Assembly (NCBI GenBank): GCA_965203805.1 | Contig: OZ241917.1 | Coordinates: 3,328,001 to 3,392,000, forward strand | Reading direction: 5' to 3' | Source: Candidatus Latescibacterota bacterium | GTDB lineage: Bacteria; Latescibacterota; UBA2968; GCA-2709665 | DNA length: 64,000 nucleotides | In this document: piece after piece, positions 1 through 64,000 of the stretch | How positions within the stretch are numbered: position 1 is the stretch's first letter | Layout: each line of letters opens with the position of its first letter | Notes under the pieces: model-generated | The model's database searches: none | What the model was told of the DNA's origin: nothing | What the model saw: only the letters and a program-made list of their open reading frames with translations | Program-made: the position numbers and the translations under genes

Positions 1-1250
1 CTGGGGTTGAAGGGGTTCGGATACACGTTGACCGCAAACTCCGTGGGCAACGGCATCCGGGCGCCCAACAGCACCTCGATCACGTTCGACTGCGCGATCG
101 AGCCGTCCAGGTCCACCTGCTCGAGCCGGTAGTACACCTTGTCCACGCCCGGCAGGTCCTTGTCTTCAAAGCTGTAATTCATCAGGGCGTCCGACGTCCC
201 CGCGCCCTGCACGAAGTTGCCGACCGCCTCGAAGTTCTCGCCGTCGACGCTGCGCATGATCCGCCAGCCCGCGTTGTTCGTCTGCGAAACCGTAGACCAG
301 TTCAGTACCACGCGGTCCGTCTGCAGCGCGCCGTCGAAGGAGGCCAGCTCGGCCGGGTTCAACTGTGTGAACGTAAACGTGGCCGGCGTCGTTTCCTCAC
401 CGTTTACGGTGGCCTTCACGGTCACCTGCAGGCTCCCGCCGGTCACCTTCAGGACGATCTTGTCCGCCGAGACCATCCCCCCATCATCGAGCTCCAGCAT
501 CATCCCGTCCACGTCCAGGACGCTCAGGGACCCGTCGCCCGTCGTGCTCACCGTCCAGCTGATCGACGGGTCATCCGGCAGGTTATCCAGGCTGACGGTG
601 ACGGATGCGCTGCCGCCCATGGCGGGAATCTGAATCATATTCCCAGACATCAGACCTTCGCCCATGCCCATGATGGTCGGGCCCGTGGGCGCTGCAACCG
701 TCACGATCGCCTCCGACACGTTCAGGCTGTCCTGCTCGAAGCCTGCTGTGCCGATGACCGCGTGCTTGACCTTGAAGGATCCGCCCTCCGCAATATCGGC
801 TTTCGCCATGATCTTCACGGTCGCGAAGTAGCCATTGTCGCCAATTGTGACAGGCGATAGTCCGCCGAGCGTAAACTCGTCGTCCCGCATGCCGCCCGCG
901 CCGAGCACGTTAACGATGCCGTCGACAGCCACGATCTGCCACGAGGTGCCGAACATCATTTCATCCGCGGCGGGATCGACGAATTTGACGTTGCCTCCAA
1001 TGATACCTTCGCCGGCGCTGTCTTCAATAAACAGCTCGACCTTGATCGTATCGCCGGCCATGGTCATCGAAGGCGCGATGGTATTCACGCCCTCGTTCAC
1101 CTTGTTGGCGTTGTCGTCAACCATGTTGAAGACGGTATCGACCAGCAGCTTCTTACCCTTCAGGGCGCCCGCATCGACGCCACCGACGATGACGGTCACA
1201 AGAAAAACGGCGACCGTCAGGAAGCCCAAAATCGGTTTAACTCTATACAT
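1..1250 (-). CDS. Secreted protein with FlgD-Ig/T9SS type-A-like C-terminal domain (3' end runs off the window)
   Basis: Missing from the ORF track because it has no stop in the window. ATG at 1250 follows AGGAGAGG. Translates MYRVKPILGFLTVAVFLVTVIVGGVDA (signal peptide)...NPAELASFDG...VVLNWSTVSQTNNAGWRIMRS...YYRLEQVDLDG...LPTEFAVNVYPNPFNP. Confidence 0.9.
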   Translation of the reverse strand, partial: MYRVKPILGFLTVAVFLVTVIVGGVDAGALKGKKLLVDTVFNMVDDNANKVNEGVNTIAPSMTMAGDTIKVELFIEDSAGEGIIGGNVKFVDPAADEMMFGTSWQIVAVDGIVNVLGAGGMRDDEFTLGGLSPVTIGDNGYFATVKIMAKADIAEGGSFKVKHAVIGTAGFEQDSLNVSEAIVTVAAPTGPTIMGMGEGLMSGNMIQIPAMGGSASVTVSLDNLPDDPSISWTVSTTGDGSLSVLDVDGMMLELDDGGMVSADKIVLKVTGGSLQVTVKATVNGEETTPATFTFTQLNPAELASFDGALQTDRVVLNWSTVSQTNNAGWRIMRSVDGENFEAVGNFVQGAGTSDALMNYSFEDKDLPGVDKVYYRLEQVDLDGSIAQSNVIEVLLGARMPLPTEFAVNVYPNPFNP

Positions 1251-1320
1251 CTCGCCTCTCCTTCTCGGTGTGTGGTGTGTTTCGCTCCAGAATTCCATGC
1301 TCGCTCCAGTAACGAAAACT

Positions 1321-1360
1321 GAAGTATGGGAGGCTCCCGGAGGAACCTCCCATACGCTTC
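1321..1360 (-). terminator. Stem-loop downstream of the large surface-protein gene (terminator or stabiliser)
   Basis: GTATGGGAGG...CCTCCCATAC inverted repeat just after the stop at 1366; only a short T run follows on the minus strand. Confidence 0.5.
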
Positions 1361-1365
1361 CTGCA

Positions 1366-4300
1366 TTACTTGAGCAACATCAACCGCTTGGCATCCTGGA
1401 ACTTACCGGCAACCGAGACCTGGTAGAAGTAAATTCCACTCGAGACCGATACGCCGCGGTCGTCCATTCCGCTCCACTGCACCGTATACCGTCCGGGGGC
1501 CTGGCGCTCGCGCACCAGCGTCCGAACCTCCTGGCCCAGCAGGTTGTAGATGCGAAGCACCACGTCCCCGCCTTCAGCCAGGTCGTACGGAATGTTGGTC
1601 TGCGGGTTGAACGGGTTCGGGAAGTTCTGATGCAGCGCGAACTCGGTGGGCGTGCTCTGCACGTCCAGCGCGCCCAGCGTCACCACCGGGTTCTGCAACT
1701 GATCGGCGTCGAAGACCACGCCCTGCGCGATCTCGAAGCGGGCGCTGTCGTCGAACTCCCTCAGAACCTTGAACGTGAAGGTCACCAGGGCGCCCTCGCC
1801 GCTCACCGTACCCGACTCTGTAATGACGTTCACCACCGAGATCCGGCCCTCTTCCGTCCAGTTCTTGAACAGCGGCGTCTCGCCGCCTTCGGACTTCAGC
1901 AGATCGTTCTCGGCGGGCGCGACGCTGACGAATTCGAACTTGTCGGCGTCATACGCCAGCTCCAGACCGTAGCCGTTCAACTGCCTGGCGTTGGCCATGG
2001 AGACCGTCAACGTCACCGTCTCGCCGACCAGCACCTTGTCGCCGGTCAGTTCGAGCGTCATCTCCGTATCGGCGTTCACGCCCGGACGCTGCGGAACCAC
2101 CGCCAGCTTGCCGGCAGGCACCACCGCCGTCTTACCGAACGTCGCTGCCGCCGTTACGAAGTCGGAAAAGTCCACGCTGCCGTCGTCATCGACGTCGGCC
2201 TGCGGATTGTAGTTGGCATCGCCCTTCTTGCTGTTGAAGGCTGCCGCGAAGGCGACGAAGTCTTCGAAGTCCACCTCAAGACTTCCGCCCTTCGACGGAA
2301 GCACCATAAGGTAAACGGGTTCGCCATCGGCGTCCACGAAGGACACACGGACCGAGATGTCCGAGACCGTGATCAGGTCGCTCATCGCCACGTTGTTGTC
2401 GTCGAACGCGTCGATCCGATAGACCAGCGAGGTCACGCCGTCAGGCAGGTTGTCGTCGGAGAAACGGGTGGAGCCCGCGGGGATGGAGGCGACTTCCTCC
2501 AGTGCGTCGGCAGACGCGCCTCTCATCACCTTGTAGCCGTTCACACCCATGATTGGAATGTTATACTTCCCGTCCCCGTTCGGATTAGGACGATAGGGAA
2601 TGTAGTCTACCACGCCCTCGCTGGCCGAGGCCGTCCAGGTCAGCACCACACCGCCGGCGCCGGTGCCGGATGCGTCGGTAACCGCGGCCGGAGCGATGTC
2701 GTCAACTGCCGCAACCGGCTCCTCCGTCACCGTGCGCGCCGACGACAGGATATCGCCCGCGTGTTTCGTCCGGATGTTGGACGGAAGCGCCGCGCTGCCG
2801 ATCAGTGCGCTCAGGTCCGGATTCACCGGCGCGAAGACCACACCCTTCTGATCGCCGATGAGGGACTTGACGTAGTCTTCAGGCGCGTTGAACTGATTGC
2901 TCAGCTCCTCGTCCGTCAGAAGCTCCGCCTCGGGCATACCCAGCAACTGCAGCGTCTGCTGGATGCTCTCCTTCGTGTACACGCGCTTGCTGGCCACGGA
3001 TGTGGTCGGATCGGATTCGCCGCCGTCGCTGATTGACGTCACGCCCCAGTTGGTGCGGACGTTGTCGATCGCGGGAACGATCACGGTCTGCATGCCGCCT
3101 TCCGCGTCGCCCATGTTGTCACCCGCGTCCGCCGCGAAGCTGACGCTCGTCCACGGCACCCACTTCTTCACGGGCTCTTCGAGCTCAACCACGTTGCCTT
3201 CTTCATCCACACCCGTGGTCGAGTCGATTTCCCGGGAAATCTGGTAGGCCGACACGGCTTCGTGCTGCGACGAATTCGGGAAACTGACGACCACGACACC
3301 GCCCTGGTCGCCCTCTCCGTCCGCGCCCTTGTAGTCCTGCACCACCACGTTCGCTACCGCGGCAGGCGCGCCCGGATCCGGACCGTCGCCGTCCTCGGAT
3401 ACAATGGTGACGGTCACGCTGCCCGTGAGGGCGCCGGTCTTATCCTTTACAGGTGTATCTGCCTGCAAAGCACCGGTTACGTAGGTATCAACAACCGTCC
3501 TGACACTGATTGTCGCCTTGCCGCCGACGTCGGCAGCCACCGCGCCGTACGTGGACCCTTCAAGGCTGGTCACCATCTGCTGGCCGTCGGGCACCTGCAC
3601 CGCGGCGTTGCTGGACGCAAAGGTGAAGGCAACCGACGCGAAATCCTTCGAACCCGTATTGTTGTCAATCCTCAAACTGGGGTTGCCGAACGCGTCAGTC
3701 GGCACCACTTTTACCGTAAAGGAGCCAGCCACGTTGTCGGTTGATATCTCACCCTCGTAGCCCGTGAGGGTAAACTTCGAGAACTCAGCGATCTGGACGT
3801 TGATCGGCTTGGCAGCCTGCCCGCTGATACGCAACGTGTACGCGCCGGTGGCCGGATCGATAGTGCCCTCGGCCGCGTACAGGACCACGCCCGTGAGCGG
3901 CTTCGTGGACTTGAACTTAACTTCCCGCGTACCCGCGTGCCATCCGTCGCCGTCCAGGATGGCGGCCTTCGCCACCATGCCCGCGGCGGCGAGGTCGGCG
4001 GGAAGCGTGAACGCGGGCGCCGCGCTTACGCCGGTGCCGCTGAAGCTCGCGCCTTCAAGCGCGTCGGCCTGGTCGCCGGAAACGATTGCGGCCAGCGCCG
4101 ACGGCGTATGATACGTGACCGCCCGAACGTCGGAGGCGTCGCTATCCCGTTCCTTTTCGATACGCGTCAGCGTTGTGTCGAGCACGGACACCGCTATTTT
4201 GTAGTCCACGCCGGCAACCTGCTTCTCTTTCAAGGCCGCATCCGGGACAATCTTGAACATATCGGCGTCCGGATTTTCAAAGACCTTTTTGAACGTGAGC

Positions 4301-6354
4301 AGACCGCCCTCCGTCACGCTGGCGTTACCCGCCAGGTCGATCGCCAGGATCTCCAGATTGTACCTCTGGCGATCAATAAGGGTATCGTTCACCGGCCAGG
4401 AGATCAGACTGCTCACCATCTCCAGCCTGGCGTTGCCTGGGCCATAGGGCTGCACGATGGCCGTTCCGCCGCCCTGCTCATGATAACGTATGGACAGCGA
4501 GTCCAAGTCTTCGTTGATATTGAAGACCGGGTTCTTGGTGGCCGGGACGATGGTGGGCGCGTCCTCGTTGTCCGCGTCTTTGGGCGCGGTCTCGTTCGTC
4601 GGGAACAGATTGGTGATCCCCGGGGTATTGCCGTCCAGCGTGATGCCAGTAAGCTCCTTATACTCGGTCTTGTTGCCCAGGCTGTCCCAGACCGTGATGA
4701 TGATGTCCCCTGCCGTTCCGCCCTTGGCTACGTACTTGTTTTTCGCGATACCCGCCACGACGTCGTTCTCTTCAGTGAACCACATGGGCTGATCAGAGGG
4801 CTGATCATCGGCATCGTCATCCAATCCTGCTTCTATATTGAGGAAGTCCACCTTGGCCTCTTTATCGCTGCCGGTGGGGTCGAGTGAGAAGTCTGTTTCA
4901 GTGGTGGCATCGGTGGCAGGATCATCGCCCAAGTAGTCGTCCAGCGTGAGCGTACTGTCGGCGTGCTTGATCGTGATCTTGCTCGTCCCCTCGCTGAGTT
5001 TGAACACGAGCGGATTCAATTTGCGGTTGCTTGTACCCCCCGGCACCTCACCCGTCAACGGCGTATAATTGGAAAGCTCCTGCGTGACTGCCGCCGTGAT
5101 CACAGGATCGTGCGATCCCGCCGCGATACTGTCGGGATTGGGATAAACTACCGTCACCTTGGGATTGGTCGCGTCGCCGATAATCGGGATGTTTGTCGCT
5201 TCGGCTGGGTCCGCTGTCCCGTCGGCTGGGGTGCTCAGGTCAGAGGTGACGTCCGCTACGAGTTTGTCGGCAGTGCCGTGAAGTCCTTTCCAATTGGCAG
5301 CCGCGGGCGCCGCAGCCGTACCGCCCACGTTACCGGCAACGTCCACGAGATAGGCAAAGAGTTCGAGCCGCTCGTTATCCTTGAACTGCCCCGCTTTGAT
5401 TTTCTCATCGACGCTCGGATTCGGGCTGTACAATCTGTCCCCGCGCAGCTCGATTTTTAACCGCGCATCTTCCTTGAAAGCGAGGGCGTTCGCCTCTTCC
5501 AAGGTCAAACCGAGGCCAGGGGGGTCAGCGTCTGCGGCAATCTGATAACGCGCAATCGAGTCGGCGGGCACCAGACCGATTTCGATCCCTTCCGCCCTGG
5601 CATCAAGAATTGCGTCGGTATCCAGATTCAGCACCGCTTTGAATACATGGTCGGTGACAATATGGATCGCCTGGACGTAGGGGCCGGCTGTGATAGCGGC
5701 ATCCGACGTATCGGTCATTACCTCGTCCAACCTGCCCAGGTCCAGAGCGATACTCTCAAATACCGTGCCATGAATCGGGCGTTCGGCGTCGAGGCCGAAG
5801 AGCACCCCGTCACCCACGCGGCTGGCGCCGAAGCCGGCTGTGGCGGGCGTGATCTTCCGGTTCCTCATCAGGTTGTTCAGAGGATCCGGATTCGGTGAGC
5901 CGCCCGGATCCACCACGATCTTCAACGCGTGGTTGCTGCTGCTCTCCATATTTTCCGCAGGTGCGGTGTTGGCGACGACCGCGATCTTGACATTGAAGGT
6001 GTCAACGCCTGAAGTCTCGCCGTCACCCTTTGTTATCTGGGTGGCGCTACCGGTTCCATCGTCATCAATATTGTAATAAACCTTATCCGCAAGGGTGCTA
6101 GCGGCTCCGATGTCGCCGTCAGCAACGCTGGAATCGGCCACGGCAAACCGGAAACCTTCGTCGAGCCGGCCGTCGTAGCACAGGATCCGCACTCTGATTG
6201 TATCGCCGATCGCGGCCCATTTGTTGGCTTTAGGCTCGTCGACGCGAATCAAGATACCCCGCGTGGCGGCGACTTCCTGGGCCGAGGCCACGCCAACCAC
6301 TCCGAAAACCAGCAGAAACGCCAAACCAATACTTGAAACCGTCTTTAACTGCAT
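1366..6354 (-). CDS. Large acidic secreted/surface protein (1662 aa): Ig/FN3-like body, dockerin/EF-hand-like pair, cohesin-like domain, FlgD-Ig/T9SS-like tail
   Basis: Start moved to ATG 6354 (AAGGAGG SD; signal peptide MQLKTVSSIGLAFLLVFGVVGVASA). Motifs: DFEDFVAFAAAF...ADVDDDGSVDFSDF; VGETVTLTVSMANARQLNGYGLELAYDADKFEFVSV; PTEFALHQNFPNPFNPQTNIPYDL...IYNLLGQEVRTLV...SGIYFYQV. Confidence 0.88.
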   Translation of the reverse strand: MQLKTVSSIGLAFLLVFGVVGVASAQEVAATRGILIRVDEPKANKWAAIGDTIRVRILCYDGRLDEGFRFAVADSSVADGDIGAASTLADKVYYNIDDDGTGSATQITKGDGETSGVDTFNVKIAVVANTAPAENMESSSNHALKIVVDPGGSPNPDPLNNLMRNRKITPATAGFGASRVGDGVLFGLDAERPIHGTVFESIALDLGRLDEVMTDTSDAAITAGPYVQAIHIVTDHVFKAVLNLDTDAILDARAEGIEIGLVPADSIARYQIAADADPPGLGLTLEEANALAFKEDARLKIELRGDRLYSPNPSVDEKIKAGQFKDNERLELFAYLVDVAGNVGGTAAAPAAANWKGLHGTADKLVADVTSDLSTPADGTADPAEATNIPIIGDATNPKVTVVYPNPDSIAAGSHDPVITAAVTQELSNYTPLTGEVPGGTSNRKLNPLVFKLSEGTSKITIKHADSTLTLDDYLGDDPATDATTETDFSLDPTGSDKEAKVDFLNIEAGLDDDADDQPSDQPMWFTEENDVVAGIAKNKYVAKGGTAGDIIITVWDSLGNKTEYKELTGITLDGNTPGITNLFPTNETAPKDADNEDAPTIVPATKNPVFNINEDLDSLSIRYHEQGGGTAIVQPYGPGNARLEMVSSLISWPVNDTLIDRQRYNLEILAIDLAGNASVTEGGLLTFKKVFENPDADMFKIVPDAALKEKQVAGVDYKIAVSVLDTTLTRIEKERDSDASDVRAVTYHTPSALAAIVSGDQADALEGASFSGTGVSAAPAFTLPADLAAAGMVAKAAILDGDGWHAGTREVKFKSTKPLTGVVLYAAEGTIDPATGAYTLRISGQAAKPINVQIAEFSKFTLTGYEGEISTDNVAGSFTVKVVPTDAFGNPSLRIDNNTGSKDFASVAFTFASSNAAVQVPDGQQMVTSLEGSTYGAVAADVGGKATISVRTVVDTYVTGALQADTPVKDKTGALTGSVTVTIVSEDGDGPDPGAPAAVANVVVQDYKGADGEGDQGGVVVVSFPNSSQHEAVSAYQISREIDSTTGVDEEGNVVELEEPVKKWVPWTSVSFAADAGDNMGDAEGGMQTVIVPAIDNVRTNWGVTSISDGGESDPTTSVASKRVYTKESIQQTLQLLGMPEAELLTDEELSNQFNAPEDYVKSLIGDQKGVVFAPVNPDLSALIGSAALPSNIRTKHAGDILSSARTVTEEPVAAVDDIAPAAVTDASGTGAGGVVLTWTASASEGVVDYIPYRPNPNGDGKYNIPIMGVNGYKVMRGASADALEEVASIPAGSTRFSDDNLPDGVTSLVYRIDAFDDNNVAMSDLITVSDISVRVSFVDADGEPVYLMVLPSKGGSLEVDFEDFVAFAAAFNSKKGDANYNPQADVDDDGSVDFSDFVTAAATFGKTAVVPAGKLAVVPQRPGVNADTEMTLELTGDKVLVGETVTLTVSMANARQLNGYGLELAYDADKFEFVSVAPAENDLLKSEGGETPLFKNWTEEGRISVVNVITESGTVSGEGALVTFTFKVLREFDDSARFEIAQGVVFDADQLQNPVVTLGALDVQSTPTEFALHQNFPNPFNPQTNIPYDLAEGGDVVLRIYNLLGQEVRTLVRERQAPGRYTVQWSGMDDRGVSVSSGIYFYQVSVAGKFQDAKRLMLLK

Positions 6355-6781
6355 TACCAACCTCCTTGTGAAACAGGACGCTTCGTAAAACCTGCGGTAA
6401 ACCTCCCTTGCTGCGCCTTGAAGCCACTTCTTGAACCCCGGCAGAACCCCCGGCGGGGGGTGCCGGTAATCGGAAGTGATGTGAAATTTAGCTGAAATGG
6501 CGTTCCTCCCTTCGTTTGGAAAATTCATAAAGTTCCTGGCCTGCAAACACTTGGTGCGACTATCGACATTGGTTGAACCCTTGTAAGCGCTCGATTCTGT
6601 TACACCTCCTTTTAAATGCACAAAAGCCACCCCCTCGTCTCCGGTCTTCAAGAGATAGCATGATTGATTCATCATAGTGTGTTGAGGTTCCAACAACCCG
6701 GTTCCGATAGTCGATGAAAACAGCCATGAATTCGGCCGATTTCGCTGTTCAGCCGCACGTTATGCGGCAAACAGGTTCCTA

Positions 6782-6810
6782 AGTATACGCAACACTAAAC
6801 AGGCTGTCAA
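6782..6810 (-). promoter_or_regulatory. Near-consensus sigma-70 promoter for the surface-protein gene
   Basis: Minus strand reads TTGACA-17 nt-TATACT with an A-tract upstream. Confidence 0.75.
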
Positions 6811-6947
6811 GTGTTTTTTGTACTTTATTCTTCACGTGAAATCCGGTATGCCGAATGGCCCCAAACCCCTGTAAATTACGGCGCTTTCGCGCCCCGCGCA
6901 ACCCCAACATATAGGGCCCCGTCTATTGGTTGCCACAATACGCCGTG

Positions 6948-7517
6948 TCAGCGCATCTGATGTTCGAGCCGCTGGATTTCATCGCGCAGGCTGGCCGCCT
7001 CTTCGTACTGTTCCCGGGCCACGGCTTCCTTCAATTCGGCCCTGAGGGCGGTCAGCCGATCGGAGATCCCGCCTTCGACCTGCTCGAATTCCACGTCCAG
7101 CGAGGCGCTGATGGGCATCCCGGCCTCCTGGATGACTCTGTCTTCGACGTAGACCGGGGCGCCCGTGCGGAGGGCCAGGGCGAGGGCGTCGCTGGGCCGG
7201 GAGTCCACGCCGATGGATTTGCCGTCGGCATCCAGGCTGACTTCGGCGAAGAAGACGTCTTCCTCGATCGCGTTGATGAGCACCCGCTTGACCTTGACGC
7301 CCATTCCATCCAGAATGGAACGGAGCAGCTCGCAGGTGGGCGGCCGGGGGGGATCTTCGTCGTACAGCGCCATGTAGATGGCCGTGGCTTCGAAGTTCCC
7401 GATGGAGATGGGCAGGAAGATCCGCTGCTCCCTGTCTTTCAGCCACACGAGCGGCCGGTTGGTGTTGGGTTCCACCGCCACGCCGACCACGTTCATTTCT
7501 ACCATAGGGGTGTACAT
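6948..7517 (-). CDS. Bifunctional nuclease (DUF151) with C-terminal UvrB/UvrC motif
   Basis: LPISIGNFEATAI, PPRPPTCELL, VDSRPSDALALALRTGAPVYV, LKEAVAREQYEEAASLRDEI. Start is 7517 or 7505. Confidence 0.9.
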   Translation of the reverse strand: MYTPMVEMNVVGVAVEPNTNRPLVWLKDREQRIFLPISIGNFEATAIYMALYDEDPPRPPTCELLRSILDGMGVKVKRVLINAIEEDVFFAEVSLDADGKSIGVDSRPSDALALALRTGAPVYVEDRVIQEAGMPISASLDVEFEQVEGGISDRLTALRAELKEAVAREQYEEAASLRDEIQRLEHQMR

Positions 7518-7639
7518 CCTTCCCGGCGCGGGTAGGGGAGGATGATTTGCGCCGCTGGGGGAGGGCGTTTTTGGCGAATACACTTACTAAACAAGAATAT
7601 AGGGCGAAGGTCACGGAAAAATCAAGGGAAAAAAGGCGG

Positions 7640-9990
7640 GTAGCGAACCACCCCCAGCCCCGCAGACCTCTCCCCCCAACCCCCTCTCCCGGGGGGAGAG
7701 GGGGAGGAAAGACAGGCATCGCGTGCCGGTCATCTATAGATACTCTGATAGACGGGAATTCGCCAGCCGGCACACTTGCATGCCCAGGACATCGACCCAT
7801 CACCGTTCCCCCTTCCTCACAGGAAGGGGGATAGGGGGTAGGTCTGAGGAGGGGGGAAAAGCAGCAGTCAGCAAGCAGCGATCAGCGGTCAGCGGTCAGC
7901 GGTCAGCCTAAAGCAAGATCAAAAACAAGAGTCAAAGTCAGTTCACACGGAGACACAAAGGCACGAAGAAAAACAAAGCGGCCAGGACGAACCACCCCCC
8001 AGCCCCGCAGACCTCTCCCCCCGGCCTGCCTGCGCCGAGTTCTGCTCGGCAGGCAGGCCCCCTCTCCCGGGGGGAGAGGGGGAGACAACCAGGACTCCCT
8101 GATAGGATCACCGTTCCCCCCTTCCCCCCGGGAAGGGGGATAGGGGGTAGGTTGGTGGGGAGGAGAGGGGGGACCGGCGGTACCCGCTATCGCTTTTCGA
8201 TATGTGCTCTGATTGATTCAAGCACGCCGTCGAGATTCGTGTGGACTTGGTCATTTGTAATACGCAATACATCTAATCCTCGCGCGTTTAGGATCTCATC
8301 CCGTTTTGCGTCATACGCAGCCTGATCCTGGTGAATCTCGCCGTCGACTTCAATTACCAGGCCGACGGAATGACAATAGAAATCGACAACGAAGCCGTCG
8401 ATGATCTGCTGCCGACGAAAGTGAAGGCCATCGAGCCGATTCGCACGCAAGTGTTGCCATAGCTGTTTTTCTTCTTCTGTCATTTGTGAGCGCAGCGACT
8501 GTGCCAACTTGACCTTCTCATTGTCAACACGTTGACCCCTTACGATATATCGCCTGGATCTATTCATCAACCCCTCCGCCCAACGCAGACCTCTCCCCCC
8601 GGCCCACAACCAGCAGTCAGCCAGAAACAGAAGCAAAATCAAAAACAAGAGTCAAAGTCAGCTCACACAAAGGCACAAAGACACGAAGAAAAACAAACCA
8701 GCCAGGAGCGAACCACCCCCAGCCCCGCAGACCTCTCCCCCCGGCCTGCCTGCGCCGAGTTCTGCTCGGCAGGCAGGCCCCCTCTCCCGGGGGGAGAGGG
8801 GGAGACAACCAGGACTCCCTGATAGGATCACCGTTCCCCCCTTCCCCCCGGGAAGGGGGATAGGGGGTAGGTCTGAGGAGGGGGGAAAAGCAGCAGTCAG
8901 CAAGCAGCTTTCAGCAGTCAGCAATCAACCTAAAGCAAAATCAAAAACAAGATTCAAAGTCAGCTCACACAAAGACATTAAGAAAAACAAAGCAGCCAGG
9001 TGCGAACCACCCCCCAGCCCCGCAGACCTCTCCCCCCGGCCTGCCTGCGCCGAGTTCTGCTCGGCAGGCAGGCCCCCTCTCCCGGGGGGAGAGGGGGAGA
9101 CAACCAGGCATCGCGTGCCGGTCATCTATAGATACTCTGATAGACAGGAATTCGCCACCCGGCACACTTGCATGCCCGGTCCATCGACCCATCGCCGTTC
9201 CCCCTTCCTCACAGGAAGGGGGATAGGGGGTAGGTCTGAGGAGGGGGTGTGGGGGTGAAAACCAGGCATCACGTGCCGGTCATCTATAGATACTCTGATA
9301 GACAGGAATTCGCCAGCCGGCACACTTGCATGCCCACGACATCGACCCATCGCCGTTCCCCCTTCCTCACAGGAAGGGGGTTAGGGGGTAGGTCGGCGGG
9401 GGGAGACGCAAGACGTGAGACGGGAGATGATCACTCGCGTCAACGGGGCGACGATAAGGCCTGGCGACATGACCTCGCGGATGCGCAGACCTCTCCCCCC
9501 TGCCTGCCGAAAAACCACCGCCAGGCAGGGACCCTCTCCTGTGAGGAGAGGGTAACGAACGCCACGCGATAGGATCCGGGGGTCCCCCTTCCGTCGGGAA
9601 GGGGGTAGGCAGTAGGTTGGCGGTGGTGTGGGAGATTGCAAGCGTTGCATCGCGCAAGAAGTTCATCGCAGGTAACTTCGCGAGGTTCTATCGAACGCAC
9701 GGAGGATGGGGTGGGGCTTTTCCGCGCGAGTCCGTCCAGCAACGTCGTCCGGGAATGCCTGCGAGGGTTTCAGGGCAACGTCTCCCGGTGTGTCTCCACG
9801 GAAGCGGTTCGCGGAAAAGCAGCCCCGCGGCGTTTGAGCGGCCTGCCTGCGCCGAAGCCTGCTCGGCAGGCAGGCACGCTTCTTTTTGGTCCTTTTTCTT
9901 ACGTGGATAAGAAAAAGGACGAAGAAGAAAAAAGTAAATTAGAGATGTGAAGTTTGGGACCGCCCGGAACGCAGTTCCAACGGGTGTTTC
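7640..9990 (+). repeat. Modular REP-like cassette 1 (contains DUF559 gene 1)
   Basis: Core GTGCCGGTCATCTATAGATACTCTGA at 7723, 9115, 9273; hairpins CCCCTCTCCCGGGGGGAGAGGGG and CCCCTTCCTCACAGGAAGGGG; CAGCAGT heptamers; ~230-bp direct repeats at 7921 and 8641. Confidence 0.93.
8187..8567 (-). CDS. DUF559 / Vsr-like endonuclease, copy 1 (126 aa)
   Basis: LAQSLRSQMTEEEKQLWQHLR...FRRQQIIDGFVVDFYC...LVIEVDGEIH...YDAKRDEIL...GLDVLRITN. Visibly more AT-rich than host genes. Confidence 0.93.
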   Translation of the reverse strand: MNRSRRYIVRGQRVDNEKVKLAQSLRSQMTEEEKQLWQHLRANRLDGLHFRRQQIIDGFVVDFYCHSVGLVIEVDGEIHQDQAAYDAKRDEILNARGLDVLRITNDQVHTNLDGVLESIRAHIEKR

Positions 9991-10010
9991 CCGCCGGCGG
10001 GCGCACGACC

Positions 10011-13000
10011 CTAGCCGCCGGGCGGCGGGAACGCCGTTAGGCCGAAGGAGGCGGCGAAGGTGAGATAATCGGCGAAGTCTACGGCGCCGTCGTCGTTGAC
10101 GTCGGCCTGGGGGTTGTAGGCCGGGTCGCCCTTTTGGGTCCCGAAGGCGGCGGCGAAGGCGATGAGGTCTTCCAGGTTGACCTGGAGATCGCCGCCCTGC
10201 GACGGGAGGACGATGAGGTAGACCGGATCGCCGGCGGCGTCCGCGAACGTCACGCGGACGGAGATGTTCTCAACCGCGAACGGGGCGCCCGGCGTCACGT
10301 TGTTGTCGTCAACCGCGTCGATCCGGTAGACCAGGGAGGCGACGGCGGCGGGCAGGGCGTCGTCAGCGAAACGGGTGGCGCCCGGAGGCAGCGCGGCGAT
10401 TTCCTCGAGGCGGTCGGCGGATGCGCCTCGCATCACCCGGTAGCCCGTCACGCCATAGATGGGCAGGTTATGGCCGCGGTACGGGATGAACCCCACCACG
10501 CCGTCATCCGCGGACGCCGTCCAACGCAGCGTCACGCCGCCCGCGCCGTCGCCGGACGCGCCGGTCACCGCGGCGGGCGGGATGTTGTCGACCGCGCCGG
10601 CCGGTCCGTCGGTTTCCGTGCGCGCGGACACCCGGAGTTCGCCCGCCGCGCGGTCGGTGCGGACGTTCGCGGGAACGGGCGCGGCGGCCATTGGCGCGCT
10701 CAAGCGCGGATCCGCGGGCGCGAAGACCAGGTCCCGCCGATCGCCGATGACGGACGCGGCGAAATCCCCAGGCGCGTTGAAGCGGTCCGCCGGCTCTCCT
10801 CCCGTCAGGACCGGCGCGGGAATGCCCGGCAGCGCGAGGGCCTGAGCCGCGCTCGCCTTGGTGAAAACCCGCTTCCCGGCGGGGGCCGAATCCGCGCCCG
10901 AGACGGACCTGACGCCCCACCGGGTGGCCGCGTTGTCCAGCGCGGGGACCACGGCGCGGACCAGACCGCCGTTTGCGCCGCCCGTCCCGACGCGGCCGCC
11001 CCCAACGCCGACGGTCGCCCAGTGCATCCACGCCTTCACGGGCGCTTCGCGGTGAATTTCCCGGCCGTGCTCGTCATACCCCGCCAGCGTCGTCTCGACT
11101 TCGCGCTCGATCCGGTAGTGGATCACGGCATCGCGCCGGGCGGCATGCGGGAACCCGATCAGCACCATGCCGCCCTGGTCGCCGGACCCGTCCGCGCCTT
11201 CGTAGTCCTCGACCGTGATGGAGGCGGGCGGGTCCGGGGCGCGGTTCCCAGGCGCGAAACGCACGGTCACGCTTCCCGTAAGCGCGCCGGTCGCGGCGCT
11301 GTCGCCCGACCCCGTGACAAGCCCCTCGTGAACCGTGCGCACGGTGATCACCGCGCTGCCCGCCATCTCCGCGGCCACGGCGCCGAAGCCGGCCCCGCCG
11401 GGCGGGACCGTCTGCACGCCCGCGGGTACCGTCACCGCGGCGTGGCTGCTACCGAAGGTGACGCCCACCGACGCGTAGGTCTCCGATCCCACGGCATTGT
11501 CGATTTTCATGCTCACGTTGCCGAATGCGTCGGCGGGAAGCACGCGGACCGTAAAGGCGCCGGACACGCCGCCGTCCGGATCCGCGGCGTCCCCCGCGGA
11601 CACCACGAATTGCGAGAACTCTGCGGCCTCAACGTTCACCGCCGCGTCCAGCCGGCCGCTGATGCGAATCGAAACCGTCCCGTCCACGGGGTCGGTCAGG
11701 CCCTCCGCGGCCATCACCACGGCGTCGACCAGCGGCCTGGCGGACCTGAAGCTGACGTCGCGCCGGCCCGCGCGCCACCCGTCGCCGTCCAGAACGGCGG
11801 CGCGGGCGACCATCCCGGCGGCGGCCATCTCCGCGGGCAGCGCGAAGGACGGCGCGGGCGTCACACCGATGCCGCCGAAGCTCACGCCTTCCAGCGCGCG
11901 GGCCTGGTCGCCGGAAACGATCACGGCCAGCGCCGCGGGCGTACGATAGGTCAACGCGAAGACGCCGGCGCCCTCGGCGCGTGAGAGCGTGGTGTCCAGG
12001 ACCGACAGGCGCAGGGTGAAATCCACGCCCGCAACCACGCTGCCGCCCTGGTCCGGCGCGTTGACGATGCGGAACGCGTCGGCCTTCGGATTCAGGAAAC
12101 CCCCGGCGAACGTGAGCGCCCCGCCGCCGGTCACGCTGGCGTTGCCGGCGAGATCCACCGCCAGAATCTGCAGATCGTACCGGCTTCCTTCGTAAAAACC
12201 CGCGCTTTCCACGGGCCAGATCATCGGTTTGCCGACGGTCTCCAGCCGGCGGTTGCCCCGTCGGAAACGCTGCACGACGGCCGGGCCGCCGACGGCGAGG
12301 TCGATATAGCGGACGGACAGCGAATCCAGCGCCTCGTCGATGGCGAAGACCGGGTCCTTGCCGGCCAGGTTGATGGTGGGCTCGTCGAAGTTGTCCGGAT
12401 CCCGGGGCGCGGTGGCCGCGGTGGGGAACAGATCGGAGATCACCGGCGCTTTTTCGTCGTACCAGATGCCGGCGAGGTCCATGGCGGCCCGGTTCCCCAC
12501 GCTGTCCCAGACCTCGATCGTCAGGTCTTTCCGCACGCCGCCCGCGCGATCGTATTTCCAGGGAAGCGCAAGCGCGGCCGTGGAATCGTCGCCCGTGGGC
12601 GGCAGACCTTCGTCGACGTCAACCGTGCCGGCGTCATCGACTGCGCCGCTGCCGACGCCGTGCGCGCTGTCGCCGTGGGTGATCCTGATCGAGTCCGGGA
12701 CTTCGCTGAGACTGAACGTGAGCGGGTTCAACCTGCGGTTGGCCTGAACGTCCTCCGCCTCTCCGGGCAGGGGTCGAACTCCCGACAGCGTCTGCGTGAC
12801 GGCCGCCGAGATCCGGTTTTCCATGCGGTCCGGTCGCGGGTACACGATCGTGATCCGGGGCGGTGTCGCGTCGGCGATCCATTCCACGCCGCCGGGATCG
12901 AATGCGTCCGGAAGGCCGTACCCGGCACTGACGGGCGACGGCGCGGGGGCGCCCATCGAGGCGCCGCCCAGGTTGCCGGCGGCATCCACGAGAAACGCTT

Positions 13001-13901
13001 CGACCCTGACCCGCCGGTTATCGCCGAAATCGCCCGCTTCGACCTTCGCCGACGCCCGCACGTTCGCGTTGTACAACCGCTCTCCGACAATCGCGAAGGT
13101 GACCGGCGCCGAGGAAAACGCCGAGTCCGCGTCCACGACCCCCGCCCGGATGCGGTCCGCCCCCGCACGCAGCACGCCGGCCGTGTTCAGACCGATCCGG
13201 ATGGTGATTCTGTCGCCGCGTTTGAACCTGACGCGCTCGATCGCCCCCGCCGGCGTGGCGTCGAATCCGAGGCCTTCCGTTTCAACGGCGAAGGATTCGA
13301 ACGCGTCGGCGTGCACGGGACGGTTGGCGTCGATGCCGAACCGCACCCCGTCGCCCACCCGGTTGGCGCCGAAGCCCGTGGACGCCGGGGTGATCTTCGT
13401 CTTCGTCATCAGGTTGTTCAGCTCGTTGCCGGCCACGTCCGCGTCGAGGTCCACCACCACTTTCACCGCGCGGCTGTCCGTCGACGCAAAGGGGTCGGCG
13501 CGCGGGGAGACGGTTATGGAGACCCGGAACGTGTCGACGCCCGATGCCTCGCCGTCGCCAAACGCGACACCGTCCGGTAGATGACCCGGACCGGGTACAT
13601 ATATATTGTAATAGACAAATCCACGCGTGGCGGCGGTCCCGCCGGCCGTAGCGCCCACGTCCCTGTCGCGCACGGTTGCATCGACGACCGACACGCGGAA
13701 CCCTCGATCCAGGAGGCCGCCGTACGTCAGGATGCGGATGTCGATCCCGCCGTCGATCTTCACCCAGGCATTGGCGGCCGGCCGGTCCACGCGAATCATG
13801 ATCCCCGGCGTCTCCGCGACGTCCTGCGCCCGCGACGCCCCCGCGACACCCGGAACCAGCAAGAACGCCAGAACCGGGACTGAAGATATCCGCAACCGCA
13901 T
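10011..13901 (-). CDS. Secreted paralog (1296 aa) of the 1662-aa surface protein, ending at the dockerin/EF-hand-like pair
   Basis: Collinear shared motifs (SGVDTF, LNNLM..KITPA..GFGA.RVGDGV.FG, ILAVDLAGNASVT, DYEGADGSGDQGG, YNPQADVNDDGAVDFADY); signal peptide; GGGAGG SD. Confidence 0.88.
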   Translation of the reverse strand: MRLRISSVPVLAFLLVPGVAGASRAQDVAETPGIMIRVDRPAANAWVKIDGGIDIRILTYGGLLDRGFRVSVVDATVRDRDVGATAGGTAATRGFVYYNIYVPGPGHLPDGVAFGDGEASGVDTFRVSITVSPRADPFASTDSRAVKVVVDLDADVAGNELNNLMTKTKITPASTGFGANRVGDGVRFGIDANRPVHADAFESFAVETEGLGFDATPAGAIERVRFKRGDRITIRIGLNTAGVLRAGADRIRAGVVDADSAFSSAPVTFAIVGERLYNANVRASAKVEAGDFGDNRRVRVEAFLVDAAGNLGGASMGAPAPSPVSAGYGLPDAFDPGGVEWIADATPPRITIVYPRPDRMENRISAAVTQTLSGVRPLPGEAEDVQANRRLNPLTFSLSEVPDSIRITHGDSAHGVGSGAVDDAGTVDVDEGLPPTGDDSTAALALPWKYDRAGGVRKDLTIEVWDSVGNRAAMDLAGIWYDEKAPVISDLFPTAATAPRDPDNFDEPTINLAGKDPVFAIDEALDSLSVRYIDLAVGGPAVVQRFRRGNRRLETVGKPMIWPVESAGFYEGSRYDLQILAVDLAGNASVTGGGALTFAGGFLNPKADAFRIVNAPDQGGSVVAGVDFTLRLSVLDTTLSRAEGAGVFALTYRTPAALAVIVSGDQARALEGVSFGGIGVTPAPSFALPAEMAAAGMVARAAVLDGDGWRAGRRDVSFRSARPLVDAVVMAAEGLTDPVDGTVSIRISGRLDAAVNVEAAEFSQFVVSAGDAADPDGGVSGAFTVRVLPADAFGNVSMKIDNAVGSETYASVGVTFGSSHAAVTVPAGVQTVPPGGAGFGAVAAEMAGSAVITVRTVHEGLVTGSGDSAATGALTGSVTVRFAPGNRAPDPPASITVEDYEGADGSGDQGGMVLIGFPHAARRDAVIHYRIEREVETTLAGYDEHGREIHREAPVKAWMHWATVGVGGGRVGTGGANGGLVRAVVPALDNAATRWGVRSVSGADSAPAGKRVFTKASAAQALALPGIPAPVLTGGEPADRFNAPGDFAASVIGDRRDLVFAPADPRLSAPMAAAPVPANVRTDRAAGELRVSARTETDGPAGAVDNIPPAAVTGASGDGAGGVTLRWTASADDGVVGFIPYRGHNLPIYGVTGYRVMRGASADRLEEIAALPPGATRFADDALPAAVASLVYRIDAVDDNNVTPGAPFAVENISVRVTFADAAGDPVYLIVLPSQGGDLQVNLEDLIAFAAAFGTQKGDPAYNPQADVNDDGAVDFADYLTFAASFGLTAFPPPGG

Positions 13902-14477
13902 AGCCGGCCTCCCTTTGGGTCACCACGCGCCGATTCATCCCGGCGGGCAGGGCGGCAAAATCCATGCCATCGGGAGGCCGAAGGCGTCACGCGGCATCGA
14001 CGGCGGGCTCGCCATTGCGAATTCGGAGGACCGGTCGACGGACCGGGTTGGCGCGAGGGATGCGGAAACGGTTGAAGAAACGGCGCGGGAAGGCGTTCAG
14101 GCGCGGATTACGGAAAGAAGCGCCGCGGGAGGCACGGACGGCGGTTCAGGCGATCGAGGGATCCGAGGCGAGAGGCGCCGGTCGGGGAACCGAGCGGAGG
14201 GATTGAAGATATCTTTCACGTGGGTGAAAGAAGCTTTCAGCGGTCAGAGAACAGCTTTCAGCGGTCAGCAGTCAGCAGTCAGCAGTCAGCAATCAGCAAT
14301 CAGCCTAAAGCAAGATCAAAAACAAGAATCAAAGTCAACTCACACAAAGACACGAAGGCACGAAGAAAACCAAACCAGCCAGGAACGAACCACCCCCAGC
14401 CCCGCAGACCTCTCCCCCCTGCCTGCCGAAAAACCACCGCCAGGCAGGGACCCTCTCCTGTGAGGAGAGGGGAGAAA

Positions 14478-15580
14478 AGACAGGCGTCGCGTGCCGGTCA
14501 TCTATAGATACTCTGATAGACAGGAATTCGCCAGCCGGCACGTTTGCATGCCCGGTCCATCGACCCATCGCCGTTCCCCCTTCCTCACAGGAAGGGGGGC
14601 CAGGGGGTAGGTCGGCGGGGAGGAGAGAGGGAGTAAAGACAGGCGTCGCGTGCCGGTCATCTATAGATACTCTGATAGACAGGAATTCGCCAGCCGGCAC
14701 ACTTGCATGCCCGGTCCATCGACCCATCGCCGTTCCCCCTTCCTCACAGGAAGGGGGCTAGGGGGTAGGTCGGCGGGGAGGAGAGGGGGAGAAAAGACAG
14801 GCGTCGCGTGCCGGTCATCTATAGATACTCTGATAGACAGGAATTCGCCAGCCGGCACACTTGCATGCCCGGTCCATCGACCCATCACCGTTCCCCCTTC
14901 CTCACAGGAAGGGGGATAGGGGGTAGGTCGGCGGAGGCGGTGAGGGGGAGTAAAGACAGGCGTCGCGGGCCGGTCATCTATAGATACTCTGATAGACAGG
15001 AATTCGCCACCCGGCACGTCTGCATGCCCAGGACATCGACCCATCGCCGTTCCCCCTTCCTCACAGGAAGGGGGATAGGGGGTAGGTCGGCGGAGGCGGT
15101 GAGGGGGAGTAAAGACAGGCTTCGCGGGCCGGTCATCTATAGATACTCTGATAGACAGGAATTCGCCACCCGGCACGTTTGCATGCCCGGTCCATCGACC
15201 CGTCACCGTTCCCCCTTCCTCGCAGGAAGGGGGCCAGGGGGTAGGTCGGCGGAGGCGGTGAGGGGGAGTAAAGACAGGCGTCGCGGGCCGGTCATCTATA
15301 GATACTCTGATAGACAGGAATTCGCCACCCGGCACGTCTGCATGCCCAGGACATCGACCCATCGCCGTTCCCCCTTCCTCACAGGAAGGGGGATAGGGGG
15401 TAGGTCGGCGGGGGGGAGAGGGGGAGTAAAGACAGGCTTCGCGGGCCGGTCATCTATAGATACTCTGATAGACAGGAATTCGCCACCCGGCACGTTTGCA
15501 TGCCCGGTCCATCGACCCGTCACCGTTCCCCCTTCCTCGCAGGAAGGGGGCCAGGGGGTAGGTCGGCGGGGAGGAGAGGG
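14478..15580 (+). repeat. Tandem array of 7 units of 158-159 bp
   Basis: Core starts at 14491, 14650, 14808, 14967, 15126, 15285, 15443; an eighth copy at 16091 lies beyond the DUF559 gene. Confidence 0.95.
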
Positions 15581-15587
15581 GAGAAAT

Positions 15588-15980
15588 CTATACGTTGCAT
15601 TGAAGCCATTCCATATAAGCTCTGATTGTTTCGAGTACGCCATCGAGATTCGTGCAGATCTCGGCATTTGAGATGCGTATGACCTGTAATCCACGCGCTT
15701 TGAGAATGGCATCCCGTTCTGCGTCATAAGCTACCTGATTCTGGTGAACTTCGCCATCGACTTCAATCACTAATCCGACCGAATGACAGTAGAAGTCCAC
15801 GATAAAGCCATCGATAATCTGTTGCCGTCTAAAGCGAAAGCCATCAAGCCGTTTCGCACGCAGGCGCTGCCAAAGCCGTTTTTCTTCGTCTGTCATCTGT
15901 GATCTCAATTTGCGCGCCAACTTCACTTTCTCGCGCGCGACAGGCTGACCGATCACAATTTTTCGCAAGGGCTTTTTCAT
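15588..15980 (-). CDS. DUF559 / Vsr-like endonuclease, copy 2 (130 aa)
   Basis: LARKLRSQMTDEEKRLWQRLR...FRRQQIIDGFIVDFYC...IEVDGEVH...YDAERDAIL. About 90/126 residues identical to copy 1 by hand alignment. Confidence 0.93.
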   Translation of the reverse strand: MKKPLRKIVIGQPVAREKVKLARKLRSQMTDEEKRLWQRLRAKRLDGFRFRRQQIIDGFIVDFYCHSVGLVIEVDGEVHQNQVAYDAERDAILKARGLQVIRISNAEICTNLDGVLETIRAYMEWLQCNV

Positions 15981-16308
15981 CAGAAACCTCTCCCTCCTGC
16001 CGCGCAGACCTCTCCCCCCGGCCTGCCGAAAAACCACCGCCAGGCAGGGACCCTCTCCTGTGAGGAGAGGGGAGAAAAGACTGGCGTCGCGTGCCGGTCA
16101 TCTATAGATACTCTGATAGACAGGAATTCGCCAGCCGGCACGTTTGCATGCCCAGGACATCGACCCATCGCCGTTCCCCCTTCCTCACAGGAAGGGGGCC
16201 AGGGGGTAGGTCGGCGGGGTGGTGTGGCGGTTTGGTCACTGCAAAAATCGCGCCGCTCACCAGCAGCGTCGGACGCAAGGACGATGCGTGGGGGCCTCTA
16301 CCCGCAAC

Positions 16309-16347
16309 AAAAAAACGATGGGCATGCCTGTGGCAAAACCCATCGTT
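16309..16347 (-). terminator. Intrinsic terminator after rplI
   Basis: AACGATGGG...CCCATCGTT stem followed by a T run on the minus strand. Confidence 0.6.
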
Positions 16348-16411
16348 CTCTCTTGCATGTTTTTCCCGTTCTTCCTTCTTCCTTCTTCCTTTTTCCTTGA
16401 CCGCTTCTTGT

Positions 16412-16855
16412 TTATTCCTTAACCACCCACACCTTGACGGTTGCGCGGACTTCGGCGTGGAGGCGGATGGTGACGTCGTAGACCCCGAGCGCGCGGATGG
16501 GTTCGTCGAGTTCGACCCAGCGGCGGTCGATTTCGAAACCCTGTTCGACGAGGTGTTCGGAAATGTGCTGCCCCGTGACGGAGCCGAAGATCTGGTCTTC
16601 CTTGCCCACGGCGACCGGAATCGTGCAGGATGCCTTCTCGACCTTTTTCGAGAGGGCCACGGCCTCGCGCTGGGCGCGGGTGTTCCGGGCTTCCTTCTGG
16701 CGCTTGAGTTCCTCGTAGACCCTCATGTTCCCCTTGCTGGCCACCAGGGCCAGATTCCGGGGGATGAGGTAATTCCTGGCGTACCCGTCCTTGACGTCAA
16801 CAACGGTTCCAGCCTGGCCCAGGTTGTCGAGACCTTCGGTTAGGATGACCTTCAT
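16412..16855 (-). CDS. rplI: 50S ribosomal protein L9
   Basis: MKVILTEGLDNLGQAGTVVDVKDGYARNYLIP...IFGSVT...PIRALGVYDVTIRLH. Confidence 0.97.
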   Translation of the reverse strand: MKVILTEGLDNLGQAGTVVDVKDGYARNYLIPRNLALVASKGNMRVYEELKRQKEARNTRAQREAVALSKKVEKASCTIPVAVGKEDQIFGSVTGQHISEHLVEQGFEIDRRWVELDEPIRALGVYDVTIRLHAEVRATVKVWVVKE

Positions 16856-16914
16856 GGGGTTCCCTTTCGTTGGGCGCGATGGCCAAATGGCGTTATACAT
16901 TAATATATAGAGAA

Positions 16915-17660
16915 CAGCTTTCAGCGGTCAGCTCTCAGCAGTCAGCTAAGATCAAAGACGAAAACCAGCTCACACAAAGACACGAAGACACAAAGAAAAG
17001 CAAACCAGCCAGGAACGAACCACCCCCAGCCCCGCAGACCTCTCCCCCCGGCCACCTCTCCTGTGAGGAGAGGGGGAGGAAAAGCAGGCATCGCGTGCCG
17101 GTCATCTATAGACATTCTGATAGACAGGAATTCGCCAGCCGGCACGTCTGCATGCCCGGTCCATCGACCCGTCACCGTTCCCCCTTCCTCACAGGAAGGG
17201 GGCTAGGGGGTAGGTCTGAAAAGCGGTGAGACGGGAGACGTGAGACGTGAGATGACAACCTGCGTCAACGGGACGACGATATGGCCGGGCGAGACCTCCT
17301 CCCTGATGCGCAGACCTCTCCCCCCTGCCTGCCGAAAAACCACCGCCAGGCAGGGACCCTCTCCTATAAGGAAAGGGTAACGAACGCCTCGCGATAGGAT
17401 CCCGCTATCCCCCTTCCTCACAGGAAGGGGGATAGGGGGTAGGTCTGAAAGGCGGGGAGACGGGAGACGTGAGATACCGTGAGTGCCCTACGGTTTTTCT
17501 TGTCGTTACCATATCGGTAAAGAAACAGGCACGGTTAGCGTGAAAACACTGTGGTAATGTCATCCTCTCCCGTCTACCCTCTACCCTCTACCGTCTCACC
17601 GCCTTCAGGTTTTCATTCTTAATTCTTCATTCTTAATTCTTAATTTTCCTTCTCCCGTCT
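16915..17660 (+). repeat. Modular REP-like cassette 3 between rpsR and rplI
   Basis: Heptamer and 9-mer modules, REP pair, core at 17095, TTCATTCTTAA tail. Confidence 0.92.
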
Positions 17661-17668
17661 CCCCGCTC

Positions 17669-17893
17669 TTACGACATACTATCTGTCGCAAAAGGCAACA
17701 GCGCGATCTGGCGGGCGCGCTTGAGGTGCCGGGTGACGTTGCGCTGGTGCCTGGCGCAGGTCCCGGAAACGCGCCGGGGGATGATCTTTCCCCGGTCCGT
17801 GACGAACCTCTGCATCAGCCGCACGTCCTTATAGTCGATGATCAACGCCTTGTCTTCGCAGAACCTGCATACCTTCACGCTGGACCGGTTCAT
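17669..17893 (-). CDS. rpsR: 30S ribosomal protein S18 (zinc-binding C+ type)
   Basis: CRFC...IDYKD...[18 protein letters not shown]...[11 protein letters not shown]; ATGA overlap with rpsF. Confidence 0.97.
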
Positions 17894-18282
17894 TCACCCT
17901 CCTCGTTGTCGTCGCCTGCCTCGGCATTTTCCTGCGCGTCCTCTCCGCCCGCATTCGCTTCCGCCTCGTCCGCTTCCGGTTCTTCCTCCACCGGACTGTC
18001 ATCCACGACGACCATGTGCCGCAGCACGGATTCGTCCAGCTTGAACATCCGGTCCACTTCGGGCAGGACCTCCGTCGGCGCCTCGAAGCGGATGATCGTA
18101 TAGTCGCCGCGCTGCTGCCTGCCGATGTCGTAGGCCAGCTTGCGCGCGCCCCAGCGGTCGACCTCCACCGAGCGGCCGCCGCCTTCGGAAACGAGGCGAT
18201 CGAAACGCGCGACGATGTCGTCCACCGCGTTATCGGGCGCCTGCGTGTTGACGATGAGTGCGAGTTCGTAACGATTCGACAT
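17890..18282 (-). CDS. rpsF: 30S ribosomal protein S6
   Basis: RYELALIV...[12 protein letters not shown]...GDY...[10 protein letters not shown] plus acidic tail; GGAGG SD. Confidence 0.96.
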
Positions 18283-18347
18283 GGAACCTCCCCCTGGACT
18301 GGTGGCCCGCGAACCGCCCGACCGGGCGGTCACGAGCGGGAAAGAAA

Positions 18348-18970
18348 GACAGCAATCAGCTCTCAGCAATCAGCAGTCAGCTAAGATCAAAGACGAAAAC
18401 CAGCTCACACGAAGACACGAAGACACAAAGAAAAGCAAACCAGAAACCAGCAGTCAGCAAAGAGCGAACCACACCCAGCCCCGCAGACCTCTCCCCCCGG
18501 CTCCCTCTCCCGGGGGGAGAGGGGGAGGAAAGACAGGCATCGCGTGCCGGTCATCTATAGATACTCTGATTGACAGGAAATCGCCAGCCGGCACGGTTGT
18601 ATGCCCAGTACATGCTCCCATCGCCGTTCCCCCTTCCTCACAGGAAGGGGGGTTAGGGGGTAGGTCGGTAGGGGTATGGGGGTTCGCAAGCGCTTAGTCG
18701 TTATGACGGAAAATGCTTTGAATATCGTATAGTCCAGTCATGCGTACGGTTGTGGAGTGGGGGGTTTTTCCGTGCTACTCCGTCCAGCAACATCGCTTTG
18801 GATGTGCTGGCTCGGTGACAGGGCAACCAATTTCCATTTCCGCCACTGAGGTGGTTCACGGAAAAACCGGCCCCGCGCCGAGCGGCCTGCCTGCGCCGAA
18901 GCCTGCTCGGCAGGCAGGCGCCGTTCTTTTTGGCCCTTTTTCTTGGGCGTACAAGAAAAAGGGCGTAAAA
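18348..18970 (+). repeat. Modular REP-like cassette 4
   Basis: Core at 18544, TTTTTCCGTG...CACGGAAAAA module, CCTGCCTG hairpin. Confidence 0.9.
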
Positions 18971-19068
18971 ATATAAAAAATAATAATTTAAATTGAAATT
19001 ACGGGCAATTCAAAGGCGAAATCCATCATCCCCCTTGACCCATATGTCTTTCGTTTCCCCTGGCAATG

Positions 19069-21081
19069 TCAATCAATCAACAGTGGCGCCAAAACCAGCG
19101 AAACGACCGACATGAGCTTGATCAATATGTTCAGCGAGGGTCCGGAGGTGTCCTTCAGCGGATCGCCCACGGTGTCGCCAACGACCGCGGCCTTGTGCGC
19201 ATCGGACCCCTTCCCGCCGAAGTGCCCTTCCTCGATATGCTTCTTGCCGTTGTCCAGCACGCCGCCGCTGTTGGCCATCATCAGCGCCATGAGCATGCCG
19301 CTCAACAGGGCGCCGGCGAGCATGCCGCCGAGCGCTTCCTTGCCGAGGATGAACCCGACCAGCACGGGCGTGAGCACGGCGACCACCCCGGGTGGCACCA
19401 TTTCCCGCAGCGCCGCAACCGTGCTGATATCCACGCAGCGCCGGGTATCGGGCTTGCCGGTGCCTTCCATCAGTCCGGGAATCTCCCGGAACTGCCGGCG
19501 GACCTCTTCCACCATCCTGAAGGCCGCCCGGCCAACCGACGTCATCGTCTGCGCGGCCACGAGGAAGGGGATGGACCCGCCGATGAACAGGCCGATCACC
19601 ACCATCGGCGAGGTCAGGTTGATCACCTCCAGCTTCACGGTCGACGCGTATGCCGAGAACAGGGCCAGGGCCGTGAGCGCGGCCGAACCGATGGCAAAGC
19701 CTTTGCCGATGGCCGCCGTGGTGTTGCCCAGCGCGTCCAGACCGTCCGTAATCTTCCTCGTCTCCGGTCCGAGTTCCGCCATTTCTGAAATGCCGCCCGC
19801 GTTGTCGGCGATGGGCCCGTACGCGTCCACCGCCATCGTGACACCCACGGTTGCCAGCATCCCCACGGCCGCGATGCCGATGCCGTAGAGCCCGGCGAAG
19901 TGATAGGCGAACCCGATGGCGGCGCAGATGCACAGCACGGGAAGGAAGGTGCTCTGCATGCCGATCGCCAGGCCCGAAATGATATTGGTGGCGGGCCCGG
20001 TCTCCGAGGACCTGGCCACCCTGCTCACCGGCGCGCCGCCGGTGTAGTATTCGGTAAGGAGGCCGATCAGAATGCCGGTGATGCCGCCCAGCAGGATCGC
20101 CCAGAATACGCCTTCGGAAAGCCCCAGGCCGTCAACCGCGAAATAGCTCCCGGCGAACATGATCCCGGCGGCCACGAATGAAGCGTAACGCAGAGCGGCC
20201 GCGGGGCTGAAACGCTGCAGGACGGGCATGGCGAGCACGCCGATGAGCGACGCGACGAGGCCGATGGTGGCCACGAAGAGCGGCAACTGCATGGCCGCCA
20301 GTTTCACGTCGGCGTCCGCGTACACGGAGCTGCCGGCCAGCGTGGCGATCAGCGCGGACCCGGCCGTGGCCGCGATGGCGATGGTGGCCACGATGGAGCC
20401 CACGTAGGACTCGAAGATATCGGCGCCCATGCCGGCCACGTCGCCCACGTTGTCGCCCACGAAATCGGCGAGCGCCGCGGGGTTGCGCGGGTCGTCCTCG
20501 GGAATGCCGGCTTCGACCTTGCCGACCAGATCGGCGCCCACGTCGGCGGTCTTGGTATAGATCCCGCCGCCCACGCGCGCGAACAGGGCGATGGAACTGG
20601 CGCCCATGGCGAACCCGTTGATGATCACCGCCTGGTCCGCGTTACCGTACAGGAGAAAGAGCGTGCCCACCCCCAGCAGGCCCAGGCTGGCAACCGAAAG
20701 CCCCATGACCGTGCCGCCGGAAAAAGCGACGCTCAGCGCCGTCGCCTCGCCCTCCTGGTTGGCGGCGTACGCGGTGCGCACGTTGGCCTTGGTGGCCGCC
20801 TTCATCCCGAAAAAACCGGCGCCGATCGAACAGACCGCGCCGGCCAGAAAGGCAAAGGCCGTGCTGAACGGCCGGATGCCGATCGAAAGCAGGATGAATA
20901 CCGCAACGATGAAAATCCCCAGCACCAGGTATTCGCGTTTCAAAAACGCCATGGCGCCTTCATGGATGGCGTCCGAAATCTCCCGCATCCGTTCCGTACC
21001 GGCCGGTTTACGGGTGATCCGGAAATAGACCAGCCCGGCGACGAGCAACCCGGCGATCCCGAATATTGGCGTCCAGAACAT
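19069..21081 (-). CDS. hppA: Membrane-integral pyrophosphatase, K+-dependent, probably Na+-translocating
   Basis: [37 protein letters not shown] (Ala = K+-dependent), [26 protein letters not shown]. Confidence 0.95.
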
Positions 21082-21099
21082 AGGCAAACCTCCCGAAAA

Positions 21100-22165
21100 G
21101 CAGCGTTCAGCAGTCAGCGATCAGCAGTCAGCCAAGATCGAAGACGAAAACCAGCTCACACAAAGACACGAAGACACAAAGAAAACCAAACCAGCAGTCA
21201 GCGGAAAGCGAACCACCCCCAGCCCCGCAGACCTCTCCCCCCTGCCTGCCGAAAAACCACCGCCAGGCAGGGACCCTCTCCTATAAGGAAAGGGTAACGA
21301 ACGCCACGCGATAGGATCCCGCTTAACCCCTTTCTTATAGGAAGGGGGTAGGTCTCGAAAAGGGTAGACGTGAGATGAATGCCCTATGGTCTTTCTCGTC
21401 GTTACCATAGTCGGTAAAGAAACAGGCACGGTTAGCGTGAAAACACTGTGGTAACGTTTTCATCTACCGTCTACCCTCTACCGTCTCACCGCCTTCAGGT
21501 TTTCATTCTTAATTCTTCATTCTTCATTTTTTACAGTTCCCTGCCTACGGCGTGTTCCTTTTGAAGCGACCAAAAGGAACCAAAAGTCGCCACTGGGCGT
21601 GGGGCCTGCTACAGGCACAGCGCGAACACGCTTACTGGATGCACAGGATCCGCTGCCCTGACGCCTTCGGAGGAACATCGATCCGCGTTGCCGGACGGAT
21701 CAGCGCGCTCTGCTCTGGTCGTCCTCCGGTCTGGAAATGCCTTTGTAGACCTATCGGCGTATGAATGATGAGGACAGCTGTTAACCATCAGCCCACAGTT
21801 GACCGCTTGAAGCAAAGAGCGAACCACCCCCAGCCCCGCAGACCTCTCCCCCCTGCCTGCCGAAAAACCACCGCCAGGCAGGGACCCTCTCCTATAAGGA
21901 AAGGGTAACGAACGCCACGCGATAGGATCCCGCTTAACCCCTTTCTTATAGGAAGGGGGTAGGTCTCGAAAAGGGTAGACGTGAGATGAATGCCCTATGG
22001 TGTTTCTTGTCGTTACCATATCGGTAAAGAAACAGGCACGGTTAGCGTGAAAACACTGTGGTAACGTTTTCATCTACCGTCTACCCTCTACCGTCTCACC
22101 GCCTTCAGGTTTTCATTCTTAATTCTTCATTCTTAATTCTTCATTTTTCCTTCTCCCGTCTACCC
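21100..22165 (+). repeat. Modular REP-like cassette 5 with a ~320-bp internal duplication (period ~610 bp)
   Basis: About 21207-21530 matches about 21817-22140 almost exactly. Confidence 0.92.
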
Positions 22166-22169
22166 GCTT

Positions 22170-22727
22170 TTATGAATTATACCGATTCATCGCCTCGTCG
22201 ATGCCGGATTCCATCCAGCATGCCGCCCCGCGGGCGGCCGCGCGGACCGCCGCCTCGACGGTGTCGCGCTCATCGTCTTCGAACGGGTTCAGGACGTGCT
22301 CGATCCGGTCCGCGCCTTCCGGCGGCGCGCCGATGCCGACTCGCAGCCGCGGAAACGCGCCGGACCCCACGCAATCGATGACCGACGCCAGCCCGTTATG
22401 CCCGCCGTGGCTGCCGCCGCGCCGCAGCCGGATCCGGCCCAGGTCCAGGTGGACGTCGTCCACGACCACCAGGGCATCCTCGATGCCAACCTCGAAACCG
22501 TCCAGGACCTGCGCCACCGCAACGCCGCTGCGATTTATGTACGTGGCCGGCTTCACCAGCAGCAGCGGCCGGTCGCCCTTCCCAATCCGGCAAAAAAAAT
22601 ACCAGGCGCTTTCCGACCACGTCCCCTTAAACCTTGACGCCAGCAGGTCCACCACCCGATAGCCCAGGTTGTGGCGGGTATGAGCGTATTCGGAACCCGG
22701 GTTGCCCAGACCCACGACAACCTTCAC
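22170..22727 (-). CDS. pth: Peptidyl-tRNA hydrolase
   Basis: VVGLGNPGSEYAHTRHNLG, KPATYINRSG, GSHGGHNGLAS, RLRVGIG; GTG start. Confidence 0.97.
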   Translation of the reverse strand: MKVVVGLGNPGSEYAHTRHNLGYRVVDLLASRFKGTWSESAWYFFCRIGKGDRPLLLVKPATYINRSGVAVAQVLDGFEVGIEDALVVVDDVHLDLGRIRLRRGGSHGGHNGLASVIDCVGSGAFPRLRVGIGAPPEGADRIEHVLNPFEDDERDTVEAAVRAAARGAACWMESGIDEAMNRYNS

Positions 22728-22743
22728 GAGAACCCCCAAAAGG

Positions 22744-23395
22744 CAGCTATCAGCAGTCAGCAGTCAGCAAAGATCAAAGACGAAAACCAACTCACACAAA
22801 GACACGAAGACGCAAAGAAAAGCAAACCAGCAATCAGCTCTCAGCAGTCAGCCAAGATCAAAGACGAAAATCGGCTCAAACAAAGACACGAAGACGCAAA
22901 GAAAAAAGACAGCAATCAGCCGAGAGCGAACCACCCCCAGCCCCGCAGACCTCTCCCCCCTGCCTGCCGAAAAACCACCGCCAGGCAGGGACCCTCTCCT
23001 GTGAGGAGAGGGGAGGAAAAGCAGGCATCGCGTGCCGGTCATCTATAGATACACTGATAGACAGGAAATCGCCAGCCCGGCACATTTGCATGCCCGGTCC
23101 ATCGACCCATCGCCGTTCCCCCTTCCTCACAGGAAGGGGGTTAGGGGGTAGGTCGGTAGGGGTGTGGGGGTTCACGGAAAAAAACAAATTAGAGATGTGA
23201 AGTTTGGGACCGCCCGGAACGCAGTTCCAACGGGTGTCTGTCCGCCGCCAGGCGACCTGTAAGGATGCTATGGGCAAAATACAGGAGGACCATCCCGTTT
23301 TCATTCTTAATTCTTCATTTTTCCTTCTTCCTTCCTCCCTCTCCCCTCTCACCGCATTCAGGTTTTCATTCTTAATTCTTAATTCTTAATTTTTC
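22744..23395 (+). repeat. Modular REP-like cassette 6 between rplY and pth
   Basis: Core at 23032; same module order. Confidence 0.92.
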
Positions 23396-23396
23396 C

Positions 23397-24083
23397 TTAC
23401 TCTTCATCGTCCTCGTCTTCATCCTTCTTGCCGCGTTCGATGACCTCGGGTTCCTGCATCTCTTCCTCTTCCTCGAGCACCTCTTCCTCTTCCTCCTCCA
23501 CCTGCGCGATTGACGGCGGAACCACCACGAACACGGACCGGTCGCTTTCGGTAACGATCTCCACGTTGCCGGACACGCTCAGATCGGAGACGTGCACCGA
23601 ATCCCCGATATTCAGATGGTTCACGTCGAACCCGATGCTTTCCGGGATCTCGGCGGGCAGGGACGACACCTCCACCTGGTGCAGCAGCTGCTCCAGAATG
23701 CCGCCCTCGGTGCGCACGCCGGCCGGAATGCCTTCGGCCTCGACCCGGACGTCCACGACGATTTTCTGGGTGAGCGAGATCCTGTAGAAGTCCGCGTGGA
23801 GGAGATGACCGCCAACGGGGTGGTGCTGCAGCTCCTTGACGATGGCGGTGTCTTCGGATTGCTCCTCGCCGTTGCCCACAACCAGGGACAGAAGCGTATT
23901 CCGACCGTGCTCGTGCAGGACCGTTGACAACGCCTTCGAATCGACCGAACAGGCGACGGGCGCGCCCCGGTCGCCATAGACGACGGCCGGTATCCTCCCG
24001 GTACGCCGGATGCGTTTGGCCTCGCCCTTTCCGGTTCCGGAGCGTACATCGGCCTGTAAGGTTACGCCATTATTGTCAGCCAT
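23397..24083 (-). CDS. rplY: 50S ribosomal protein L25 / Ctc
   Basis: GKGEAKRIRRTGRIPAVVYG, KELQHHPV..LLHADF, GVRTEGGIL, LNIGDSVHVSDL, EPEVIERGKK. Confidence 0.96.
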   Translation of the reverse strand: MADNNGVTLQADVRSGTGKGEAKRIRRTGRIPAVVYGDRGAPVACSVDSKALSTVLHEHGRNTLLSLVVGNGEEQSEDTAIVKELQHHPVGGHLLHADFYRISLTQKIVVDVRVEAEGIPAGVRTEGGILEQLLHQVEVSSLPAEIPESIGFDVNHLNIGDSVHVSDLSVSGNVEIVTESDRSVFVVVPPSIAQVEEEEEEVLEEEEEMQEPEVIERGKKDEDEDDEE

Positions 24084-24124
24084 TGGCCGGTCCTCCACGT
24101 CGGTTTACCAACACTGCGTTTACA

Positions 24125-24195
24125 CTGCCGGGCAGGGATTCGAACCCCGATAAACGGCTCCAAAGGCCGCTGTCTTACCCTTAGACGACCCGGCA
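24125..24195 (-). tRNA. tRNA-Gln (anticodon TTG), CCA not encoded
   Basis: TGCCGGGTCGTCTAAGGGTAAGACAGCGGCCTTTGGAGCCGTTTATCGGGGTTCGAATCCCTGCCCGGCAG folds as a cloverleaf; usual position after ispE. Confidence 0.95.
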
Positions 24196-24323
24196 TCAAT
24201 AACCGGAACCCGGATGCTGCGTGCGATCAATCCGCGAGCCATCGTTGAGGCGGCAATCGACCGGGGTCGTACGTTGCGTGACTCTATTATAATGTATAAG
24301 GTACCGCGAACGGTCCGATCCGG

Positions 24324-25196
24324 TTACGGGTCGCGCGGCCGGCGCCGGCAGAGATAGACCCGACGCCCACGGCCCTGCGCCAGGGCAACCGCGGCCGAAG
24401 CTTGCCGGGCCTCGCGAAAAACGCCGAAGAGCGTGGATCCGCTGCCCGAAACCGAACAGGCAACCGCGCCCCGGGCGGCCAGCGCCTCAAGGATCCGCGC
24501 CACGTCGCCGCTGACGGCTTCCACGAGGGGCAGAAAGTCGTTTTCCAGACAGGCGAACAATCGGCCCGCGCAGATCCGGCCGGATTTTTCCGCAAAGTCC
24601 AGAAATGTACCATACGCCGCCGCTTCTGTCAAGCCAATTCTCACGTTTCGATAGGCCCATGCGGTGGACACGGGGAACCCCGGATACACCAGTACATACC
24701 AGAAATCGCCCTCCCAATCCACCGGTCGGATCCGCTCTCCGCGCCCCGTCGCCACGGCCGTGCCGCCAGTGAGGAAGAACGGGACGTCGGACCCGAGTTC
24801 CGCCGCGAGCGCGGCCAGTCGCTCCGGCCCCAGGCGCGTTCCCCACAGCCGGTCCAGCGTGCGCAGGGCCGCGGCCGCGTTGGAGCTCCCGCCGCCCAGG
24901 CCCGCGCCCGTGGGAATGCGTTTGACGAGGTCCACGCGTATCCCGTGGCGCGCGCCCGTGGCGCGGCGCAGGATTTCCACGGCGCGGTACACGAGGTTGT
25001 CCGGCCCCTCGGGCACGTCCGGACGGTCGGCGCAAACGAGGGTCTCTCCGGTCGCGGCGGGCGTAAACACCAGCCGGTCGCAGAGGTCCACCGTCTGTAG
25101 CACGGAGGCGATATCGTGATAGCCGTCCGGGCGGCGGCGCAGGATTTTCAGGCCCAGATTCAGCTTTGCGGGCGCGATCTCAACAGTGCGGTACAA
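24324..25196 (-). CDS. ispE: 4-diphosphocytidyl-2-C-methyl-D-erythritol kinase
   Basis: APAKLNLGL, GYHDI, KRIPTGAGLGGGSSNAAA, LGSDVPFF, ATGRGE, SGSGSTLF. Confidence 0.96.
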   Translation of the reverse strand: MYRTVEIAPAKLNLGLKILRRRPDGYHDIASVLQTVDLCDRLVFTPAATGETLVCADRPDVPEGPDNLVYRAVEILRRATGARHGIRVDLVKRIPTGAGLGGGSSNAAAALRTLDRLWGTRLGPERLAALAAELGSDVPFFLTGGTAVATGRGERIRPVDWEGDFWYVLVYPGFPVSTAWAYRNVRIGLTEAAAYGTFLDFAEKSGRICAGRLFACLENDFLPLVEAVSGDVARILEALAARGAVACSVSGSGSTLFGVFREARQASAAVALAQGRGRRVYLCRRRPRDP

Positions 25197-25224
25197 TGGG
25201 AAAAACCCTTATCGTGGCAGGAGC

Positions 25225-26180
25225 CTTCAGCTTTCAGCAATCAGCAATCAGCAGTCAGCTTCAGTCAAGAGCGAGAATCAAAAACAAAAATCAAATTCAA
25301 CATCCACATCTCCCCAAATTCCCTGCCGTCGAAAAGCAGCTTTCAGCAGTCAGCCAGGAGCGAACCACCCCCAACCCCGCAGACCTCTCCCCCCTGCCTG
25401 CCGAAAAACCACCGCCAGGCAGGGACCCTCTCCTGTGAGGAGAGGGTAACGAACGCCTCGCGATAGGATCCCGCTTTCCCCCTTCCTTATATAGGAAGGG
25501 GGTAGGTGTCGAAAAGGGGAGACGTGAGATGAATGCCCTATGGTCTTTCTTGTCGTTACCATATCGGTAAAGAAACAGGCACAGTTAGCGTGAAAACACT
25601 GTGGTAACGTTTTCATCTACCGTCTACCGTCTTACGTCTCACCGAATTTACGCGTGCCGGTCATCTATAGATACTTCTGATTGACAGGTAATCGCCAGCC
25701 GGCACGGTTGTATGCCCAGTACATCCTCCCATCGCCGTTCCCCCTTCCTCACAGGAAGGGGGTTAGGGGGTAGGTTGCCGGTGAGGAAAGGGGAGCAAAA
25801 TGCAGCAGTCAGCCAGGAGCGAACCACCCCCAACCCCGCAGACCTCTCCCCCCTGCCTGCCGAAAAACCACCGCCAGGCAGGGACCCTCTCCTGTGAGGA
25901 AAGGGTAACGAACGCCTCGCGATAGGATCCCGCTTTCCCCCTTCCTCACAGGAAGGGGGTTAGGGGGTAGGTCTGAAAGGCGGGGAGACGGGAGATATTG
26001 TGTGCCCTGTACGGTTTCATCTCTTGCCGCAGGCATAAAGTAAGATCGAATCAGGCAAGGACTTCATCTAACGTCTCCCCTCTCCCGTCTCACCGCCTTC
26101 ATCTAACGTCTACCCTCTTACGTCTCACCGCTTTCAGGTTTTCATTCTTAATTCTTCATTCTTCATTCTTAATTCTTCCG
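25225..26180 (+). repeat. Modular REP-like cassette 7
   Basis: Two REP pairs, core at 25654, heptamer ends. Confidence 0.92.
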
Positions 26181-26193
26181 CTATCTGGCGCTC

Positions 26194-26221
26194 ATGATAC
26201 GCCTCATTAAGGTTCTGTCAA
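26194..26221 (-). promoter_or_regulatory. Putative sigma-70 promoter for the ispE operon
   Basis: Minus strand TTGACA-16 nt-TATCAT. Confidence 0.55.
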
Positions 26222-26380
26222 GCGTCAATCGGCCGCGGGAGGGCGGCGGCGCAAGGGGTATGGAGGGTCGGCGTCTGCCAAAATTGCAGGCCGTCGAACC
26301 CCCGGCCCTCTGTCCGATATTGCCGCGCGCCGTCCCTGATTCGAGGCCCTCGCATAACGGGAAAAAATCCAAGTTAGGGA

Positions 26381-26409
26381 TTGACGCCCCCGCGCAAATG
26401 TGATAAATT
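26381..26409 (+). promoter_or_regulatory. Putative sigma-70 promoter for the TPR gene
   Basis: TTGACG-17 nt-TAAATT with extended -10 TG. Confidence 0.55.
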
Positions 26410-26458
26410 GAAATGCAGTGCCGCACAGTGGCATTTACACCCATAACCCCCATAAAAT

Positions 26459-29400
26459 ATGCAACTTTCCCGCATTTTTTCCCCAACGGCTTCATGGCCG
26501 CGATTGCTCCCCGGCGCGGTCGCCGGGCTATGTATTCTGCTGGCCTGGCCGGCGCCCGCCGCGGGGCAGGCCGCCGAGGGTGAGAGCGAAAGCGTCGAGC
26601 TCGCGCAACGGCTCTTCGACAACCGGGATTATGCCAATGCGGCGCACGAGTTCCGGCGCTTTATCGCCTCCTACCCCACGAGCGCGCGGCTTCCCTCGGC
26701 GCTCTATCAACTCGGCGAGGCCCTGTTTCTGGACGAACAGTACAGCGAATCCGTCGATGCGTACGACGACTTCCTCGTGCGCTATCCCGGTCGCCTGGAA
26801 GCGGACCCGGCCCTGCGGCGAAAGGCGGAAGCCCTGGAGCGCCTCTCCGAACACGCGAGGGCCGGAGCGGCCTTCCGGGAAGCGCACGACCGGTTCCCCG
26901 CCGGCAAGCACGCCGCCGGAAACCTCCTCGCGGCGGGGATCAATTTCCACAAGGGAAAGGACCCGGACGCCGCCGGGAAAGCGTTCGGCGCGCTGGCGGA
27001 GAATTTCCCGCAATCCAGACTCGCCGCGGAAGGCAGCTACCGGTGGGGGCTCGTACTCCTGGACGCCGGACGCCCGGAAGAGGCGCTGGACAGGTTCAGA
27101 ACCATATCGGATCCTGGAATGGATTCCAAATGGACGCCGGACGCCCTGCTCGAAATCGGCAAGACCGCCCTCGGCCTGAAGGACGTGCAGGAGGCGGAGG
27201 CGGCTTTCGGCACGCTGCGCAGGGCCTATCCCGGGCATGCCGCGGCCGGCGCCTCCTACCTGGAACTGGCCGCCTGGTATGAAGGCCGGGGGAACTGGCC
27301 GAAGGCCGCTGAAATCTACGGCCTCGCCCGGGCCAATCTCCCGCAGGGCGAGGGTCGCCGGGAGGCGGTACTGGGCCTTGCCAACGCCTGGCTCGAACTG
27401 GGACGCACAGCCGAAGCGCTCGCGCTTTTCACCGAATTCATCAACGTCTATGCCGCCAGCCCTCACCTGGACCGCGCCTGGCTGGGCCTGGGGCGCGCCC
27501 ACGCCGATCTGAAACAATACCGCGAAGCCCAGAACGCGTTCCGCCGCCTCCGGGAACTCTTTCCGGAATCGGAGGCCGGCATCCGGGCGCACGGGGAGAT
27601 GGGCGACGCCTGGCGGGCCGCGGGCGCGCCGCGCAGGGCATTGAGGGCATACCGGGCCTACGCCGGGCGGGCGGAAGCGCCCGGCGCTATCGAATCGGCC
27701 CGGCTGCGGATCGCGCGCACGTACGAACTGGACCTCGGGTGGCGCGATCTGGCGCTGGCGGTCTACCGGGACCTGGCGGAATCGGCCGGGGCCGCCGTTG
27801 CCGGCGAGGCGCAGTTCGGCATCGCCCGGATTCTGGATCGAACCGGTCGGGCGGACCGGGCCATTCGTGAATACAGGGCCTACCTGCAGAAATACGACAG
27901 CCGCGCCGCCGAGGCGGAAAACCGCATCCGCTACCTTCGGGAGTTCGGCCGCGAGGCCCCGGGCGTGCCGCCGGCGGACCTGGCCGCGCTGCTCTCGAGT
28001 TTCCCGGCAATCGCAGACGACCCGCAGGCCCGGTTCGTACTCGGAAAGTTCCTTCACGGCCGGCGGCAATACGCTCAGGCGGCCGAAACACTCGCCGCGG
28101 CGCTGTCCGGGGAACCCCCGCCGCCGTTTGCCGCCGAGGCCGCCTGGCTACTGGGCCGGAGCGCCCTGAAGGCGGCGAGGAAAGCGGAACTGGACGGCAG
28201 GACGGAACCGGCATCGTCCTGGCGCGAGAGGGGCCTGGCGGCGCTGGGCGAGGTCGAGGCCGGGCATCCCGAAAGCGAGTACGCGGACGACGCCGCCCTG
28301 TTGCGGATCGAAACGGAAACCCGCCTGCCTGCCGATGCAGGCGAGGCAGGGGTCCCGGCGCAGACCGGCGAAGCCGATACGGACACGGCGAGGGCGAGGC
28401 GGCGACTCGCGGCGTACGGCGAATTCATGAAGACCTACCCGGGATCCGACCGGCTGGACCGGGCGCTGCTGGGGATGGCCGACGCGATGCGCGCGCTCAG
28501 CCGGTTCGAACCCGCGTGGATCGACACCGCCCTGACAACCTACAGGGAAATCAGCGACACGTATCCGAAAAGCCCGGCGGCGGAACGGGCGACCTACGGC
28601 ATCGGACTGTGCCAGGCCCTGAAGAAAGACCACGCGGCCGCCGAGGAAACGCTGCGGGACTTCCTCTTCGCGTATCCGCAAAGCGACCTGGAGAGCCACG
28701 CCAGGTACCAGCTCGGCCGCATCCTCCTGGAACGGGGGTTCCCGAGGAGCGCGGCGGACGACCTGGCCGAGCTTCTCGCGGGGCCGGCGTCGCTCGAACT
28801 GGCGCGGTCCGCGCGCAACCTGCTGGCCGAGAGCTACTTCAGGGCGGATAACTACCGGCGCGCCATTGAGATCGACACCGAACTGCTTTCTGCCGGGCCC
28901 GACGAGCCCGCGCTTCGACGGCTCGCGCGGTCCTACGAGGCGAACGGACAGGCGGCCGAAGCCGTCGAAACCTGCCAGACCCTGCTGAACGCGTATCCGA
29001 ACGCGGCCGGCGCCGACAGCTTCGCGTACGCCCGGGCGCGGCTTCTGGCGGACCTGGACCGGGAGTCCGAAGCGGTCGCGGCCTTCAAGGCGTTTCCCGG
29101 ACAATATCCCGAAAGCCCGCTGAAGGCCAACGCGGGCAGGGCCGTGTCAACCCTCCTGTTCGAAGCCGGAGAATACCGGAACGCGCTCGCGGCCATTGCG
29201 CACATCCCCGCGGACGCGAGGGACGCGCCGGTTGCCGGGAGCGAAGTCCTCAGCCTGTTCCGGCTGAAACGCGTGCAGGAGGCGAAGAAAGCCGCGGGCA
29301 GGTTCAAGAAAACCTATCCGGACAGCCGGGAGTGGCTCGGCAGGTTCAGGAACGAGGAGGGCCTGTATTATCTGAACGCCGGCAACTTCAAGAAAGCCCG

Positions 29401-30196
29401 TCAGATTTTCGAAGACGTGGTGAGGAACCATCCCGGCGGAGAAACCGCGGCCGAAGCCGCCTGGTATCGCGTCAGGACACTGAAGAGAGAGGGCCCGGAG
29501 GAAGCCTACCGGGAAGCGCTCGCGGGCTTCGTGAAGACCCGTTCAGGCAGCAGCCCCTGGTCCGCGGCGGCCCTGGAGCTGGCCGATATCCTCTACGACG
29601 GCGGGGACTTTGAACGGGCGTCCAGGGCCTACCGGAACGTGCTCGAGGCCGGCCCGTCGCCCGAAGAAACGCCGAAGGTGCTGTCCAGGCTGATGAAGGT
29701 CCACAGACGCCTGAAGCTGCTGGATACGGCGATCGCCTACGCCAACCGGCTCGTGCGGGAATTTCCCGGGCACCCCCTCGCGTCGGACGTCCGCATCGAT
29801 ATTGGAACCATGCTGCACGACAACAAGCAGTACCGGCTGGCAATCGCCCGGCTGACGCCCTTGCTGAAAAACGCCGAGGGGAACGACTGGTCGACCATCC
29901 AGTATTGGCTCGCAAAGAGCCACTTCGGACTCCGGGACTACGAGAGCGCGAAACGGGAATACCTGAAACTGCAATACCAGTTTCAGGGCGCACCGCAATG
30001 GGTGGCCAGCGCGCAGGACGGCCTCGCCAACTGCTACGAAGCCCAGGGGAACTTCCAGGAGGCGATCCGGGAACTCGAGGCCATCCGGCGGCGGGAGGGG
30101 GCGACCAGCGACCTGGGCCTCCAGGCCGGAAAACGCATTGAAATGCTGAAGGCGCTGCTGAACAGCAGCGGGGAGTCCGCGCCGCGCGCGCCGTAG
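26459..30196 (+). CDS. Large exported TPR protein (CpoB/BamD-like repeats)
   Basis: Signal peptide; many A..F..F...YP.S....A.Y.LG repeats. Confidence 0.88.
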   Translation: MQLSRIFSPTASWPRLLPGAVAGLCILLAWPAPAAGQAAEGESESVELAQRLFDNRDYANAAHEFRRFIASYPTSARLPSALYQLGEALFLDEQYSESVDAYDDFLVRYPGRLEADPALRRKAEALERLSEHARAGAAFREAHDRFPAGKHAAGNLLAAGINFHKGKDPDAAGKAFGALAENFPQSRLAAEGSYRWGLVLLDAGRPEEALDRFRTISDPGMDSKWTPDALLEIGKTALGLKDVQEAEAAFGTLRRAYPGHAAAGASYLELAAWYEGRGNWPKAAEIYGLARANLPQGEGRREAVLGLANAWLELGRTAEALALFTEFINVYAASPHLDRAWLGLGRAHADLKQYREAQNAFRRLRELFPESEAGIRAHGEMGDAWRAAGAPRRALRAYRAYAGRAEAPGAIESARLRIARTYELDLGWRDLALAVYRDLAESAGAAVAGEAQFGIARILDRTGRADRAIREYRAYLQKYDSRAAEAENRIRYLREFGREAPGVPPADLAALLSSFPAIADDPQARFVLGKFLHGRRQYAQAAETLAAALSGEPPPPFAAEAAWLLGRSALKAARKAELDGRTEPASSWRERGLAALGEVEAGHPESEYADDAALLRIETETRLPADAGEAGVPAQTGEADTDTARARRRLAAYGEFMKTYPGSDRLDRALLGMADAMRALSRFEPAWIDTALTTYREISDTYPKSPAAERATYGIGLCQALKKDHAAAEETLRDFLFAYPQSDLESHARYQLGRILLERGFPRSAADDLAELLAGPASLELARSARNLLAESYFRADNYRRAIEIDTELLSAGPDEPALRRLARSYEANGQAAEAVETCQTLLNAYPNAAGADSFAYARARLLADLDRESEAVAAFKAFPGQYPESPLKANAGRAVSTLLFEAGEYRNALAAIAHIPADARDAPVAGSEVLSLFRLKRVQEAKKAAGRFKKTYPDSREWLGRFRNEEGLYYLNAGNFKKARQIFEDVVRNHPGGETAAEAAWYRVRTLKREGPEEAYREALAGFVKTRSGSSPWSAAALELADILYDGGDFERASRAYRNVLEAGPSPEETPKVLSRLMKVHRRLKLLDTAIAYANRLVREFPGHPLASDVRIDIGTMLHDNKQYRLAIARLTPLLKNAEGNDWSTIQYWLAKSHFGLRDYESAKREYLKLQYQFQGAPQWVASAQDGLANCYEAQGNFQEAIRELEAIRRREGATSDLGLQAGKRIEMLKALLNSSGESAPRAP

Positions 30197-30241
30197 TCCG
30201 CGCACGTCCGAACACGAATCCTGTTTGCCCGAACGACCGCC

Positions 30242-31789
30242 ATGGCCGAAACGTCAAAACAAAACGCGCTGATCGTCGCCGCCGACCCGGGGATGGGCCA
30301 GGCCCTGCGCGCCCAACTGGATACGCAGGGGTGGGATACCATTCTGACCAATAGCGTGGGGCCGGTTCCGAAACTGCTCAGGCGGGGCGACGTGGACCTG
30401 GTCCTCGTGGACGAGGAAAACCTGTCGCGCGCGGCCTCCGACCCGGAACGACCCCTGATCGCCGGCGCCGGCGGCGTTTCCCTGCTGGTCTTCCTGACGC
30501 CGGAGCGACGCCAGGACCGTACGCTGCTGCAGGGCCTGGAGCCGCGGGCTATCCTGGACCTTCCGATGGATGCGGCGCAGGTCGGACAGGCGCTGCAACT
30601 GGTGGGCGACCAGGCGAAGGCGACCGTGGACACGGACCTGCTGGGAGATTCCGAAGCCATCCGCCGGATCAGAGAGACCATCCGTCAGGTCGGTCCGGTT
30701 CCAGTCAGCGTACTGATTACCGGCGAAAGCGGTTCGGGGAAGAACATGGTGGTCCAGGCGCTGCACCGGCACAGCGCCCGTTCGAACGCGCGGCTCGTCA
30801 CCGTGAACTGCGGGGCCATTCCCGAGACGCTCCTGGAAAGCGAACTCTTCGGCCACGAGAAAGGCGCGTTCACGGATGCGCGGACCCGGCGGCAGGGTAT
30901 CTTCGAGGCCGCGGACGGGGGTACGGTCTTTCTGGATGAAATCGGTGAAATGACCCTCGCGGCCCAGGTCCGCCTGTTGCGGGTGCTGGATACCCGGGAG
31001 ATCACCCGCCTGGGCAGTACCGAATCCATCCGGGTGGACGTGCGGATCCTGGCCGCGACGAACCAGGACCTCCAGCAGGCCGTCGACCAGGGACGCTTCA
31101 GGAGCGATCTCTATCACCGCCTCAGGGTGGTTGAGCTGCGGGTGCCCCCGCTTCGAAGCCATCCGGATGACATCCCAGTGCTGGCGGACCACTTCATCGA
31201 GATCTGCCGGAAGGAACACGGCGTGCCGCCCATCGAACTGGATGCCAGGGCGATGGACATCCTGCTCAATTACCGCTGGCCCGGCAATATCCGCGAACTC
31301 CGGAACCTGATCGAACGGCTCATGGTCCTTTCGGTCAACCGCAGGATCGGTCCGGCCGATATCACCCGGCACCTCGAAGGCATGGACCCGTCGCAGGTGA
31401 CCGGCCGCGCCGCTTCAAACCTGCCCGTGCACGTGGCCAAGACCCCCGAAGAGTCCCAGCGGGACCTGCTTTACTGGGCCATCCTGGAAGTCGCGCGAGA
31501 CATCAAGGAACTCAAGGCCCACCTGATGGAGAACCCCGTCAACCTGCCCTCCCTGCCGGTCTATTCCCAGGGCGCCCCGCCGGATGCCGGCCGCGTCGAG
31601 GAAGTCGAATACACGGAAGCGGACGCGGGACCGCCGCGGGCCGACCCGATCAAGTCCCTCCGCGACGTGGAGCGCGACGCCATCGCCCGAGCGCTCCGGG
31701 CCACCGGGGGCCACCGCAAACGCGCGGCCGCCCTGCTGGACCTTCCCGAGCGCACGCTCTATCGCAAAATCCAGCAGTATGGGCTGTAG
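30242..31789 (+). CDS. Sigma-54-dependent Fis-family activator with degenerate receiver domain
   Basis: ITGESGSGK, ESELFGHEKGAFTDA, FLDEIGE, RSDLYHRL, WPGNIREL, C-terminal HTH. Confidence 0.93.
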   Translation: MAETSKQNALIVAADPGMGQALRAQLDTQGWDTILTNSVGPVPKLLRRGDVDLVLVDEENLSRAASDPERPLIAGAGGVSLLVFLTPERRQDRTLLQGLEPRAILDLPMDAAQVGQALQLVGDQAKATVDTDLLGDSEAIRRIRETIRQVGPVPVSVLITGESGSGKNMVVQALHRHSARSNARLVTVNCGAIPETLLESELFGHEKGAFTDARTRRQGIFEAADGGTVFLDEIGEMTLAAQVRLLRVLDTREITRLGSTESIRVDVRILAATNQDLQQAVDQGRFRSDLYHRLRVVELRVPPLRSHPDDIPVLADHFIEICRKEHGVPPIELDARAMDILLNYRWPGNIRELRNLIERLMVLSVNRRIGPADITRHLEGMDPSQVTGRAASNLPVHVAKTPEESQRDLLYWAILEVARDIKELKAHLMENPVNLPSLPVYSQGAPPDAGRVEEVEYTEADAGPPRADPIKSLRDVERDAIARALRATGGHRKRAAALLDLPERTLYRKIQQYGL

Positions 31790-32934
31790 AAGAGCGGGGA
31801 GACGTAAGACGTGAGACGTGAGATTATATCAGTGCTCCATGGTCTTTCCAGTCGTTACGATAACGGTAAATTAGCAGGCACGGTTTATGTAGAAACACGG
31901 CTGTGAATGTCTTCATCTACCGTCTACCCTCTTACGTCTACCCGCTTTTACGCGTGCCGGTCATCTATAGATACTCTGATTGACAGGAATTCGCCAGCCC
32001 GGCACATCTGCATGCCCGGTCCATCGACCCATCGCCGTTCCCCCTTCCTCGCAGGAAGGGGGATAGGGGGTAGGTTGGCGGAGGCGGGGAGACGGGAGAG
32101 GTGAGACGGGAGATGGGGGATGACAACCTGCGTCAACGGGACGACGATATGGCCGGGCGAGACCTCCTCCCTGATGCGCAGACCTATCCCCCCTGCCTGC
32201 CGAAAAACCACCGCCAGGCAGGGACCCTTTCCTATAAGGAAAGGGTAACGAACGCCACGCGATAGGATCCGGGGGTCCCCCTTCCGTCGGGAAGGGGGTA
32301 GGTCTCGAAAAGGGTAGACGTAAGATGGGGGATGACAACCTGCGTCAACGGGGCGACGATAAGGCCGGGCGAGACCTCCTCCCTGATGCGCAGACCTCTC
32401 CCCCCTGCCTGCCGAAAAACCACCGCCAGGCAGGGACCCTCTCCTATAAGGAAAGGGTAACGAACGCCACGCGATAGGATCCGGGGGTCCCCCTTCCGTC
32501 GGGAAGGGGGCTAGGGAATGGGTCTCGAAAAGGGTAGACGTGAGATGGGGGATGACAACCTGCGTCAACGGGGCGACGATAAGGCCGGGCGACATGACCT
32601 CCCTGATGCGCAGACCTCTCCCCCCTGCCTGCCGAAAAACCACCGCCAGGCAGGGACCCTCTCCTATAAGGAAAGGGTAACGAACGCCACGCGATAGGAT
32701 CCGGGGGTCCCCCTTCCGTCGGGAAGGGGGCTAGGGAATGGGTCTCGAAAAGGGTAGACGTGAGATGAATGCCCTATGGTCTTTCTCGTCGTTACCATAG
32801 TCGGTAAAGAAACAGGCACGGTTAGCGTGAAAACACTGTGGTAACGTTTTCATCTACCGTCTACCCTCTTACGTCTCACCGCCTTCATCTACCGTCTACC
32901 CTCTTACCGCTTTCAGGTTTTCATTCTTAATTCT
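31790..32934 (+). repeat. Modular REP-like cassette 8, with 3 tandem units of ~212-220 bp; tail continues at 34758-34800 after the IS
   Basis: Core at 31954; GATGACAACC at 32119, 32331, 32551. Confidence 0.93.
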
Positions 32935-34757
32935 GAGTCCACTCCGAAAAGTCGCATTTACTTATGCTGGTGAAAGTACTAAATTCGAAGTGTGAAAAGT
33001 CAGCAAGGATGAAGTATTGAGAATTACAATTGTAGAGAGCGTGGGAGAGGACAGATGTATAAGCCGAGTGCGTCGTGCAGTCAACCGGATCTGTTTTCGA
33101 ATTTCGAGTCGCATTTCACACAGCGGAAGCAGGCGCAGTTGAATGATCCGAAGTCGTGGCATAATCTGTTTTACCAGCACATCACGTCAGAGATCGACGA
33201 GGATGTGTTTTCCGTGTTGTTTGATCCCGACATAGGCCGTCCCAATGCCCCGATTCGTCAGTTGGCGGCGATGATGGTCTTGAAGGAGGGCTTCGGGTGG
33301 AGCGATGCACAACTGTTCGAGCAATGTCGGTTCAATATCCTGGCGATGCGGGCATTGGGGTTGATGAATCTGTCTGATGAGGCGCCTGTGGAGTCGACGT
33401 ATTATCTGTTCAAACAGTCCTTGTATGCGTATCAACTGAAAACCGGTCGGGATCTGGTTGGCGAGACCTTTAGCAGCTTAACGAAGACGCAGGCCGACGC
33501 CTTTGGTGTGCTGGGTCAGCAAATCCGAATGGACAGTAAGTTAATCGGCTCGAACATTGCGCTATGTTGTCGGTTGCAGTTGGTGGTGGGTTGTTTACAA
33601 CGGTTCTGGGGATCGTTGGACGAGGCCCGGAAGCGGCGATTATCAGGAAAACACCGGCAGGTTCTGGACGGAATGCTCAAGGTGAAGCCCCATCAGGTTG
33701 TCTACCGTCTCACCCGTGCTGAAAAAGGTGAGAAGCTACAGGAATACGGTGTGTTATTGAGCAGGCTTCAAGCGATCTATACCGAGAAAGACAGCGATCA
33801 CTATGGTGTGATGGCGCGTGTTTTTGGAGACCAGTATTCGGTTTTATCCTCCTCCAAACAGGTGCTTCCCAAGCCGCCTGATGAGATCTCCGCATCCTCC
33901 TTGCAGTCCCCCGATGACGAAGATGCGGCCTTTCGTAAGAAAGGGGAAGCGAAGGTGAAAGGATACAGTGTGAACCTCACCGAGACCTGCGGTGAGGAGG
34001 GCCTCAATTTGATCACGGACATTGACGTCAAATCCGCGACAGCGCCCGACAACGCGTTTGTGCAAGCGGCCGTAGGGCGCACACAGCACGTGGTAGGGCA
34101 GGTTCGAGACGTGTCGATGGATGGGGCCTATAATGATCAATCCAACGCCGAGTACGCAAACGAACACGACAAGCAATTCTATTACAGTGGCCTGCAAGGA
34201 ACCCCAGGGCGTTTCATTTATCGACGAACAAGAGAAGGCGTCGAAGTCATGGATCGAAATACCCAAGCCGTGCAGCTTGCCCAAGAATACAAACCGGGGA
34301 AATACAAACTCATCATGGATGGCAAACCCCGATACTTTAAAGAACAGGCCATCGACAACTACATCAAACGCAAACAGAGTGAAGCCCTGCCTGAACACAT
34401 CAGAAACCGACGCAATAACGTCGAAGCCAGCCTCTTCCAGTTGAGCTATTACACCCGAAACGGCAAAACTCGCTATCGTGGATTGATGCCACATCAGCTG
34501 TGGGCGCACTGTCGTGGCTTATGGGTCAATCTCGTTCGGATCCAGAATTACCTCACCTCACCCACGATGCTCCCCGCATAAGATGCGACTTTTTTATGCA
34601 TATCCTTGCCCCAAAACCACGCGAGCAACCTCGTAAACCGCCTCTGTGTTGATGGGCCGCAACCCGATGCACTTTCACCACGCAACGCGACCTCTCAATA
34701 CACAACACTGACACCTACACACGAAATCTTCCTGAACCCCCTTCTCGGAGGGGACTC
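32935..34757 (+). mobile_element. Insertion sequence (1823 bp), IS1182/IS5-like DDE type
   Basis: Terminal IRs GAGTCCACTCCGAAAAG / CTTCTCGGAGGGGACTC (15/17 match); AATTCT duplicated at 32929-32934 and 34758-34763; lower GC. Confidence 0.92.
33055..34581 (+). CDS. DDE transposase with DUF772-like N-terminus
   Basis: GRPNAPIRQL..LKE..GWSD, RMDS, SLQSPDDEDA, MDGAY, RNNVEAS. Confidence 0.92.
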   Translation: MYKPSASCSQPDLFSNFESHFTQRKQAQLNDPKSWHNLFYQHITSEIDEDVFSVLFDPDIGRPNAPIRQLAAMMVLKEGFGWSDAQLFEQCRFNILAMRALGLMNLSDEAPVESTYYLFKQSLYAYQLKTGRDLVGETFSSLTKTQADAFGVLGQQIRMDSKLIGSNIALCCRLQLVVGCLQRFWGSLDEARKRRLSGKHRQVLDGMLKVKPHQVVYRLTRAEKGEKLQEYGVLLSRLQAIYTEKDSDHYGVMARVFGDQYSVLSSSKQVLPKPPDEISASSLQSPDDEDAAFRKKGEAKVKGYSVNLTETCGEEGLNLITDIDVKSATAPDNAFVQAAVGRTQHVVGQVRDVSMDGAYNDQSNAEYANEHDKQFYYSGLQGTPGRFIYRRTREGVEVMDRNTQAVQLAQEYKPGKYKLIMDGKPRYFKEQAIDNYIKRKQSEALPEHIRNRRNNVEASLFQLSYYTRNGKTRYRGLMPHQLWAHCRGLWVNLVRIQNYLTSPTMLPA

Positions 34758-34905
34758 AATTCTCCATTCTTAATTCTTCATTCTACCCTCTTACCGCTTT
34801 TTCGGAACCTTTGCCCCTGCTACCGGGTCTAACACCCGTGAACACGAGAGACAGACGAACGCATCGTCGAGCCACCCAGGAGACCTGAGAAAGGGGATTT
34901 TCCCG

Positions 34906-36345
34906 ATGTCCATCCAATCCATCCGCTATCGACAGCTGACGCTTATTCTGGGCCTGCTTTTCGCCGCCGGCGCATTCACGTCCCCCGCGCACGCGTCCGA
35001 GGACCAGGCCATCGAGCAGCTTCGGAGCCTCAACGAAGCCTTTACGACGATCGCCGGTCGGGTGACGCCCACGGTTGTCACCATCAGCACCAGGCAGTCC
35101 GTATCCCTGGCGGAACAGAGAAGGGGCCCCCGGTTTTATTTCCCGTGGCCCCGGAACCGGCAGGAGGACCGTCCCGGACTCGGGTCCGGCATTATCATGA
35201 CCGCGGATGGATACATACTGACCAACCACCACGTGGTGGGCAAGGCGGACCAGATCACGGTCATCCTCAATGACAACCAGGAGTTCGAAGCCCGCCTGGT
35301 CGGCGCGGATTCACTTACGGACGTGGCGGTGGTCAAGATCGACGCCAGCGACCTTTCCGCCGCGCCCGTGGGCAACTCGGACGAAATCCGGATCGGAGAG
35401 TGGGTGATGGCGGTCGGCGCGCCGCTCCGCCTGCGTTCCACGGTCACGTCCGGGATCGTCAGCGCCCTGGGCCGAAGCCTGAACATCATCCCCAATTCGT
35501 TCGGCGTGGAAGACTTCATCCAGACCGACGCGGCGATCAACCCCGGGAACTCGGGCGGTGCGCTGATCAACCTTGAAGGGGAAGTCATCGGCGTAAACAC
35601 GGCAATCGCAACGGAGGACCGGGGCTTCATCGGGTACGGCTTCGCCATTCCAATCAACCTGGCAAGAAAGGTGATGGACGACATTGTCGCCCACGGCCGG
35701 GTGCGGAGAGGGTTTCTGGGCGTCTCCCTCAAACAGGTCGACGCGGCCCTTGCCGATGCGTTCGGCATGGACCGCCCGCGAGGCGTCCTCATCTCCGATG
35801 TTTTCTCGGACACGCCGGCCGACGCCGCCGGACTGAAGACCGAGGATATCATCCTGAGCATAGACGGCATATCGGTCAACCGTCCCAACCACGTACAAAG
35901 CCTGATTGCCCGCAAGAACCCGGACGACACGGTGACGCTGAGCGTCAAGCGATCGAGCAGGACGATCTCCCTCCAGGTGAAACTGGGTGAAAAACCCGCA
36001 CAGCTCGGCCAGATTGCAGCGGCCGGGCCGGCGTCCGGTCCGGCCGAGCTTCACGGGCTGAGCCTTAGCGACATCACCCCGGACGTCGCGGGAAGATGGG
36101 GGCTGGAAGACTCGGTGGACGGCATTCTGGTGACGGACGTCGAACCCCGAAGCAGGGCCGCGAGAGCCCGCTTTGAGCGGGGAGACATCATCTTCAAGAT
36201 CCGCCAGGGGAATCTCCAGCGGGAAGTGCGGTCCGTCGCCGAATTCAAGACGTCCCTGAACAAACTCGAAAAGGGCCGCAACGCCGCCTTTTACGTGCGG
36301 CGGGGAACGTACCATCTGTTCCTGACCATGAAGATCCCTGAATAG
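34906..36345 (+). CDS. degQ: DegQ/HtrA serine endoprotease with two PDZ domains
   Basis: GLGSG, ILTNHHVV, TDVAVVK, IQTDAAINPGNSGGAL. Confidence 0.93.
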   Translation: MSIQSIRYRQLTLILGLLFAAGAFTSPAHASEDQAIEQLRSLNEAFTTIAGRVTPTVVTISTRQSVSLAEQRRGPRFYFPWPRNRQEDRPGLGSGIIMTADGYILTNHHVVGKADQITVILNDNQEFEARLVGADSLTDVAVVKIDASDLSAAPVGNSDEIRIGEWVMAVGAPLRLRSTVTSGIVSALGRSLNIIPNSFGVEDFIQTDAAINPGNSGGALINLEGEVIGVNTAIATEDRGFIGYGFAIPINLARKVMDDIVAHGRVRRGFLGVSLKQVDAALADAFGMDRPRGVLISDVFSDTPADAAGLKTEDIILSIDGISVNRPNHVQSLIARKNPDDTVTLSVKRSSRTISLQVKLGEKPAQLGQIAAAGPASGPAELHGLSLSDITPDVAGRWGLEDSVDGILVTDVEPRSRAARARFERGDIIFKIRQGNLQREVRSVAEFKTSLNKLEKGRNAAFYVRRGTYHLFLTMKIPE

Positions 36346-36387
36346 AAAAGCGGCAATACGCGGCGCCACATCGCTGATCGCACGCAG

Positions 36388-36424
36388 AGAAGCCCGGCGG
36401 GTATTCCCGCCGGGCTTCTTTGTA
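36388..36424 (+). terminator. Intrinsic terminator after degQ
   Basis: Perfect 14-bp stem AGAAGCCCGGCGGG-TATT-CCCGCCGGGCTTCT followed by TTGT. Confidence 0.8.
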
Positions 36425-38160
36425 AGCTTTCAGCAGTCAGCTAAAAGCAAAAGCGCCCTCACCCCCAACCCCGCAGACCTCTCCCCCCGGCCCCCTCTCC
36501 CGGGGGGAGAGGGGGAGAAAAGACAGGCATCGCGGGCCGGTCATCTATAGATACTCTGATTGACAGGAAATCGCCAGCCGGCACATTTGCATGCCCGGTC
36601 CATCGACCCATCGCCGTTCCCCCTTCCTCACAGGAAGGGGGATAGGGGGTAGGTCCCGAAAAGGGTAGACGGGAGACGGGAGATGAGGGATGACAACCTG
36701 CTTCAACGGGGCGACGATAAGGCCTGGCGACATGACCTCGCGGATGCGCAGACCTATCCCCCTGCCTGCCGAAAAATCACCGCCAGGCAGGGACCCTTTC
36801 CTATAAGGAAAGGGGGGAGACAACCAGGAGAACGCCTCTACAGACGTCGGCGCGCCAACACCGCGAATCCTCACCATTGTCCTTCACGACATACCTATCA
36901 CGCGTCCGGTGGTGGGGATGGGGTTTTTCCGTGCAAGTCCGTCCGGGAACGCCTGCAACGGTTTCAGGGCAACGTCTCCCGTTGTCTCCACTGAAGCGGT
37001 TCACGGAAAAAATAAAAATTGATGGGAGAGGTTAAGTTTCTGTCCTACCGGAACGCAGGTCCAACGGGTGTCTGTCCGCCGCCAGGCGCCCTTTGGGGAT
37101 GCTATGGATAATCCCCACGAGGACCATCCCGTTTTCATTCTTCATTCTTCATTCTTCATTCCGCCTTCATCTACCGTCTACCCTCTTACGTCTAACCGCT
37201 TTTACGCAGACCTCTCCCCCCGGCCCCCTCTCCCGGGGGGAGAGGGGGAGAGAAGCAGGCATCGCGGGCCGGTCATCTATAGACACTCTGATTGACAGGA
37301 AATCGCCACCCGGCACATCTGCATGCCCGGTCCATCGACCCGTCGCCGTTCCCCCTTCCTCGCAGGAAGGGGGTTAGGGGGTAGGTCCCGAAAAGGGTAG
37401 ACGGGAGATGAGGGATGACAACCTGCTTCAACGGGGCGACGATAAGGCCTGGCGACATGACCTCGCGGATGCGCAGACCTATCCCCCTGCCTGCCGAAAA
37501 ACCACCGCCAGGCAGGGACCCTTTCCTATAAGGAAAGGGGGGAGACAACCAGGAGAACGCCTCTACAGACGTCGGCGCGCCAACACCGCGAATCCTCACC
37601 ATTGTCCTTCACGACATACCTATCACGCGTCCGGTGGTGGGGATGGGGTTTTTCCGTGCAAGTCCGTCCGGGAACGCCTGCAACGGTTTCAGGGCAACGT
37701 CTCCCGTTGTCTCCACTGAAGCGGTTCACGGAAAAAATAAAAATTGATGGGAGAGGTTAAGTTTCTGTCCCCCAGGAGATTAGTTCCAACGGGTGTCTGT
37801 CCGCCGCCAGGCGCCCTTTGGGGATGCTATGGATAATTCCCACGAGGACCATCCCGTTTTCATTCTTCATTCTTCCTTTTTCCTTCTTCCTTCCTCCCTC
37901 TTACGTCTCACCGCTTTCAGGTTTTCATTCTTAATTCTTCATTCTTCATTTTTCATTCCGCCTTCCTCCTCCTTCCCTCTCCCGTCTCCCCTATTTTCTT
38001 GCCCCGTGTTGTTTCATATCTTGCCAGAGGCATAAGGGAAGTACCAATCGGGCAAGGACATCATCTACCGTCTACCCTCTTACGTCTCACCGGTTTTAGG
38101 TTTTCATTCTTAATTCTTCATTCTTAATTCTTAATTATTCTTTCTTCCCGTCTCACCGGT
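36425..38160 (+). repeat. Modular REP-like cassette 9: ~680-bp block duplicated (period ~730 bp)
   Basis: About 36472-37150 matches about 37205-37875; cores at 36534 and 37266. Confidence 0.93.
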
Positions 38161-38161
38161 T

Positions 38162-39916
38162 TTACGGCGCCTTTTTGTTGATCTTGATAACGTAGGTTTC
38201 CGGAGGTTTCGCAATGTGCACGACCGAGAAACGCTCCGGGTAGGCCTTGATGGCCGGCATGATACGTGTCAATTTCTCTTTGAACGCGGGGATGTTCTCC
38301 AGCAGGACGTAGTCGAATTTGTCAAGCGCCTTCATCGCTTCGGCCGGATCCTCGGACCGGGGGTAGCCATCGGTTTCCCGCTTCGACCAGAACCACACCA
38401 GGCCCGGCTTCCGGGTGGAGACACGGCTTTCAGGGGGCGTGTTGTCCCGCATCCAGACGCTGGCCTCGTAATATGGTTTCCAGACCGTGTGATAACCGGA
38501 CATCGTCCGCTGTCCCCTGACAATTGCGAAACCCCCGTACAACGAAGGCAGCAGAAACAGACAGGCCAGGAACACGGGCGCATACCTGATCAGAACAGGG
38601 CGCGCAAGAACAGGCGTGAACCTGCTCAACCGCAGAAAGCGGGCGCGGCGTCCGGCCGGATCTGTCGATTCAGGAAACAGGCCGCAGATCCTCTCCGCGG
38701 CATTGAATACGTAGAGCACGATGAACGGCAGTACCGGCAGCAGGTAACGGGCGGGCGAGCCGGGCAGGGCGAACAGGGTGGCAACGTATCCCATGAAGTA
38801 CCAGTCGTGCACCTCCAGGCTTCGCAGAAGCGAGAGGGGCTTTCGGGCGGGGGACTTTCTCCCGAACACAAACCCGATGCCGATCAGAATGAAAAAGAGC
38901 CAACCCATGGGACGCCACGCCGCGGTAATCGGCAGTTTGTCCAGAAATTGCCTGAAAAGCAGGAGGTATTCCAGGTTCTCCAGGTATCCGCGGGGGTTTT
39001 TGGTGAAGAAATAATAAAAGAAATTATCCCAGAAGGAACCCACTTCGCCCTCCGGGATGTAAACCCCCGCCGAGATCTGGTGGATCATCCCCAGGTACCC
39101 CTGGGTTTCGGGAAAGTTCACCTTCAGATAGAGTACCCACGGCAGAACCCAGACCGAGACGCACGCGGCAAGAAGCGCCGGTTTCCTGAATTGTCCGCGC
39201 AGAACGAGATAGATCGCAGCCGCAATCACCAGGTAGACCGACGGCGACTTGACGTGGTACGCCCACCCCGCGGCGCAGGACGCCGCGATCAGCCATTTCC
39301 ACGAGATACCCGGATGCTTGATGTACTTCAGGATCGCCCAGAGGGCGAGCATTGAGAATGCGGGAAAGGGTACGTCCGCGGTGGCGACGTTGGAATATTC
39401 CATAGACAGCCAGGAGGAACCGGTAATCAGGGCGATCAGAAGCGCCCGGCTGTTGTCGATGAATTCCCGGGCGACCAGGAACGTGAAGAGCGGAAAGAGA
39501 AACCCTGTCAGGGCGATGGTCGCCTTGAGCGCGAGTACGCTATCCGGAAACAGGACGACCGCCGGCATCAGCAGCGTCTTCACGCCCAGGCCGTACTGGC
39601 TGTCCACCACGCCTCTGCCCTGGACCAGGCGCATCGCGTCCCTGATATACACGATATTGTCGCCGATGACGTGCACCCACTCGTTGCAGGTGAGAAGATA
39701 CAGCCCGGTAATCGCGGCGGTACCGATCACGGCCGAGGCCGTAAACCTGTGCTCCGGAATCTGCCGGAATGCCGCCAGACCGGCAACGCAGAGAATCACG
39801 ACCATACAGGCCATCGTGGGCGCCAGGGTCGCAAGGTTGAGAAGGTGCGCACACTGATAGGCCAGCAGGACAACCAGGGAATACGGGAAGACGTAGCTGA
39901 GGTATCGGGCGGTCAT
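38162..39916 (-). CDS. Multi-pass membrane protein, GT-C (ArnT/PMT-like) glycosyltransferase candidate
   Basis: Many TM segments; GDNIVYI loop, ADVPF, RYLLPVLPF, EASVWMRDNTPPES. Start moved to ATG 39916, overlapping the GT2 stop. Confidence 0.7.
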   Translation of the reverse strand: MTARYLSYVFPYSLVVLLAYQCAHLLNLATLAPTMACMVVILCVAGLAAFRQIPEHRFTASAVIGTAAITGLYLLTCNEWVHVIGDNIVYIRDAMRLVQGRGVVDSQYGLGVKTLLMPAVVLFPDSVLALKATIALTGFLFPLFTFLVAREFIDNSRALLIALITGSSWLSMEYSNVATADVPFPAFSMLALWAILKYIKHPGISWKWLIAASCAAGWAYHVKSPSVYLVIAAAIYLVLRGQFRKPALLAACVSVWVLPWVLYLKVNFPETQGYLGMIHQISAGVYIPEGEVGSFWDNFFYYFFTKNPRGYLENLEYLLLFRQFLDKLPITAAWRPMGWLFFILIGIGFVFGRKSPARKPLSLLRSLEVHDWYFMGYVATLFALPGSPARYLLPVLPFIVLYVFNAAERICGLFPESTDPAGRRARFLRLSRFTPVLARPVLIRYAPVFLACLFLLPSLYGGFAIVRGQRTMSGYHTVWKPYYEASVWMRDNTPPESRVSTRKPGLVWFWSKRETDGYPRSEDPAEAMKALDKFDYVLLENIPAFKEKLTRIMPAIKAYPERFSVVHIAKPPETYVIKINKKAP

Positions 39917-40644
39917 AATCGGGAGAAGCGGTATTTGAGGAGGGTTTTGACGTTGATGAAGAAGTCGGTCCAGCGCACCTTCTTGCCGGCGCTGACGTCG
40001 CGTCCCCGGTAGGTGATCGGAACGTCCACGATCCGGCAACCCTTTTTCAGAAGCTTGGCCGTGAGTTCGTGTTCCAGGTCGAACCCGTCCCGAACCAGCG
40101 GAATGGCGCGCACGATATCGGTCCGGTAGAGCTTGTACCCGGTGCACAGATCGGTAATACGGGAGTTGAAGAGGAGATTCGTAAACCAGGTGAGCAGCTT
40201 GTTCGCAATGAAGTTCGGTAGCATCATGCCCTCGATCCGGCCCTGGAAGCGCGAACCGAAGACCACGGAGATCGACGGGTCCCGCAGAAAGGGGGCGATC
40301 AGAGCGGGGTAGTCTTCAGGCGCGTATTCCAGGTCGGCGTCCTGGATGAGGGCCCATTCGCCGGTTGCGTGTTCCAGGGCCGTGCGCACGGCCGCGCCCT
40401 TGCCCCTGTTTTCGGGATGCCGCACCACCCTGACATCATCGTCGTCGTCCAGGTCGCTCAGAATGGATCCGGTCCCGTCGGTGGAGCCGTCATCCACAAC
40501 GATGATTTCCTTCCGGACGCCTTCCTGCACCGCGACGGCCCGGACGCGGTCGATCACGGCGGCAAGGGTGTTCGCCTCGTTGTAAACGGGAATCATGATG
40601 GAAAGCAGGTACTCCCGCGAGGACGGTTTCGAAGTTGGGCTCAC
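39913..40644 (-). CDS. GT2 glycosyltransferase (polyprenol-phosphate type)
   Basis: SIMIPVYNE, VVDDGSTDGT, NRGKGAAVR, IQDADLEY, VFGSRF, TDLCTGYK. Confidence 0.92.
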   Translation of the reverse strand: MSPTSKPSSREYLLSIMIPVYNEANTLAAVIDRVRAVAVQEGVRKEIIVVDDGSTDGTGSILSDLDDDDDVRVVRHPENRGKGAAVRTALEHATGEWALIQDADLEYAPEDYPALIAPFLRDPSISVVFGSRFQGRIEGMMLPNFIANKLLTWFTNLLFNSRITDLCTGYKLYRTDIVRAIPLVRDGFDLEHELTAKLLKKGCRIVDVPITYRGRDVSAGKKVRWTDFFINVKTLLKYRFSRL

Positions 40645-41720
40645 GCGGCACATCCCGGCGCAACCTCCGTAACCTCGAGACCCGCGGGTTCGACGGATGC
40701 GGAAAGGAGCCGTGCGGTGGTGACGGGGGCCAGAATTTTCCGCCAGGCGACCGCGAGCTCCGAGACGGCTTCGGGATGCGGCGCCAGCGCCCAGACGCAG
40801 CCGCCGTTGCCGCTGCCCGCCGTGGCGAAACCCGCCCCGACCCCGGCGCATGCGGCCTGCAGCTTCTCTCCGAGCACGGTCATCCGGGCGGGCACGATCG
40901 CGCAGCGAATCCCGGTTTCCTCGTCCAGCAGCCTGCCGGCGGTCTCCCAGTCCGCGCGTTTCAGGGCCACGGCGAATTCGGTGGAGATCTCGTTGATCCG
41001 GAACCAGCGGTTTCGGTGCCGTCCGGCGAGGAAGTCGTCCACCTGCCGGCTGTTGACGTCGTTGGAATCGTGCGGCTTGCCGATATAGGCGACCAGCAGC
41101 CGGTCGCCCAGGGCGCCGAACCGGTCCCGCGAGAGAACCGCCTCCCTGCGGAACTTACCGGCGGTGTCGCCGTAGGTCCAGCGCCACGTGTTGACCCCGC
41201 CGTACGCGGCGGCGCACTGGTCCTGCAGGCCGGTATACGAGAATCGGAGACCGTCTTCGATATTGTAGACGATCTCGATGATTTCCTCCGGCGAGAGCCC
41301 GGGGGCCCCATCCAGCATCCTCGCGCGGGAAAGCGCACCTGCCAGGGCGACCGAGAGCGTGCCGGAGCCGCCCACGCCGCTGCGGGGCGGGCAGCCGTAG
41401 GAGAGCTCGATTTCAACGCCGCCCAGCGCGAAATGAGCGGCAATCGCGAACAGGAGTCCGAAATGGCCCGTCATGTCGGGCGCGTCCGCGGGAAACGTCT
41501 CGTGATGAAATTCGTCCACAATGCGCACGTATCCCGGGCGGTAGGCTTTGAGACGGATGCGGGTGCGCGCGGAGATGGCGATGTTGGTGGTGGCGGGATT
41601 CAGGCGGGCGTAGGGCAGCGCGAAACACTTGAGGTCCCACGTGCCGCCAACGTCCAGCCGGCACGGCGCCGAAGACAGGATTTCGACGGCCTGCAGACGG
41701 GCGCTGAGGTCTGTGGTCAT
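40641..41720 (-). CDS. GHMP-family sugar kinase (HddA/galactokinase-like)
   Basis: SAPCRLDVGGTWD, PPRSGVGGSG, TGLQDQCAAAYGG, GSGNGGC. Confidence 0.85.
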   Translation of the reverse strand: MTTDLSARLQAVEILSSAPCRLDVGGTWDLKCFALPYARLNPATTNIAISARTRIRLKAYRPGYVRIVDEFHHETFPADAPDMTGHFGLLFAIAAHFALGGVEIELSYGCPPRSGVGGSGTLSVALAGALSRARMLDGAPGLSPEEIIEIVYNIEDGLRFSYTGLQDQCAAAYGGVNTWRWTYGDTAGKFRREAVLSRDRFGALGDRLLVAYIGKPHDSNDVNSRQVDDFLAGRHRNRWFRINEISTEFAVALKRADWETAGRLLDEETGIRCAIVPARMTVLGEKLQAACAGVGAGFATAGSGNGGCVWALAPHPEAVSELAVAWRKILAPVTTARLLSASVEPAGLEVTEVAPGCAA

Positions 41721-41743
41721 GTGCTTCCTCGAAGGGTGCGCGC

Positions 41744-42670
41744 TCACGCGCGTGGATGAAACGAGCGGTGGACCTCTTTCAGGTATTCCCGATCGACGTG
41801 GGTGTAGATCTGCGTTGTGGAAATGTCCACGTGTCCCAGCATCTCCTGCACGGCGCGGAGGTCGGCGCCGCCCTCCAGCAGATGCGTCGCGAAGGAATGA
41901 CGCATGGTGTGCGGGCTGACCGTCTTCCGGATGCCGGCATCCTGCACGTAGCGCCGCAGGATCTTCCACACGCCCATGCGCGACATGGCCCCGCCCCGGA
42001 AGTTCAGGAAAACCGTGTCTCCCGACGCCAGCCGGCTCAGATCGACTCGCGCGCCCGCCAGATAACGATTGACCCATTCCACGCCTTCCGTCCCGATGGG
42101 CACGATCCGCTCCCGGCTGCCCTTGCCGATCACGCGCACCACCTCCAGGTCGAAGAGGAGGTGCGACCGCTCCAGCCCGGTCAGTTCCGACACCCGGAGA
42201 CCCGCTCCGTACAACATTTCCAGCAATGCGCGGTCGCGCAGCCCCAGAGACGTCTCCACGTCCGGCCCCAACAACAGGCGTTCCACTTCGTAGATATTCA
42301 GCACGTCGGGCAGTTTACGGCCCAGTTTGGGCGACTTCATATGCTCGGTGGGGTCGTTTTCGATCACGCCTTCGGTCTGCAGGAACCGATGAAACATCCG
42401 GACGGCCGTCAGGTTCCGCGCCACGCTGGACGCTTCCAGGCCGAGGTCTCCCAACAGCTGCAATAGCGCGGACACGTCCGCCCGCGACACGTCGACGGGG
42501 GTCCTTACCCCGCGCGCGTCCAGCACGGCGGCGTACCGGTCCAGGTCCCGTGAATAGGCCGATACGGTATTTTCGGCCAGCCCCTGCTCCAGGTGCACGT
42601 AGTCCATGAACCCGCGCAGCGCGTCCCGCCATTCCGCCGACACGCCCCGCTCGCCCGCGTCCGTATCCAT
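41744..42670 (-). CDS. xerD: Tyrosine recombinase XerD
   Basis: GLAENTVSAYSRDL, LRDRALLEMLYGAGLRVSEL, GKGSRERIVP, SPHTMRHSFATHLLEGGADLRAVQEMLGH.DISTTQIYTH. Confidence 0.93.
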   Translation of the reverse strand: MDTDAGERGVSAEWRDALRGFMDYVHLEQGLAENTVSAYSRDLDRYAAVLDARGVRTPVDVSRADVSALLQLLGDLGLEASSVARNLTAVRMFHRFLQTEGVIENDPTEHMKSPKLGRKLPDVLNIYEVERLLLGPDVETSLGLRDRALLEMLYGAGLRVSELTGLERSHLLFDLEVVRVIGKGSRERIVPIGTEGVEWVNRYLAGARVDLSRLASGDTVFLNFRGGAMSRMGVWKILRRYVQDAGIRKTVSPHTMRHSFATHLLEGGADLRAVQEMLGHVDISTTQIYTHVDREYLKEVHRSFHPRA

Positions 42671-43212
42671 CACGACCGCCATTCCCGCGAACTCCCGCGT
42701 CCACCGTTCTCTTCCAGCGCCAGCAGGGCGGCTTTCCATTCCCCGCCGTACGCGAAACCCGTGAGCGCCCCGGACGCGCCCACGACCCGATGACACGGCA
42801 CAACGATCACGCAGGGGTTCTTTCCGAGCGCGGCGCCCACAGCGCGGGCGGCCTTCGGGCGTCCGATGGCATTCGCGACGTCGCCGTAGGACCGCCGTAC
42901 CCCATACGGAATCTCCCGGGTCGCCTGCCAGACCATGCCCTGGAACGCCGTATGGCCGGAGAGGTCGGGCCGGTCGTGAAACCGCACGGGTTCGCCGGAA
43001 AAATATCCGGCCAGCGCGTTGATGAGGCGCTGCCCATGCTCGCCGGGGGGCGCGCCTTCCACCAGCCTGGGACGGGCGATATCGACCCGCTCGCAACGCC
43101 CCAGCCGGATCGACGCCAGCCTGCCGTCGTCCCAGGTTATCTCGACCCGCCCCAGTCCGGTCATCAGGACGGCGGACTGCAAGGTCGACGCGGTGTGATT
43201 TGCGTTTTTCAT
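42670..43212 (-). CDS. ogt: Methylated-DNA-protein-cysteine methyltransferase
   Basis: TAFQGMVW, IPYG..SYG, AARAVG, VPCHRVV. Confidence 0.93.
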   Translation of the reverse strand: MKNANHTASTLQSAVLMTGLGRVEITWDDGRLASIRLGRCERVDIARPRLVEGAPPGEHGQRLINALAGYFSGEPVRFHDRPDLSGHTAFQGMVWQATREIPYGVRRSYGDVANAIGRPKAARAVGAALGKNPCVIVVPCHRVVGASGALTGFAYGGEWKAALLALEENGGRGSSREWRS

Positions 43213-45089
43213 CGCCCCTTCTCCGTTTCCAACTGTCCCGCGATCTGTTCCGCGAGCCTGGGACCGATGCCCTCTACCGCCGCGAGCTCCGATGCGCCCG
43301 CCTCCCGGATCTTCTTCATCGACCCGAAGTGCGTCAACAGCGCCTTTCGCCTTGCCGGACCCACGCCGTCGAGCTCATCCAGCCGGGAAGCCAGGGTTCG
43401 TTTCCGCCTCAGCTTCCGGTGATAGGTGACCGCGAACCGGTGCGACTCATCCCGGACGGCCTGCAGCAGCTTGAGCGCCGCCGAGACCTTCGGGATATTC
43501 TGCGGCTCCGGGTGGCCGGGCAGGAAGACGTCCTCCAGCCGCTTCGCCAGGCCGATCACGGGCTGTTCCCGAATCCCCAGCTCCTGCAACGCCGCCACCG
43601 CACTGGAAAGCTGCCCCTTCCCGCCGTCGATCAGCAGCAGATCCGGAAACGCCCGCCCCTCCTCCATCAGGCGTTTGAAGCGCCGCGTCACCACCTGCCG
43701 CATCATCGCGAAATCGTCGGGTCCTTCGATGCCCGTGATCCTGAAGTGCCTGTACTCGGACTTCCGGGGCCGGCCATCCACGAAACACACCAGCGACGCC
43801 ACGGGATCCGAACCCTGGAAATTCGAGATGTCCATGGCCTCGATCCGCTTCGGAGGACGTTCGAGGCGCAGGTCGCGCTGGAGCGCGGCGACGGCGGCAG
43901 GCGCCTGGGACCGCCTGTTTTCCCGCCTCAACCGGCGTTCGCTGAGCAACAGCGCGGCGTTGTTCTCGGCCATCTTCACCAGCCGCGCCTTGTCGCCCCG
44001 CTGCGGCACGCGGATTTCCACAAGACCGCCGGCCCGCCCCCGCAACCAATCGAGTACGGTCTCGCGGGATTCGATGTCGCACGGCAGGCAGATCTCCTCC
44101 GGCACGAACGAGGCGGTCAGATAGAGCAACTGCACGAAGGAGCCGACCACGTCGGCCATGGGCGCATCGAGGACGCCGCCGAGGAAATAATGCTGCCGCC
44201 CGATCAGCCTTCCTTCCCGGACCTCCATCACCACGCAGCAGGCTTCGTCGTCTTCCCTGGCAACCGCGATCGTATCCCAGTCCTTCTGTTCCGGGGACAC
44301 CACCTTCTGGCGGTTGGTCGTCTGCTCGAGGTCCTTCAGGCGGTCCCGGTACACCGCGGCCTCTTCGAAATGCTGCCCGGCCGCCGCCTGCCGCATGCGT
44401 TCCTTCAGCGCGGCGACGACCTGGGTGTGGCGTCCCGTTAAAAAAAGCACCGCCTCCCGCACGATCTCGCGGTACTCCGACGCCGAAATCAGCCCCTCGC
44501 AGGGGCCGTCGCATCGTTTGATCTCGTAGTCCAGGCACAGACGGACGTTGTCCGCCGGAAGCGCGTAGTCGCAGCTGCGGACCCGGAACAGCCGGTGCAT
44601 CGTTTCCAGGGTCCGGCGCAGGGCCTTCACGTCCGTATAGGGGCCCAGGTAACGCGAGCCGTCCTTGACCACGTCGCGCGTGAACACGATCCGGGGAAAC
44701 GGCTCATCGGTGATCCTGATAAAGGGGTACTTCTTGTCGTCCTTCAGATTGATATTGTACCGGGGCTTGTGCTCCTTGACTAGGTTGGCTTCCAGGATCA
44801 GGGCCTCCACCTCGGTATCCGCCACGATATATTCCAGGTCTCTCGTGTTGCGTACGAGCGCCCGGAACTGGCGCCGGCCGTCGTCGGCGTTGGACCGGAT
44901 GTACGACTGCGCGCGGCTTCGAAGGCACTTGGCCTTTCCGATGTAGATGATCCGCCCCTGTTCGTCCTTCAACATATAGACGCCGGGTTCCCGCGGCATA
45001 TGCGCCACAATCTCGTTCAGGCGCCGGCGCACGGCCTTTCGGGTCATCTTCACCGGCGCGCCGCCGCGATTATCGGATACCGAATTCAT
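43209..45089 (-). CDS. uvrC: Excinuclease ABC subunit C
   Basis: PREPGVY..IYIGKAK, EALILEANLVK..PRYNINLKDDKKYP, IEAMDISN, DLLLIDGGKGQL, RDESHRFA, HhH tail. Start uncertain (45047-45092). Confidence 0.96.
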   Translation of the reverse strand: MNSVSDNRGGAPVKMTRKAVRRRLNEIVAHMPREPGVYMLKDEQGRIIYIGKAKCLRSRAQSYIRSNADDGRRQFRALVRNTRDLEYIVADTEVEALILEANLVKEHKPRYNINLKDDKKYPFIRITDEPFPRIVFTRDVVKDGSRYLGPYTDVKALRRTLETMHRLFRVRSCDYALPADNVRLCLDYEIKRCDGPCEGLISASEYREIVREAVLFLTGRHTQVVAALKERMRQAAAGQHFEEAAVYRDRLKDLEQTTNRQKVVSPEQKDWDTIAVAREDDEACCVVMEVREGRLIGRQHYFLGGVLDAPMADVVGSFVQLLYLTASFVPEEICLPCDIESRETVLDWLRGRAGGLVEIRVPQRGDKARLVKMAENNAALLLSERRLRRENRRSQAPAAVAALQRDLRLERPPKRIEAMDISNFQGSDPVASLVCFVDGRPRKSEYRHFRITGIEGPDDFAMMRQVVTRRFKRLMEEGRAFPDLLLIDGGKGQLSSAVAALQELGIREQPVIGLAKRLEDVFLPGHPEPQNIPKVSAALKLLQAVRDESHRFAVTYHRKLRRKRTLASRLDELDGVGPARRKALLTHFGSMKKIREAGASELAAVEGIGPRLAEQIAGQLETEKGR

Positions 45090-45099
45090 CATCCATACC

Positions 45100-45300
45100 C
45101 TGGAAACGACGAAACACGCGAAAAAGACGAAAAATCCCTGGCTGAAAGCAATGGCCGCAAGAGGCACGAAAACACAGAATGAGAAACCGGATTCCACGAA
45201 CCGCTGAATGCCTGTGTCTGGCGCCGGACTTCCACAATACCCCGGTTATGTTCTCTTCCTTCTGTGTCTTTTGTGCCTTTTGCGCTTTTTGTGGCCGATT
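45100..45300. repeat. Degenerate 8-9-mer tracts in inverted arrangement
   Basis: GGCCGCAAGAGGCACGAAAACACAGAA ... TTCTGTGTCTTTTGTGCCTTTTGCGCTTTTTGTGGCC. Confidence 0.55.
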
Positions 45301-45350
45301 TGACGGTTGTCTTCTTTTGAATTGAGGTTATAACCACCGGTCGGCGTTGG

Positions 45351-45845
45351 TCATAAGTCCAGAATCTCGACCTGCAAGCGCTGCAGATCCAGCAGCCCGA
45401 CCGTGGAACGGCCGGTGACCCAGCCGCCTGCCTCTCCGGGATTCACCACCAGGGTTTCGCCGCGACGGACGTCGATCTCGTGGGTATGGCCGTACACGAT
45501 CACGTCGTAGGCGCCGCTTTCGGCCAGCGCGTCCACTTCATCGGGCTCGTGCATCACCAGCAGCCGCCTGCCCTCGCGGTCGAACGCATAGGGCGCCCGG
45601 TGTATGGGACCCAGCGACTCGAACTGGGCGCGAAGGCCGAACCGCTCGCCGTCGTTATTGCCGAACACGCCCACCATGGGCGCGTTCAGGCCCGCCATCC
45701 ACCTGGCGTTGAAGGGCGCGATGAAGTCCCCGGCGTGCAGCACGAGCCCCACCTCTTTCTCATTGAACAAGGTCACCGATTTCTCCACCGAGGTCCGGTT
45801 GTCGTGCGTGTCCGCGATCAGTCCCACCAGATGCGCGTGTGCCAT
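45351..45845 (-). CDS. Metallophosphoesterase (YfcE/MJ0936 family)
   Basis: ADTHDN, LHAGD, FGNND, YGHTH, NPGE. Confidence 0.92.
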   Translation of the reverse strand: MAHAHLVGLIADTHDNRTSVEKSVTLFNEKEVGLVLHAGDFIAPFNARWMAGLNAPMVGVFGNNDGERFGLRAQFESLGPIHRAPYAFDREGRRLLVMHEPDEVDALAESGAYDVIVYGHTHEIDVRRGETLVVNPGEAGGWVTGRSTVGLLDLQRLQVEILDL

Positions 45846-45931
45846 GGAAACCGTCCGTTGGTTTGCGGGTTGCGAAGACTGTTTTTTGACTCGAAACGGG
45901 CGCGGCGCCGGTGGCCGCGGGAGTCAGGACA

Positions 45932-45960
45932 AACTTACGTCCGTCCCGCGGTTTTGTCAA
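45932..45960 (-). promoter_or_regulatory. Putative sigma-70 promoter for the phosphoesterase-uvrC run
   Basis: Minus strand TTGACA-17 nt-TAAGTT. Confidence 0.55.
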
Positions 45961-45999
45961 CCGATGGGCGCGTGTTATGGGTACACCTGGCGGATACAG

Positions 46000-46745
46000 A
46001 AACACTTCGCCGGTGGCTATTGCAAAACATGTCATTCTGAGCGCAACGAAGAATCTCCCGTCTTCTCTATTGTCCTGTACACAGAAACGCGGTAAACACA
46101 TTGGCGCGGACACATCGCCGGCATCACGCGATGCGGGCAGCACAGCCGTGCAGGCGCAAACGTGCCGCCTCTCAGGTATCGACACGTAAAAGCCGCGAGG
46201 TGATGGTCCCATGCCGCAGTAGATCCTTCGTCGGCCTGCCTGCCGATGAACCGCTGGCAGGCACAGCGGCCTCCTCTGGATGACAGGTTGGGCGAGCGGC
46301 AGACAGGAATGTCTGCCCCACCCTCACACCGACTTCCTCAGCATGGCAGGACTGGCGTAGACTTGACCGGAACACTTCGCTGAACGCTATCGCAAAGCAT
46401 GTCATTCTGAGCGCAGCGAAGAATCTCCCGTCTTCTCTATTGTCCTGTACACAGAAACGCGGCAAACACATTGGCGCGGACACATCGCCGGCATCACGCG
46501 ATGCGGGCAGCACAGCCGTGCAGGCGCAAACGTGCCGCCTCTCAGGTATCGACACGTAAAAGCCGCGAGGTGATGGTCCCATGCCGCAGTAGATCCTTCG
46601 TCGGCCTGCCTGCCGATGAACCGCTGGCAGGCACAGCGGCCTCCTCTGGATGACAGGTTGGGCGAAGGCAGACAGGAATGTCTGCCTGCCTGCGCCTGCC
46701 AGTCACGCTTTGGCAGGCAGGCCCCACCCTCACACCGGCTTCTGC
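46000..46745 (+). repeat. Second palindromic repeat family, 2 tandem units of 370 bp
   Basis: GTCATTCTGAGCGCA.CGAAGAATCT at 46031 and 46401, closing with AGATCCTTCG...GGATGACA, then a GGCAGACAGGAATGTCTGCC hairpin. Confidence 0.92.
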
Positions 46746-46919
46746 AGAGTTCAGCCGCACGTATCAGGGGCGCGTCTCGATGCCCGCTCCCGATCAATCA
46801 TCACGATGTTTATGTTGACAAGCACGATGGATTATGTGAATTTTGAGACCGTCCATAACGTGGGCGGGAGTCGGGGCGGCGCGGAAGTCGTCCCGACCGC
46901 CGTTAATGAGGAAAATTCA

Positions 46920-47843
46920 ATGCCGGTTTTGAAGATCGCGCTGCCGTCCGGCAGCCTCCAGGATGCCACCCTCAATCTGTTCGCGAACGCCGGCTATCGC
47001 ATTCTCGCCAACCACAGGTCCTACACGCCGTCGATCGACGATCCGGACCTGGAGGGCCTGTTCCTGCGCGCGCAGGAAATCGCCTATTACGTGGAGCGCG
47101 GCGTACTCGACGTCGGCCTGACCGGCAAAGACTGGATCCTGGAAAACGACGCCGACGTTGTCGAGGTTGCGGAACTCCCGTACAGCAAATCCACCGCACG
47201 GCCGGCGCGCTGGGTGATCGCCGTACCGGAGGAGTCGCCGGTTCGCACCGTGAACGACCTCCAGGGCAGACGTATCGCGACCGAACTGGTGAACGCGACC
47301 CGGAAATTTCTCGCAGACCGGGGCGTGCAGGCCGAGGTGGAATTCTCCTGGGGGTCCACGGAAGCCAAGGTCCGTACGGCGGGCGGTCCGAGTGGAAACG
47401 CGGAGGACGACAGGGCCTACGAGCCGGGGCTGGTGGACGCCATCGTTGAACTCACGGAAACCGGTTCCTCGATCCGGGCCAACAAACTTCGGATTGTGGA
47501 GGACCTGCTGGAAACCACCCCCCGCTTCATTGCCAACAAGGACGCGTGGGACGATCCCTGGAAACGCGAGAAGGCGGAGAATATCGCCACGCTGCTTGTG
47601 GGCGCCTTTCAGGCCGAAGACAAGGTGGGCCTCAAGATGAACGTCCGCCGGAAAGACCTGGACGCGGTCGTCGGGCTGCTTCCGGCGCTGAACAACCCCA
47701 CCATTTCGAATCTGCTGGACGGCGACTGGGTGGCCGTGGAGGTGGTCGTTGACGAACGCGTCGTGCGCGACACCGTGCCCATGCTGAAGAACAAAGGCGC
47801 TGAAGGCATTATCGAATACCCATTGAACAAAGTGATCTACTGA
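46920..47843 (+). CDS. hisG: ATP phosphoribosyltransferase (long form)
   Basis: [49 protein letters not shown]. Confidence 0.96.
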
Positions 47844-49138
47844 TGATCGACGTTGTCGTCCACGACGTGGAGAATCCGCCCGCGAGACTCCAGGCCATCC
47901 TTTCCCGGACCACCGATTTCGATCCTGAATTGCTGGCCTCGGCGCAGGAGGTCGTCCTGGACGTGAGAGAACGCGGGGACGACGCGGTCCTGGAATACAC
48001 CCGTCAATTCGACGGCGCGGAACTCGACGCGGGCCGGATGCGGGTGCCCCAGCCGGAAATCGAAGCCGCTTACCGCGGCACGGACCCGGACCTCATCAGG
48101 ACCATCACCGCGGCGGCGGACAACATCCGGCGGTTTCACAGCGAGCAGAAACAGACGTCGTGGTTCATCGAAGACGGCGACGGCGTGGTGCTCGGCAGAC
48201 GCGTGCTCCCCATCGAGCAGGTCGGCATTCTCATCCCCGGCGCCAGCGCCCCGCTCTTCTCCACGCTCCTGATGGCCGCCATTCCCGCCGGTATCGCGGG
48301 CGTGACGCGAATCTGCATGGCCACGCCCCCGCGGCCCGACGGGTCCGTGCATCCCGCCGTACTCGCGGCCGCGCATATCGTGGGCGTCAGTGAAATCTAC
48401 CGGGTTTTCGGCGCCCAGGCCGTTGCCGCCCTGGCCTACGGCACCGCCTCCATCCCCAGGGTGGACAAACTCGTGGGCCCCGGCCACCCCTCCGTCCAGA
48501 TCGCCAAAAAACTGGTCTTCGGGACGGTCGACATCGACATGGTTGCCGGCCCCAGCGAAATTGTCGTTCTGGCCGACGAAAGCGCCAACCCGAGACACGT
48601 CGCCGCCGACCTGTTGGCCCAGGCCGAACACGGAAGCGGGTTCGAGGCCGCCGTATGCATCACGCCGAGCCACGACCTCGCCGGACGGGTCGCGGACGAA
48701 GTCGAACGGCAGGCCGCCCGGCTGGACCGCCGCGACGACGTCCGCAGGGCCCTTCGCAATTTCGGCGCGGTGGTGGTGGTAAAGGATCTGGACGAAGGCA
48801 TCGCGCTGGCCAATCGGATCGCCCCGGAACACCTGGAACTCCTGGTGCGCGACCCCTGGGGATGCCTGGACGACGTCCGCCACGCGGGCGCGGTCTTTAT
48901 GGGCGCCGCCTCGTCCGAACCGGTGGGCGATTACTACGCGGGCGTGAACCACATCCTGCCCACCGCCGGCGCCGCGCGCTTCGCCTCGCCGGTGGGCGTG
49001 GATACCTTTCTGAAGAGCGCGAGCATCGTCTCCTACACGGACAGGCGCCTGAAGAAAACGGCCGGCGACATCATCGCGCTGGCCGAAGCCGAGGGACTGG
49101 GCGCGCACGCCAACGCCATCCGTGTCCGGCGGGAATAG
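47843..49138 (+). CDS. hisD: Histidinol dehydrogenase
   Basis: [49 protein letters not shown]. Confidence 0.97.
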
Positions 49139-49227
49139 ACCCGGAAGCATTCACCACCGCCCGCCCGCGCAACCGCCGCTTTCCGGTGAGGCCGCGGGCG
49201 AGGCGTTCTCGTTTTGAATCCTGCGCC

Positions 49228-50307
49228 ATGATCGATCCGCCCCTGCAACGCATCAAACCGGAAATCCGTTCGGTGGACGGGTACCACCTGACGCACTACG
49301 ACTGTCCGGTAAAGCTGAATCAGAACGAAAGCCCGTTCGACATTCCGGACGATCTGAAAAACGAGATCCTGGAAGCCGTCCGGAAGCGGCCCTGGTTCCG
49401 CTACCCCCAGCCGATGCAGATGGACCTTGTGGAAGCCCTGGCCGGGTACGCCGGCTGGCGCCCTGACGGGATGATCGTGTGCAACGGCTCCAATACCCTG
49501 GTGCAGCTGGTCCTGGCCGTCAGCACCTCTCCCGGCGCGGCCGTGGTGGTCCCCTCCCCCGGTTTCTCGCTGTACGGGCTTTACGCCGGCTTCTTCGGGG
49601 GTCGCGTGGTTCCTGTGGACCTCAGGACGGACCATACGTTCGATCTCCCGGGAGTCCGGGAAGCCGTCAGGCGGGAATCGGCAAACATGGTCGTATTCGG
49701 CTCGCCCAACAACCCCACCGGCTGTGTCGTTTCCAATGCGGACCTGGAAGCCCTGCTCCGGGAAACCGACGCGCTGGTGATGGTGGACGAAGCCTATGCC
49801 GAGTTCAGCGACGAGACCGCGCGCGACCTGATCTCCGAGTACGCCAACCTCATCGTATTGAAGACCTTTTCGAAAGCCCTGGGCGCCGCGGGCATCCGCA
49901 TCGGCTACCTGATGGCGCATCCGGGCATTGCGGGAGAGGTCCTGAAAGCCAAGGTCCCGTTCGACGTCAACGTCTTCTCTCATACGGCGGCGCTGCACAT
50001 TCTGAAACACGACCGCCTGATCCGTGAACGCGTGGGGATCATTCGCAAGGAACGCGAGCGGGTATTCGCGGCGCTGAGGAACATCGACGGCGTACGCCCC
50101 TACGCGTCGCATGCCAACTTCATCCTCTTCGAAGTCGGCAACCCGGTCCGGGTCTTCGAGCGGCTGATCGAAAGCGGCATCCTCATCCGCAACGTGACGT
50201 CCTATCCGCGGCTCGAAAACGCCCTGCGCGTCAGCATCGGCGGCGCCGGGGAAAACACCCTGTTTTTGAACGCGCTCGAACAGACACTCGACGATTCGTG
50301 TGTGTAA
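49228..50307 (+). CDS. hisC: Histidinol-phosphate aminotransferase
   Basis: KLNQNESP, NGSN, SPNNPTG, VDEAYAEF, KTFSKALGAAGIRIGY. Confidence 0.96.
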   Translation: MIDPPLQRIKPEIRSVDGYHLTHYDCPVKLNQNESPFDIPDDLKNEILEAVRKRPWFRYPQPMQMDLVEALAGYAGWRPDGMIVCNGSNTLVQLVLAVSTSPGAAVVVPSPGFSLYGLYAGFFGGRVVPVDLRTDHTFDLPGVREAVRRESANMVVFGSPNNPTGCVVSNADLEALLRETDALVMVDEAYAEFSDETARDLISEYANLIVLKTFSKALGAAGIRIGYLMAHPGIAGEVLKAKVPFDVNVFSHTAALHILKHDRLIRERVGIIRKERERVFAALRNIDGVRPYASHANFILFEVGNPVRVFERLIESGILIRNVTSYPRLENALRVSIGGAGENTLFLNALEQTLDDSCV

Positions 50308-50330
50308 CCGGTTCAATTGTTGTAAACTCG

Positions 50331-50415
50331 TTTTCTCGCGCTTTTTCGTCTTCTCGTCTTCTCGTGCTTTCTCGTCTTCTCGTTTTCTCGCATTTTTTCG
50401 TCTTCTCGTTTTCGA
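50331..50415. repeat. Degenerate (TTCTCGTC)n tract between hisC and hisB
   Basis: About ten imperfect 8-9-mer units. Confidence 0.7.
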
Positions 50416-50446
50416 AGTGTGTCACGATTCAGGAAGGTAGATCCCC

Positions 50447-51040
50447 ATGCCGGTTCTTCGCACCGCCCGCATCCAGCGCAAGACGTCGGAAACCGACATC
50501 GATCTCAGGCTGAACCTGGACGGTTCGGGCGAGAGCCGGCTGGAAACGGGCATCGGTTTTTTCGACCACATGCTCAACGCCTTCGCCCGGCATGGCGGTT
50601 TCGACCTGGACGTGGCCTGCCGGGGCGACCTGGACGTGGACGCGCACCATACCGTTGAAGACGTAGGCATCTGTCTCGGGCAGGCGTTCCTGGAGGCGCT
50701 GGGCGACAAGGCCGGCATTACGCGCTTCGGACACAGTTTCGTCCCCATGGACGAAGCCCTGGCGCGCGCGGCCGTCGACCTTTCGGGCCGGCCCTTCCTG
50801 GTCTTCAACGCGGACCTGCCCGACGAGATGGTCGGCGCGTATCCGACGGCGATGAGCCCGGAGTTCTTCCGGTCCCTCGCGGACCACGGGCGCCTGAACG
50901 CGCACATCGACCTGATTCGCGGGACAAACGCCCACCACGCCACAGAAGCCGTTTTCAAGGCCGTCGGCCGGGCGCTCCGCCAGGCATGCGGGCAGGACCC
51001 CGGCGTTGTGGGAATTCCTTCGACCAAGGGCGTGTTGTAG
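50447..51040 (+). CDS. hisB: Imidazoleglycerol-phosphate dehydratase
   Basis: TGIGFFDHML, DAHHTVED, PMDEAL, NAHHATEAVFKA, PSTKGVL. Confidence 0.97.
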   Translation: MPVLRTARIQRKTSETDIDLRLNLDGSGESRLETGIGFFDHMLNAFARHGGFDLDVACRGDLDVDAHHTVEDVGICLGQAFLEALGDKAGITRFGHSFVPMDEALARAAVDLSGRPFLVFNADLPDEMVGAYPTAMSPEFFRSLADHGRLNAHIDLIRGTNAHHATEAVFKAVGRALRQACGQDPGVVGIPSTKGVL

Positions 51041-51066
51041 GTCTCCCCGCCCGAACCGGGTTCAGC

Positions 51067-51609
51067 ATGACTGTTGACAAGGCGTCGCCCGCGACCTCCC
51101 GATTCGATCCTGATGCCGCGGGCCGGAAGGTCCTTACCCTGGAACAGGCCCGACGGGTCCGGCAGCGCCTGAAGCGGCGCCGCGCCAGGCTGGTTTTCAC
51201 GAACGGCTGCTTCGACCTGATCCATCCCGGCCACGTCGCTTTCCTGCAGCGGGCCCGCTCGCTTGGCGACGCGCTCCTCCTGGGCCTCAACAGCGACGAC
51301 TCCGTCCGGCGCATCAAGGGCCGGGGCCGCCCGATTCTCTCGGTCGAGGAACGGATCGGCGTGCTCTCGGGCCTGGAAGCCGTGGATTATATCTGCGTGT
51401 TCGCCGAGGACACACCGCACCATATCGTCCGGGAACTCCTGCCCGACGTCCTCGTCAAGGGCGGGGACTATTCGCCGGACCAGATCGTCGCCCGCGAGGT
51501 GGTCGAAGACGCCGGCGGCCGCGCGGCCACCGTGTCCACCGCGTTCAACACCTCCACCACCGTCCTCATCGAACGCGTCCTGAAGGCCGTCCAGACGGGT
51601 TCGCAATGA
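51067..51609 (+). CDS. rfaE2: Heptose-1-phosphate adenylyltransferase (RfaE/HldE domain II)
   Basis: VFTNGCFDLIHPGH, GLNSDDSVRRIKG.GRP, PDVLVKGGDY. Confidence 0.88.
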   Translation: MTVDKASPATSRFDPDAAGRKVLTLEQARRVRQRLKRRRARLVFTNGCFDLIHPGHVAFLQRARSLGDALLLGLNSDDSVRRIKGRGRPILSVEERIGVLSGLEAVDYICVFAEDTPHHIVRELLPDVLVKGGDYSPDQIVAREVVEDAGGRAATVSTAFNTSTTVLIERVLKAVQTGSQ

Positions 51610-52715
51610 AAATCCTCCACACGATATACGACGACGTGGAGAATCCCTGGTGCGGTGGCGGCGGCGCGGTCCGGGCCATGGAAATCAACCGCCGCCTCGC
51701 CGCCAAACACGACATCACGCTCCTGACGGGGAACTTTCCCGGGGCCGCACGGGAGGAAGACCGCGACGGGATCCGGATACGCCGGGTGGGGACGAGCCGG
51801 AACTATTGGCTCAGCCGCCTGAGCTTTTCGGCGCTGGCGCCGCGGGTGCTGGCGGCAAGGCCCTTCGACCTCTGGGTGTACGACTTTTCCGCATTCTCGC
51901 CCGTATGCGCCCTTCCCTCCCGTCAGGCGCGGTCGGTGATGGTCTTTCACCATCCCATATCCGACCACGCCACGCGGAAATATCCCGGCATCGGCATGGC
52001 GGCGGCCGCCGCCGAAGGCCTTCACACCCGGCTGCACCGCCGGATCATCGCGGTTTCTCCAAGCACGGCCCTGCACCTGAAAGCGCGCGCGCGTCCGAAC
52101 ACTCCCGTCCATACGATTTGCAACGGCGTGAACCGACCGGCGGCGCCGGAAACGCGCGAAGAGGACTATATCCTCTTTTTCGGGCGTCTGGACGTCTACA
52201 ATAAGGGCATCGACGTCCTGCTTGCCGCGTTCGCCAGGCTCATGCCCTCGCATCCCGACATCCGCCTGGTCATCGCGGGACGGGGTACCGAAGCGCGACG
52301 GGGCGAGCTGTCGGACGTCTCCCGGTCTCTGGGCGCATCGGACCGCGTGGAACTGACGGGGCCTGTCACGGAAGCGGAAAAATGGAACCTCTACGGGGGC
52401 GCGTTGTTCACCTGTCAGCCCTCCCGTTTCGAGGGCTGGGGCATCGCCGCCATCGAGTCCGGCGCCGCGGGGAAAGCGGTGATCGGCACACGGATCCCGG
52501 GGCTCGTCGACGCGATCCAACACGACCGGACCGGCCTGCTCGTGCCCGCGGAGGACCCGGACGCCCTCGCGGAGGCCATGACACACCTCCTGGAGAATCC
52601 CCGGTGCCGCGCGGAAATGGGCCGCCGCGGCAGCGCATGGGCCGCCAACTTTTCCTGGGACCGGATCGCCGCCGAACAGGAGCGGGTCTACGTTCAGTCG
52701 CTCCAGGGACGGTGA
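51606..52715 (+). CDS. GT4 glycosyltransferase
   Basis: FFGRLD..KG, PSRFEGWGIAAIE, DRTGLLV. Confidence 0.92.
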   Translation: MKILHTIYDDVENPWCGGGGAVRAMEINRRLAAKHDITLLTGNFPGAAREEDRDGIRIRRVGTSRNYWLSRLSFSALAPRVLAARPFDLWVYDFSAFSPVCALPSRQARSVMVFHHPISDHATRKYPGIGMAAAAAEGLHTRLHRRIIAVSPSTALHLKARARPNTPVHTICNGVNRPAAPETREEDYILFFGRLDVYNKGIDVLLAAFARLMPSHPDIRLVIAGRGTEARRGELSDVSRSLGASDRVELTGPVTEAEKWNLYGGALFTCQPSRFEGWGIAAIESGAAGKAVIGTRIPGLVDAIQHDRTGLLVPAEDPDALAEAMTHLLENPRCRAEMGRRGSAWAANFSWDRIAAEQERVYVQSLQGR

Positions 52716-52769
52716 GCAGACCTATCCCGGCTGCCAGGGGCAGCCACCCTTTCCTGAAGGAAAGGGTAA
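52716..52769 (+). repeat. Solo minimal REP unit inside the glycan operon
   Basis: GCAGACCTATCCC, then a GGCTGCC/GGCAGCC hairpin, then ACCCTTTCCTGAAGGAAAGGGTAA. Confidence 0.75.
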
Positions 52770-52824
52770 AAGCGGATTGCTTTAAGGTATTTTCGTGAAT
52801 GCGCGAGAATGAAGTCTGACTGAC

Positions 52825-54024
52825 ATGACTCCCGAAAACTCAAATGACATCTGCATCGTCGGCGGGGCCGGACGCGTGGGCCTGCCCCTGGCGCTGACCT
52901 TCGCCGACGAGGGTTTTCGCGTTGTCATCTGCGACATCAACGAGGCATCCCTGAGGATGATCCGCGACGGACGGATGCCGTTCGCCGAAAAGGGCGCGGG
53001 CGATCTGCTCGGCCGGGCGCTCGCCGAAGGCCGGCTGGGTGTGTCGTCGGACCCGGCGTCCGTGGCCGGCGCGGCCACCGTGATCGTCACCATCGGCACG
53101 CCGGCGGACGAGTTGACGAAACCGATTCTCTCCACCTTCAAGAGCCTGGCGGACGACTTGCTGCCGCACCTGTCGGACGATCAGCTTGTCGTCCTCCGGT
53201 CCACGGTTTCCCCCGGAACCACGGACTGGCTGTACGACTACCTGCGCGCCAACGGCAGAAACCCGAAGGTCTCCTTCTGCCCCGAACGCATCGTCCAGGG
53301 CAAGGCCATCGAGGAAATCCGGTTGCTGACCCAGATCGTCAGCGGCGCCACGCCGGAAGCGGAATGGAAAGCGGCGGCCCTGTTCGAGCGGATCTCCCCG
53401 CGGATTGTCCGCCTGACGCCCATCGAAGCCGAATTCGCGAAGCTGTTCAGCAACGCGTACCGGTATATCCAGTTTGCAACCGCAAACCAGTTCTATATGA
53501 TCGCGAACGCCGCGGGCGTGGACTACAGCCGGGTGCTCGAAGGCATGAAAAGAGATTATCCCCGGGCGCGGGACATCCCCCCGGCGGGGTTCGCGGCGGG
53601 CCCGTGCCTGCTGAAGGACACCATGCAGCTGGCCGCGTTCGCCAGCGACGGTTTCACCCTGGGACAGGCGGCCATGAACGTCAACCAGGGCCTGGTGAAC
53701 TACCTCGTCGAGGAGGTGCGGAACCGTTACGGCGACCTGCGCCGCCTCCGCGTCGGCCTGCTTGGCATGGCCTTCAAGGCGGACAGCGACGACACCCGGT
53801 TTTCGCTGAGCTACAAATTGAAGGACATCCTGGCCTTCCGCGCCAGGGAAGTGCTGACCACGGACCCGTACGTGACCTCCGATCCGAACCTTCTGCCCAT
53901 CGGGGAGGTGATGGAAAGAAGCGATCTGCTGGTCCTCTGCGTGCCTCACGCCGCGTACCGGCGCCTGGACCTGAAAAACAAGCCGGTCCTGGATATCTGG
54001 GGGTTTCTTAACCTTGATTCGTAA
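52825..54024 (+). CDS. Nucleotide-sugar dehydrogenase (UDP-Glc/UDP-ManNAc family)
   Basis: GGAGRVGLP, LRSTVSPGTT, FCPERI, AEFAKLFSN, GPCLLKD, GMAFKADSDD.R. Confidence 0.92.
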   Translation: MTPENSNDICIVGGAGRVGLPLALTFADEGFRVVICDINEASLRMIRDGRMPFAEKGAGDLLGRALAEGRLGVSSDPASVAGAATVIVTIGTPADELTKPILSTFKSLADDLLPHLSDDQLVVLRSTVSPGTTDWLYDYLRANGRNPKVSFCPERIVQGKAIEEIRLLTQIVSGATPEAEWKAAALFERISPRIVRLTPIEAEFAKLFSNAYRYIQFATANQFYMIANAAGVDYSRVLEGMKRDYPRARDIPPAGFAAGPCLLKDTMQLAAFASDGFTLGQAAMNVNQGLVNYLVEEVRNRYGDLRRLRVGLLGMAFKADSDDTRFSLSYKLKDILAFRAREVLTTDPYVTSDPNLLPIGEVMERSDLLVLCVPHAAYRRLDLKNKPVLDIWGFLNLDS

Positions 54025-54208
54025 GTCTTCGGGGACGTTAATTCGTACATGTGCAAGTTGATAAAGGCGATTAAACTGCGGATTACCAGGATACACCAGG
54101 TCACTGGACGTGAAGGGAAAAAACGTCCTTCCTTACGTCGATAACGCCCCGTTTCGGAGGGTTTTATCGCGTCCCCGCGTTGCTGTTTTATTCGGATTGA
54201 GGTCAACC

Positions 54209-55171
54209 TTGAGTAAGCTCTACCTGGTCACGGGCGGCGCGGGATTCATCGGTTCCTCCCTGGTACGGCGTCTGCTCCGGGACGGCCACAACGTCCGGGT
54301 TCTCGACGACCAGTCCCGGGGTCGCGCCGGCCGGCTGGCGGACGTCCGGGACCACGTGGAATTCATCGCGGCGGACGTTCGGGACGCGGACGCCGTCCGG
54401 AAGGCCGCCCGGGGCGCGGACAGCCTGTGCCACCTGGCCTCGGTCAACGGCACCGAATGGTTCTACAGCAAGCCGGAAATCGTCCTCGACGTGGGTGTGA
54501 AGGGCATTGTGAATACCATCGACGCATGCCTGAAACACAACGTTCCGGAATTCGTCCTGGCTTCCAGTTCCGAGGTGTACCAGACGCCCCCCGCCGTTCC
54601 CACGGACGAAACCGCGCCCCTGTGCGTCCCCGACCCGCTGAATCCCCGCTATTCCTACGGCGGCGGCAAGATCATCAGCGAACTCATCGCCCTGAATTAC
54701 GGCCGCCGCCACCTGGAGCGCGTGCTTGTTTTCCGCCCGCACAACGTGTACGGCCCCGACATGGGCCGGGAGCACGTGATCCCTCAGTTGGTGCTCCGGG
54801 CAGGCGCGCTCGCGGCGGAACATCCGGACGGCGTGATCCGGTTTCCCATACAGGGCGACGGTTCGCAGACCCGCGCCTTCGTGCACATCGACGATTTCAC
54901 CGACGGGCTGGCCGCCGTCCTGGAAAAGGGCGCGCACCTCAACATCTACCACATCGGCAGCGACGTCGAAGTCACCATCCGGCGGCTGGCAGCGCTGATT
55001 TTCAGCCACCTCGGCCGGGAATTCGAAATCGTCCCCGGGCCGTCGCCGGAGGGCGGTCCGCGGAGAAGGCGTCCCGACATCCGCAAACTCAGGGCCCTCG
55101 GGTACCGGCCCCGCGTGACACTCCGCGACGGGTTGGCCGCCACCATCGACTGGTACCTGGCGCGCCGGTAA
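54209..55171 (+). CDS. NAD-dependent epimerase/dehydratase
   Basis: VTGGAGFIGS, ASSSEVY, YGGGK, HNVYGP, GDGSQTRAF; TTG start after GAGG. Confidence 0.92.
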   Translation: MSKLYLVTGGAGFIGSSLVRRLLRDGHNVRVLDDQSRGRAGRLADVRDHVEFIAADVRDADAVRKAARGADSLCHLASVNGTEWFYSKPEIVLDVGVKGIVNTIDACLKHNVPEFVLASSSEVYQTPPAVPTDETAPLCVPDPLNPRYSYGGGKIISELIALNYGRRHLERVLVFRPHNVYGPDMGREHVIPQLVLRAGALAAEHPDGVIRFPIQGDGSQTRAFVHIDDFTDGLAAVLEKGAHLNIYHIGSDVEVTIRRLAALIFSHLGREFEIVPGPSPEGGPRRRRPDIRKLRALGYRPRVTLRDGLAATIDWYLARR

Positions 55172-55209
55172 GACTGTCCGTCCGGCGCCGGCGACGAGAA
55201 GGAGCAGGC

Positions 55210-56460
55210 GTGCCGCCCGCGACCTCACGAAACATCACGCGATGCCAGATCAGCAACTCCGCGAACCTCGAGTCCGTGCTCTTTCTGGGCTTCGTCCCTC
55301 CGGTGAACGACATGCAACCGGTCGGCGGACGGCCCGAAGCACGTTCGATGTACCCGCTGGAACTGCTCTATTGTCCGGATTCGCACCTGGCGCAGATCGG
55401 CTGCGAGGTGGACCCGGAAATCCTGTTTCCTCCGGAGTATCCCTACACCAGCGGCACGACGCGCATTCTCCGTGACAATTTCGCGGACCTGTTCGAACAA
55501 TGCATGGGCCTGCCGGGCATCGACGCATCGTCGTTCGTTATCGACGTCGGCTCCAACGACGGGACGCTGCTGGCGAACTTCAGGGACGGGGGCTGCCGGG
55601 TTCTGGGCATCGACCCCACGGACCGGGCCCGGCTTGCGAACGAGAGAGGCATCCGCAGCCTCCGGACGTTCTTCTCGAGGGAAACCGCGCGGGCCGTGGC
55701 CGGGGAATACGGCGCCGCCGATCTCGTGACCGCAACGAATGTGTTCGCGCACATGCCCGAGGTTGACGCGGTCGTCGCCGGGATCCTGGACATCTTGGAC
55801 GAACGGGGCGTTTTCGTCTCCGAGTCCCACTACCTGCTGGACCTGATCGGCGCGCTGCAATACGATACCGTCTATCACGAGCACCTCAGGTACTACTCGC
55901 TGCACAGCCTGAAATTCCTCCTGGAAAAACACGGGCTGGAGATTTTCCACGTCAAGCGCATCCCCACGCACGGGGGCTCCATCCGTGTCTTCGCCGCGCG
56001 GAAAGGACAATGCGCCGTGGACCCGTCCGTCTCGAATCAGCTGAAAGCCGAACGACGGGCCGGCCTGCTCGACCGTGAGACCTACCGCCGCTTCGCCGCG
56101 GACGTGATGCAGAGCAAACTCGACCTCATGGGCCTGCTACGGGACGTCAAGGCCGGCGGCGGCCGCATCTACGGCATCGGCGCTCCCTCCCGCGCGAGCA
56201 CCCTTATCGCGTATACCGGGCTCGACCACGATATCATCGACTGCGTCCTGGAAATCCGGGGCTCGCACAAGATCGGGAAATATATGCCGGGCACCCGGAT
56301 CCCCGTCCTGGAAGAGTCCGCACTGTTCAGCGACCAGCCCGAATTCGCGCTGCTCTTCTCGTGGCATATCGCCGGTGAACTCATGCCCAAACTCACCAGC
56401 AAGGGGTACCGGGGCGAATACATCGTCCCGCTGCCGTCCCCCGAAATTGCGGCGGGATGA
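55210..56460 (+). CDS. NDP-sugar C-methyltransferase-like SAM enzyme
   Basis: DVGSNDGTLL, TNVFAH, YDTVYHEHLRYYS, IPTHGGSIR, GAPSRA, KIGKYMPGTRIP; GTG start after GAAGGAG. Confidence 0.88.
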   Translation: MPPATSRNITRCQISNSANLESVLFLGFVPPVNDMQPVGGRPEARSMYPLELLYCPDSHLAQIGCEVDPEILFPPEYPYTSGTTRILRDNFADLFEQCMGLPGIDASSFVIDVGSNDGTLLANFRDGGCRVLGIDPTDRARLANERGIRSLRTFFSRETARAVAGEYGAADLVTATNVFAHMPEVDAVVAGILDILDERGVFVSESHYLLDLIGALQYDTVYHEHLRYYSLHSLKFLLEKHGLEIFHVKRIPTHGGSIRVFAARKGQCAVDPSVSNQLKAERRAGLLDRETYRRFAADVMQSKLDLMGLLRDVKAGGGRIYGIGAPSRASTLIAYTGLDHDIIDCVLEIRGSHKIGKYMPGTRIPVLEESALFSDQPEFALLFSWHIAGELMPKLTSKGYRGEYIVPLPSPEIAAG

Positions 56461-56501
56461 ATCGCGTTTCCACTGCAGCACCCAAAGCGTGAACCCGGAC
56501 C

Positions 56502-57251
56502 ATGCCCGACCTCGACATCGTCATCCCCGTGTACAACGAGGGCGCCAACATCCTGAACGTTCTCAACGCGTTGTGCGATGCAACGAAAACGCCCTTCAGG
56601 GTCCTGATCTGCTACGACGATGACGCCGACGACACCCTTGACGCCCTGAAGGATTTCGACCCTGCCCGGTGCGAGATCGTCAGGGTCCGGAACCGCGGCC
56701 GGGGGGCGCACGGGGCCGTCGTGACGGGTTTCCGCACGGGCGACGCGCCCGCGGCCATCATGTGGCCGGCCGACGATACCTTCAACGCCGGCATCATCGA
56801 TGCGATGGTCCGGGAATTCCGGAACGGCTGCCAGGTCGTCGCCGCCGGCCGGTTCATCGAGGGCGGCTGCATGGTGGGCGCGCCATGGCTGAAATCTCTG
56901 CTTGTCAGAAGCTCCGCCTTCACCCTTTATTACCTCGCGCGGCTACCCGCCCGCGACGCCAGCAACGGGCTGCGCCTGTTCTCCCGGCGCCTGCTGGACC
57001 GCGTCAGGATCGAGTCGTCGGTCGGTTTCGCGTACGGAATCGAACTGCTGGTCAAGTGTCACCGGCTGGGCTGGAAGGTCGCCGAGGTCCCCGCGGTGTG
57101 GTACGAGAGGACGACCGGCCGGAGCCGCTTCAGGGTCATCCGCTGGCTTCCGGAATACCTGCGCTGGTATTTCTACGCATTCGCGACCACGTACCTGCGC
57201 CGGGGCCCCGAAACCGTACCCGGTAACGAGACACGCGAATTTCCGACCTGA
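56502..57251 (+). CDS. GT2 glycosyltransferase (DPM-synthase-like)
   Basis: IVIPVYNEG, AVVTGF, WPAD, DASNG.RL, ERTTGRSRF. Confidence 0.9.
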   Translation: MPDLDIVIPVYNEGANILNVLNALCDATKTPFRVLICYDDDADDTLDALKDFDPARCEIVRVRNRGRGAHGAVVTGFRTGDAPAAIMWPADDTFNAGIIDAMVREFRNGCQVVAAGRFIEGGCMVGAPWLKSLLVRSSAFTLYYLARLPARDASNGLRLFSRRLLDRVRIESSVGFAYGIELLVKCHRLGWKVAEVPAVWYERTTGRSRFRVIRWLPEYLRWYFYAFATTYLRRGPETVPGNETREFPT

Positions 57252-57278
57252 ACTTTGGCAACCCGTTGGAGGCGAAAC

Positions 57279-59723
57279 GTGAGCAAGCGCACAAAAAGAA
57301 CCGCACGACGTCCCGCAACGCCGCGAGCGCAGGCCGCCAAAAGCCTCTCGGACCGTCTCGGTCCCTACGTCGCGTCGCCGTGGGCGCCGGTCGCGTTCTT
57401 TCTGCTCCTGAGCGTGGTCTACTTCGCCGGATTCGTCTTCACCGACCACGTCATTCTCGGCCAGGACACGGGGAATGACTTTCACAAGGGGCGTGAGCCT
57501 TTTCTGGAAAAACTGTCCGACCTGGCCCCGGCCAACTGGACGAGGTACCTCGGCGGCACCCCGGTAACCGGCCAGCGGACGTCGAGTTATTTCCCGCTGG
57601 AAATCATCGCCCTGTTTACCACCCGGCACCGGCTTCTGGGCTGGCGATATTTCTTCGCCATGTTCATGGCCGGCTATTTCATGTACCTCTGCATCCGCGG
57701 CTTCGGCCTGAAGCCGCTCACCGCCTGGCTGACCGGCATCGCGTACGCCTCCGCGCCCGCCCTGCTCACCTTCATCTACGCCGGCCACGAAGCCAAGATG
57801 CTGGTCATCGGCCTGTTTCCACTGATGGTCTGGGGGCTGTACCGCGGCATGGAGACCGGCCGCGTAATCTACTATCTGGTTCTGGGCGTCGCGATCGGCG
57901 CGGGCATCTACACGCCGCATCTCCAGATGCTGTACTACGCCCTCTGCGGGCTGGGCATCCTCTTCGCCGCCAGGCTCATTCACCTCTACTACGGCGACAG
58001 AGACATTTTGGCCGCCCTCCGCCGCAGCCTGCTCAGCGCCGGCGCGATATGCCTGGGCCTGGGCATTGGCGCAATGGGCGTGTTCCCGCAATACTGGTAC
58101 ACGAGGACGGAATCCAGGCGGGCGCTGGGCGACGGGGAGGGCAAAGGCCTGGAATACGCGCAGACGTGGTCGCTGCACCCCGAGGAAATCGCCTCTCTGG
58201 CGGTCCCGGAGTTCGCGCATTTCGACGACCCGGACCGAAGACAGCGAAACTACTGGGGGCGCAATCCCTTTAAACTCAATTCCGAATACTTCGGCATCGC
58301 GGTGCTCTTCTTCGCCGCCGTCGCCCTGGGCGGCATCCGCCGCGACCCCCGAATCGGGATCTTCCTTCTGCTGTTTCTCTTCGCCGTCGCGTTCGCGCTC
58401 GGACCCCATACCTTCCTGCATGGATACGCGTACCGCTACATTCCGGGCATGAAAGTGCTCCGGGCGCCGGGCATGATCGCCTTTCTGTTCGCCTTCCCCG
58501 CCTGCGTTCTGGCCGCCATCGGATTGCAGCGGGTCCTCTATCCGACCGGGGACTCGCCCCGGTTGCGGCGGAATCTCGCCATCGGCGCGGGCGTCGCCGT
58601 GGTCCTGCTCCTGGGCGTCGCCGCAGCGCCGCAGGGCGCGGTCAATGCCTGGACCGGCGTCTTCTGGTCCGATATCCCGGGATCAAACGTCCGGGTCGCG
58701 CAGGCGAACGCGCCCAACCTCAGCCGGGGCGCCATGCTGGCCGCCCTGCTCGTGGCGGTGATGGCCTTCCTGGCGTGGAAGCGCCTGGGCGGCGGCATGT
58801 CCCCCGCGGTCTGCGCGTGCCTTCTGGTTCCCCTCATGCTGTTCGACACCTGGCGGATCGACCGGCAGTTCCTCCGGTATTTCGATCCGGACCTGCAGCC
58901 GCCGCCGGAACGCGTGTACGGCGGCGTTCTGCGACACTTCGAGCAGGACCCGGACCTGTACCGCGTGCTGTTCGTGTCGCGGCACGCCGTGCCTCCGCCG
59001 CATATGGGCGGGGGCAAACGGACGATTATCGACCGGGTGCGCGTGGACTATCACGAACCCTTTGCCATGCTGCGCTACGACCGGATCACCGAACCGCAGA
59101 ACCTCCGGCACTTTCCCATCCTGAGTCTGCTGAACACACGATACGTCGTGACCCGGGAACCGTTCCAGGGCGGTCCCGCGTCCGTGGTGACCGACGGCCT
59201 GCATATCTACAAGAACGACTTCGCGTTGCCATGGTTCTACCTGGCGCCCCGGTACCGGATCGAAACCGACGAGGACGAGATATTGAAGCTTCTGTCGGGC
59301 CCGGAATTCAAGCCCGATGAGACCGTTATCATCGAGGCCGAGCCGGACGGTTTTTCGGCCGGTCCCGCGGACACGCTCGCGCAGGACCGCATCGAAACGG
59401 CCGCGTACGACGATCGAACGGGATATATCGAGCTCAACGTGAAAGCCGGCGGCCCCCGCCTGCTCGTGGTCTCCGAGAACCATCACCCCTTCTGGCGCGC
59501 GTACGTGGACGGCGAAGAGCGTCCGCTGTACAGGGCCAACTACGTCTGGAAGGCGGTTGTCGTGCCCGCGGGCGAACACCGGGTGGAACTCCGCTTTCAC
59601 GACCCCATCGCCGCGGCCTGCCGCTGGATCACCCTCCTCTCCACCCTCTTTGCCATCGCCTTCGCCGCCGCATGGGTTTGGCGGCAGCGCGCCGGGAAGC
59701 CGGCCCCCGCCACCGCGGAGTAG
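57279..59723 (+). CDS. YfhO-family membrane protein (GT-C fold)
   Basis: Many TM helices, WSLHPEE, RAP, and C-terminal LLVVSENHHPFWRAYVDG...RANY...VPAGEHRVELRF; GTG start after GGAGG. Confidence 0.85.
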   Translation: MSKRTKRTARRPATPRAQAAKSLSDRLGPYVASPWAPVAFFLLLSVVYFAGFVFTDHVILGQDTGNDFHKGREPFLEKLSDLAPANWTRYLGGTPVTGQRTSSYFPLEIIALFTTRHRLLGWRYFFAMFMAGYFMYLCIRGFGLKPLTAWLTGIAYASAPALLTFIYAGHEAKMLVIGLFPLMVWGLYRGMETGRVIYYLVLGVAIGAGIYTPHLQMLYYALCGLGILFAARLIHLYYGDRDILAALRRSLLSAGAICLGLGIGAMGVFPQYWYTRTESRRALGDGEGKGLEYAQTWSLHPEEIASLAVPEFAHFDDPDRRQRNYWGRNPFKLNSEYFGIAVLFFAAVALGGIRRDPRIGIFLLLFLFAVAFALGPHTFLHGYAYRYIPGMKVLRAPGMIAFLFAFPACVLAAIGLQRVLYPTGDSPRLRRNLAIGAGVAVVLLLGVAAAPQGAVNAWTGVFWSDIPGSNVRVAQANAPNLSRGAMLAALLVAVMAFLAWKRLGGGMSPAVCACLLVPLMLFDTWRIDRQFLRYFDPDLQPPPERVYGGVLRHFEQDPDLYRVLFVSRHAVPPPHMGGGKRTIIDRVRVDYHEPFAMLRYDRITEPQNLRHFPILSLLNTRYVVTREPFQGGPASVVTDGLHIYKNDFALPWFYLAPRYRIETDEDEILKLLSGPEFKPDETVIIEAEPDGFSAGPADTLAQDRIETAAYDDRTGYIELNVKAGGPRLLVVSENHHPFWRAYVDGEERPLYRANYVWKAVVVPAGEHRVELRFHDPIAAACRWITLLSTLFAIAFAAAWVWRQRAGKPAPATAE

Positions 59724-59726
59724 TCC

Positions 59727-61172
59727 ATGGGCGGAAAGTCACCGGTCAGAAGGATCGCGGGCAACACCGCGGTCCAGGTCTTCGGACGGACCATCGAATT
59801 CGCAATCTTCCTGTTCCTTGCCCATTACCTGGACCTGAAGGCGTTCGGCGCGTATTCGTTCATCCTGGCCAACCTCATGTTGTGGAGCGTCCTCACGGAC
59901 GCGGGCGCGTATAACGTCCTGGTCAGAGAAAGCGCGACGGGCGATGATCCCGATCGACTCCTGGGCAACGCCCTTTCAATCGGACTGATCGGATGCGTTG
60001 CCGCCATTCTGACGTCCAACGCCTATCTCTACCTTTCCGGCCAGGGCCCGGAAACCCTCATCCCCGCGCTCATCGCCTCGCTTACCCTGTTCGTATCGCC
60101 GCGGCTGAACGCGTTTCGCAGGATGCTGCAGGTCCGGTTTCAGGCCGAACTCCAAATGGGATACGTGGTGGCGTGGAATACCGTCTCCCACCTCCTCATG
60201 GCCGGCCTGCTGGTGGCTGTTGTCCTCAATCAGGGCTTTCTGACCGCCATCTTCTGTGCGCTCATCGCCGCCGAGCTTCTGTCATTCGCCGGCCTCTGTC
60301 TCACACACCGGCGTCTTTTCAGTCTTCCCCGTATCCGGTTCGACGCGCGGATCATAAGACCTCTGCTGCGGCAGAGCATTCCGCTCATGCTGGCCTCGGT
60401 CTGTGTCACCGTGTATGACAAGATCGGCGTGATGCTGCTCGAGTCCATCGTGAACAAGGAGGCCGTGGGCCTCTATAACATGGCGGCGCGAATCCCGGAC
60501 AGCCTGCCCTTTCTCGCTTCGATATTCATCGCCAATGTCTTCCCCGTGATGATGAGACACAGGGAGACCGATCCGGTTGCCTTCGAGAGAATCTACCGCC
60601 GCAGCGCGCGGTACCTGATGCTCTTTATCGTCCCCGTCGCCGGCTTCTGCACCGTGGCTTCGGGCGACATCCTGAACCTGCTCTTTCCGGGCCGGATTCC
60701 CGAAGCCATGTTCGGCCACGCCAGCGGGACGCTCGTCCTGCTCATCTGGGCCATGGTCTTCAAATACATGGGCACGGCCCTGAGCTTTCTGGTCGTGGCC
60801 GTGGGCGAGGAAAAACGCCGGCTCTGGTGCCTGGCCACGGCGGCGCTGCTCGGCGTTCTTCTGAACATTGCGCTCATCCCCGGCCACCACGTCCTCGGAT
60901 CGGCGACGGCCGTGCTGATCGGGTCCGTCGCGTATCCCGTTGCGGGGCTGTTCTTCGCACCGCTGCGAAGATACGCGGTCATGGCCGGCGCCGGCGCTGG
61001 CAAACCGCTGCTGGCGACCGCTCTGACGGCGGCCTGCGTCGCGCTCGTCACCGATCACCTCGTTTTCGGCGCCATTGCGGGGGTAATCGTCTACGGCGCG
61101 CTGATCCTGCTCCTCAAAGGCGTCACACGGGAAGACATGGCCCTGCTCAGGGAACTGAAGAAAGCAGGTTAG
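59727..61172 (+). CDS. Wzx/MOP-family flippase
   Basis: RRIAGNT, FGAYSF, TDAG, YDKIG.MLL, AVGLYNMA, LNIALIP; about 12-14 TM. Confidence 0.9.
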   Translation: MGGKSPVRRIAGNTAVQVFGRTIEFAIFLFLAHYLDLKAFGAYSFILANLMLWSVLTDAGAYNVLVRESATGDDPDRLLGNALSIGLIGCVAAILTSNAYLYLSGQGPETLIPALIASLTLFVSPRLNAFRRMLQVRFQAELQMGYVVAWNTVSHLLMAGLLVAVVLNQGFLTAIFCALIAAELLSFAGLCLTHRRLFSLPRIRFDARIIRPLLRQSIPLMLASVCVTVYDKIGVMLLESIVNKEAVGLYNMAARIPDSLPFLASIFIANVFPVMMRHRETDPVAFERIYRRSARYLMLFIVPVAGFCTVASGDILNLLFPGRIPEAMFGHASGTLVLLIWAMVFKYMGTALSFLVVAVGEEKRRLWCLATAALLGVLLNIALIPGHHVLGSATAVLIGSVAYPVAGLFFAPLRRYAVMAGAGAGKPLLATALTAACVALVTDHLVFGAIAGVIVYGALILLLKGVTREDMALLRELKKAG

Positions 61173-61174
61173 AC

Positions 61175-62790
61175 GGGAGCGAGAACGAAAATCAACTCAC
61201 ACGGAGACACAAAGACACAAAGAAAACCGAACCAGAAACCAGCAGTCAGCGGTCAGCGGTCGGCAGTCAGCCAAGAGCGAACCACCCCCAGCCCCGCAGA
61301 CCTCTCCCCCCTGCCCCCTCTCCCGGGGGGAGAGGGGGAGAAAAAGGCAGCCGTCAGCTTGAAGCGAAAGGCGAAAACCAGCTCACACAAAGACACGAAG
61401 ACACAAAGAAAACCTAACCAGAAACCAGCAGTCAGCATTCGGCTGTCAGCTTGAAGCAAGAGCGCCCTCACCCCCAACTCCGCAGACCTCTCCCCCCTGC
61501 CTGCCGAAAAACCACCGCCAGGCAGGGACCCTCTCCTATAAGGAAAGGGTAACGAACGCCACGCGATAGGATCCTGCTTTCCTTCTTCCTTATAGGAAGG
61601 GGGTAGGGGGAAGGTCTGAAAGGCGGGGAGAGGGGAGACGTAAGACGGGAGATACCGTGAGTGCTCTATGGTCTTTCCAGTCGTTACGATAACGGTAAAT
61701 AAACAGGCACGGTTTATGTAGAATCACTGCTGTGAATGTCTTCATCTACCGTCTACCCTCTTACGTCTACCCGCTTTTACGCAGACCTCTCCCCCCAACC
61801 CCCTCTCCCGGGGGGAGAGGGGGTGAAAAGACAGGCATCGCGTGCCGGTCATCTATAGATACTCTGATGGACAGGAAATCGCCACCCGGCACACTTGCAT
61901 GCCCGGTCCATCGACCCATCGCCGTTCCCCCTTCCTCACAGGAAGGGGGTTAGGGGGAAGGTCTGAAAGGCGGGGAGACGTAAGACGGGAGATACCGTGA
62001 GTGCCTGAAAGGCGGGGAGACGTAAGACGGGAGATATTGTGTGCCCTGTACGGTTTCATCTCTTGCCGCAGGCATAAAGTAAGATCCAATCAGGCAAGGA
62101 CCTCATCTAACGTCTAACCTCTACCCTCTCACCGCTTTTACGCGACCTCTCCCCCCAACCCCCTCTCCCGGGGGGAGAGGGGGAGACAAGACAGGCATCG
62201 CGTGCCGGTCATCTATAGATACTCTGATAGACAGGAATTCGCCAGCCGGCACACTTGCATGCCCGGTCCATCGACCCATCGCCGTTCCCCCTTCCTCACA
62301 GGAAGGGGGTTAGGGGGAAGGTTGGTGGTGAGGAGAGGGGGAGAAAAGACAGGCATCGCGTGCCGGTCATCTATAGATACTCTGATAGACAGGAATTCGC
62401 CAGCCGGCACATTTGCATGCCCGGTCCATCGACCCATCGCCGTTCCCCCTTCCTCACAGGAAGGGGGATAGGGGGTAGGTCTGAAAGGCGGGGAGACGTG
62501 AGATGATATCAGTGCTCTATGGTCTTTCCAGTCGTTACGATAACGGTAAATATACAGGCACGGTTAGCGCGAAAACACTGAGGTAACGCTATCATCTACC
62601 GTCTAACCGCTTTCAGGTTTTCATTTTTCCTTTTTCCTTCTTCATTTTTCCTTTTTCTTCCTCCCGTCTACCCTCTTACGTCTCACCGCTTTTATTGCCC
62701 CGTGAAGTTTCATATCTTGCCAGAGGCATTAAGCGAGAACCAATCGGGCAAGGACGTCATCTACCGTCTACCGGCTCACGTCTCACCGCT
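61175..62790 (+). repeat. Modular REP-like cassette 10
   Basis: Cores at 61842, 62202, 62360; the modules seen in other cassettes recur here. Confidence 0.93.
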
Positions 62791-62801
62791 AGGGAGAAAC
62801 C

Positions 62802-63530
62802 ATGGAATCTATTTCATCCGCGCCGCGTGCCGCGGACCCCGTCGCCGACACGTTCAATCGCGACGGGTTCTACATCGCGAAGGGGCTCTATCGCCCTGAG
62901 GAGATGCTGGACTGGAAAGCGCGCGTGATCCGGATCCTCGAAGCGGGCGGTCACATCAGCAAGGACCCGAAGGGAAGCGGCGTCCACGTATTCATGGCGG
63001 ATGTACTGAACCCCTTTTTCAGCGATCGGATGCAGGATTCGTGCGTCGTATCCATTCTCAAACGGATCATTGGTCCGAACGTGGAATTCCTGAGCGTGAA
63101 GTCGGTCTACAAGAACAAATTCACCACGTTCGGATCGCCCTGGCACCAGGACTGGTACTACTGGAAAGGCGCGACCAAGATCTCCGTGTGGATCGCGCTG
63201 GACGACGCCACGCCCGAGAACGGCTGCCTGAAGATGATCGCCGGCAGCCACGTCAAGCGATTCAAGGTGAAACAGGTCAGGGCGGAAAACGGCTTCGGGT
63301 GGCGCATCGGAAATGAAGAGTTCGCGGGGCTCCCCGAGACCACGTTCGCCGTGAACCGGGGCGATGCGGTTTTCTTTCACGACCAGACCCTGCACAGTTC
63401 CTATCCGAACACCACAGGCGCGGACCGCTGGAGCTTTATTTCCACCTACCGGGATGCGTCCGTGCGGGACGAATCCACGGTCTGGAAACATCCGATGGTT
63501 GTCGCCGGCGAGAGCGTGAACGTTGGTTGA
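62802..63530 (+). CDS. Phytanoyl-CoA dioxygenase (PhyH) family protein
   Basis: FNRDGF, PWHQDWYYW, VWIALDDATPENGCL..AGSH, GDAVFFH..TLHSS.PN...R. Confidence 0.92.
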   Translation: MESISSAPRAADPVADTFNRDGFYIAKGLYRPEEMLDWKARVIRILEAGGHISKDPKGSGVHVFMADVLNPFFSDRMQDSCVVSILKRIIGPNVEFLSVKSVYKNKFTTFGSPWHQDWYYWKGATKISVWIALDDATPENGCLKMIAGSHVKRFKVKQVRAENGFGWRIGNEEFAGLPETTFAVNRGDAVFFHDQTLHSSYPNTTGADRWSFISTYRDASVRDESTVWKHPMVVAGESVNVG

Positions 63531-63563
63531 ACCGGACAGCGGATGAGGACGTCGAGGGCGCAG

Positions 63564-63860
63564 ACGTGCCGCCTCTCAGGTATCGACACGTAAAAGCCGT
63601 GAGGTGATGGTCCGATGCTGCGGTAGATCCTTCGTCAGCCTGCCTGCCGATGAATCTCCGGCAGGCAAGGCGGCTTCCTCTGGATGACAGGTTTGGGCAA
63701 TGGTGTGATTGATACACTTCCTCAATGGTTATTGCTAAACATGTCATTCTGAGCGAAGCGAAGAATCTCCCGTCTTCTGGGCTTGACTTACAGCGAAAGC
63801 CTTCGCCGACCCGTATGCGCGGAGGCATGGTCTCCCTCGCGCCGCCTCAGCATGACAATC
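63564..63860 (+). repeat. Third copy of the GTCATTCTGAGC/AGATCCTTCG repeat family
   Basis: CGTGCCGCCTCTCAGGTATCGACACGTAAAAGCCG...GGATGACAGG and GTCATTCTGAGCGAAGCGAAGAATCTCCCGTCTTCT match 46000-46745. Confidence 0.88.
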
Positions 63861-64000
63861 AGGGGGAAGGTGTGACGGAACCATTTCGCGGTTCAATAAT
63901 GAGAGACGTTTATTGAACATCTCCACACGTGGTCATTGCTTGTGCTGAGCCTGCCGAAGTAAGCTTGTCGAAATGCCCGTATTCAGGTAGCCCAATTCAC

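What the first reader, a model, noticed from the sequence alone, without database searches (positions are those of the whole stretch)
7640..16220. Candidate DUF559-endonuclease/REP selfish system: two nuclease genes occupy the same slot between inverted hairpin repeats that have spread through the intergenic DNA
Seen: both DUF559 genes (8187-8567, 15588-15980) lie in the same orientation between ...CCCCTTCC-n-GGAAGGGG-n-GGGGGTAGGT(C/T)GG.GGGGAGGAGAGGGG and CGCAGACCTCTCCCCCC. The two hairpin types are inverted versions of one motif (GACCTACCCCCTATCCCCCTTCCTGTGAGGAAGGGG versus GACCTCTCCCCCCGGCCACCTCTCCTGTGAGGAGAGGG). The same pair recurs many times without a gene. The proteins are only ~70% identical with intact DF..IEVDG..H motifs and AT-richer DNA, while the flanks are near-identical. 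Established: RAYT (HUH) transposases are flanked by, and are thought to spread, REP/REPIN doublets; DUF559 is a Vsr-like nuclease of unknown role. Inference: this is a REPIN-like system in which a Vsr-like nuclease, not a transposase, nicks or cuts at the hairpins and spreads gene-bearing and gene-less cassettes by repair or recombination.
Basis: partly seen in the sequence, partly recalled or inferred. Interest (0 to 1): 0.9.

Follow-up and report, generated by a model that had tools for sequence, protein, structure and literature searches.

The report
Vsr-like nuclease genes inside REP-like repeats
Two small nuclease genes of an uncharacterised family (DUF559) lie between copies of a hairpin repeat that fills this genome's intergenic DNA, and the same gene-plus-hairpin pairing recurs in many bacterial phyla, which suggests a widespread, undescribed selfish DNA element.

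Summary
Both ORFs (8187-8567 and 15588-15980, minus strand) are intact DUF559 genes. Each lies between a hairpin+box repeat and a GCAGACCTCTCCCCCC box. That box has 24 copies in the window, against 0.01 expected by chance.

- All 5 full-length DUF559 genes of the genome have such flanks, as do 21 of 22 loci in relatives and 57 of 80 loci from many phyla. Hairpin density is 24 times background.
- In a sister genus, a 546-bp box-hairpin-gene-hairpin-box unit is an insertion. Of 20 orthologous loci, 14 are empty and one holds a gene-deleted, MITE-like derivative.
- In that genus the four gene-bearing genomes hold 15-187 hairpins and the twelve others hold 0-10.
- RAYT/IS200 genes do not track the repeat. 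The genome's own RAYT has a different palindrome.
- dN/dS is 0.08-0.24.

Two further findings are new. The hairpin arms are homopyrimidine/homopurine. The box is a mirror image of the adjacent arm, so the end could form a triplex.

The closest characterised relative is the homing endonuclease I-Bth0305I. Cleavage of the repeat by DUF559 remains an inference. I found no paper linking DUF559 to such repeats.

The parts
8187..8567 (-). DUF559 (Vsr-like / EDxHD-type) nuclease gene 1, 126 aa
   Evidence: PF04480 at E 1.5e-37. The catalytic-type residues E33, D62, D75, H79 and D86 are invariant in alignment A1. PDB 3hrl matches at E 4.8e-34. An orthologue with 88% aa identity sits at the same site in G001.
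15588..15980 (-). DUF559 nuclease gene 2, 130 aa
   Evidence: PF04480 at E 1.5e-37. It is 71-73% identical to gene 1, with dN/dS 0.175.
7665..7844 (+). Box-to-box doublet (MITE-like, 180 bp): GACCTCTCCCCCC box, CCCTCTCC hairpin, internal module, CCCCTTCC hairpin, GGGGGTAGGTC box
   Evidence: Doublet list, motif map and sequence.
8007..8155 (+). Doublet that ends about 30 nt from the stop codon of gene 1. Its right box is a variant, GGGGGTAGGTT.
8585..8600 (+). GCAGACCTCTCCCCCC box 17 nt from the start codon of gene 1. On the gene strand it reads GGGGGGAGAGGTCTGC upstream of the ATG.
8730..8873 (+). Doublet, 144 bp
   Evidence: genome 3336730-3336873.
9025..9394 (+). Doublet (9025-9236) extended by a second 158-bp unit (tandem repeat 9085-9394, 2.0 copies)
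9485..9620 (+). Degenerate doublet (box, CAGG hairpin, CCCTCTCC hairpin, CCCTTCC hairpin, variant right box)
14404..15581 (+). Complete doublet (14407-14613) followed by a head-to-tail array of 7.1 units of 159 bp. The array ends 6 nt from the stop codon of gene 2.
   Evidence: Tandem Repeats Finder: 14462-15581, period 159, 93% matches. Sequence; map.
16004..16212 (+). Doublet (206 bp) that starts 24 nt from the start codon of gene 2

Best explanation
The two genes encode the nuclease of a selfish cassette family that has not been described.

The repeat end. The cassette's DNA ends are a composite motif with three parts:
- a hairpin whose 5' arm is all pyrimidine and whose 3' arm is all purine (here CCCCCTTCC..GGAAGGGGG or CCCCCTCTCC..GGAGAGGGGG);
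- a 2-3 nt linker;
- a 'box' that is the mirror image of the adjacent arm (GACCTACCCCC on one end, GGGGGGAGAGGTC on the other).

The units.
- The autonomous unit is box-hairpin-DUF559-hairpin-box, about 550 bp.
- Internal deletion or replacement of the gene gives 95-340-bp gene-less doublets, which behave like MITEs or REPINs.
- These doublets multiply, form tandem arrays, and join with other modules into mosaic intergenic DNA.
- In the window the two genes sit between such doublets. The purine box lies 17-26 nt upstream of each ATG. In one relative (L012) it ends 1 nt before the ATG.

Inferred mechanism.
- DUF559 is a Vsr-like nuclease carrying the EDxHD-type catalytic residues. I infer that it recognises the box+hairpin, perhaps folded as a hairpin with a third strand, and nicks or cuts next to the box.
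- Host repair, copying from another repeat copy, would then spread gene-bearing and gene-less units. This is homing-like gene conversion, with rare illegitimate insertion at new sites.

Shown here: the specific association across phyla; co-mobility of the gene and its ends; birth of a gene-less derivative; purifying selection; independence from RAYT.

Inferred: that DUF559 is the enzyme acting on the repeat; the site of cleavage; the repair route; the triplex.
For: Association in this genome.
- All 5 full-length DUF559 genes are flanked by hairpin+box repeats.
- The genome holds only 77 CCCTCTCC-type and 68 CCCCTTCC-type hairpins in 5.87 Mb.

Association elsewhere.
- 21 of 22 loci in relatives have a flanking hairpin.
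- 57 of 80 loci from Planctomycetota, Chloroflexota, Cyanobacteriota, Bacteroidota, Proteobacteria, Spirochaetes, Nitrospirota and other phyla have a perfect pyrimidine-arm hairpin (stem at least 7) within 250 bp of the gene ends; 26 have one on both sides.
- Pyrimidine-arm hairpin density is 2.49 per kb in the flanks and 0.103 per kb in 329 kb of background. Other hairpins score 0.82 against 0.58 per kb.
- Named examples are Deinococcus proteolyticus pDEIPR03, Azospirillum lipoferum 4B and the N. gonorrhoeae locus matching the query at 45% aa identity. Whether that locus encodes the 3hrl protein was not checked.

Mirror box.
- 49 of 97 flanking hairpins have a mirror box on one side, against 4 of 97 for a box of the wrong type.
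- For the 45 hairpins with asymmetric arms, the mirror fits better in 23, a direct repeat in 5, and 17 tie.
- The mean match of a hairpin to its own box is 6.53 of 8. Boxes swapped between loci give 5.85, sd 0.08.

Mobility.
- The L006 cassette (546 bp) was compared across 20 orthologous loci in genus g6: 2 filled, 14 empty, 1 deletion derivative, 2 with unrelated inserts, 1 not assessable.
- The derivative keeps both ends and the last ~27 nt of the ORF.
- The MITE at G000 3867229 is absent at the orthologous sites of G001, G012 and G008.
- The MITE+gene unit of G013 is absent at the orthologous sites of G000, G012 and G008.
- A Muribaculaceae locus and a Gastranaerophilales locus share 72% nucleotide identity over the gene, from 78 nt upstream (where the upstream hairpin and box lie in both) to about 50 nt downstream.

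Copy number tracks the gene.

The nuclease.
- dN/dS is 0.08-0.24.
- The profile matches 3hrl at E 4.8e-34 and the catalytic domain of the homing endonuclease I-Bth0305I (3r3p) at E 3.3e-4.
- The EDxHD residues are described in PMC3239194 (passages read).

A Caulobacter DUF559 protein causes an SOS response in vivo (PMC12907096, passages read).
Against: - No cleavage or binding data exist for these proteins.
- 23 of 80 loci lack a perfect hairpin with a stem of at least 7. Eleven of those have only a 5-6-bp one, and 5 have under 130 bp of upstream sequence.
- Repeats persist without the gene. In genus g1, 10 genomes without a class I gene hold 2-23 hairpins. Three of them (G006, G009, G010) have no DUF559 match at all and hold 12-18.
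- The gene's position relative to the repeats is not fixed. I saw boxes outside, boxes inside, and repeats on one side only.
- The one filled-versus-empty comparison shows no target duplication. It shows replacement of 17 nt and a 7-nt match (AGAGGTC) between the target and the element end, so classical transposition is not evident.
- In this genome most copies crowd into 3.24-3.47 Mb, in two blocks of uniform orientation. That pattern fits local duplication or recombination as well as it fits nuclease-driven spread.
- Genomes related to one another are not independent samples.
Confidence: 0.6

Rival explanations
1. The repeats are the target, not the product. The DUF559 gene would be a free-standing homing-type gene that inserts into pre-existing REP-like repeats, as some insertion sequences do. 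The repeats themselves would be spread by something else, or by host recombination.
For: - In the window, and in several other loci, the gene lies between two complete doublets with the boxes facing the gene.
- Array junctions without a gene (GGGGGTAGGTCGGCGGGGAGGAGAGGGGGAG) resemble the junction that holds gene 2.
- Repeats persist in genomes without the gene.
- The closest characterised relative is a homing endonuclease.
Against: - The 546-bp unit arrived with both repeat ends at a site that has no repeat in 14 relatives.
- In genus g6, genomes without the gene have almost no repeats, with a median of 0.
- Gene-less doublets share the gene cassette's own untranslated ends, and one is visibly a deletion derivative.
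- Hairpin and box sequences change together with the gene lineage across phyla.
Confidence: 0.2
2. The gene is a passenger. DUF559 would be a host-useful nuclease, for example a very-short-patch-type mismatch nuclease tied to a cytosine methyltransferase or a part of restriction-modification loci. It would merely ride in, or sit next to, repeats mobilised by an unidentified factor.
For: - Caulobacter VsrA, which has a DUF559 domain, is SOS-induced and functionally linked to the methyltransferase ScmA. Its authors interpret it as a VSP repair nuclease (PMC12907096, passages read).
- Class II and class III copies in relatives lie in frame inside hsdM and hsdS.
- Purifying selection fits a host function equally well.
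Against: - The distribution is patchy: 0-7 matches per genome (full and partial) among 41 relatives.
- Gene GC is 48% against 62% for the window.
- Copies from different families are about as similar to each other as the two copies within this genome are.
- There is presence/absence polymorphism at precise sites.
- No other ORF lies inside the 546-bp unit.
- Y1 transposases do not track the repeats.
- A passenger gene would not be expected to keep the same kind of flank across phyla.
Confidence: 0.12
3. The hairpins are ordinary expression signals of the gene (terminator, attenuator, ribosome-binding site) or simple recombination-generated intergenic repeats, with no element biology.
For: - The purine box GGGGGGAGAGGTC contains a Shine-Dalgarno-like GGAGAGG. 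It ends 1 nt before the ATG in L012 and lies 17-26 nt upstream of the ATG of the two window genes.
- Hairpins after stop codons could act as terminators.
Against: - There are many gene-less copies and arrays: 50 doublets in this genome and up to 187 hairpins in a relative.
- No T-run follows the hairpins.
- The conserved mirror box is not a feature of terminators.
- Hairpins occur on both sides of the gene, and in frame inside other genes.
Confidence: 0.05

Closest known systems
REP/REPIN repeats with their RAYT (TnpA-REP, HUH tyrosine transposase)
   Same: - Short palindromic repeats are present in tens to hundreds of intergenic copies.
- Doublets lie in inverted orientation.
- One or a few copies of a small nuclease gene are flanked by the repeats.
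- Repeats persist and dwindle where the gene is missing.
- Concept taken from PMC3116915, PMC3337134 and PMC8049555; only titles and abstracts in the listing were seen.
   Different: - The enzyme is a PD-(D/E)XK / Vsr-like fold, not HUH.
- Y1_Tnp genes do not track the repeat, and this genome's RAYT-like gene has its own, different palindrome.
- The stems are homopyrimidine/homopurine and carry a mirror box.
- The gene is patchy and looks horizontally moved, not single-copy and vertical.
EDxHD homing endonucleases (I-Bth0305I, PDB 3r3p)
   Same: - Both have a Vsr-like catalytic core with the same set of acidic and histidine residues (PMC3239194 passages).
- Both are selfish nuclease genes with filled and empty alleles.
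   Different: - There is no intron or intein here.
- The protein is 126-130 aa. Whether it has NUMOD/HTH motifs in its N-terminal part was not tested.
- It carries its own repeat ends and leaves gene-less derivatives.
- The target is unknown.
Vsr very-short-patch repair endonuclease and Caulobacter VsrA
   Same: They share the fold superfamily. VsrA carries a DUF559 domain and damages DNA in vivo when its cognate methylation is missing.
   Different: - Pfam Vsr (PF03852) is not among the families matched at E up to 0.001; only DUF559 and MTES_1575 are.
- I did not look for a methyltransferase gene next to the window genes. Their immediate neighbours are repeats, a bifunctional-nuclease/UVR gene, a 1296-aa ORF with no Pfam match and rplI.
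IS200/IS605-type elements and MITEs
   Same: They have subterminal hairpins rather than long terminal repeats, and no target duplication was seen. Short non-autonomous derivatives exist.
   Different: - No HUH transposase or TnpB is present.
- No replichore-linked orientation was seen where it could be checked (G034).
- The element ends are imperfect inverted boxes.
BIMEs (bacterial interspersed mosaic elements of E. coli; recalled, not read here)
   Same: The repeats are combined with other short modules (heptad CAGCAGT runs, an A-rich module, a CAGG hairpin) into mosaic intergenic blocks and arrays.
   Different: The repeat family and the associated gene are different.

Membership tests
Pfam DUF559 (PF04480) | Match to the family profile above the curated cut-off | tested here: met
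   Both proteins score 128.2 bits against a cut-off of 20.6 and cover 105 and 104 of the 109 profile positions.
Vsr-like / EDxHD catalytic core | Conserved E, D, (D/N/H), H and D residues of the active site | tested here: met
   E33, D62, D75, H79 and D86 are invariant in 12 diverse sequences. They align with the EvnG...D segment of 3r3p and with 3hrl. Residue roles are taken from PMC3239194. Activity was not tested.
Vsr proper (PF03852) | Match to the Vsr profile | tested here: not met
   The family is not listed among Pfam matches at E up to 0.001.
REP/REPIN-RAYT system | Short palindromic repeat in many intergenic copies | tested here: met
   The genome holds 65 box copies, 68 CCCCTTCC hairpins and 77 CCCTCTCC hairpins. 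The window holds 24 box copies against 0.01 expected.
REP/REPIN-RAYT system | Two repeats in inverted orientation forming a doublet | tested here: met
   50 box-to-box doublets of 73-417 bp, mostly 95-340 bp.
REP/REPIN-RAYT system | Repeats flank, and co-occur with, a RAYT (Y1 HUH transposase) gene | tested here: not met
   The RAYT-like ORF at G000 4533506-4534114 is flanked by a GAGGGCAGGGATGCCCTCG-type palindrome. G034 has 187 hairpins and no Y1_Tnp match. Six g1 genomes with 13-23 hairpins also have none.
REP/REPIN-RAYT system | GTAG or CGTC tag at one end of the repeat (known to me only from the title and abstract of PMC3733652 in the listing) | tested here: inconclusive
   One box (GGGGGTAGGTC) happens to contain GTAG. 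The other box (GGGGGGAGAGGTC) and the boxes of other phyla (GGGGTGAGG) do not.
Homing endonuclease gene | Sits in a site whose uninterrupted allele it cleaves; filled and empty alleles coexist | tested here: inconclusive
   Filled and empty alleles were found. Cleavage of the empty allele cannot be tested with these tools.
Homing endonuclease gene | Embedded in an intron or intein | tested here: not met
   Rfam shows no intron in window 7000-17000. In-frame copies in hsdM and hsdS have no intein domain among their Pfam matches.
MITE | Terminal inverted repeats, no ORF, derived from an autonomous element | tested here: met
   The ends are imperfect inverted boxes. The 111-bp class equals the two ends of the gene cassette. 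G030 carries a deletion derivative at the cassette's own site.
MITE | Target-site duplication | tested here: not met
   None was seen at the one clean filled/empty pair or at 10 solitary copies.

The most novel reading that the evidence does not exclude
DUF559 proteins would be the dedicated nucleases of a pan-bacterial class of mobile repeats, unrelated to RAYT/REPIN.

- The ends of these repeats would not be plain hairpins. Each would be a hairpin plus a mirror-image third strand that folds into an intramolecular purine-motif triplex. The G/T-containing box would pair with the purine arm, and the recurrent single A-to-T change would be allowed in that motif. The nuclease would read this fold.
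- Because all-purine and all-pyrimidine arms hold no stop codon in any frame, the elements could also sit in frame inside genes such as hsdM and hsdS without breaking them.
Probability: 0.3. Interest if true: 0.95.

Novelty: new variant of a known kind. Interest (0 to 1): 0.85.

Why it matters
- DUF559 is a widespread bacterial protein family with no assigned role. A specific link to a repeat family gives it a testable function.
- It would show that REP-like repeats arose at least twice, with unrelated enzymes.
- It would explain the origin of many orphan GC-rich palindromes and of spurious ORF extensions of the 'PSPxGEG' type.
- It would explain odd in-frame insertions in restriction-modification genes.
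- It offers a small (about 126 aa) nuclease with a long composite DNA signal, possibly a structure-specific one, that can be assayed in vitro in tractable organisms (Deinococcus, Picosynechococcus PCC 7002, Azospirillum).

Tried and rejected
RAYT as the mobiliser: rejected.

Known RNA family in the repeats: none. The Rfam E-value search of window 7000-17000 gave 9 matches, all far below their gathering scores.

Replication-linked orientation.
- In G000 all copies from 3,242,187 to 3,327,573 are in minus orientation and all from 3,335,662 to 3,456,567 are in plus orientation, whatever the ORF strand.
- Cumulative GC skew has its maximum at 0.81 Mb and its minimum at 4.43 Mb, with no switch at 3.33 Mb. 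I do not read this as an origin or terminus effect.
- In G034 a first listing seemed to show about 2 Mb of plus-only copies. A narrower pattern showed that the listing had been truncated by strand and that orientation is mixed throughout. G022 had only 9 matches to that narrower pattern and was uninformative.

Target site of gene-less copies. The orthologous intergenic regions of G001, G012 and G008 differ wholesale, so no exact target could be read. The search with L143 was not analysed further.

Literature.
- 'DUF559' gave 25 papers, none on repeats.
- 'Vsr-like' together with 'repetitive extragenic palindromic' gave 0.
- PF04480, COG2852, YcjD and IPR007569 gave 26, none relevant by title or abstract.
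- REPIN, RAYT, nuclease and 'new family' gave 32, of which 15 were listed, all on RAYT systems or unrelated.
- The library lacks most subscription journals, so prior description elsewhere cannot be excluded.

Not done: structure prediction, complex prediction, sequencing-run look-ups, the search for homologous proteins and the search of protein representatives. The Pfam and PDB sequence matches were strong enough for the claims made.

Relatives carry only handles. The nearest named DUF559 relatives are metagenome bins of Gemmataceae, Chloroflexota and Armatimonadota.

Full report
WHAT IS THERE

The window is G000:C1:3328001-3392000 of a 5.87-Mb, single-contig genome with 59% GC.

Each matches Pfam DUF559 at E 1.5e-37.

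They lie in two unusually long intergenic regions, about 2.4 and 2.5 kb. The neighbours are:
- a bifunctional-nuclease/UVR gene;
- a 1296-aa ORF with no Pfam match;
- rplI.

Both regions are filled with repeats.
- The 16-mer box GCAGACCTCTCCCCCC occurs 24 times in the window, always on the + strand, against 0.01 expected.
- The composite CCCCTTCC-loop-GGAAGGGGG-NNN-GGGGGTAGGT occurs 21 times, again always on the + strand, against 0 expected.
- A 159-bp unit forms head-to-tail arrays: 7.1 copies at 14462-15581, 2 copies at 9085-9394 and 2 copies at 62174-62480.

No Rfam family matches the repeats.

ANATOMY OF THE REPEAT

Read on the + strand, a complete element runs in this order:
- box GACCTCTCCCCCC;
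- an optional CCTGCC..GGCAGG hairpin;
- a CCCTCTCC..GGAGAGGG hairpin;
- an internal module;
- a CCCCCTTCC..GGAAGGGGG hairpin;
- box GGGGGTAGGTC.

The two boxes are imperfect inverted repeats. The genome holds 50 such box-to-box doublets in size classes of about 95, 111, 125, 133, 180 and 207-213 bp.

In the window both genes are antisense to the doublets and lie between two of them. On the gene strand the order is hairpin, purine box, gene, pyrimidine box, hairpin.

THE ASSOCIATION IS NOT LOCAL

The genome has five full-length DUF559 genes.
- The other three, near 5.38-5.40 Mb, belong to a diverged class.
- They are flanked by the same kind of motif with their own box: GCCCTCACCC, a linker, then CCCTCTCCC-NNN-GGGAGAGGG upstream, and the inverse downstream.

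Among 41 related genomes, 27 have a DUF559 match. Of 22 loci read, 21 have a perfect hairpin with a stem of at least 7 within 260 bp.

I then took 80 loci from a scan of one genome per species. They cover Planctomycetota, Chloroflexota, Bipolaricaulota, Cyanobacteriota, Armatimonadota, Bacteroidota, Alpha-, Beta- and Gammaproteobacteria, Spirochaetes, Nitrospirota and other phyla.
- 57 of the 80 have a perfect hairpin with an all-pyrimidine 5' arm within 250 bp of the gene ends, and 26 have one on both sides.
- Such hairpins occur at 2.49 per kb in the flanks and 0.103 per kb in 329 kb of the same loci further than 400 bp away.
- Hairpins of other composition are barely enriched, at 0.82 against 0.58 per kb.
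- Of the 23 misses, 11 have a 5-6-bp pyrimidine-arm hairpin and 5 have under 130 bp of upstream sequence.

Named cultured examples show the same layout:
- Deinococcus proteolyticus pDEIPR03, with box-hairpin-gene-hairpin-box between two convergent genes;
- Azospirillum lipoferum 4B;
- a Neisseria gonorrhoeae locus that matches the query at 45% aa identity;
- Picosynechococcus PCC 7002 pAQ6, with shorter G-run hairpins.

A MIRROR BOX

Across phyla the hairpin carries, 2-3 nt from one side only, a box that is the mirror image (reverse, not complement) of the adjacent arm. Typical pairs are GGAGAGGGG-CC-GGGGTGAGG and GGAAGGGGG-ATA-GGGGGTAGG.

- 49 of 97 flanking hairpins have such a box at k-1 of k positions or better. 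A box of the wrong chemical type reaches that level in 4 of 97.
- Where the arm is asymmetric, so that mirror and direct repeats can be told apart (45 hairpins), the mirror fits better in 23, the direct repeat in 5, and 17 tie.
- Boxes match their own arm better than arms of other loci: mean 6.53 of 8, against 5.85 with sd 0.08 over 200 permutations. Related loci are not independent, so this overstates the significance.
- The one recurrent departure from a perfect mirror is a T in the purine box (an A in the pyrimidine box) beside the G run.

From established nucleic-acid chemistry, a purine or G/T third strand can bind antiparallel to the purine strand of a duplex through G.GC, A.AT and T.AT triplets. 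A hairpin followed by its mirror box is therefore able to fold into an intramolecular triplex. This is an inference and was not tested here.

A second consequence follows from the genetic code. All-purine and all-pyrimidine arms contain no stop codon in any frame.

THE GENE AND ITS ENDS MOVE TOGETHER

In sister genus g6 the cassette of G027 (L006 positions 1343-1888, 546 bp) reads box-hairpin-5'UTR-gene-3'UTR-hairpin-box. I compared 20 orthologous loci:
- 2 are filled (G027 and G023);
- 14 are empty, with 20-46 nt between the anchors;
- 2 hold unrelated small inserts;
- 1 could not be assessed;
- 1 (G030) holds a 137-nt derivative that keeps both ends and the last ~27 nt of the ORF.

The G030 derivative shows a gene-less doublet arising from the cassette at the cassette's own site.

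The 111-bp doublets of G000 have the same two untranslated ends as this cassette.

The filled site shows no target duplication. Seventeen nucleotides are replaced, and the target already holds AGAGGTC, the last 7 nt of the element.

Other polymorphisms point the same way.
- A doublet at G000 3867229 is missing at the orthologous site in three relatives.
- A doublet+gene unit in G013 is missing at the orthologous site of G000, G012 and G008.
- A Muribaculaceae locus and a Gastranaerophilales locus share 72% nucleotide identity over the gene, from 78 nt upstream (where the upstream hairpin and box lie in both) to about 50 nt downstream. This indicates transfer of the unit between phyla.

COPY NUMBER AND THE GENE

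Counts of CCCCTTCC-N3-5-GGAAGGGG per genome were set against gene presence.
- Genus g6, with a class I gene: 15, 23, 90 and 187.
- Genus g6, without it (12 genomes): 0, 0, 6, 0, 0, 10, 0, 0, 0, 3, 0 and 1. The genome with 10 is G030, the one holding the deletion derivative.
- Genus g1, with an intact class I gene: 69, 36, 34 and 24. One genome with a partial copy holds 4.
- Genus g1, without it (10 genomes): 2-23.

The repeats therefore outlast the gene but are most numerous where it is present. These genomes are related to one another, so no formal test is offered.

RAYT EXCLUDED

- The genome's RAYT-like ORF (4533506-4534114) is flanked on both sides by a different palindrome.
- Across the 41 genomes, Y1_Tnp matches do not follow the hairpin counts.
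- G034 (187 hairpins) has none, and neither do G012, G009, G004, G007, G003 or G010 (13-23 hairpins).
- Hairpin-free G025 and G033, and G040 with a single hairpin, have IS200-like genes scoring 125-129 bits. Hairpin-free G024 has only a stop-interrupted partial match of 65 bits.

THE PROTEIN

- dN/dS among seven class I genes is 0.08-0.24.
- The two window copies are 71% identical, with dS about 1.
- Copies from another family of the order are 75-77% identical to them.
- Gene GC is 48% against 62% for the window.

A profile of 12 diverse members matches two PDB entries:
- 3hrl, an uncharacterised N. gonorrhoeae 'endonuclease-like protein', at E 4.8e-34;
- 3r3p, the catalytic domain of the group I intron homing endonuclease I-Bth0305I, at E 3.3e-4.

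The residues that Taylor et al. call EDxHD and equate with the Vsr active site (PMC3239194, passages read) correspond to invariant E33, D62, D75, H79 and D86.

The only in-vivo data I found concern Caulobacter VsrA. It has a DUF559 domain, is SOS-induced, and triggers an SOS response when the ScmA methyltransferase is absent. Its authors read it as VSP repair (PMC12907096, passages read).

HOW IT MOST LIKELY WORKS

The evidence above shows a cassette whose only gene is a Vsr-like nuclease and whose ends are a conserved composite DNA signal.

My inference is that the nuclease recognises that signal and nicks or cuts beside the box. Host repair, copying from another repeat copy, would then spread both gene-bearing and gene-less units. 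This route uses the repeats themselves as homology, and it would account for:
- the variable position of the gene relative to the repeats;
- the tandem arrays;
- the local clustering.

Rare illegitimate joining, such as the 7-nt match at the g6 site, would found new loci.

The purine box contains a Shine-Dalgarno-like GGAGAGG. It ends 1 nt before the ATG in L012 (G013) and lies 17-26 nt upstream of the ATG in the two window genes, so it may also supply the ribosome-binding site.

I put 0.6 on this reading, 0.2 on 'the repeats are the target of a homing gene', 0.12 on 'passenger host nuclease' and 0.05 on 'mere expression signals'.

WHAT DOES NOT FIT OR IS UNEXPLAINED

- Repeats persist in three g1 genomes with no DUF559 match at all.
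- Most G000 copies lie in 3.24-3.47 Mb, in two blocks of opposite, uniform orientation that meet at 3.3276-3.3357 Mb. This is unrelated to ORF strand or to GC skew.
- No such block pattern is seen in G034. An apparent one was an artefact of a truncated listing.
- How the 159-bp arrays form is unknown.

NOVELTY

Four literature searches found no paper linking DUF559 or Vsr-like proteins with REP-like repeats.

The closest known system in logic is RAYT/REPIN. The enzyme, the repeat chemistry and the mirror box are all different. I therefore file this as a new variant of a known kind, with a bolder reading kept in the section on the most novel reading.

Noticed in passing
window 1-7662 and genome-wide (G000:C1:3242187-3456567): All repeat copies left of genome 3,327,573 are in minus orientation and all copies from 3,335,662 to 3,456,567 are in plus orientation. 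This holds whatever the ORF strand, and there is no GC-skew switch at that point. About two thirds of the genome's copies lie in this 230-kb stretch.
   Followed up: partly
L015:82-2253 (G008); L001:271-2556 (G001); L002:583-2643 (G016): DUF559 cassettes lie in frame inside hsdM (a 724-aa open frame: HsdM_N, N6_Mtase split in two, DUF559) and inside hsdS (762 and 687 aa: Methylase_S, DUF559). The L015 hsdM also reads through a gene-less repeat, translated as PSPGASRHPLPKGEG. Purine/pyrimidine arms are stop-free in all frames.
   Followed up: partly
G000:C1:4533506-4534114 and G000:C1:4546926-4550681: A RAYT-like ORF (HUH motif HVHVL) is flanked on both sides by its own GAGGGCAGGGATGCCCTCG-type palindromes. 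A second RAYT-like domain lies in frame inside a 1252-aa putative DNA methylase ORF.
   Followed up: partly
G000:C1:5380400-5400000: Three class II DUF559 genes and about ten class II repeats cluster beside fragments that read like the C-terminus of HsdM and a HicB-like antitoxin. This suggests a restriction-modification locus broken up by insertions.
   Followed up: no
window 7862-7907, 14232-14313, 17612-17653, 22112-22154, 26141-26177, 37857-38147: Runs of 7-nt units (CAGCAGT/CAGCGGT and, elsewhere, ATTCTTA/TTCATTC) and an A-rich module (AAGATCAAAAACAAGA...) recur next to the doublets. Together they form mosaic intergenic blocks.
   Followed up: no
window 32104-32767: A 220-bp unit is repeated 3.1 times at 95% identity. 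It contains the GCAGACCTCTCCCCCC box plus the CAGG hairpin and an AGACGTGAGATGGGGGATGA module. That module also flanks solitary doublets elsewhere in the genome.
   Followed up: no
L035 (G040) and L036 (G044), same intergenic site as the L006 cassette: Two other genomes carry unrelated 313-nt and 412-nt inserts at the very site where the DUF559 cassette sits in G027 and G023; at least the 313-nt insert holds a small ORF. The site looks like a hot spot for small insertions.
   Followed up: no
window 1366-6696 and 10011-13901: There is a 1776-aa ORF with cohesin, FlgD-Ig and Por_Secre_tail (type IX sorting) domains, and a 1296-aa ORF with no Pfam match that has diverged paralogues nearby in relatives.
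   Followed up: no
tool behaviour: The pattern listing of the genome search is cut off unevenly by strand when there are more than 100 matches. It can therefore mimic a long single-orientation block. The counts are whole; the listed places are not.
   Followed up: yes

Follow-up and report, generated by a model that had tools for sequence, protein, structure and literature searches.

Bulged hairpins of 21-39 nt as candidate mobile units in a Latescibacterota genome

Within a stretch of 64,000 nucleotides from a Candidatus Latescibacterota genome (contig OZ241917.1, positions 3,328,001 to 3,392,000; here called the window), a short hairpin interrupts one copy of a repeat and is missing from another. 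Is such a small palindrome a mobile unit in its own right, or have the empty copies lost part of an older repeat? An earlier note on this DNA had favoured the former, proposing one of the smallest conceivable mobile units, inserting at GCC sites inside other repeats.

Filled and empty sites in the window

At site 1, a 33-nt insert at 8027-8059 is flanked as cccccGGCC[TGCCTGCGCCGAGTTCTGCTCGGCAGGCAGGCC]ccctctcc, and a near-identical paralogue at about 36483-36500 reads ccccccggccccctctcc. Alignment of four copies of this host repeat leaves a clean gap of 33 nt, which bears out the contrast that the earlier note had drawn with an empty copy near 36487 (about 36490 in our alignment). The CCCGGCC spacer is present in 9 copies genome-wide; host repeat 1 as a whole has about 31 empty copies with at least four spacer variants, most of them without GGCC, and five copies with the 33-mer. 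The polarity of site 1 is judged from all these copies of the host repeat taken together and not from the 8027/36490 pair alone. The DNA fold of the 33-mer has an energy of -17.8 kcal/mol (z -5.2), and none of 200 shuffles was as good.

Site 2 consists of gtctgcc[37 nt, 46687-46723]ccaccc when filled and of gtctgccccaccc at 46310-46324 when empty. The two forms are tandem copies of a duplication of about 360 bp, which apart from 2-3 positions are otherwise the same over about 190 nt, and this pair also stood as first described, with the empty site at about 46315 rather than near 46311. The REP at this site has 30 empty and 9 filled copies genome-wide, and at least five different hairpins occur at one position of this type of REP.

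The pattern CCTGCCTG N5-30 CAGGCAGG has 20 matches in the window compared with 0.00 in 100 shuffles, 14 of them belonging to the CCGAAAAACCACCG variant. These matches recover the related hairpins previously listed at 9842 and 18886 (33-mers with another loop) and the variant itself; the hairpin listed at 46235 is a relative, duplicated at 46593, but degenerate in its 3' arm. The 31-nt variant lies in one host repeat family, in a cluster of 47 flank-related copies. Its orientation flips near 3.33 Mb; replication strand was rejected as the cause, there being no local change of skew, and the genome reaches its GC-skew extremes near 0.8 and 4.4 Mb. An integron/attC reading of this repeat-rich window was also set aside, its genes being housekeeping ones (H+-PPase, L25, IspE, HisG/D, UvrC, Xer-type), and in an Rfam scan of the window a tRNA alone reached the gathering score.

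Table 1. Hairpin copies and empty sites in the window.
Feature	Position	Strand	Context or basis
33-nt hairpin CCTGCCTG-CG-CCGAG-TTCTG-CTCGG-CAGGCAGG	8025..8057	+	in CCCGG^CC spacer of host repeat; equally writable as 8027-8059
Identical 33-mer, paralogous copy of host repeat 1	8745..8777	+	pattern match and alignment
Identical 33-mer, third copy of host repeat 1	9040..9072	+	pattern match and alignment
Empty host repeat 1 copy (…ctctccccccGG^CCccctctcccggggggagaggggg)	36470..36515	+	empty site between 36490 and 36491
37-nt hairpin, foot of GGCAGACAGGAATGTCTGCC-CCACC REP (tgtctg^cc)	46685..46721	+	paralogue comparison
Empty GGCAGACAGGAATGTCTGCC-CCACC REP in neighbouring tandem duplicate	46298..46322	+	paralogue comparison
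Degenerate relative, 3' arm GGCAGGCAC	46233..46262	+	duplicated at 46593-46622
33-mer, loop AGCCT, at gagcGG^Cacgc, other repeat family	9842..9874	+	1 empty, 13 filled paralogues (h95)
33-mer, 9842 subtype, in paralogous repeat	18886..18918	+	2 empty paralogues (h98)
31-nt variant, A-rich loop (CCGAAAAACCACCGC)	9499..9529	+	pattern match
Further 31-nt variant copies	14418, 17324, 21241, 21852, 22959, 25393, 25852	+	31 nt each
Further 31-nt variant copies	32192, 32404, 32624, 36761, 37486, 61496	+	31 nt each

Structure, junctions and targets across the genome

The genome-wide search suggested in the earlier note, with its table of flanks and empty sites, was carried out over the whole source genome (G000, 5.87 Mb). 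A broadened pattern gave 230 matches compared with 2 in the reversed genome, and the family comprises 227 bulged hairpins, whose flanks fall into 107 different contexts, with an empty paralogue at 52 of 207 loci. One exact 33-mer is found in 10 different contexts, and two or more hairpin sequences share a context in 16 of the 107. In public data, the short-read contigs end within the repeats, and none of the listed pieces covers the whole stretch. The elements share an 8-bp outer stem, usually a bulge of 2-3 nt, a variable inner stem and a loop, in a total of 21-39 nt. Their fold z-scores range from -2.1 to -5.7, and three variable stem pairs covary (0 of 500 shuffles as high). The T-run typical of intrinsic terminators is absent behind the hairpin.

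Flanks of filled and empty sites are often identical at 90 of 90 bases. The inserts are exact palindromes, single hairpins of 21-37 nt, and are not accompanied by target duplication; the junction is ambiguous by 4 nt at one of the 52 loci, by 3 nt at 24, by 2 nt at 13, by 1 nt at nine and by 0 nt at five. Sequence comparison demonstrates that hairpins have been copied as exact units to new places without duplicating the target. Orthologous empty sites are present in three sister genomes (G001, G008, G011): G001 lacks the hairpin that follows the RAYT-1 stop in the source genome, and the loop of the hairpin upstream of RAYT-2 is empty in G008 and G011.

Insertion points are not limited to G^C, and include C^C, G^T, A^C, and A^A. 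Across phyla, position +1 has C at 76 and T at 21 of 113 loci, and position -1 has T at only 8 of 113; beyond the +1 C/T bias, no conserved word was found at -4..-1 or +1..+4 of these 113 independent loci. The length is a multiple of three at 105 of 113 loci. That no 4-5-nt target word is conserved, as one would be in IS200/IS605, is a point against the account preferred below, and mobility is read here from comparison of sites rather than from direct excision or insertion. Both inserts first described end by repeating (G)GCC, which holds at sites 1 and 2 but does not extend to the 52 loci, with their ambiguity of 0-4 nt. The repetition arises because an insert with CC...GG ends lands at G^C, and is a by-product rather than a target site. 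What stands of the original proposal is a self-contained mobile unit, among the smallest at 21-39 nt, with gain in many unrelated contexts, empty sites in sister genomes and filled/empty pairs in a second phylum; GCC as its target is not supported.

Some inserts are nested within further hairpins of the family, in the bulge or the loop (h22, h39, h200), and others lie in insertion sequences (IS) and their genes. Empty copies are in the majority in IS families (for example, 7 to 1, 19 to 4, and 18 to 8), and two copies of an IS have a 33-mer and a 30-mer, respectively, at the same site (h29, h46). The frame of a PF13701 transposase (478 aa, 1.3e-134) is intact despite inserts of 33 nt and 21 nt, and in-frame inserts are also present in a DUF772 transposase (30 nt), a Mu-type transposase (27 nt) and a RAYT-2/DUF1156 frame (27 nt). 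The empty form corresponds to a transposase of intact Pfam length.

Distribution and the search for an enzyme

Copy numbers range from 0 to 151 per genome among 41 relatives. Within the phylum, the hairpins are abundant only in one family, f1 (17 of 20 genomes); elsewhere there are 0-2 copies, with one genome holding 13. All 10 genomes tested from other groups carry 3-54 copies, and reversed-pattern controls gave 0. The same CCTGCCTG/CAGGCAGG arms occur in many phyla, including Patescibacteria with genomes of 1.1 Mb, an identical 30-mer is found at 11 loci from different groups, and identical hairpin subtypes are kept between genera. Hairpins are also present in 37 phage stretches, where their neighbours encode portal, capsid, terminase, Mom-like, and primase proteins, with no recurrent nuclease or recombinase among them.

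The source genome has two Y1-family genes, both of them RAYT (RAYT-1 and RAYT-2). Genes of this family, as enzyme candidates, were found in 10 of 10 genomes searched (nine from other phyla and G024). Within the phylum, 65 of 125 genomes have the family, and its presence therefore does not discriminate. A gene flanked by the motif, which the earlier note had proposed to look for, did not emerge: no Y1/RAYT gene is flanked by CCTGCCTG/CAGGCAGG hairpins in the source genome, in the orthologues of its relatives or in five genomes of other phyla, and all RAYT types are flanked by other types of hairpin. RAYT-1 orthologues have CGAGGGCAGGATGCCCTCG hairpins in 5 of 5 cases, RAYT-2 carries GCGGGCGTCCCGCCCGC, and types R3 and R4 carry REPs of their own; inserts in R4-type REPs have folds that are ambiguous for orientation by bulge side. 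In the five other-phylum genomes a hairpin adjoins a Y1 gene at 0 of 20 loci, with one copy about 1.4 kb away. One hairpin abuts the RAYT-1 stop in the source genome, and is absent from G001 and four other orthologues.

No single Y1 subtype is common to all hairpin-rich genomes. One genome with 130 copies (G015) has neither RAYT-1 nor RAYT-2, and genomes of family f4 with RAYT-2-like genes have 0-1 hairpins. Within f1, genomes with R1 or R3 hold 8-151 hairpins and the others 0-11, a post hoc comparison among kin. Other candidates were sought in the source genome: the TnpB profile (PF07282) had no match there, with matches in 8 controls, the IS91 profile (PF04986) had none there or in the control genomes, which makes this a weak negative, and no classical IS200 TnpA was found. 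Among the 60 hairpin-bounded intervals listed, none is an IS with hairpin ends; in two of them lie a truncated piece of an IS and an ORF resembling an acetyltransferase, with no candidate enzyme.

Known systems and competing explanations

The family resembles REP and REPIN repeats (RAYT, TnpA-REP, HUH Y1) as imperfect bulged palindromes of 20-40 nt, in tens to hundreds of copies, clustered with other repeats, in a genome with two RAYT genes; its 227 copies and their fold z-scores match the description of a REP as an imperfect palindrome, short and present in many copies. In-frame REP insertions in genes are reported (PMC6006769), and each RAYT is described with its own lineage-specific REP (PMC6006769; REPIN papers). 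Such repeats are regarded as bound to a lineage, each as the partner of a single RAYT gene that it flanks, and the present family departs from this in four ways: a single hairpin of about 30 nt is the whole unit, it is tied to no flanking transposase, it occurs in distant phyla and phages, and its lengths are quantised in codons. Its copies also lack a conserved GT[AG]G (or CGTC) tag at the foot, flank no cognate RAYT as in a REPtron, are not the inverted doublets of REPINs, and have arms shared by many phyla and phages but patchy within the phylum, rather than lineage-specific and vertical. In IS200/IS605 elements the two ends differ and insertion takes place 3' of a fixed word of 4-5 nt, whereas here the element consists of one hairpin and the bias is limited to one flanking base, in a genome with neither a TnpB match nor a classical IS200 TnpA. 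Common to both are the absence of target duplication, bulged single-strand hairpins and strand-specific insertion (IS608, ISDra2, and short derivatives; in part after PMC6006769). MITEs measure 70-300 bp and have target-site duplications, which result from DDE transposases (in part after PMC3733652). They (Correia/NEMIS, ERIC, RUP, Nezha) are likewise non-autonomous small repeats with inverted ends, but the hairpins lack the duplication, are at most one-third of the size and have no parent IS ends among the 60 listed intervals. Rickettsia palindromic elements are about 100-150 bp long and confined to one lineage, whereas the present units are 21-39 nt and cross phyla. The two have in common in-frame palindromes that leave genes open, as far as the Rickettsia elements are described in PMC3733652. 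A literature search with words of the hairpin sequence matched papers on human, mouse, C. elegans, and Pseudomonas topics.

Our preferred account, to which we give a probability of about 0.5, is that these are non-autonomous hairpins of 21-39 nt, moved in trans by an HUH/Y1 enzyme, spread horizontally and kept to multiples of three by selection. That the hairpin is mobile as a unit is, taken alone, highly probable. A candidate HUH/Y1-type enzyme (RAYT or IS200-like TnpA) would cut and join single strands, a route that is suggested because the asymmetric target bias, the absence of target duplication, the preference for single-strand loops and the bulged shape fit it; on its own, this step is put forward tentatively, at a little under even odds. 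Favoured targets are the foot or the unpaired parts of other hairpins; tolerant genes, IS transposases among them, are favoured as well, and there stop-free inserts of 3n length keep the frame. These lengths may reflect selection on the element lineage, because, we propose, only such inserts survive in coding DNA. Spread between phyla would be horizontal, with phages as possible carriers. A broader formulation sees one-hairpin transposons of 27-39 nt with fixed CCTGCCTG/CAGGCAGG arms, pan-bacterial and spreading horizontally with phages among their carriers, which insert bluntly into single-stranded loops, have evolved 3n stop-poor lengths and depend on an enzyme encoded elsewhere (a promiscuous Y1/HUH protein or a factor not yet tied to transposition); we regard this as somewhat doubtful.

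Movement could instead follow a non-HUH route, through nuclease-plus-ligase or topoisomerase-type transfer by a conserved host protein, or through a reverse-transcribed RNA hairpin. No Y1 gene has flanking hairpins, and a common host factor would explain the same arms in many phyla, down to the small Patescibacteria; the 30-mer shared between groups is a further point in favour. However, no analysis pointed to such an enzyme, the patchiness within the phylum argues against a universal factor as sufficient, and reverse transcription has left no trace at the junctions in the form of poly-A, primer or template; we consider this route unlikely. Less probable again is a host-useful module (an RNA or DNA structure, or a protein site) without transposition of its own, carried as a passenger of repeats, IS and phages with short-patch conversion between arm-sharing copies. 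The roughly 47 copies of the 31-nt variant have indeed multiplied with one host repeat, hairpin-carrying IS copies have multiplied too, and also in favour are the 16 contexts with more than one hairpin, the 33-mer and 30-mer alternating at one IS site and the subtypes kept between genera. Such a passenger cannot, however, create 107 unrelated contexts or place one exact 33-mer in 10 of them, it leaves clean inserts at single-copy orthologous sites unexplained, and a terminator-like T-run is missing.

The remaining alternative is that the hairpins are old parts of host repeats and that the empty sites are derived, by slippage between (G)GCC repeats. Palindromes are prone to deletion, junction homology is 2-4 nt at 38 of the 52 loci, and locally at site 1 the filled copies outnumber the nearest empties (14 to 2; h92). 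This is largely refuted and very improbable: homology is 0-1 nt at 14 of the 52 loci and nil in Thiorhodospira sibirica (A^A), outgroup orthologues are empty, the insertions occupy many contexts, empties predominate in IS families, the intact Pfam-length transposase is the empty form, and the numerous empty copies of host repeat 1, in several spacer variants, mostly lack GGCC.

If an enzyme can be assigned, the family would show how small the substrate of a single-strand transposition system can be, and would explain the origin of short peptide insertions in bacterial proteins. The cultured T. sibirica (ATCC 700588), from another phylum, carries 44 near-identical copies with clean filled and empty sites, and the question is therefore testable at the bench. 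Its host repeat was considered as the REP of the strain's own RAYT, a single RAYT-1/2-like gene, and rejected as such, a different repeat lying on the flanks of that gene. Three copies of the host repeat are empty and five filled, four of the five with an exact 33-nt insert in the host hairpin loop, and the insert junction is A^A with 0 nt of ambiguity.

Filled and empty copies of the host repeats

The two filled/empty pairs that the earlier note had described, sites with and without a hairpin insert, are present in the sequence as claimed. At site 1, alignment of four copies of the host repeat that receives the insert gave a single clean 33-nt gap, and at site 2 the filled and empty versions lie in adjacent copies of a tandem duplication, which otherwise differ at 2-3 positions over ~190 nt. 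The pattern CCTGCCTG N5-30 CAGGCAGG, with the fixed arms of this family of 21-39-nt bulged hairpins, has 20 matches in the window versus 0.00 across 100 shuffles. The site 1 host repeat has 78 copies, of which ~31 are empty, 5 carry the 33-mer and ~41 carry a 31-mer variant with an A-rich loop. Empty spacers read CCCAACC (11), CCCGGCC (9), CCCAGCC (3), CCCTGCC (2) or other forms, and the 33-mer lies in the CCCGGCC form in all 5 copies. Site 2 is a REP (GGCAGACAGGAATGTCTGCC-CCACC) with 30 empty versus 9 filled copies, in which at least 5 different hairpin sequences occupy one position. Its empty form flanks an R4-type RAYT, a type found in relatives, in three genomes (G002, G005, G006).

Positions of the filled and empty sites and of other loci discussed (window coordinates unless a contig is named; G000 is the genome containing the window and G001 a relative)
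Feature	Position	Description	Basis or further loci
Site 1, filled	8027-8059	33 nt between cccccGGCC and ccctctcc	sequence inspection
Site 1, empty paralogue	near 36490	reads ccccccggccccctctcc	same repeat
Site 2, filled	46687-46723	37 nt between gtctgcc and ccaccc	
Site 2, empty	46310-46324	reads gtctgccccaccc	
Tandem duplication	46150-46870	~360 bp, upstream of hisG; 37-nt hairpin is the main difference between copies	
Intergenic repeat stack	25196-26459; G001:C15 ~395.5 kb	intergenic space of orthologous genes ~710 bp in G000, made of stacked repeats, vs ~30 bp in G001; same host-repeat position has 33-mer in G001, 31-mer in G000	
IS site (DUF772 transposase)	G000:C1:1518773, 2577275	33-mer in one copy, 30-mer in another, 7 empty	
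RAYT-1 locus	G000:C1:4532012-4535614	another repeat, CGAGGGCA(G)GGATGCCCTCG, arrayed on both flanks	L003; L004-L008
RAYT-2 locus	G000:C1:4546977-4549700 (L002:508-3231)	Y1 domain inside DUF1156 anti-phage-associated methylase-like ORF; own small hairpins at borders	also L021, L022, L006
31-mer region	genome 3.245-3.47 Mb (window 9499-61526)	28/29 exact copies within 225 kb	
Composite intergenic repeats	7900-8200; 25380-26000	built of polypyrimidine/polypurine hairpins (CCCTCTCC...GGAGAGGG, CCCCCTTCC...GGAAGGGGG)	

The window spans positions 3328001-3392000 of G000:C1, the single contig of a genome of 5,865,457 bp with 59% G+C, whose gene content is known from Pfam on selected frames. The genome-wide count proposed in the earlier note, with the motif broadened so that the fifth base of the arm may be T or A, gave 230 matches versus 2 in the reversed sequence; a slightly wider gap yielded 227 non-overlapping hairpins. 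Tabulation of their flanks and of empty homologous sites, also proposed there, gave 107 contexts by flank similarity (78 of them single) and at least one empty paralogous site for 52 of 207 loci, with identical flank bases often 90/90. These 52 loci represent about two dozen distinct sites, as estimated from reading the table rather than calculated. A single exact 33-mer recurs in 10 of these contexts, and twelve sequences recur unchanged in at least 3.

Members of the family share an outer stem of 8 bp, CCTG(C/T)CTG / CAG(G/A)CAGG, a bulge of 2-3 nt, 3-6 bp of inner stem and a loop that measures 3-5 nt, except in the A-rich 31-mer, where it has 9 nt. Folded as single-stranded DNA, the site 1 hairpin reaches -17.8 kcal/mol (z -5.2); z is -2.1 to -5.7 for the others tested. 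Among 40 different 33-mers from other genomes, where the remaining ten pairs are fixed by the search pattern, covariation is seen at the three variable inner pairs: 13 cells are changed on both sides, and 0/500 shuffles score as high.

Insertion as a unit

Comparisons between and within genomes demonstrate unit-wise gain of hairpins rather than loss. For example, a hairpin begins 7 nt after the stop codon of RAYT-1 in G000 and is absent at the equivalent place in G001, where the RAYT is 91% identical, and in four further orthologues. A 27-nt hairpin in the loop of a hairpin upstream of RAYT-2 is likewise absent in the relatives G008 and G011. Within IS families, empty copies outnumber filled ones (e.g. 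7 vs 1, 19 vs 4, 18 vs 8). In another phylum, a host repeat of Thiorhodospira sibirica reads ...GCCCTAAAGGACGGGG... in 3 copies and has the hairpin in 5, the exact 33-nt form lying between CCCTA and AAGG in 4/5 filled copies; the insert sits in the loop formed by a host hairpin, and 0 bases are common to the junction. From these sequence comparisons, the hairpin is very probably mobile as a unit (probability about 0.85); the public data consist of short-read contigs, which end inside the repeats. The DUF772 IS site that has a 33-mer in one copy and a 30-mer in another was either hit by insertion more than once or had one hairpin converted to the other.

At the 52 loci with an empty paralogue, insert lengths are 33 (25 loci), 27 (12), 30 (9), 21 (5) and 22 nt (1). 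Junction ambiguity is 3 nt (24 loci), 2 (13), 1 (9), 0 (5) or 4 (1), and is a piece of GGCC in every case. The simplest reading is that an exact palindrome, CCTG...CAGG, was inserted bluntly. Insertion points are then mostly G^C, and also C^C, G^T, A^C and A^A, a wider range than the GCC sites previously claimed. This reading excludes both the staggered cuts of DDE transposases and a fixed 2-nt crossover core.

Target duplication is absent, targets are many and a base bias falls on one side. Across 113 similarly oriented loci with different flanks in other genomes, the insert is followed by C in 76 and by T in 21, T precedes it in only 8, and no longer conserved flanking word was found. Many insertions fall in unpaired portions of other hairpins: some were found in loops of RAYT-1-type and RAYT-2-type hairpins, nested forms of 40-51 nt have an insert in another family member, at its bulge or loop (hairpin loci h22, h39, h200), and flanks pair mutually over at least 6 nt in 11.6% of 112 cross-phylum loci versus 3.6% of mismatched flank pairs.

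Hairpins also survive in frame. Of the 227 in G000, 103 fall within frames that stay open for at least 50 codons in both directions, although in G+C-rich DNA many of these are spurious. The 478-aa frame of an IS1380-like transposase (PF13701, E 1.3e-134, profile 21-433 of 435) contains inserts of 33 nt (6 empty paralogues) and 21 nt (5), a 559-aa DUF772 transposase frame contains a 45-nt compound as well as an insert of 30 nt with 7 empty paralogues, and a Pfam-confirmed Mu-type transposase gene has one of 27 nt. The RAYT-2/DUF1156 frame stays open across a 27-nt insert, and hairpin-bearing IS copies have multiplied. At the non-IS genes for DnaE, HlyD-like, OEP and HAD proteins, the hairpin precedes the first Pfam domain and may lie outside the gene.

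Distribution across phyla and phages, and length

Copies per genome range from 0 to 151 among 41 relatives, with 0 for the reversed pattern in all. In the phylum, 35 of 125 genomes that are at least 90% complete have a match, with the reservation that MAG bins can be incomplete or mixed. Family f1 holds nearly all (17/20 genomes), with subtypes identical between its genera; elsewhere there are 0-2 copies, except for one genome with 13.

Hairpins are present across phyla and in phages. A scan of one genome per species found at least 120 loci matching 22 fixed bases, CCTGCCTGCGCC N5-20 GGCAGGCAGG, for which our own arithmetic gives a chance expectation of ~1 match per 596 Gb at even base composition. 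Among the matches listed, with taxa as named in the records, are Verrucomicrobiota, Planctomycetota, Lentisphaerae, Kiritimatiellae, Omnitrophota, several Bacteroidota families, Fibrobacteres, Calditrichaceae, WOR-3, Methylomirabilota, Acidobacteria, Desulfobacterota-type groups, Chloroflexaceae, Spirochaeta, Rhodobiaceae, Thiorhodospira, several Patescibacteria and other groups; among these, an identical 30-mer occurs at at least 11 loci from different groups, some with A+T-rich flanks. Ten other-phylum genomes searched whole have 44, 54, 22, 17, 3, 20, 7, 4, 4 and 3 copies (controls 0). A viral collection contained 37 stretches with the hairpin, and neighbouring portal, capsid, terminase, sheath and Mom-like genes mark these as true phages. 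We infer that spread between phyla was horizontal.

Length is 27, 30, 33, 36 or 39 nt in 105/113 cross-phylum loci (binomial p 2e-35, against 37.5% expected if even over 16 allowed lengths) and a multiple of three in 32/33 phage loci. In G000, 64/107 contexts follow this rule versus one third expected (p 2e-8), the exceptions including many nested or slipped compounds. Fold stability does not account for the rule, since 5-bp stems with tetraloops would be equally stable yet 32 nt long. Of 86 distinct hairpins, 10 contain a stop triplet on one strand or the other, versus 23% when the variable part is shuffled. The 14 loci examined in five other-phylum genomes are mostly intergenic or at gene ends, so that the present location of each copy does not explain the rule, which may reflect selection on element lineages.

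Candidate enzymes and neighbouring repeats

Two Y1-family (HUH) genes are present in G000: RAYT-1 (201 aa; 104 bits on NF047646, cut-off 80) and RAYT-2 (87.7 bits on the same model, in frame within a DUF1156-type ORF). A search of Y1 loci for a gene flanked by the motif, as the earlier note had suggested, found none: in orthologues of RAYT-1 and RAYT-2 each gene has its own flanking hairpin and not CCTGCCTG hairpins, and the hairpin is beside 0/20 Y1 loci in five other-phylum genomes. Of the further types in relatives, R3 is flanked by its own hairpin, GTAGCGCAAAC...GTTTGCG, and R4 by the GGCAGACAGGAATGTCTGCC REP. PMC6006769 describes REPs with a 5' GT[AG]G foot that flank their tnpA-REP and are specific to that gene, two Y1 subclasses without REPs, and REPs that can occur in frame inside genes. 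The hairpin sequence words are absent from PMC3733652 and returned unrelated papers only from literature coverage that excludes subscription journals and supplements.

Y1-family matches occur in 10/10 genomes searched (nine from other phyla, and the relative G024, which has only fragments); this says little, since 65/125 genomes of the phylum also have them. Hairpin counts in f1 are 8-151 where RAYT-1 or R3 is present and 0-11 elsewhere, an association that is only a lead, since these genomes are kin and were grouped with the data already in view. TnpB has no match in G000; neither has IS91-type Y2, for which control genomes likewise lack a match. The arms CCTGTCTGCC / GGCAGACAGG are identical to the inner halves of an inverted pair of R4-type REPs, and, judging by this identity, the middle of such a doublet may have given rise to the family. 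In the mechanism that we propose, the hairpin would be cut and joined as a single strand by an HUH-type enzyme acting in trans, horizontal transfer would carry hairpins between groups, and lineage selection would favour 3n lengths. The HUH step is tentative, at somewhat less than even odds.

The RAYT-in-DUF1156 arrangement recurs in G008, G011 (twice), G016 and three genomes of family f4 (G108, G111, G112), with open frames of 1203-1441 aa. The repeat arrayed at RAYT-1 is GTAG-tagged in G000, with 23 exact copies of two variants, and appears to be RAYT-1's own REP family. Two relatives of ~8 Mb (G017, G038) have at least 32 IS200-type Y1 transposase copies each and 0 CCTGCCTG hairpins. The clustered 31-mers flip orientation at ~3.33 and ~3.46 Mb, where GC skew does not change, and do not follow gene strand. 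In Verrucomicrobiota and Methylomirabilota (loci L053, L104, L177, L186, L110, L163), the CCTGCCTG element sits in hairpins similar to the polypyrimidine/polypurine type, and this second hairpin family may also be common to several phyla.

Follow-up and report, generated by a model that had tools for sequence, protein, structure and literature searches.

Hairpin-rich intergenic mosaic repeats of uniform polarity in a Latescibacterota genome

Introduction

REP sequences and BIMEs of enterobacteria and pseudomonads are intergenic, form hairpins, combine several short motif types and often occur in tandem, and the same is true of the mosaics described here from a 64-kb stretch of a Latescibacterota genome (contig OZ241917.1, positions 3,328,001 to 3,392,000; the whole stretch is referred to as the window). 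A REP is a short, imperfectly palindromic sequence whose foot is preceded on the 5' side by a conserved guide tetranucleotide; the mosaics have hairpins, for which neither a cleavage nor a guide motif was definable. The basic BIME unit consists of two REPs in inverted orientation, whereas the mosaics are without inverted pairs: a self-BLAST of the window returned 1026 direct and 2 inverted matches, and the number of reversed cores was 0. They are also far larger than BIMEs, measuring 0.5-1.7 kb with a 92-nt core, and their grammar includes heptamer arrays. The gene associated with REP/BIME elements, RAYT (TnpA-REP), is flanked by repeats and usually present in a single copy; neither a RAYT nor another Y1/HUH transposase was seen among the 36 main and 94 intergenic open reading frames of the window. 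For BIMEs, two papers propose a single-strand, fork-linked mechanism (PMC3333891; PMC6006769), and the first also puts forward a single-strand, rolling-circle-like model for tandem amplification (PMC3333891).

IS200/IS605 elements are strongly biased in their orientation with respect to replication, contain hairpins that are recognised and have no terminal inverted repeats (PMC5027513). The mosaics, which are uniform in orientation and agree with the fork direction in two loci, may share this bias with these elements and their small non-autonomous derivatives, and like them have hairpins and no terminal inverted repeats. Full-length IS200/IS605 copies carry TnpA (Y1) and/or TnpB, whereas no domain of either protein was found in the window. 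The active strand of these elements lies on the lagging-strand template; if the analogy holds, the active strand of the mosaics would be the complement of the core as written.

Intergenic tandem heptamers are known in addition from the STRR repeats of cyanobacteria. Sets of the heptamer TAACTGA fill intergenic DNA in Beggiatoaceae, cyanobacteria and Bacteroidetes; eight heptamer sets in Microcystis are reported to lie between stop codons in a single chromosomal orientation, and in a Beggiatoaceae genome most sets face the downstream start codon (PMC4679880). The heptamers of Beggiatoaceae are tied to a gene, whereas those described here ignore gene direction and are just the margins of a more extensive hairpin mosaic. 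The attC arrays of chromosomal integrons are, like the mosaics, co-oriented structured repeats between genes, and one paper discusses their orientation relative to replication (PMC5371416). In contrast to attC arrays, the mosaics come with no integron integrase, have housekeeping genes between them and span 55 kb. No mention of three mosaic sequence strings was found in the literature, and the titles and abstract openings of work on intergenic repeats in Latescibacter describe no such elements. A 760-nt mosaic had no match in plasmid and phage collections.

Results

Polarity of the core and of the mosaic

A first-pass annotation had placed 21 copies of a core on the + strand and had seen none reversed. 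A computational search of the 64-kb window confirmed all 21 positions and found no reversed copy; the match starts fall 2 nt to the right of those given earlier because the pattern used starts 2 nt further in. Searching with 29 nt of the core gave 20 matches at up to 3 mismatches, every one on the + strand, compared with 0.00 expected in shuffled sequence. The 21st core (25654) carries a one-base insertion and likewise lies on the + strand. Reversed cores did not appear with loosened matching either, and a tolerance raised to 8 mismatches yielded no extra core on either strand of the window. Five sub-motifs of the core each had 20-21 matches on the + strand of the window and 0-1 on the - strand. 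The 21 cores are spread over 11 intergenic regions and the copies are not independent; if one event is counted per region, the arithmetical chance that all 11 share one orientation is 2^-10, or about 0.001.

The core is best explained as one module of an interspersed mosaic element that is specific to this lineage and contains many hairpins and heptamers. Almost all long intergenic gaps in the window hold this one hairpin-rich mosaic repeat. Together the mosaics amount to about 12.5 kb, which is roughly three quarters of the intergenic DNA and about one fifth of all DNA in the window. The mosaics, their cores and two embedded genes are located as follows.

7629..10004, +, mosaic DNA flanking the first DUF559 gene on both sides, ending in module M7 (9625-9960)
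7713..7804, +, core copy 1, about 92 nt with a long-hairpin fold; the HPc hairpin is next at 7805-7844
8187..8570, -, first DUF559 gene (Vsr-like nuclease fold), between mosaic modules HPc and M2'; third-position GC 0.52
9105..9394, +, two tandem core and HPc units, core starts 9105 and 9263
14481..15564, +, head-to-tail array of seven core and HPc units, period 158-159 nt
15588..15983, -, second DUF559 gene, 73% identical to the first and with the same HPc/M2' junction
16087..16212, +, core and HPc
16915..17660, +, reference mosaic between rplI and rpsR, core 17085-17176
18341..18983, +, mosaic between rpsF and hppA, core 18534-18595, module M7
21095..22175, +, core-less mosaic between hppA and pth, two 610-nt units
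22741..23418, +, mosaic between pth and rplY, core 23022-23108
25227..26179, +, mosaic between divergent ispE-like and TPR genes; core 25651-25706, with a 1-nt insertion and a differing 5' junction
31794..32934, +, mosaic between + genes, core 31951-32030 followed by three H2-M3-M2'-HPa-M5 units, period 212-220 nt
36422..38166, +, mosaic between convergent genes, cores 36524 and 37256
61177..62789, +, mosaic between + genes, cores 61832, 62192 and 62350

Sixteen modules were distinguished, and they follow a single colinear order that is maintained in 12 regions. CAGCNNT heptamers come first, followed by an A-rich and then a C-rich block, between one and three GC hairpins, and the core hairpin; next are a second long hairpin, GAGACGN heptamers flanking further hairpin blocks, and TTCTTNA heptamers. 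The reference mosaic reads H1 heptamers-M1-M2-HPb-CORE-HPc-H2 heptamers-M3-M2'-HPa-M5-HPc-H2-M4-H2rc-H3 heptamers. All modules are found on the + strand only, with the exception of the GAGACGN array, whose complement is a module too. Strict heptamer patterns gave counts on the + and - strands of 10:0, 10:0, 7:0 and 11:0. The uniform polarity is a property of the entire mosaic and extends beyond the core alone. The earlier description, in which CAGCAGT heptamers usually open the cassettes and TTCATTCTTAA tracts close them, holds only in part. Arrays of both kinds are confined strictly to the + strand (10:0 each). As read from the module map, about 6 of the 11 core-bearing regions have a CAGCNNT array at their left edge, and about 5 of the 11 have a TTCTTNA array at their right edge.

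Tandem amplification of mosaic sub-units is frequent; the periods are 158-159, 212-220, 610 and 725-732 nt. Cores 36524 and 37256 lie within a 725-732 nt tandem duplication, in which 300 nt are 99% identical. The module junctions have just a short CGC in common, which would fit template switching and a site-specific enzyme equally well. Element ends, target sites and target duplications were not definable from the mosaics of the window.

Neighbouring and embedded genes

Eight of the mosaic-bearing regions lie between two - genes (including 21088-22169, where the mosaic is without a core), one between divergent genes (25197-26458), one between convergent genes (36346-38161) and two between + genes (31790-33054 and 61173-62801). 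All four arrangements listed in the first-pass annotation thus occur. Because a single orientation is found beside genes of either strand, including two blocks of + genes, the earlier conclusion that transcription does not set the direction of the mosaics is supported. The genes between the mosaics comprise rpsF, rplI, pth, rplY, hppA (H+-pyrophosphatase), histidine (his) genes and genes for proteins of 1200-1800 amino acids. The only genes embedded in mosaics in the window are the two DUF559 copies and one IS1182/IS5-like transposase gene, and a tblastn search of the window with DUF559 returned intact genes only, namely these two. The idea that module M3 is left over from the 5' end of the DUF559 gene was rejected, local alignment without the shared M2' scoring no better than shuffles (p 0.17-0.64 in 8 comparisons).

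Relation to replication direction

A degenerate core pattern applied to genome contigs identified one related locus (L001), 20 kb of the 906-kb contig CAXXXF010000015.1 from a Latescibacterota MAG. It carries dnaN, dnaA, rpmH, yidC, mnmE and rsmG (gidB), and the gene groups dnaN-dnaA and rpmH-yidC-mnmE-gidB mark it as an origin region. The dnaN-dnaA spacer contains three DnaA-box-like sites, and the minimum of the cumulative skew is located there as well. The strand leading away from this origin region is G-rich. Three mosaics, with the same grammar as in the window and with +/+, -/- and divergent neighbours, are situated on one side of it at distances of 6-13 kb (9.5-16 kb of L001), and each occupies the lagging strand. 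L001, which derives from a metagenome bin, has no mosaic across the origin from these three, and a flip in orientation was accordingly not seen within it.

In the window, the + strand is C-rich within genes of either direction (skew -0.021 and -0.050 for all positions); the third-position skew by gene direction is -0.126 and +0.053. The replication component of the skew is -0.035 for all positions (bootstrap 95% interval -0.052 to -0.019) and -0.033 for third positions, where the interval of -0.072 to +0.001 touches zero. The genes rpsF, rplI, rplY and pth and a tRNA gene are all on the - strand, as is rpsR in a reading by eye. Both features, an excess of C on the + strand irrespective of gene direction and the placement of the translation genes on the - strand, would make the + strand the lagging strand in the window.

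Mosaic orientation therefore appears to track the replication fork instead of the genes, and the two loci agree in this, an agreement that has a 1-in-2 chance of arising by luck alone. The earlier proposal that orientation is set by replication direction agrees with the skew of the window, the strand of the translation genes and the related locus, the loci being two and the skew modest. The accompanying suggestion of lagging-strand single-stranded DNA has to be corrected: the core as written sits on the lagging strand and hence on the leading-strand template, and the exposed lagging-strand template bears the complement of the core. With the written sense on the lagging strand, the arrow from the first to the last heptamer consequently points back towards the origin.

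Folding and expression signals

The core, HPc and M7 fold as long hairpins. Two clean compensatory pairs were found in the outer stem of M7, and covariation was nearly absent among 22 core sequences (1 of 38 pairs). The two strands fold at -60.9 and -58.8 kcal/mol as RNA and at -29.1 and -28.3 kcal/mol as DNA, and the alignment folds gave -47.3 and -41.0; in single-sequence and alignment folds, neither strand is clearly the better folded. A search of the whole window against Rfam at gathering score returned tRNA only and no family matching the mosaics, and three mosaic stretches searched with E up to 5 gave sub-threshold hairpin noise only. In the segment 16880-26500, 5 promoter-like sites were counted versus 2.6 in shuffles, and 17 terminator-like sites versus 11.7, an unclear excess in either case.

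Discussion

The reading we tentatively favour, at a little less than an even chance, is that the mosaics are a BIME-like repeat family that is specific to the lineage and owes its orientation to single-strand events coupled to the fork. Single-stranded intermediates at the fork would give rise to new copies and to tandem expansions; IS200/IS605 elements and, as proposed, REP/BIME elements with Y1 (HUH) enzymes may serve as precedent. The orientation would thereby be set with respect to the movement of the fork, and the arrays could then grow through direct-repeat recombination and slippage. We infer both the fork-coupled single-strand mechanism and an enzyme.

Insertion might instead be unbiased and copies of the opposite sense purged within a replichore, since recombination between dense inverted copies of 90-99% identity would invert chromosome segments and turn highly expressed genes head-on to replication; selection against inversions was one of the two options named in the first-pass annotation. 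The extreme repeat density in the window, where mosaics recur at intervals of a few kb and share stretches as long as 300 nt at 99% identity, would be consistent with such purging, which also predicts a uniform polarity over a 55-kb stretch. Other abundant bacterial repeats and IS elements, however, occur in both orientations despite the inversion hazard, and purging predicts no particular strand, yet the window and the related locus agree; we regard it as unlikely. A polarity that is regional and unrelated to replication could result if the mosaics spread and are homogenised locally, through tandem duplication, unequal crossing-over and gene conversion among adjacent spacers. These processes preserve orientation, and blocks elsewhere could face either way. 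Tandem amplification is indeed rampant at the four periods given above, the short CGC microhomology is reused at module junctions, and the observations come from two regions only. Against this, unrelated housekeeping genes of both directions separate the mosaics across 55 kb, and the related locus, in another genome, has a matching relation to the fork, which makes a regional origin of the polarity unlikely.

The defining trait of signals of the KOPS or Chi type is that they are polar with respect to replication, and the most frequent module, M2, is a G-rich run on the leading strand. The mosaics might accordingly be a polar signal for a machine that tracks the chromosome, such as a KOPS-like guide for FtsK, a Chi-like site for RecBCD/AddAB or a guide for SMC, with the orientation kept by selection; known signals of this sort are 5-8-mers that are found throughout genes as well, whereas these are intergenic mosaics of 0.5-1.7 kb, and we consider the idea improbable. 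That the mosaics are RNA genes or untranslated regions with a direction derived from transcription is very improbable: the long hairpins of core, HPc and M7 and the compensatory pairs of M7 would suit an RNA, but the same sense is found upstream, downstream, co-directional and antisense to the neighbours, and neither the Rfam result at gathering score nor the promoter- and terminator-like sites, which are not clearly above shuffles, point to one. Hardly any credence can be given to the idea that the region is an array of integron-like cassettes whose recombination sites all face one way. Structured repeats of one orientation do lie between genes here, and the window encodes a tyrosine recombinase, but the "cassettes" are housekeeping genes and genes for 1200-1800-aa proteins and not short, mostly promoterless accessory genes. 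The recombinase is XerD (361 bits, cut-off 329.6) and scores 135.6 with the integron-integrase model, for which the cut-off is 265, so that an integron was rejected for the window.

A further reading, which we hold to be decidedly unlikely, makes the mosaics a new class of replication-oriented chromosomal element. It would be a self-propagating "spacer filler" in almost every long intergenic gap, always pointing back to the origin and flipping only at origin and terminus. It would either be copied or moved in single-stranded form, by an enzyme so far unconnected with mobility, for which the embedded DUF559 Vsr-like nuclease is a candidate, or act as a polar landmark read by the cell. If the orientation does flip at origin and terminus, the mosaics would be a rare case of a very abundant intergenic repeat family that is strictly polar to replication. 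Fork-coupled spreading would then extend beyond the well-studied IS200/IS605 and REP systems into a poorly known uncultivated lineage, and the mosaics would serve as an internal indicator of replication direction when such genomes are assembled and their origins located. The tolerance of 0.7-kb insertions in operons such as rpsF-rpsR-rplI may find its explanation in the same way. For the open reading frame that runs through the tandem array, a search of 5.8 billion protein clusters gave a single relative, located on a 1292-nt contig.

Core copies and their strand

The core is a conserved element about 92 nt long, with its reference copy at 17085-17176. In the window, a 29-nt segment taken from it matched 20 times with at most three mismatches, always on +, against 0.00 matches expected from shuffles, and allowing eight mismatches yielded no further copy on either strand. 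The copy at 25654, also on +, was absent from these matches because of a one-base insertion alone. Both the 21 positions listed in the first-pass annotation and its failure to see a reversed core were thus confirmed. The cores are spread over 11 intergenic regions, seven of them standing head to tail in one array whose period is 158-159 nt. By simple arithmetic, counted per region and not per copy, the probability of one orientation in all regions by chance is about 0.001. In the cores at 25651 and 31951 the customary 5' part (…AAAGACAGGCAT) is missing. Both are fused without a gap to the CCGTCTC-heptamer module, at a common CGC with which module M2' also begins. These junctions hint that modules may be shuffled at short microhomology (CGC).

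Polarity of the whole mosaic

A BLAST comparison of the window with itself gave 1026 direct matches (153 kb summed) versus 2 inverted matches (164 bp). Sixteen modules were set by coordinates from one reference mosaic, the spacer between rplI and rpsR, and mapped across the window. All of them occur on + only, apart from the GAGACGN heptamer array. The complement of that array is a module in its own right, and the two are the arms of a long hairpin. A single module order is kept throughout the mosaics.

Module order in the mosaics
1. CAGCNNT heptamers (H1)
2. A-rich block (M1)
3. C-rich block with CGCAGACCTCTCCCCCC at its end (M2)
4. One to three GC hairpins (HPa, HPa2, HPb)
5. Core
6. Second long hairpin (HPc)
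7. H2-M3-M2'-HPa-M5-HPc units, optional
8. H2, then M4 or M6, then H2rc
9. TTCTTNA heptamers (H3)

Strict heptamer arrays were found on + and - at ratios of 10:0, 10:0 and 7:0. Polarity is a property of the whole mosaic, beyond the core. With one paralogous gene pair and two unrelated local duplications excluded, mosaics make up about 12.5 kb of the window, compared with 16.5 kb of total intergenic DNA; flanking ORFs often lie only 4-30 nt from the mosaic edge. Tandem sub-units have periods of 158-159, 212-220, 610 and 725-732 nt, and the 725-732 nt duplication includes 300 nt at 99% identity.

Genes around the mosaics

The window is ordinary chromosome.

Gene blocks of the window
1-25.2 kb, all -: cohesin-domain protein, BFN/UVR nuclease, two DUF559 genes, rplI, rpsF, H+-pyrophosphatase, pth, rplY, tRNA, ispE-like kinase (rpsR was identified by eye)
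26.5-36.3 kb, +: TPR protein, sigma-54 activator, IS1182/IS5-like transposase, htrA
38.2-45.8 kb, -: block including xerD, ogt and uvrC
46.7-63.5 kb, +: histidine and polysaccharide genes

By this map the mosaics adjoin -/-, divergent, +/+ and convergent genes, all four arrangements reported earlier, and are present within both + blocks. Because their sense is the same in every context, transcription of the neighbours does not set mosaic direction, as had been proposed. The usually tightly linked pairs rpsR/rplI (within rpsF-rpsR-rplI) and pth/rplY are here split by a 0.65-0.76 kb mosaic (16901-17664 and 22740-23396). These mosaics would either be transcribed through or supply promoters. A promoter-like site upstream of rplI overlaps heptamers.

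Two DUF559 genes (Vsr-like nuclease fold; 8187-8570 and 15588-15983, both -) are 73% identical, have a third-position GC of 0.52-0.53 versus about 0.8 in their neighbours, and lie antisense to the mosaic at one shared module junction, behind HPc and ahead of M2'. This arrangement suggests either a form of the mosaic that carries a gene or a gene inserted into the mosaic. The DUF772 transposase at 33055-34581 (+; third-position GC 0.63) is inserted in a mosaic-bearing spacer and is classed as a distant IS1182/IS5-like member, since it scores far under the family cut-offs. About 2.4 kb of similar DNA in the genes for a 1776-aa cohesin/FlgD-Ig protein and a 1296-aa protein (2162-4693 and 10069-12513, both -) makes these paralogues in direct orientation. 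The xerD ORF (41744-43096, -) carries about 150 extra N-terminal codons, the XerD model aligning from residue 163, and overlaps ogt (42670-43212); the extension probably reflects an ORF that was called too long in GC-rich DNA. At 45999-46686, from a phosphoesterase gene to hisG, lies an unrelated 372-nt tandem duplication with HPa-like GGCCTGCCTGCC...GGCAGGC hairpins.

Replication direction

A genome-collection search with the core pattern found one related locus, L001, in a MAG labelled Candidatus Latescibacterota. There dnaN and dnaA share a strand, and rpmH, yidC, mnmE and rsmG occupy the opposite one. The low-GC dnaN-dnaA spacer (2964-3724) holds three DnaA-box sites, one of them exact and the other two with a single mismatch, and coincides with the cumulative GC-skew minimum; over the whole locus four such sites occur against 2.0 expected, which is weak taken alone. 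Judged from these features, the spacer is likely the oriC of this MAG. The leading strand is usually G-rich. To the right of the skew minimum the + strand is G-rich when averaged over gene direction (+0.02 at all positions, +0.05 at third positions), and the usual rule is therefore valid in this lineage. Three mosaics of the same grammar (9.5-10.3, 13.4-14.4 and 15.7-16.1 kb) adjoin +/+, -/- and divergent genes. All are inverted relative to the + sense of the window and lie to one side of the origin; their reversed sense places them on the lagging strand.

In the window, C exceeds G on the + strand in genes of both directions (-0.021 in + genes, -0.050 in - genes). The replication component of the skew is -0.035 at all positions (bootstrap interval -0.052 to -0.019) and -0.033 at third positions (-0.072 to +0.001), and the translation genes are on -. 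The C-rich + strand and the placement of the translation genes therefore make + the lagging strand. Thus, in both loci, and in these two only, the mosaic arrow (H1 to H3) opposes fork movement and points towards the origin.

Cause of the polarity

Mosaic orientation is probably tied to replication in some way. The agreeing lagging-strand placements at these two loci are what the earlier proposal, that replication direction sets it, predicts; no flip of orientation was seen, the L001 mosaics all lying on one side of the origin. Its appeal to lagging-strand single-stranded DNA needs correcting: the core as written is on the leading-strand template, and its complement is on the exposed lagging-strand template. 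The observation was accordingly confirmed and extended to the whole mosaic, and the interpretation partly supported.

The favoured explanation of the polarity, at somewhat under even odds, is that mosaics would be inserted and amplified as single strands in a process coupled to the fork. Selection purging inverted copies, the other explanation offered before, is considered unlikely, purely regional homogenisation is a little less likely still, and a polar signal with a function of its own is improbable.

Nearest known elements and searches

By appearance these elements belong with the bacterial interspersed mosaic repeats, as a variant that is new and strictly polar. According to PMC3333891 and PMC6006769, BIMEs are likewise intergenic, mosaic and amplified in tandem, by a proposed single-strand mechanism; however, their building blocks are inverted REP pairs, whereas the window mosaics give 1026 direct versus 2 inverted matches. 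The intergenic TAACTGA heptamer sets of Beggiatoaceae (PMC4679880) are mostly oriented to the downstream start codon, unlike the window mosaics with their one sense beside all gene arrangements. The literature search found the mosaic sequences in no paper and no report of such repeats for the phylum Latescibacterota.

No Rfam family matched the window mosaics, plasmid and phage collections held nothing resembling them, and no Y1/HUH transposase occurred among 130 ORFs scanned in the window. An integron integrase was ruled out, the window's tyrosine recombinase being XerD. The ORF through the tandem array had one relative among 5.8 billion protein clusters. Folding gave long hairpins for both the core and HPc; neither strand folded clearly better, and no covariation was demonstrable in the core, its 22 copies being too alike.

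Module M7 occurs at 9690-9960 and 18730-18985, in part near 36925-37025 and 37650-37750, and in L001 at 9580-9814 and 13609-13869 (both -). It had no Rfam match. From its predicted fold it looks like a structured element: among five sequences, double changes affect 9 of the 33 predicted pairs, and in the outer stem two subtypes differ by two clean compensatory changes, from C-G to U-A. The loops are conserved, and the module ends in a GGCCTGCC...GGCAGGC hairpin and a T/A-rich hairpin.
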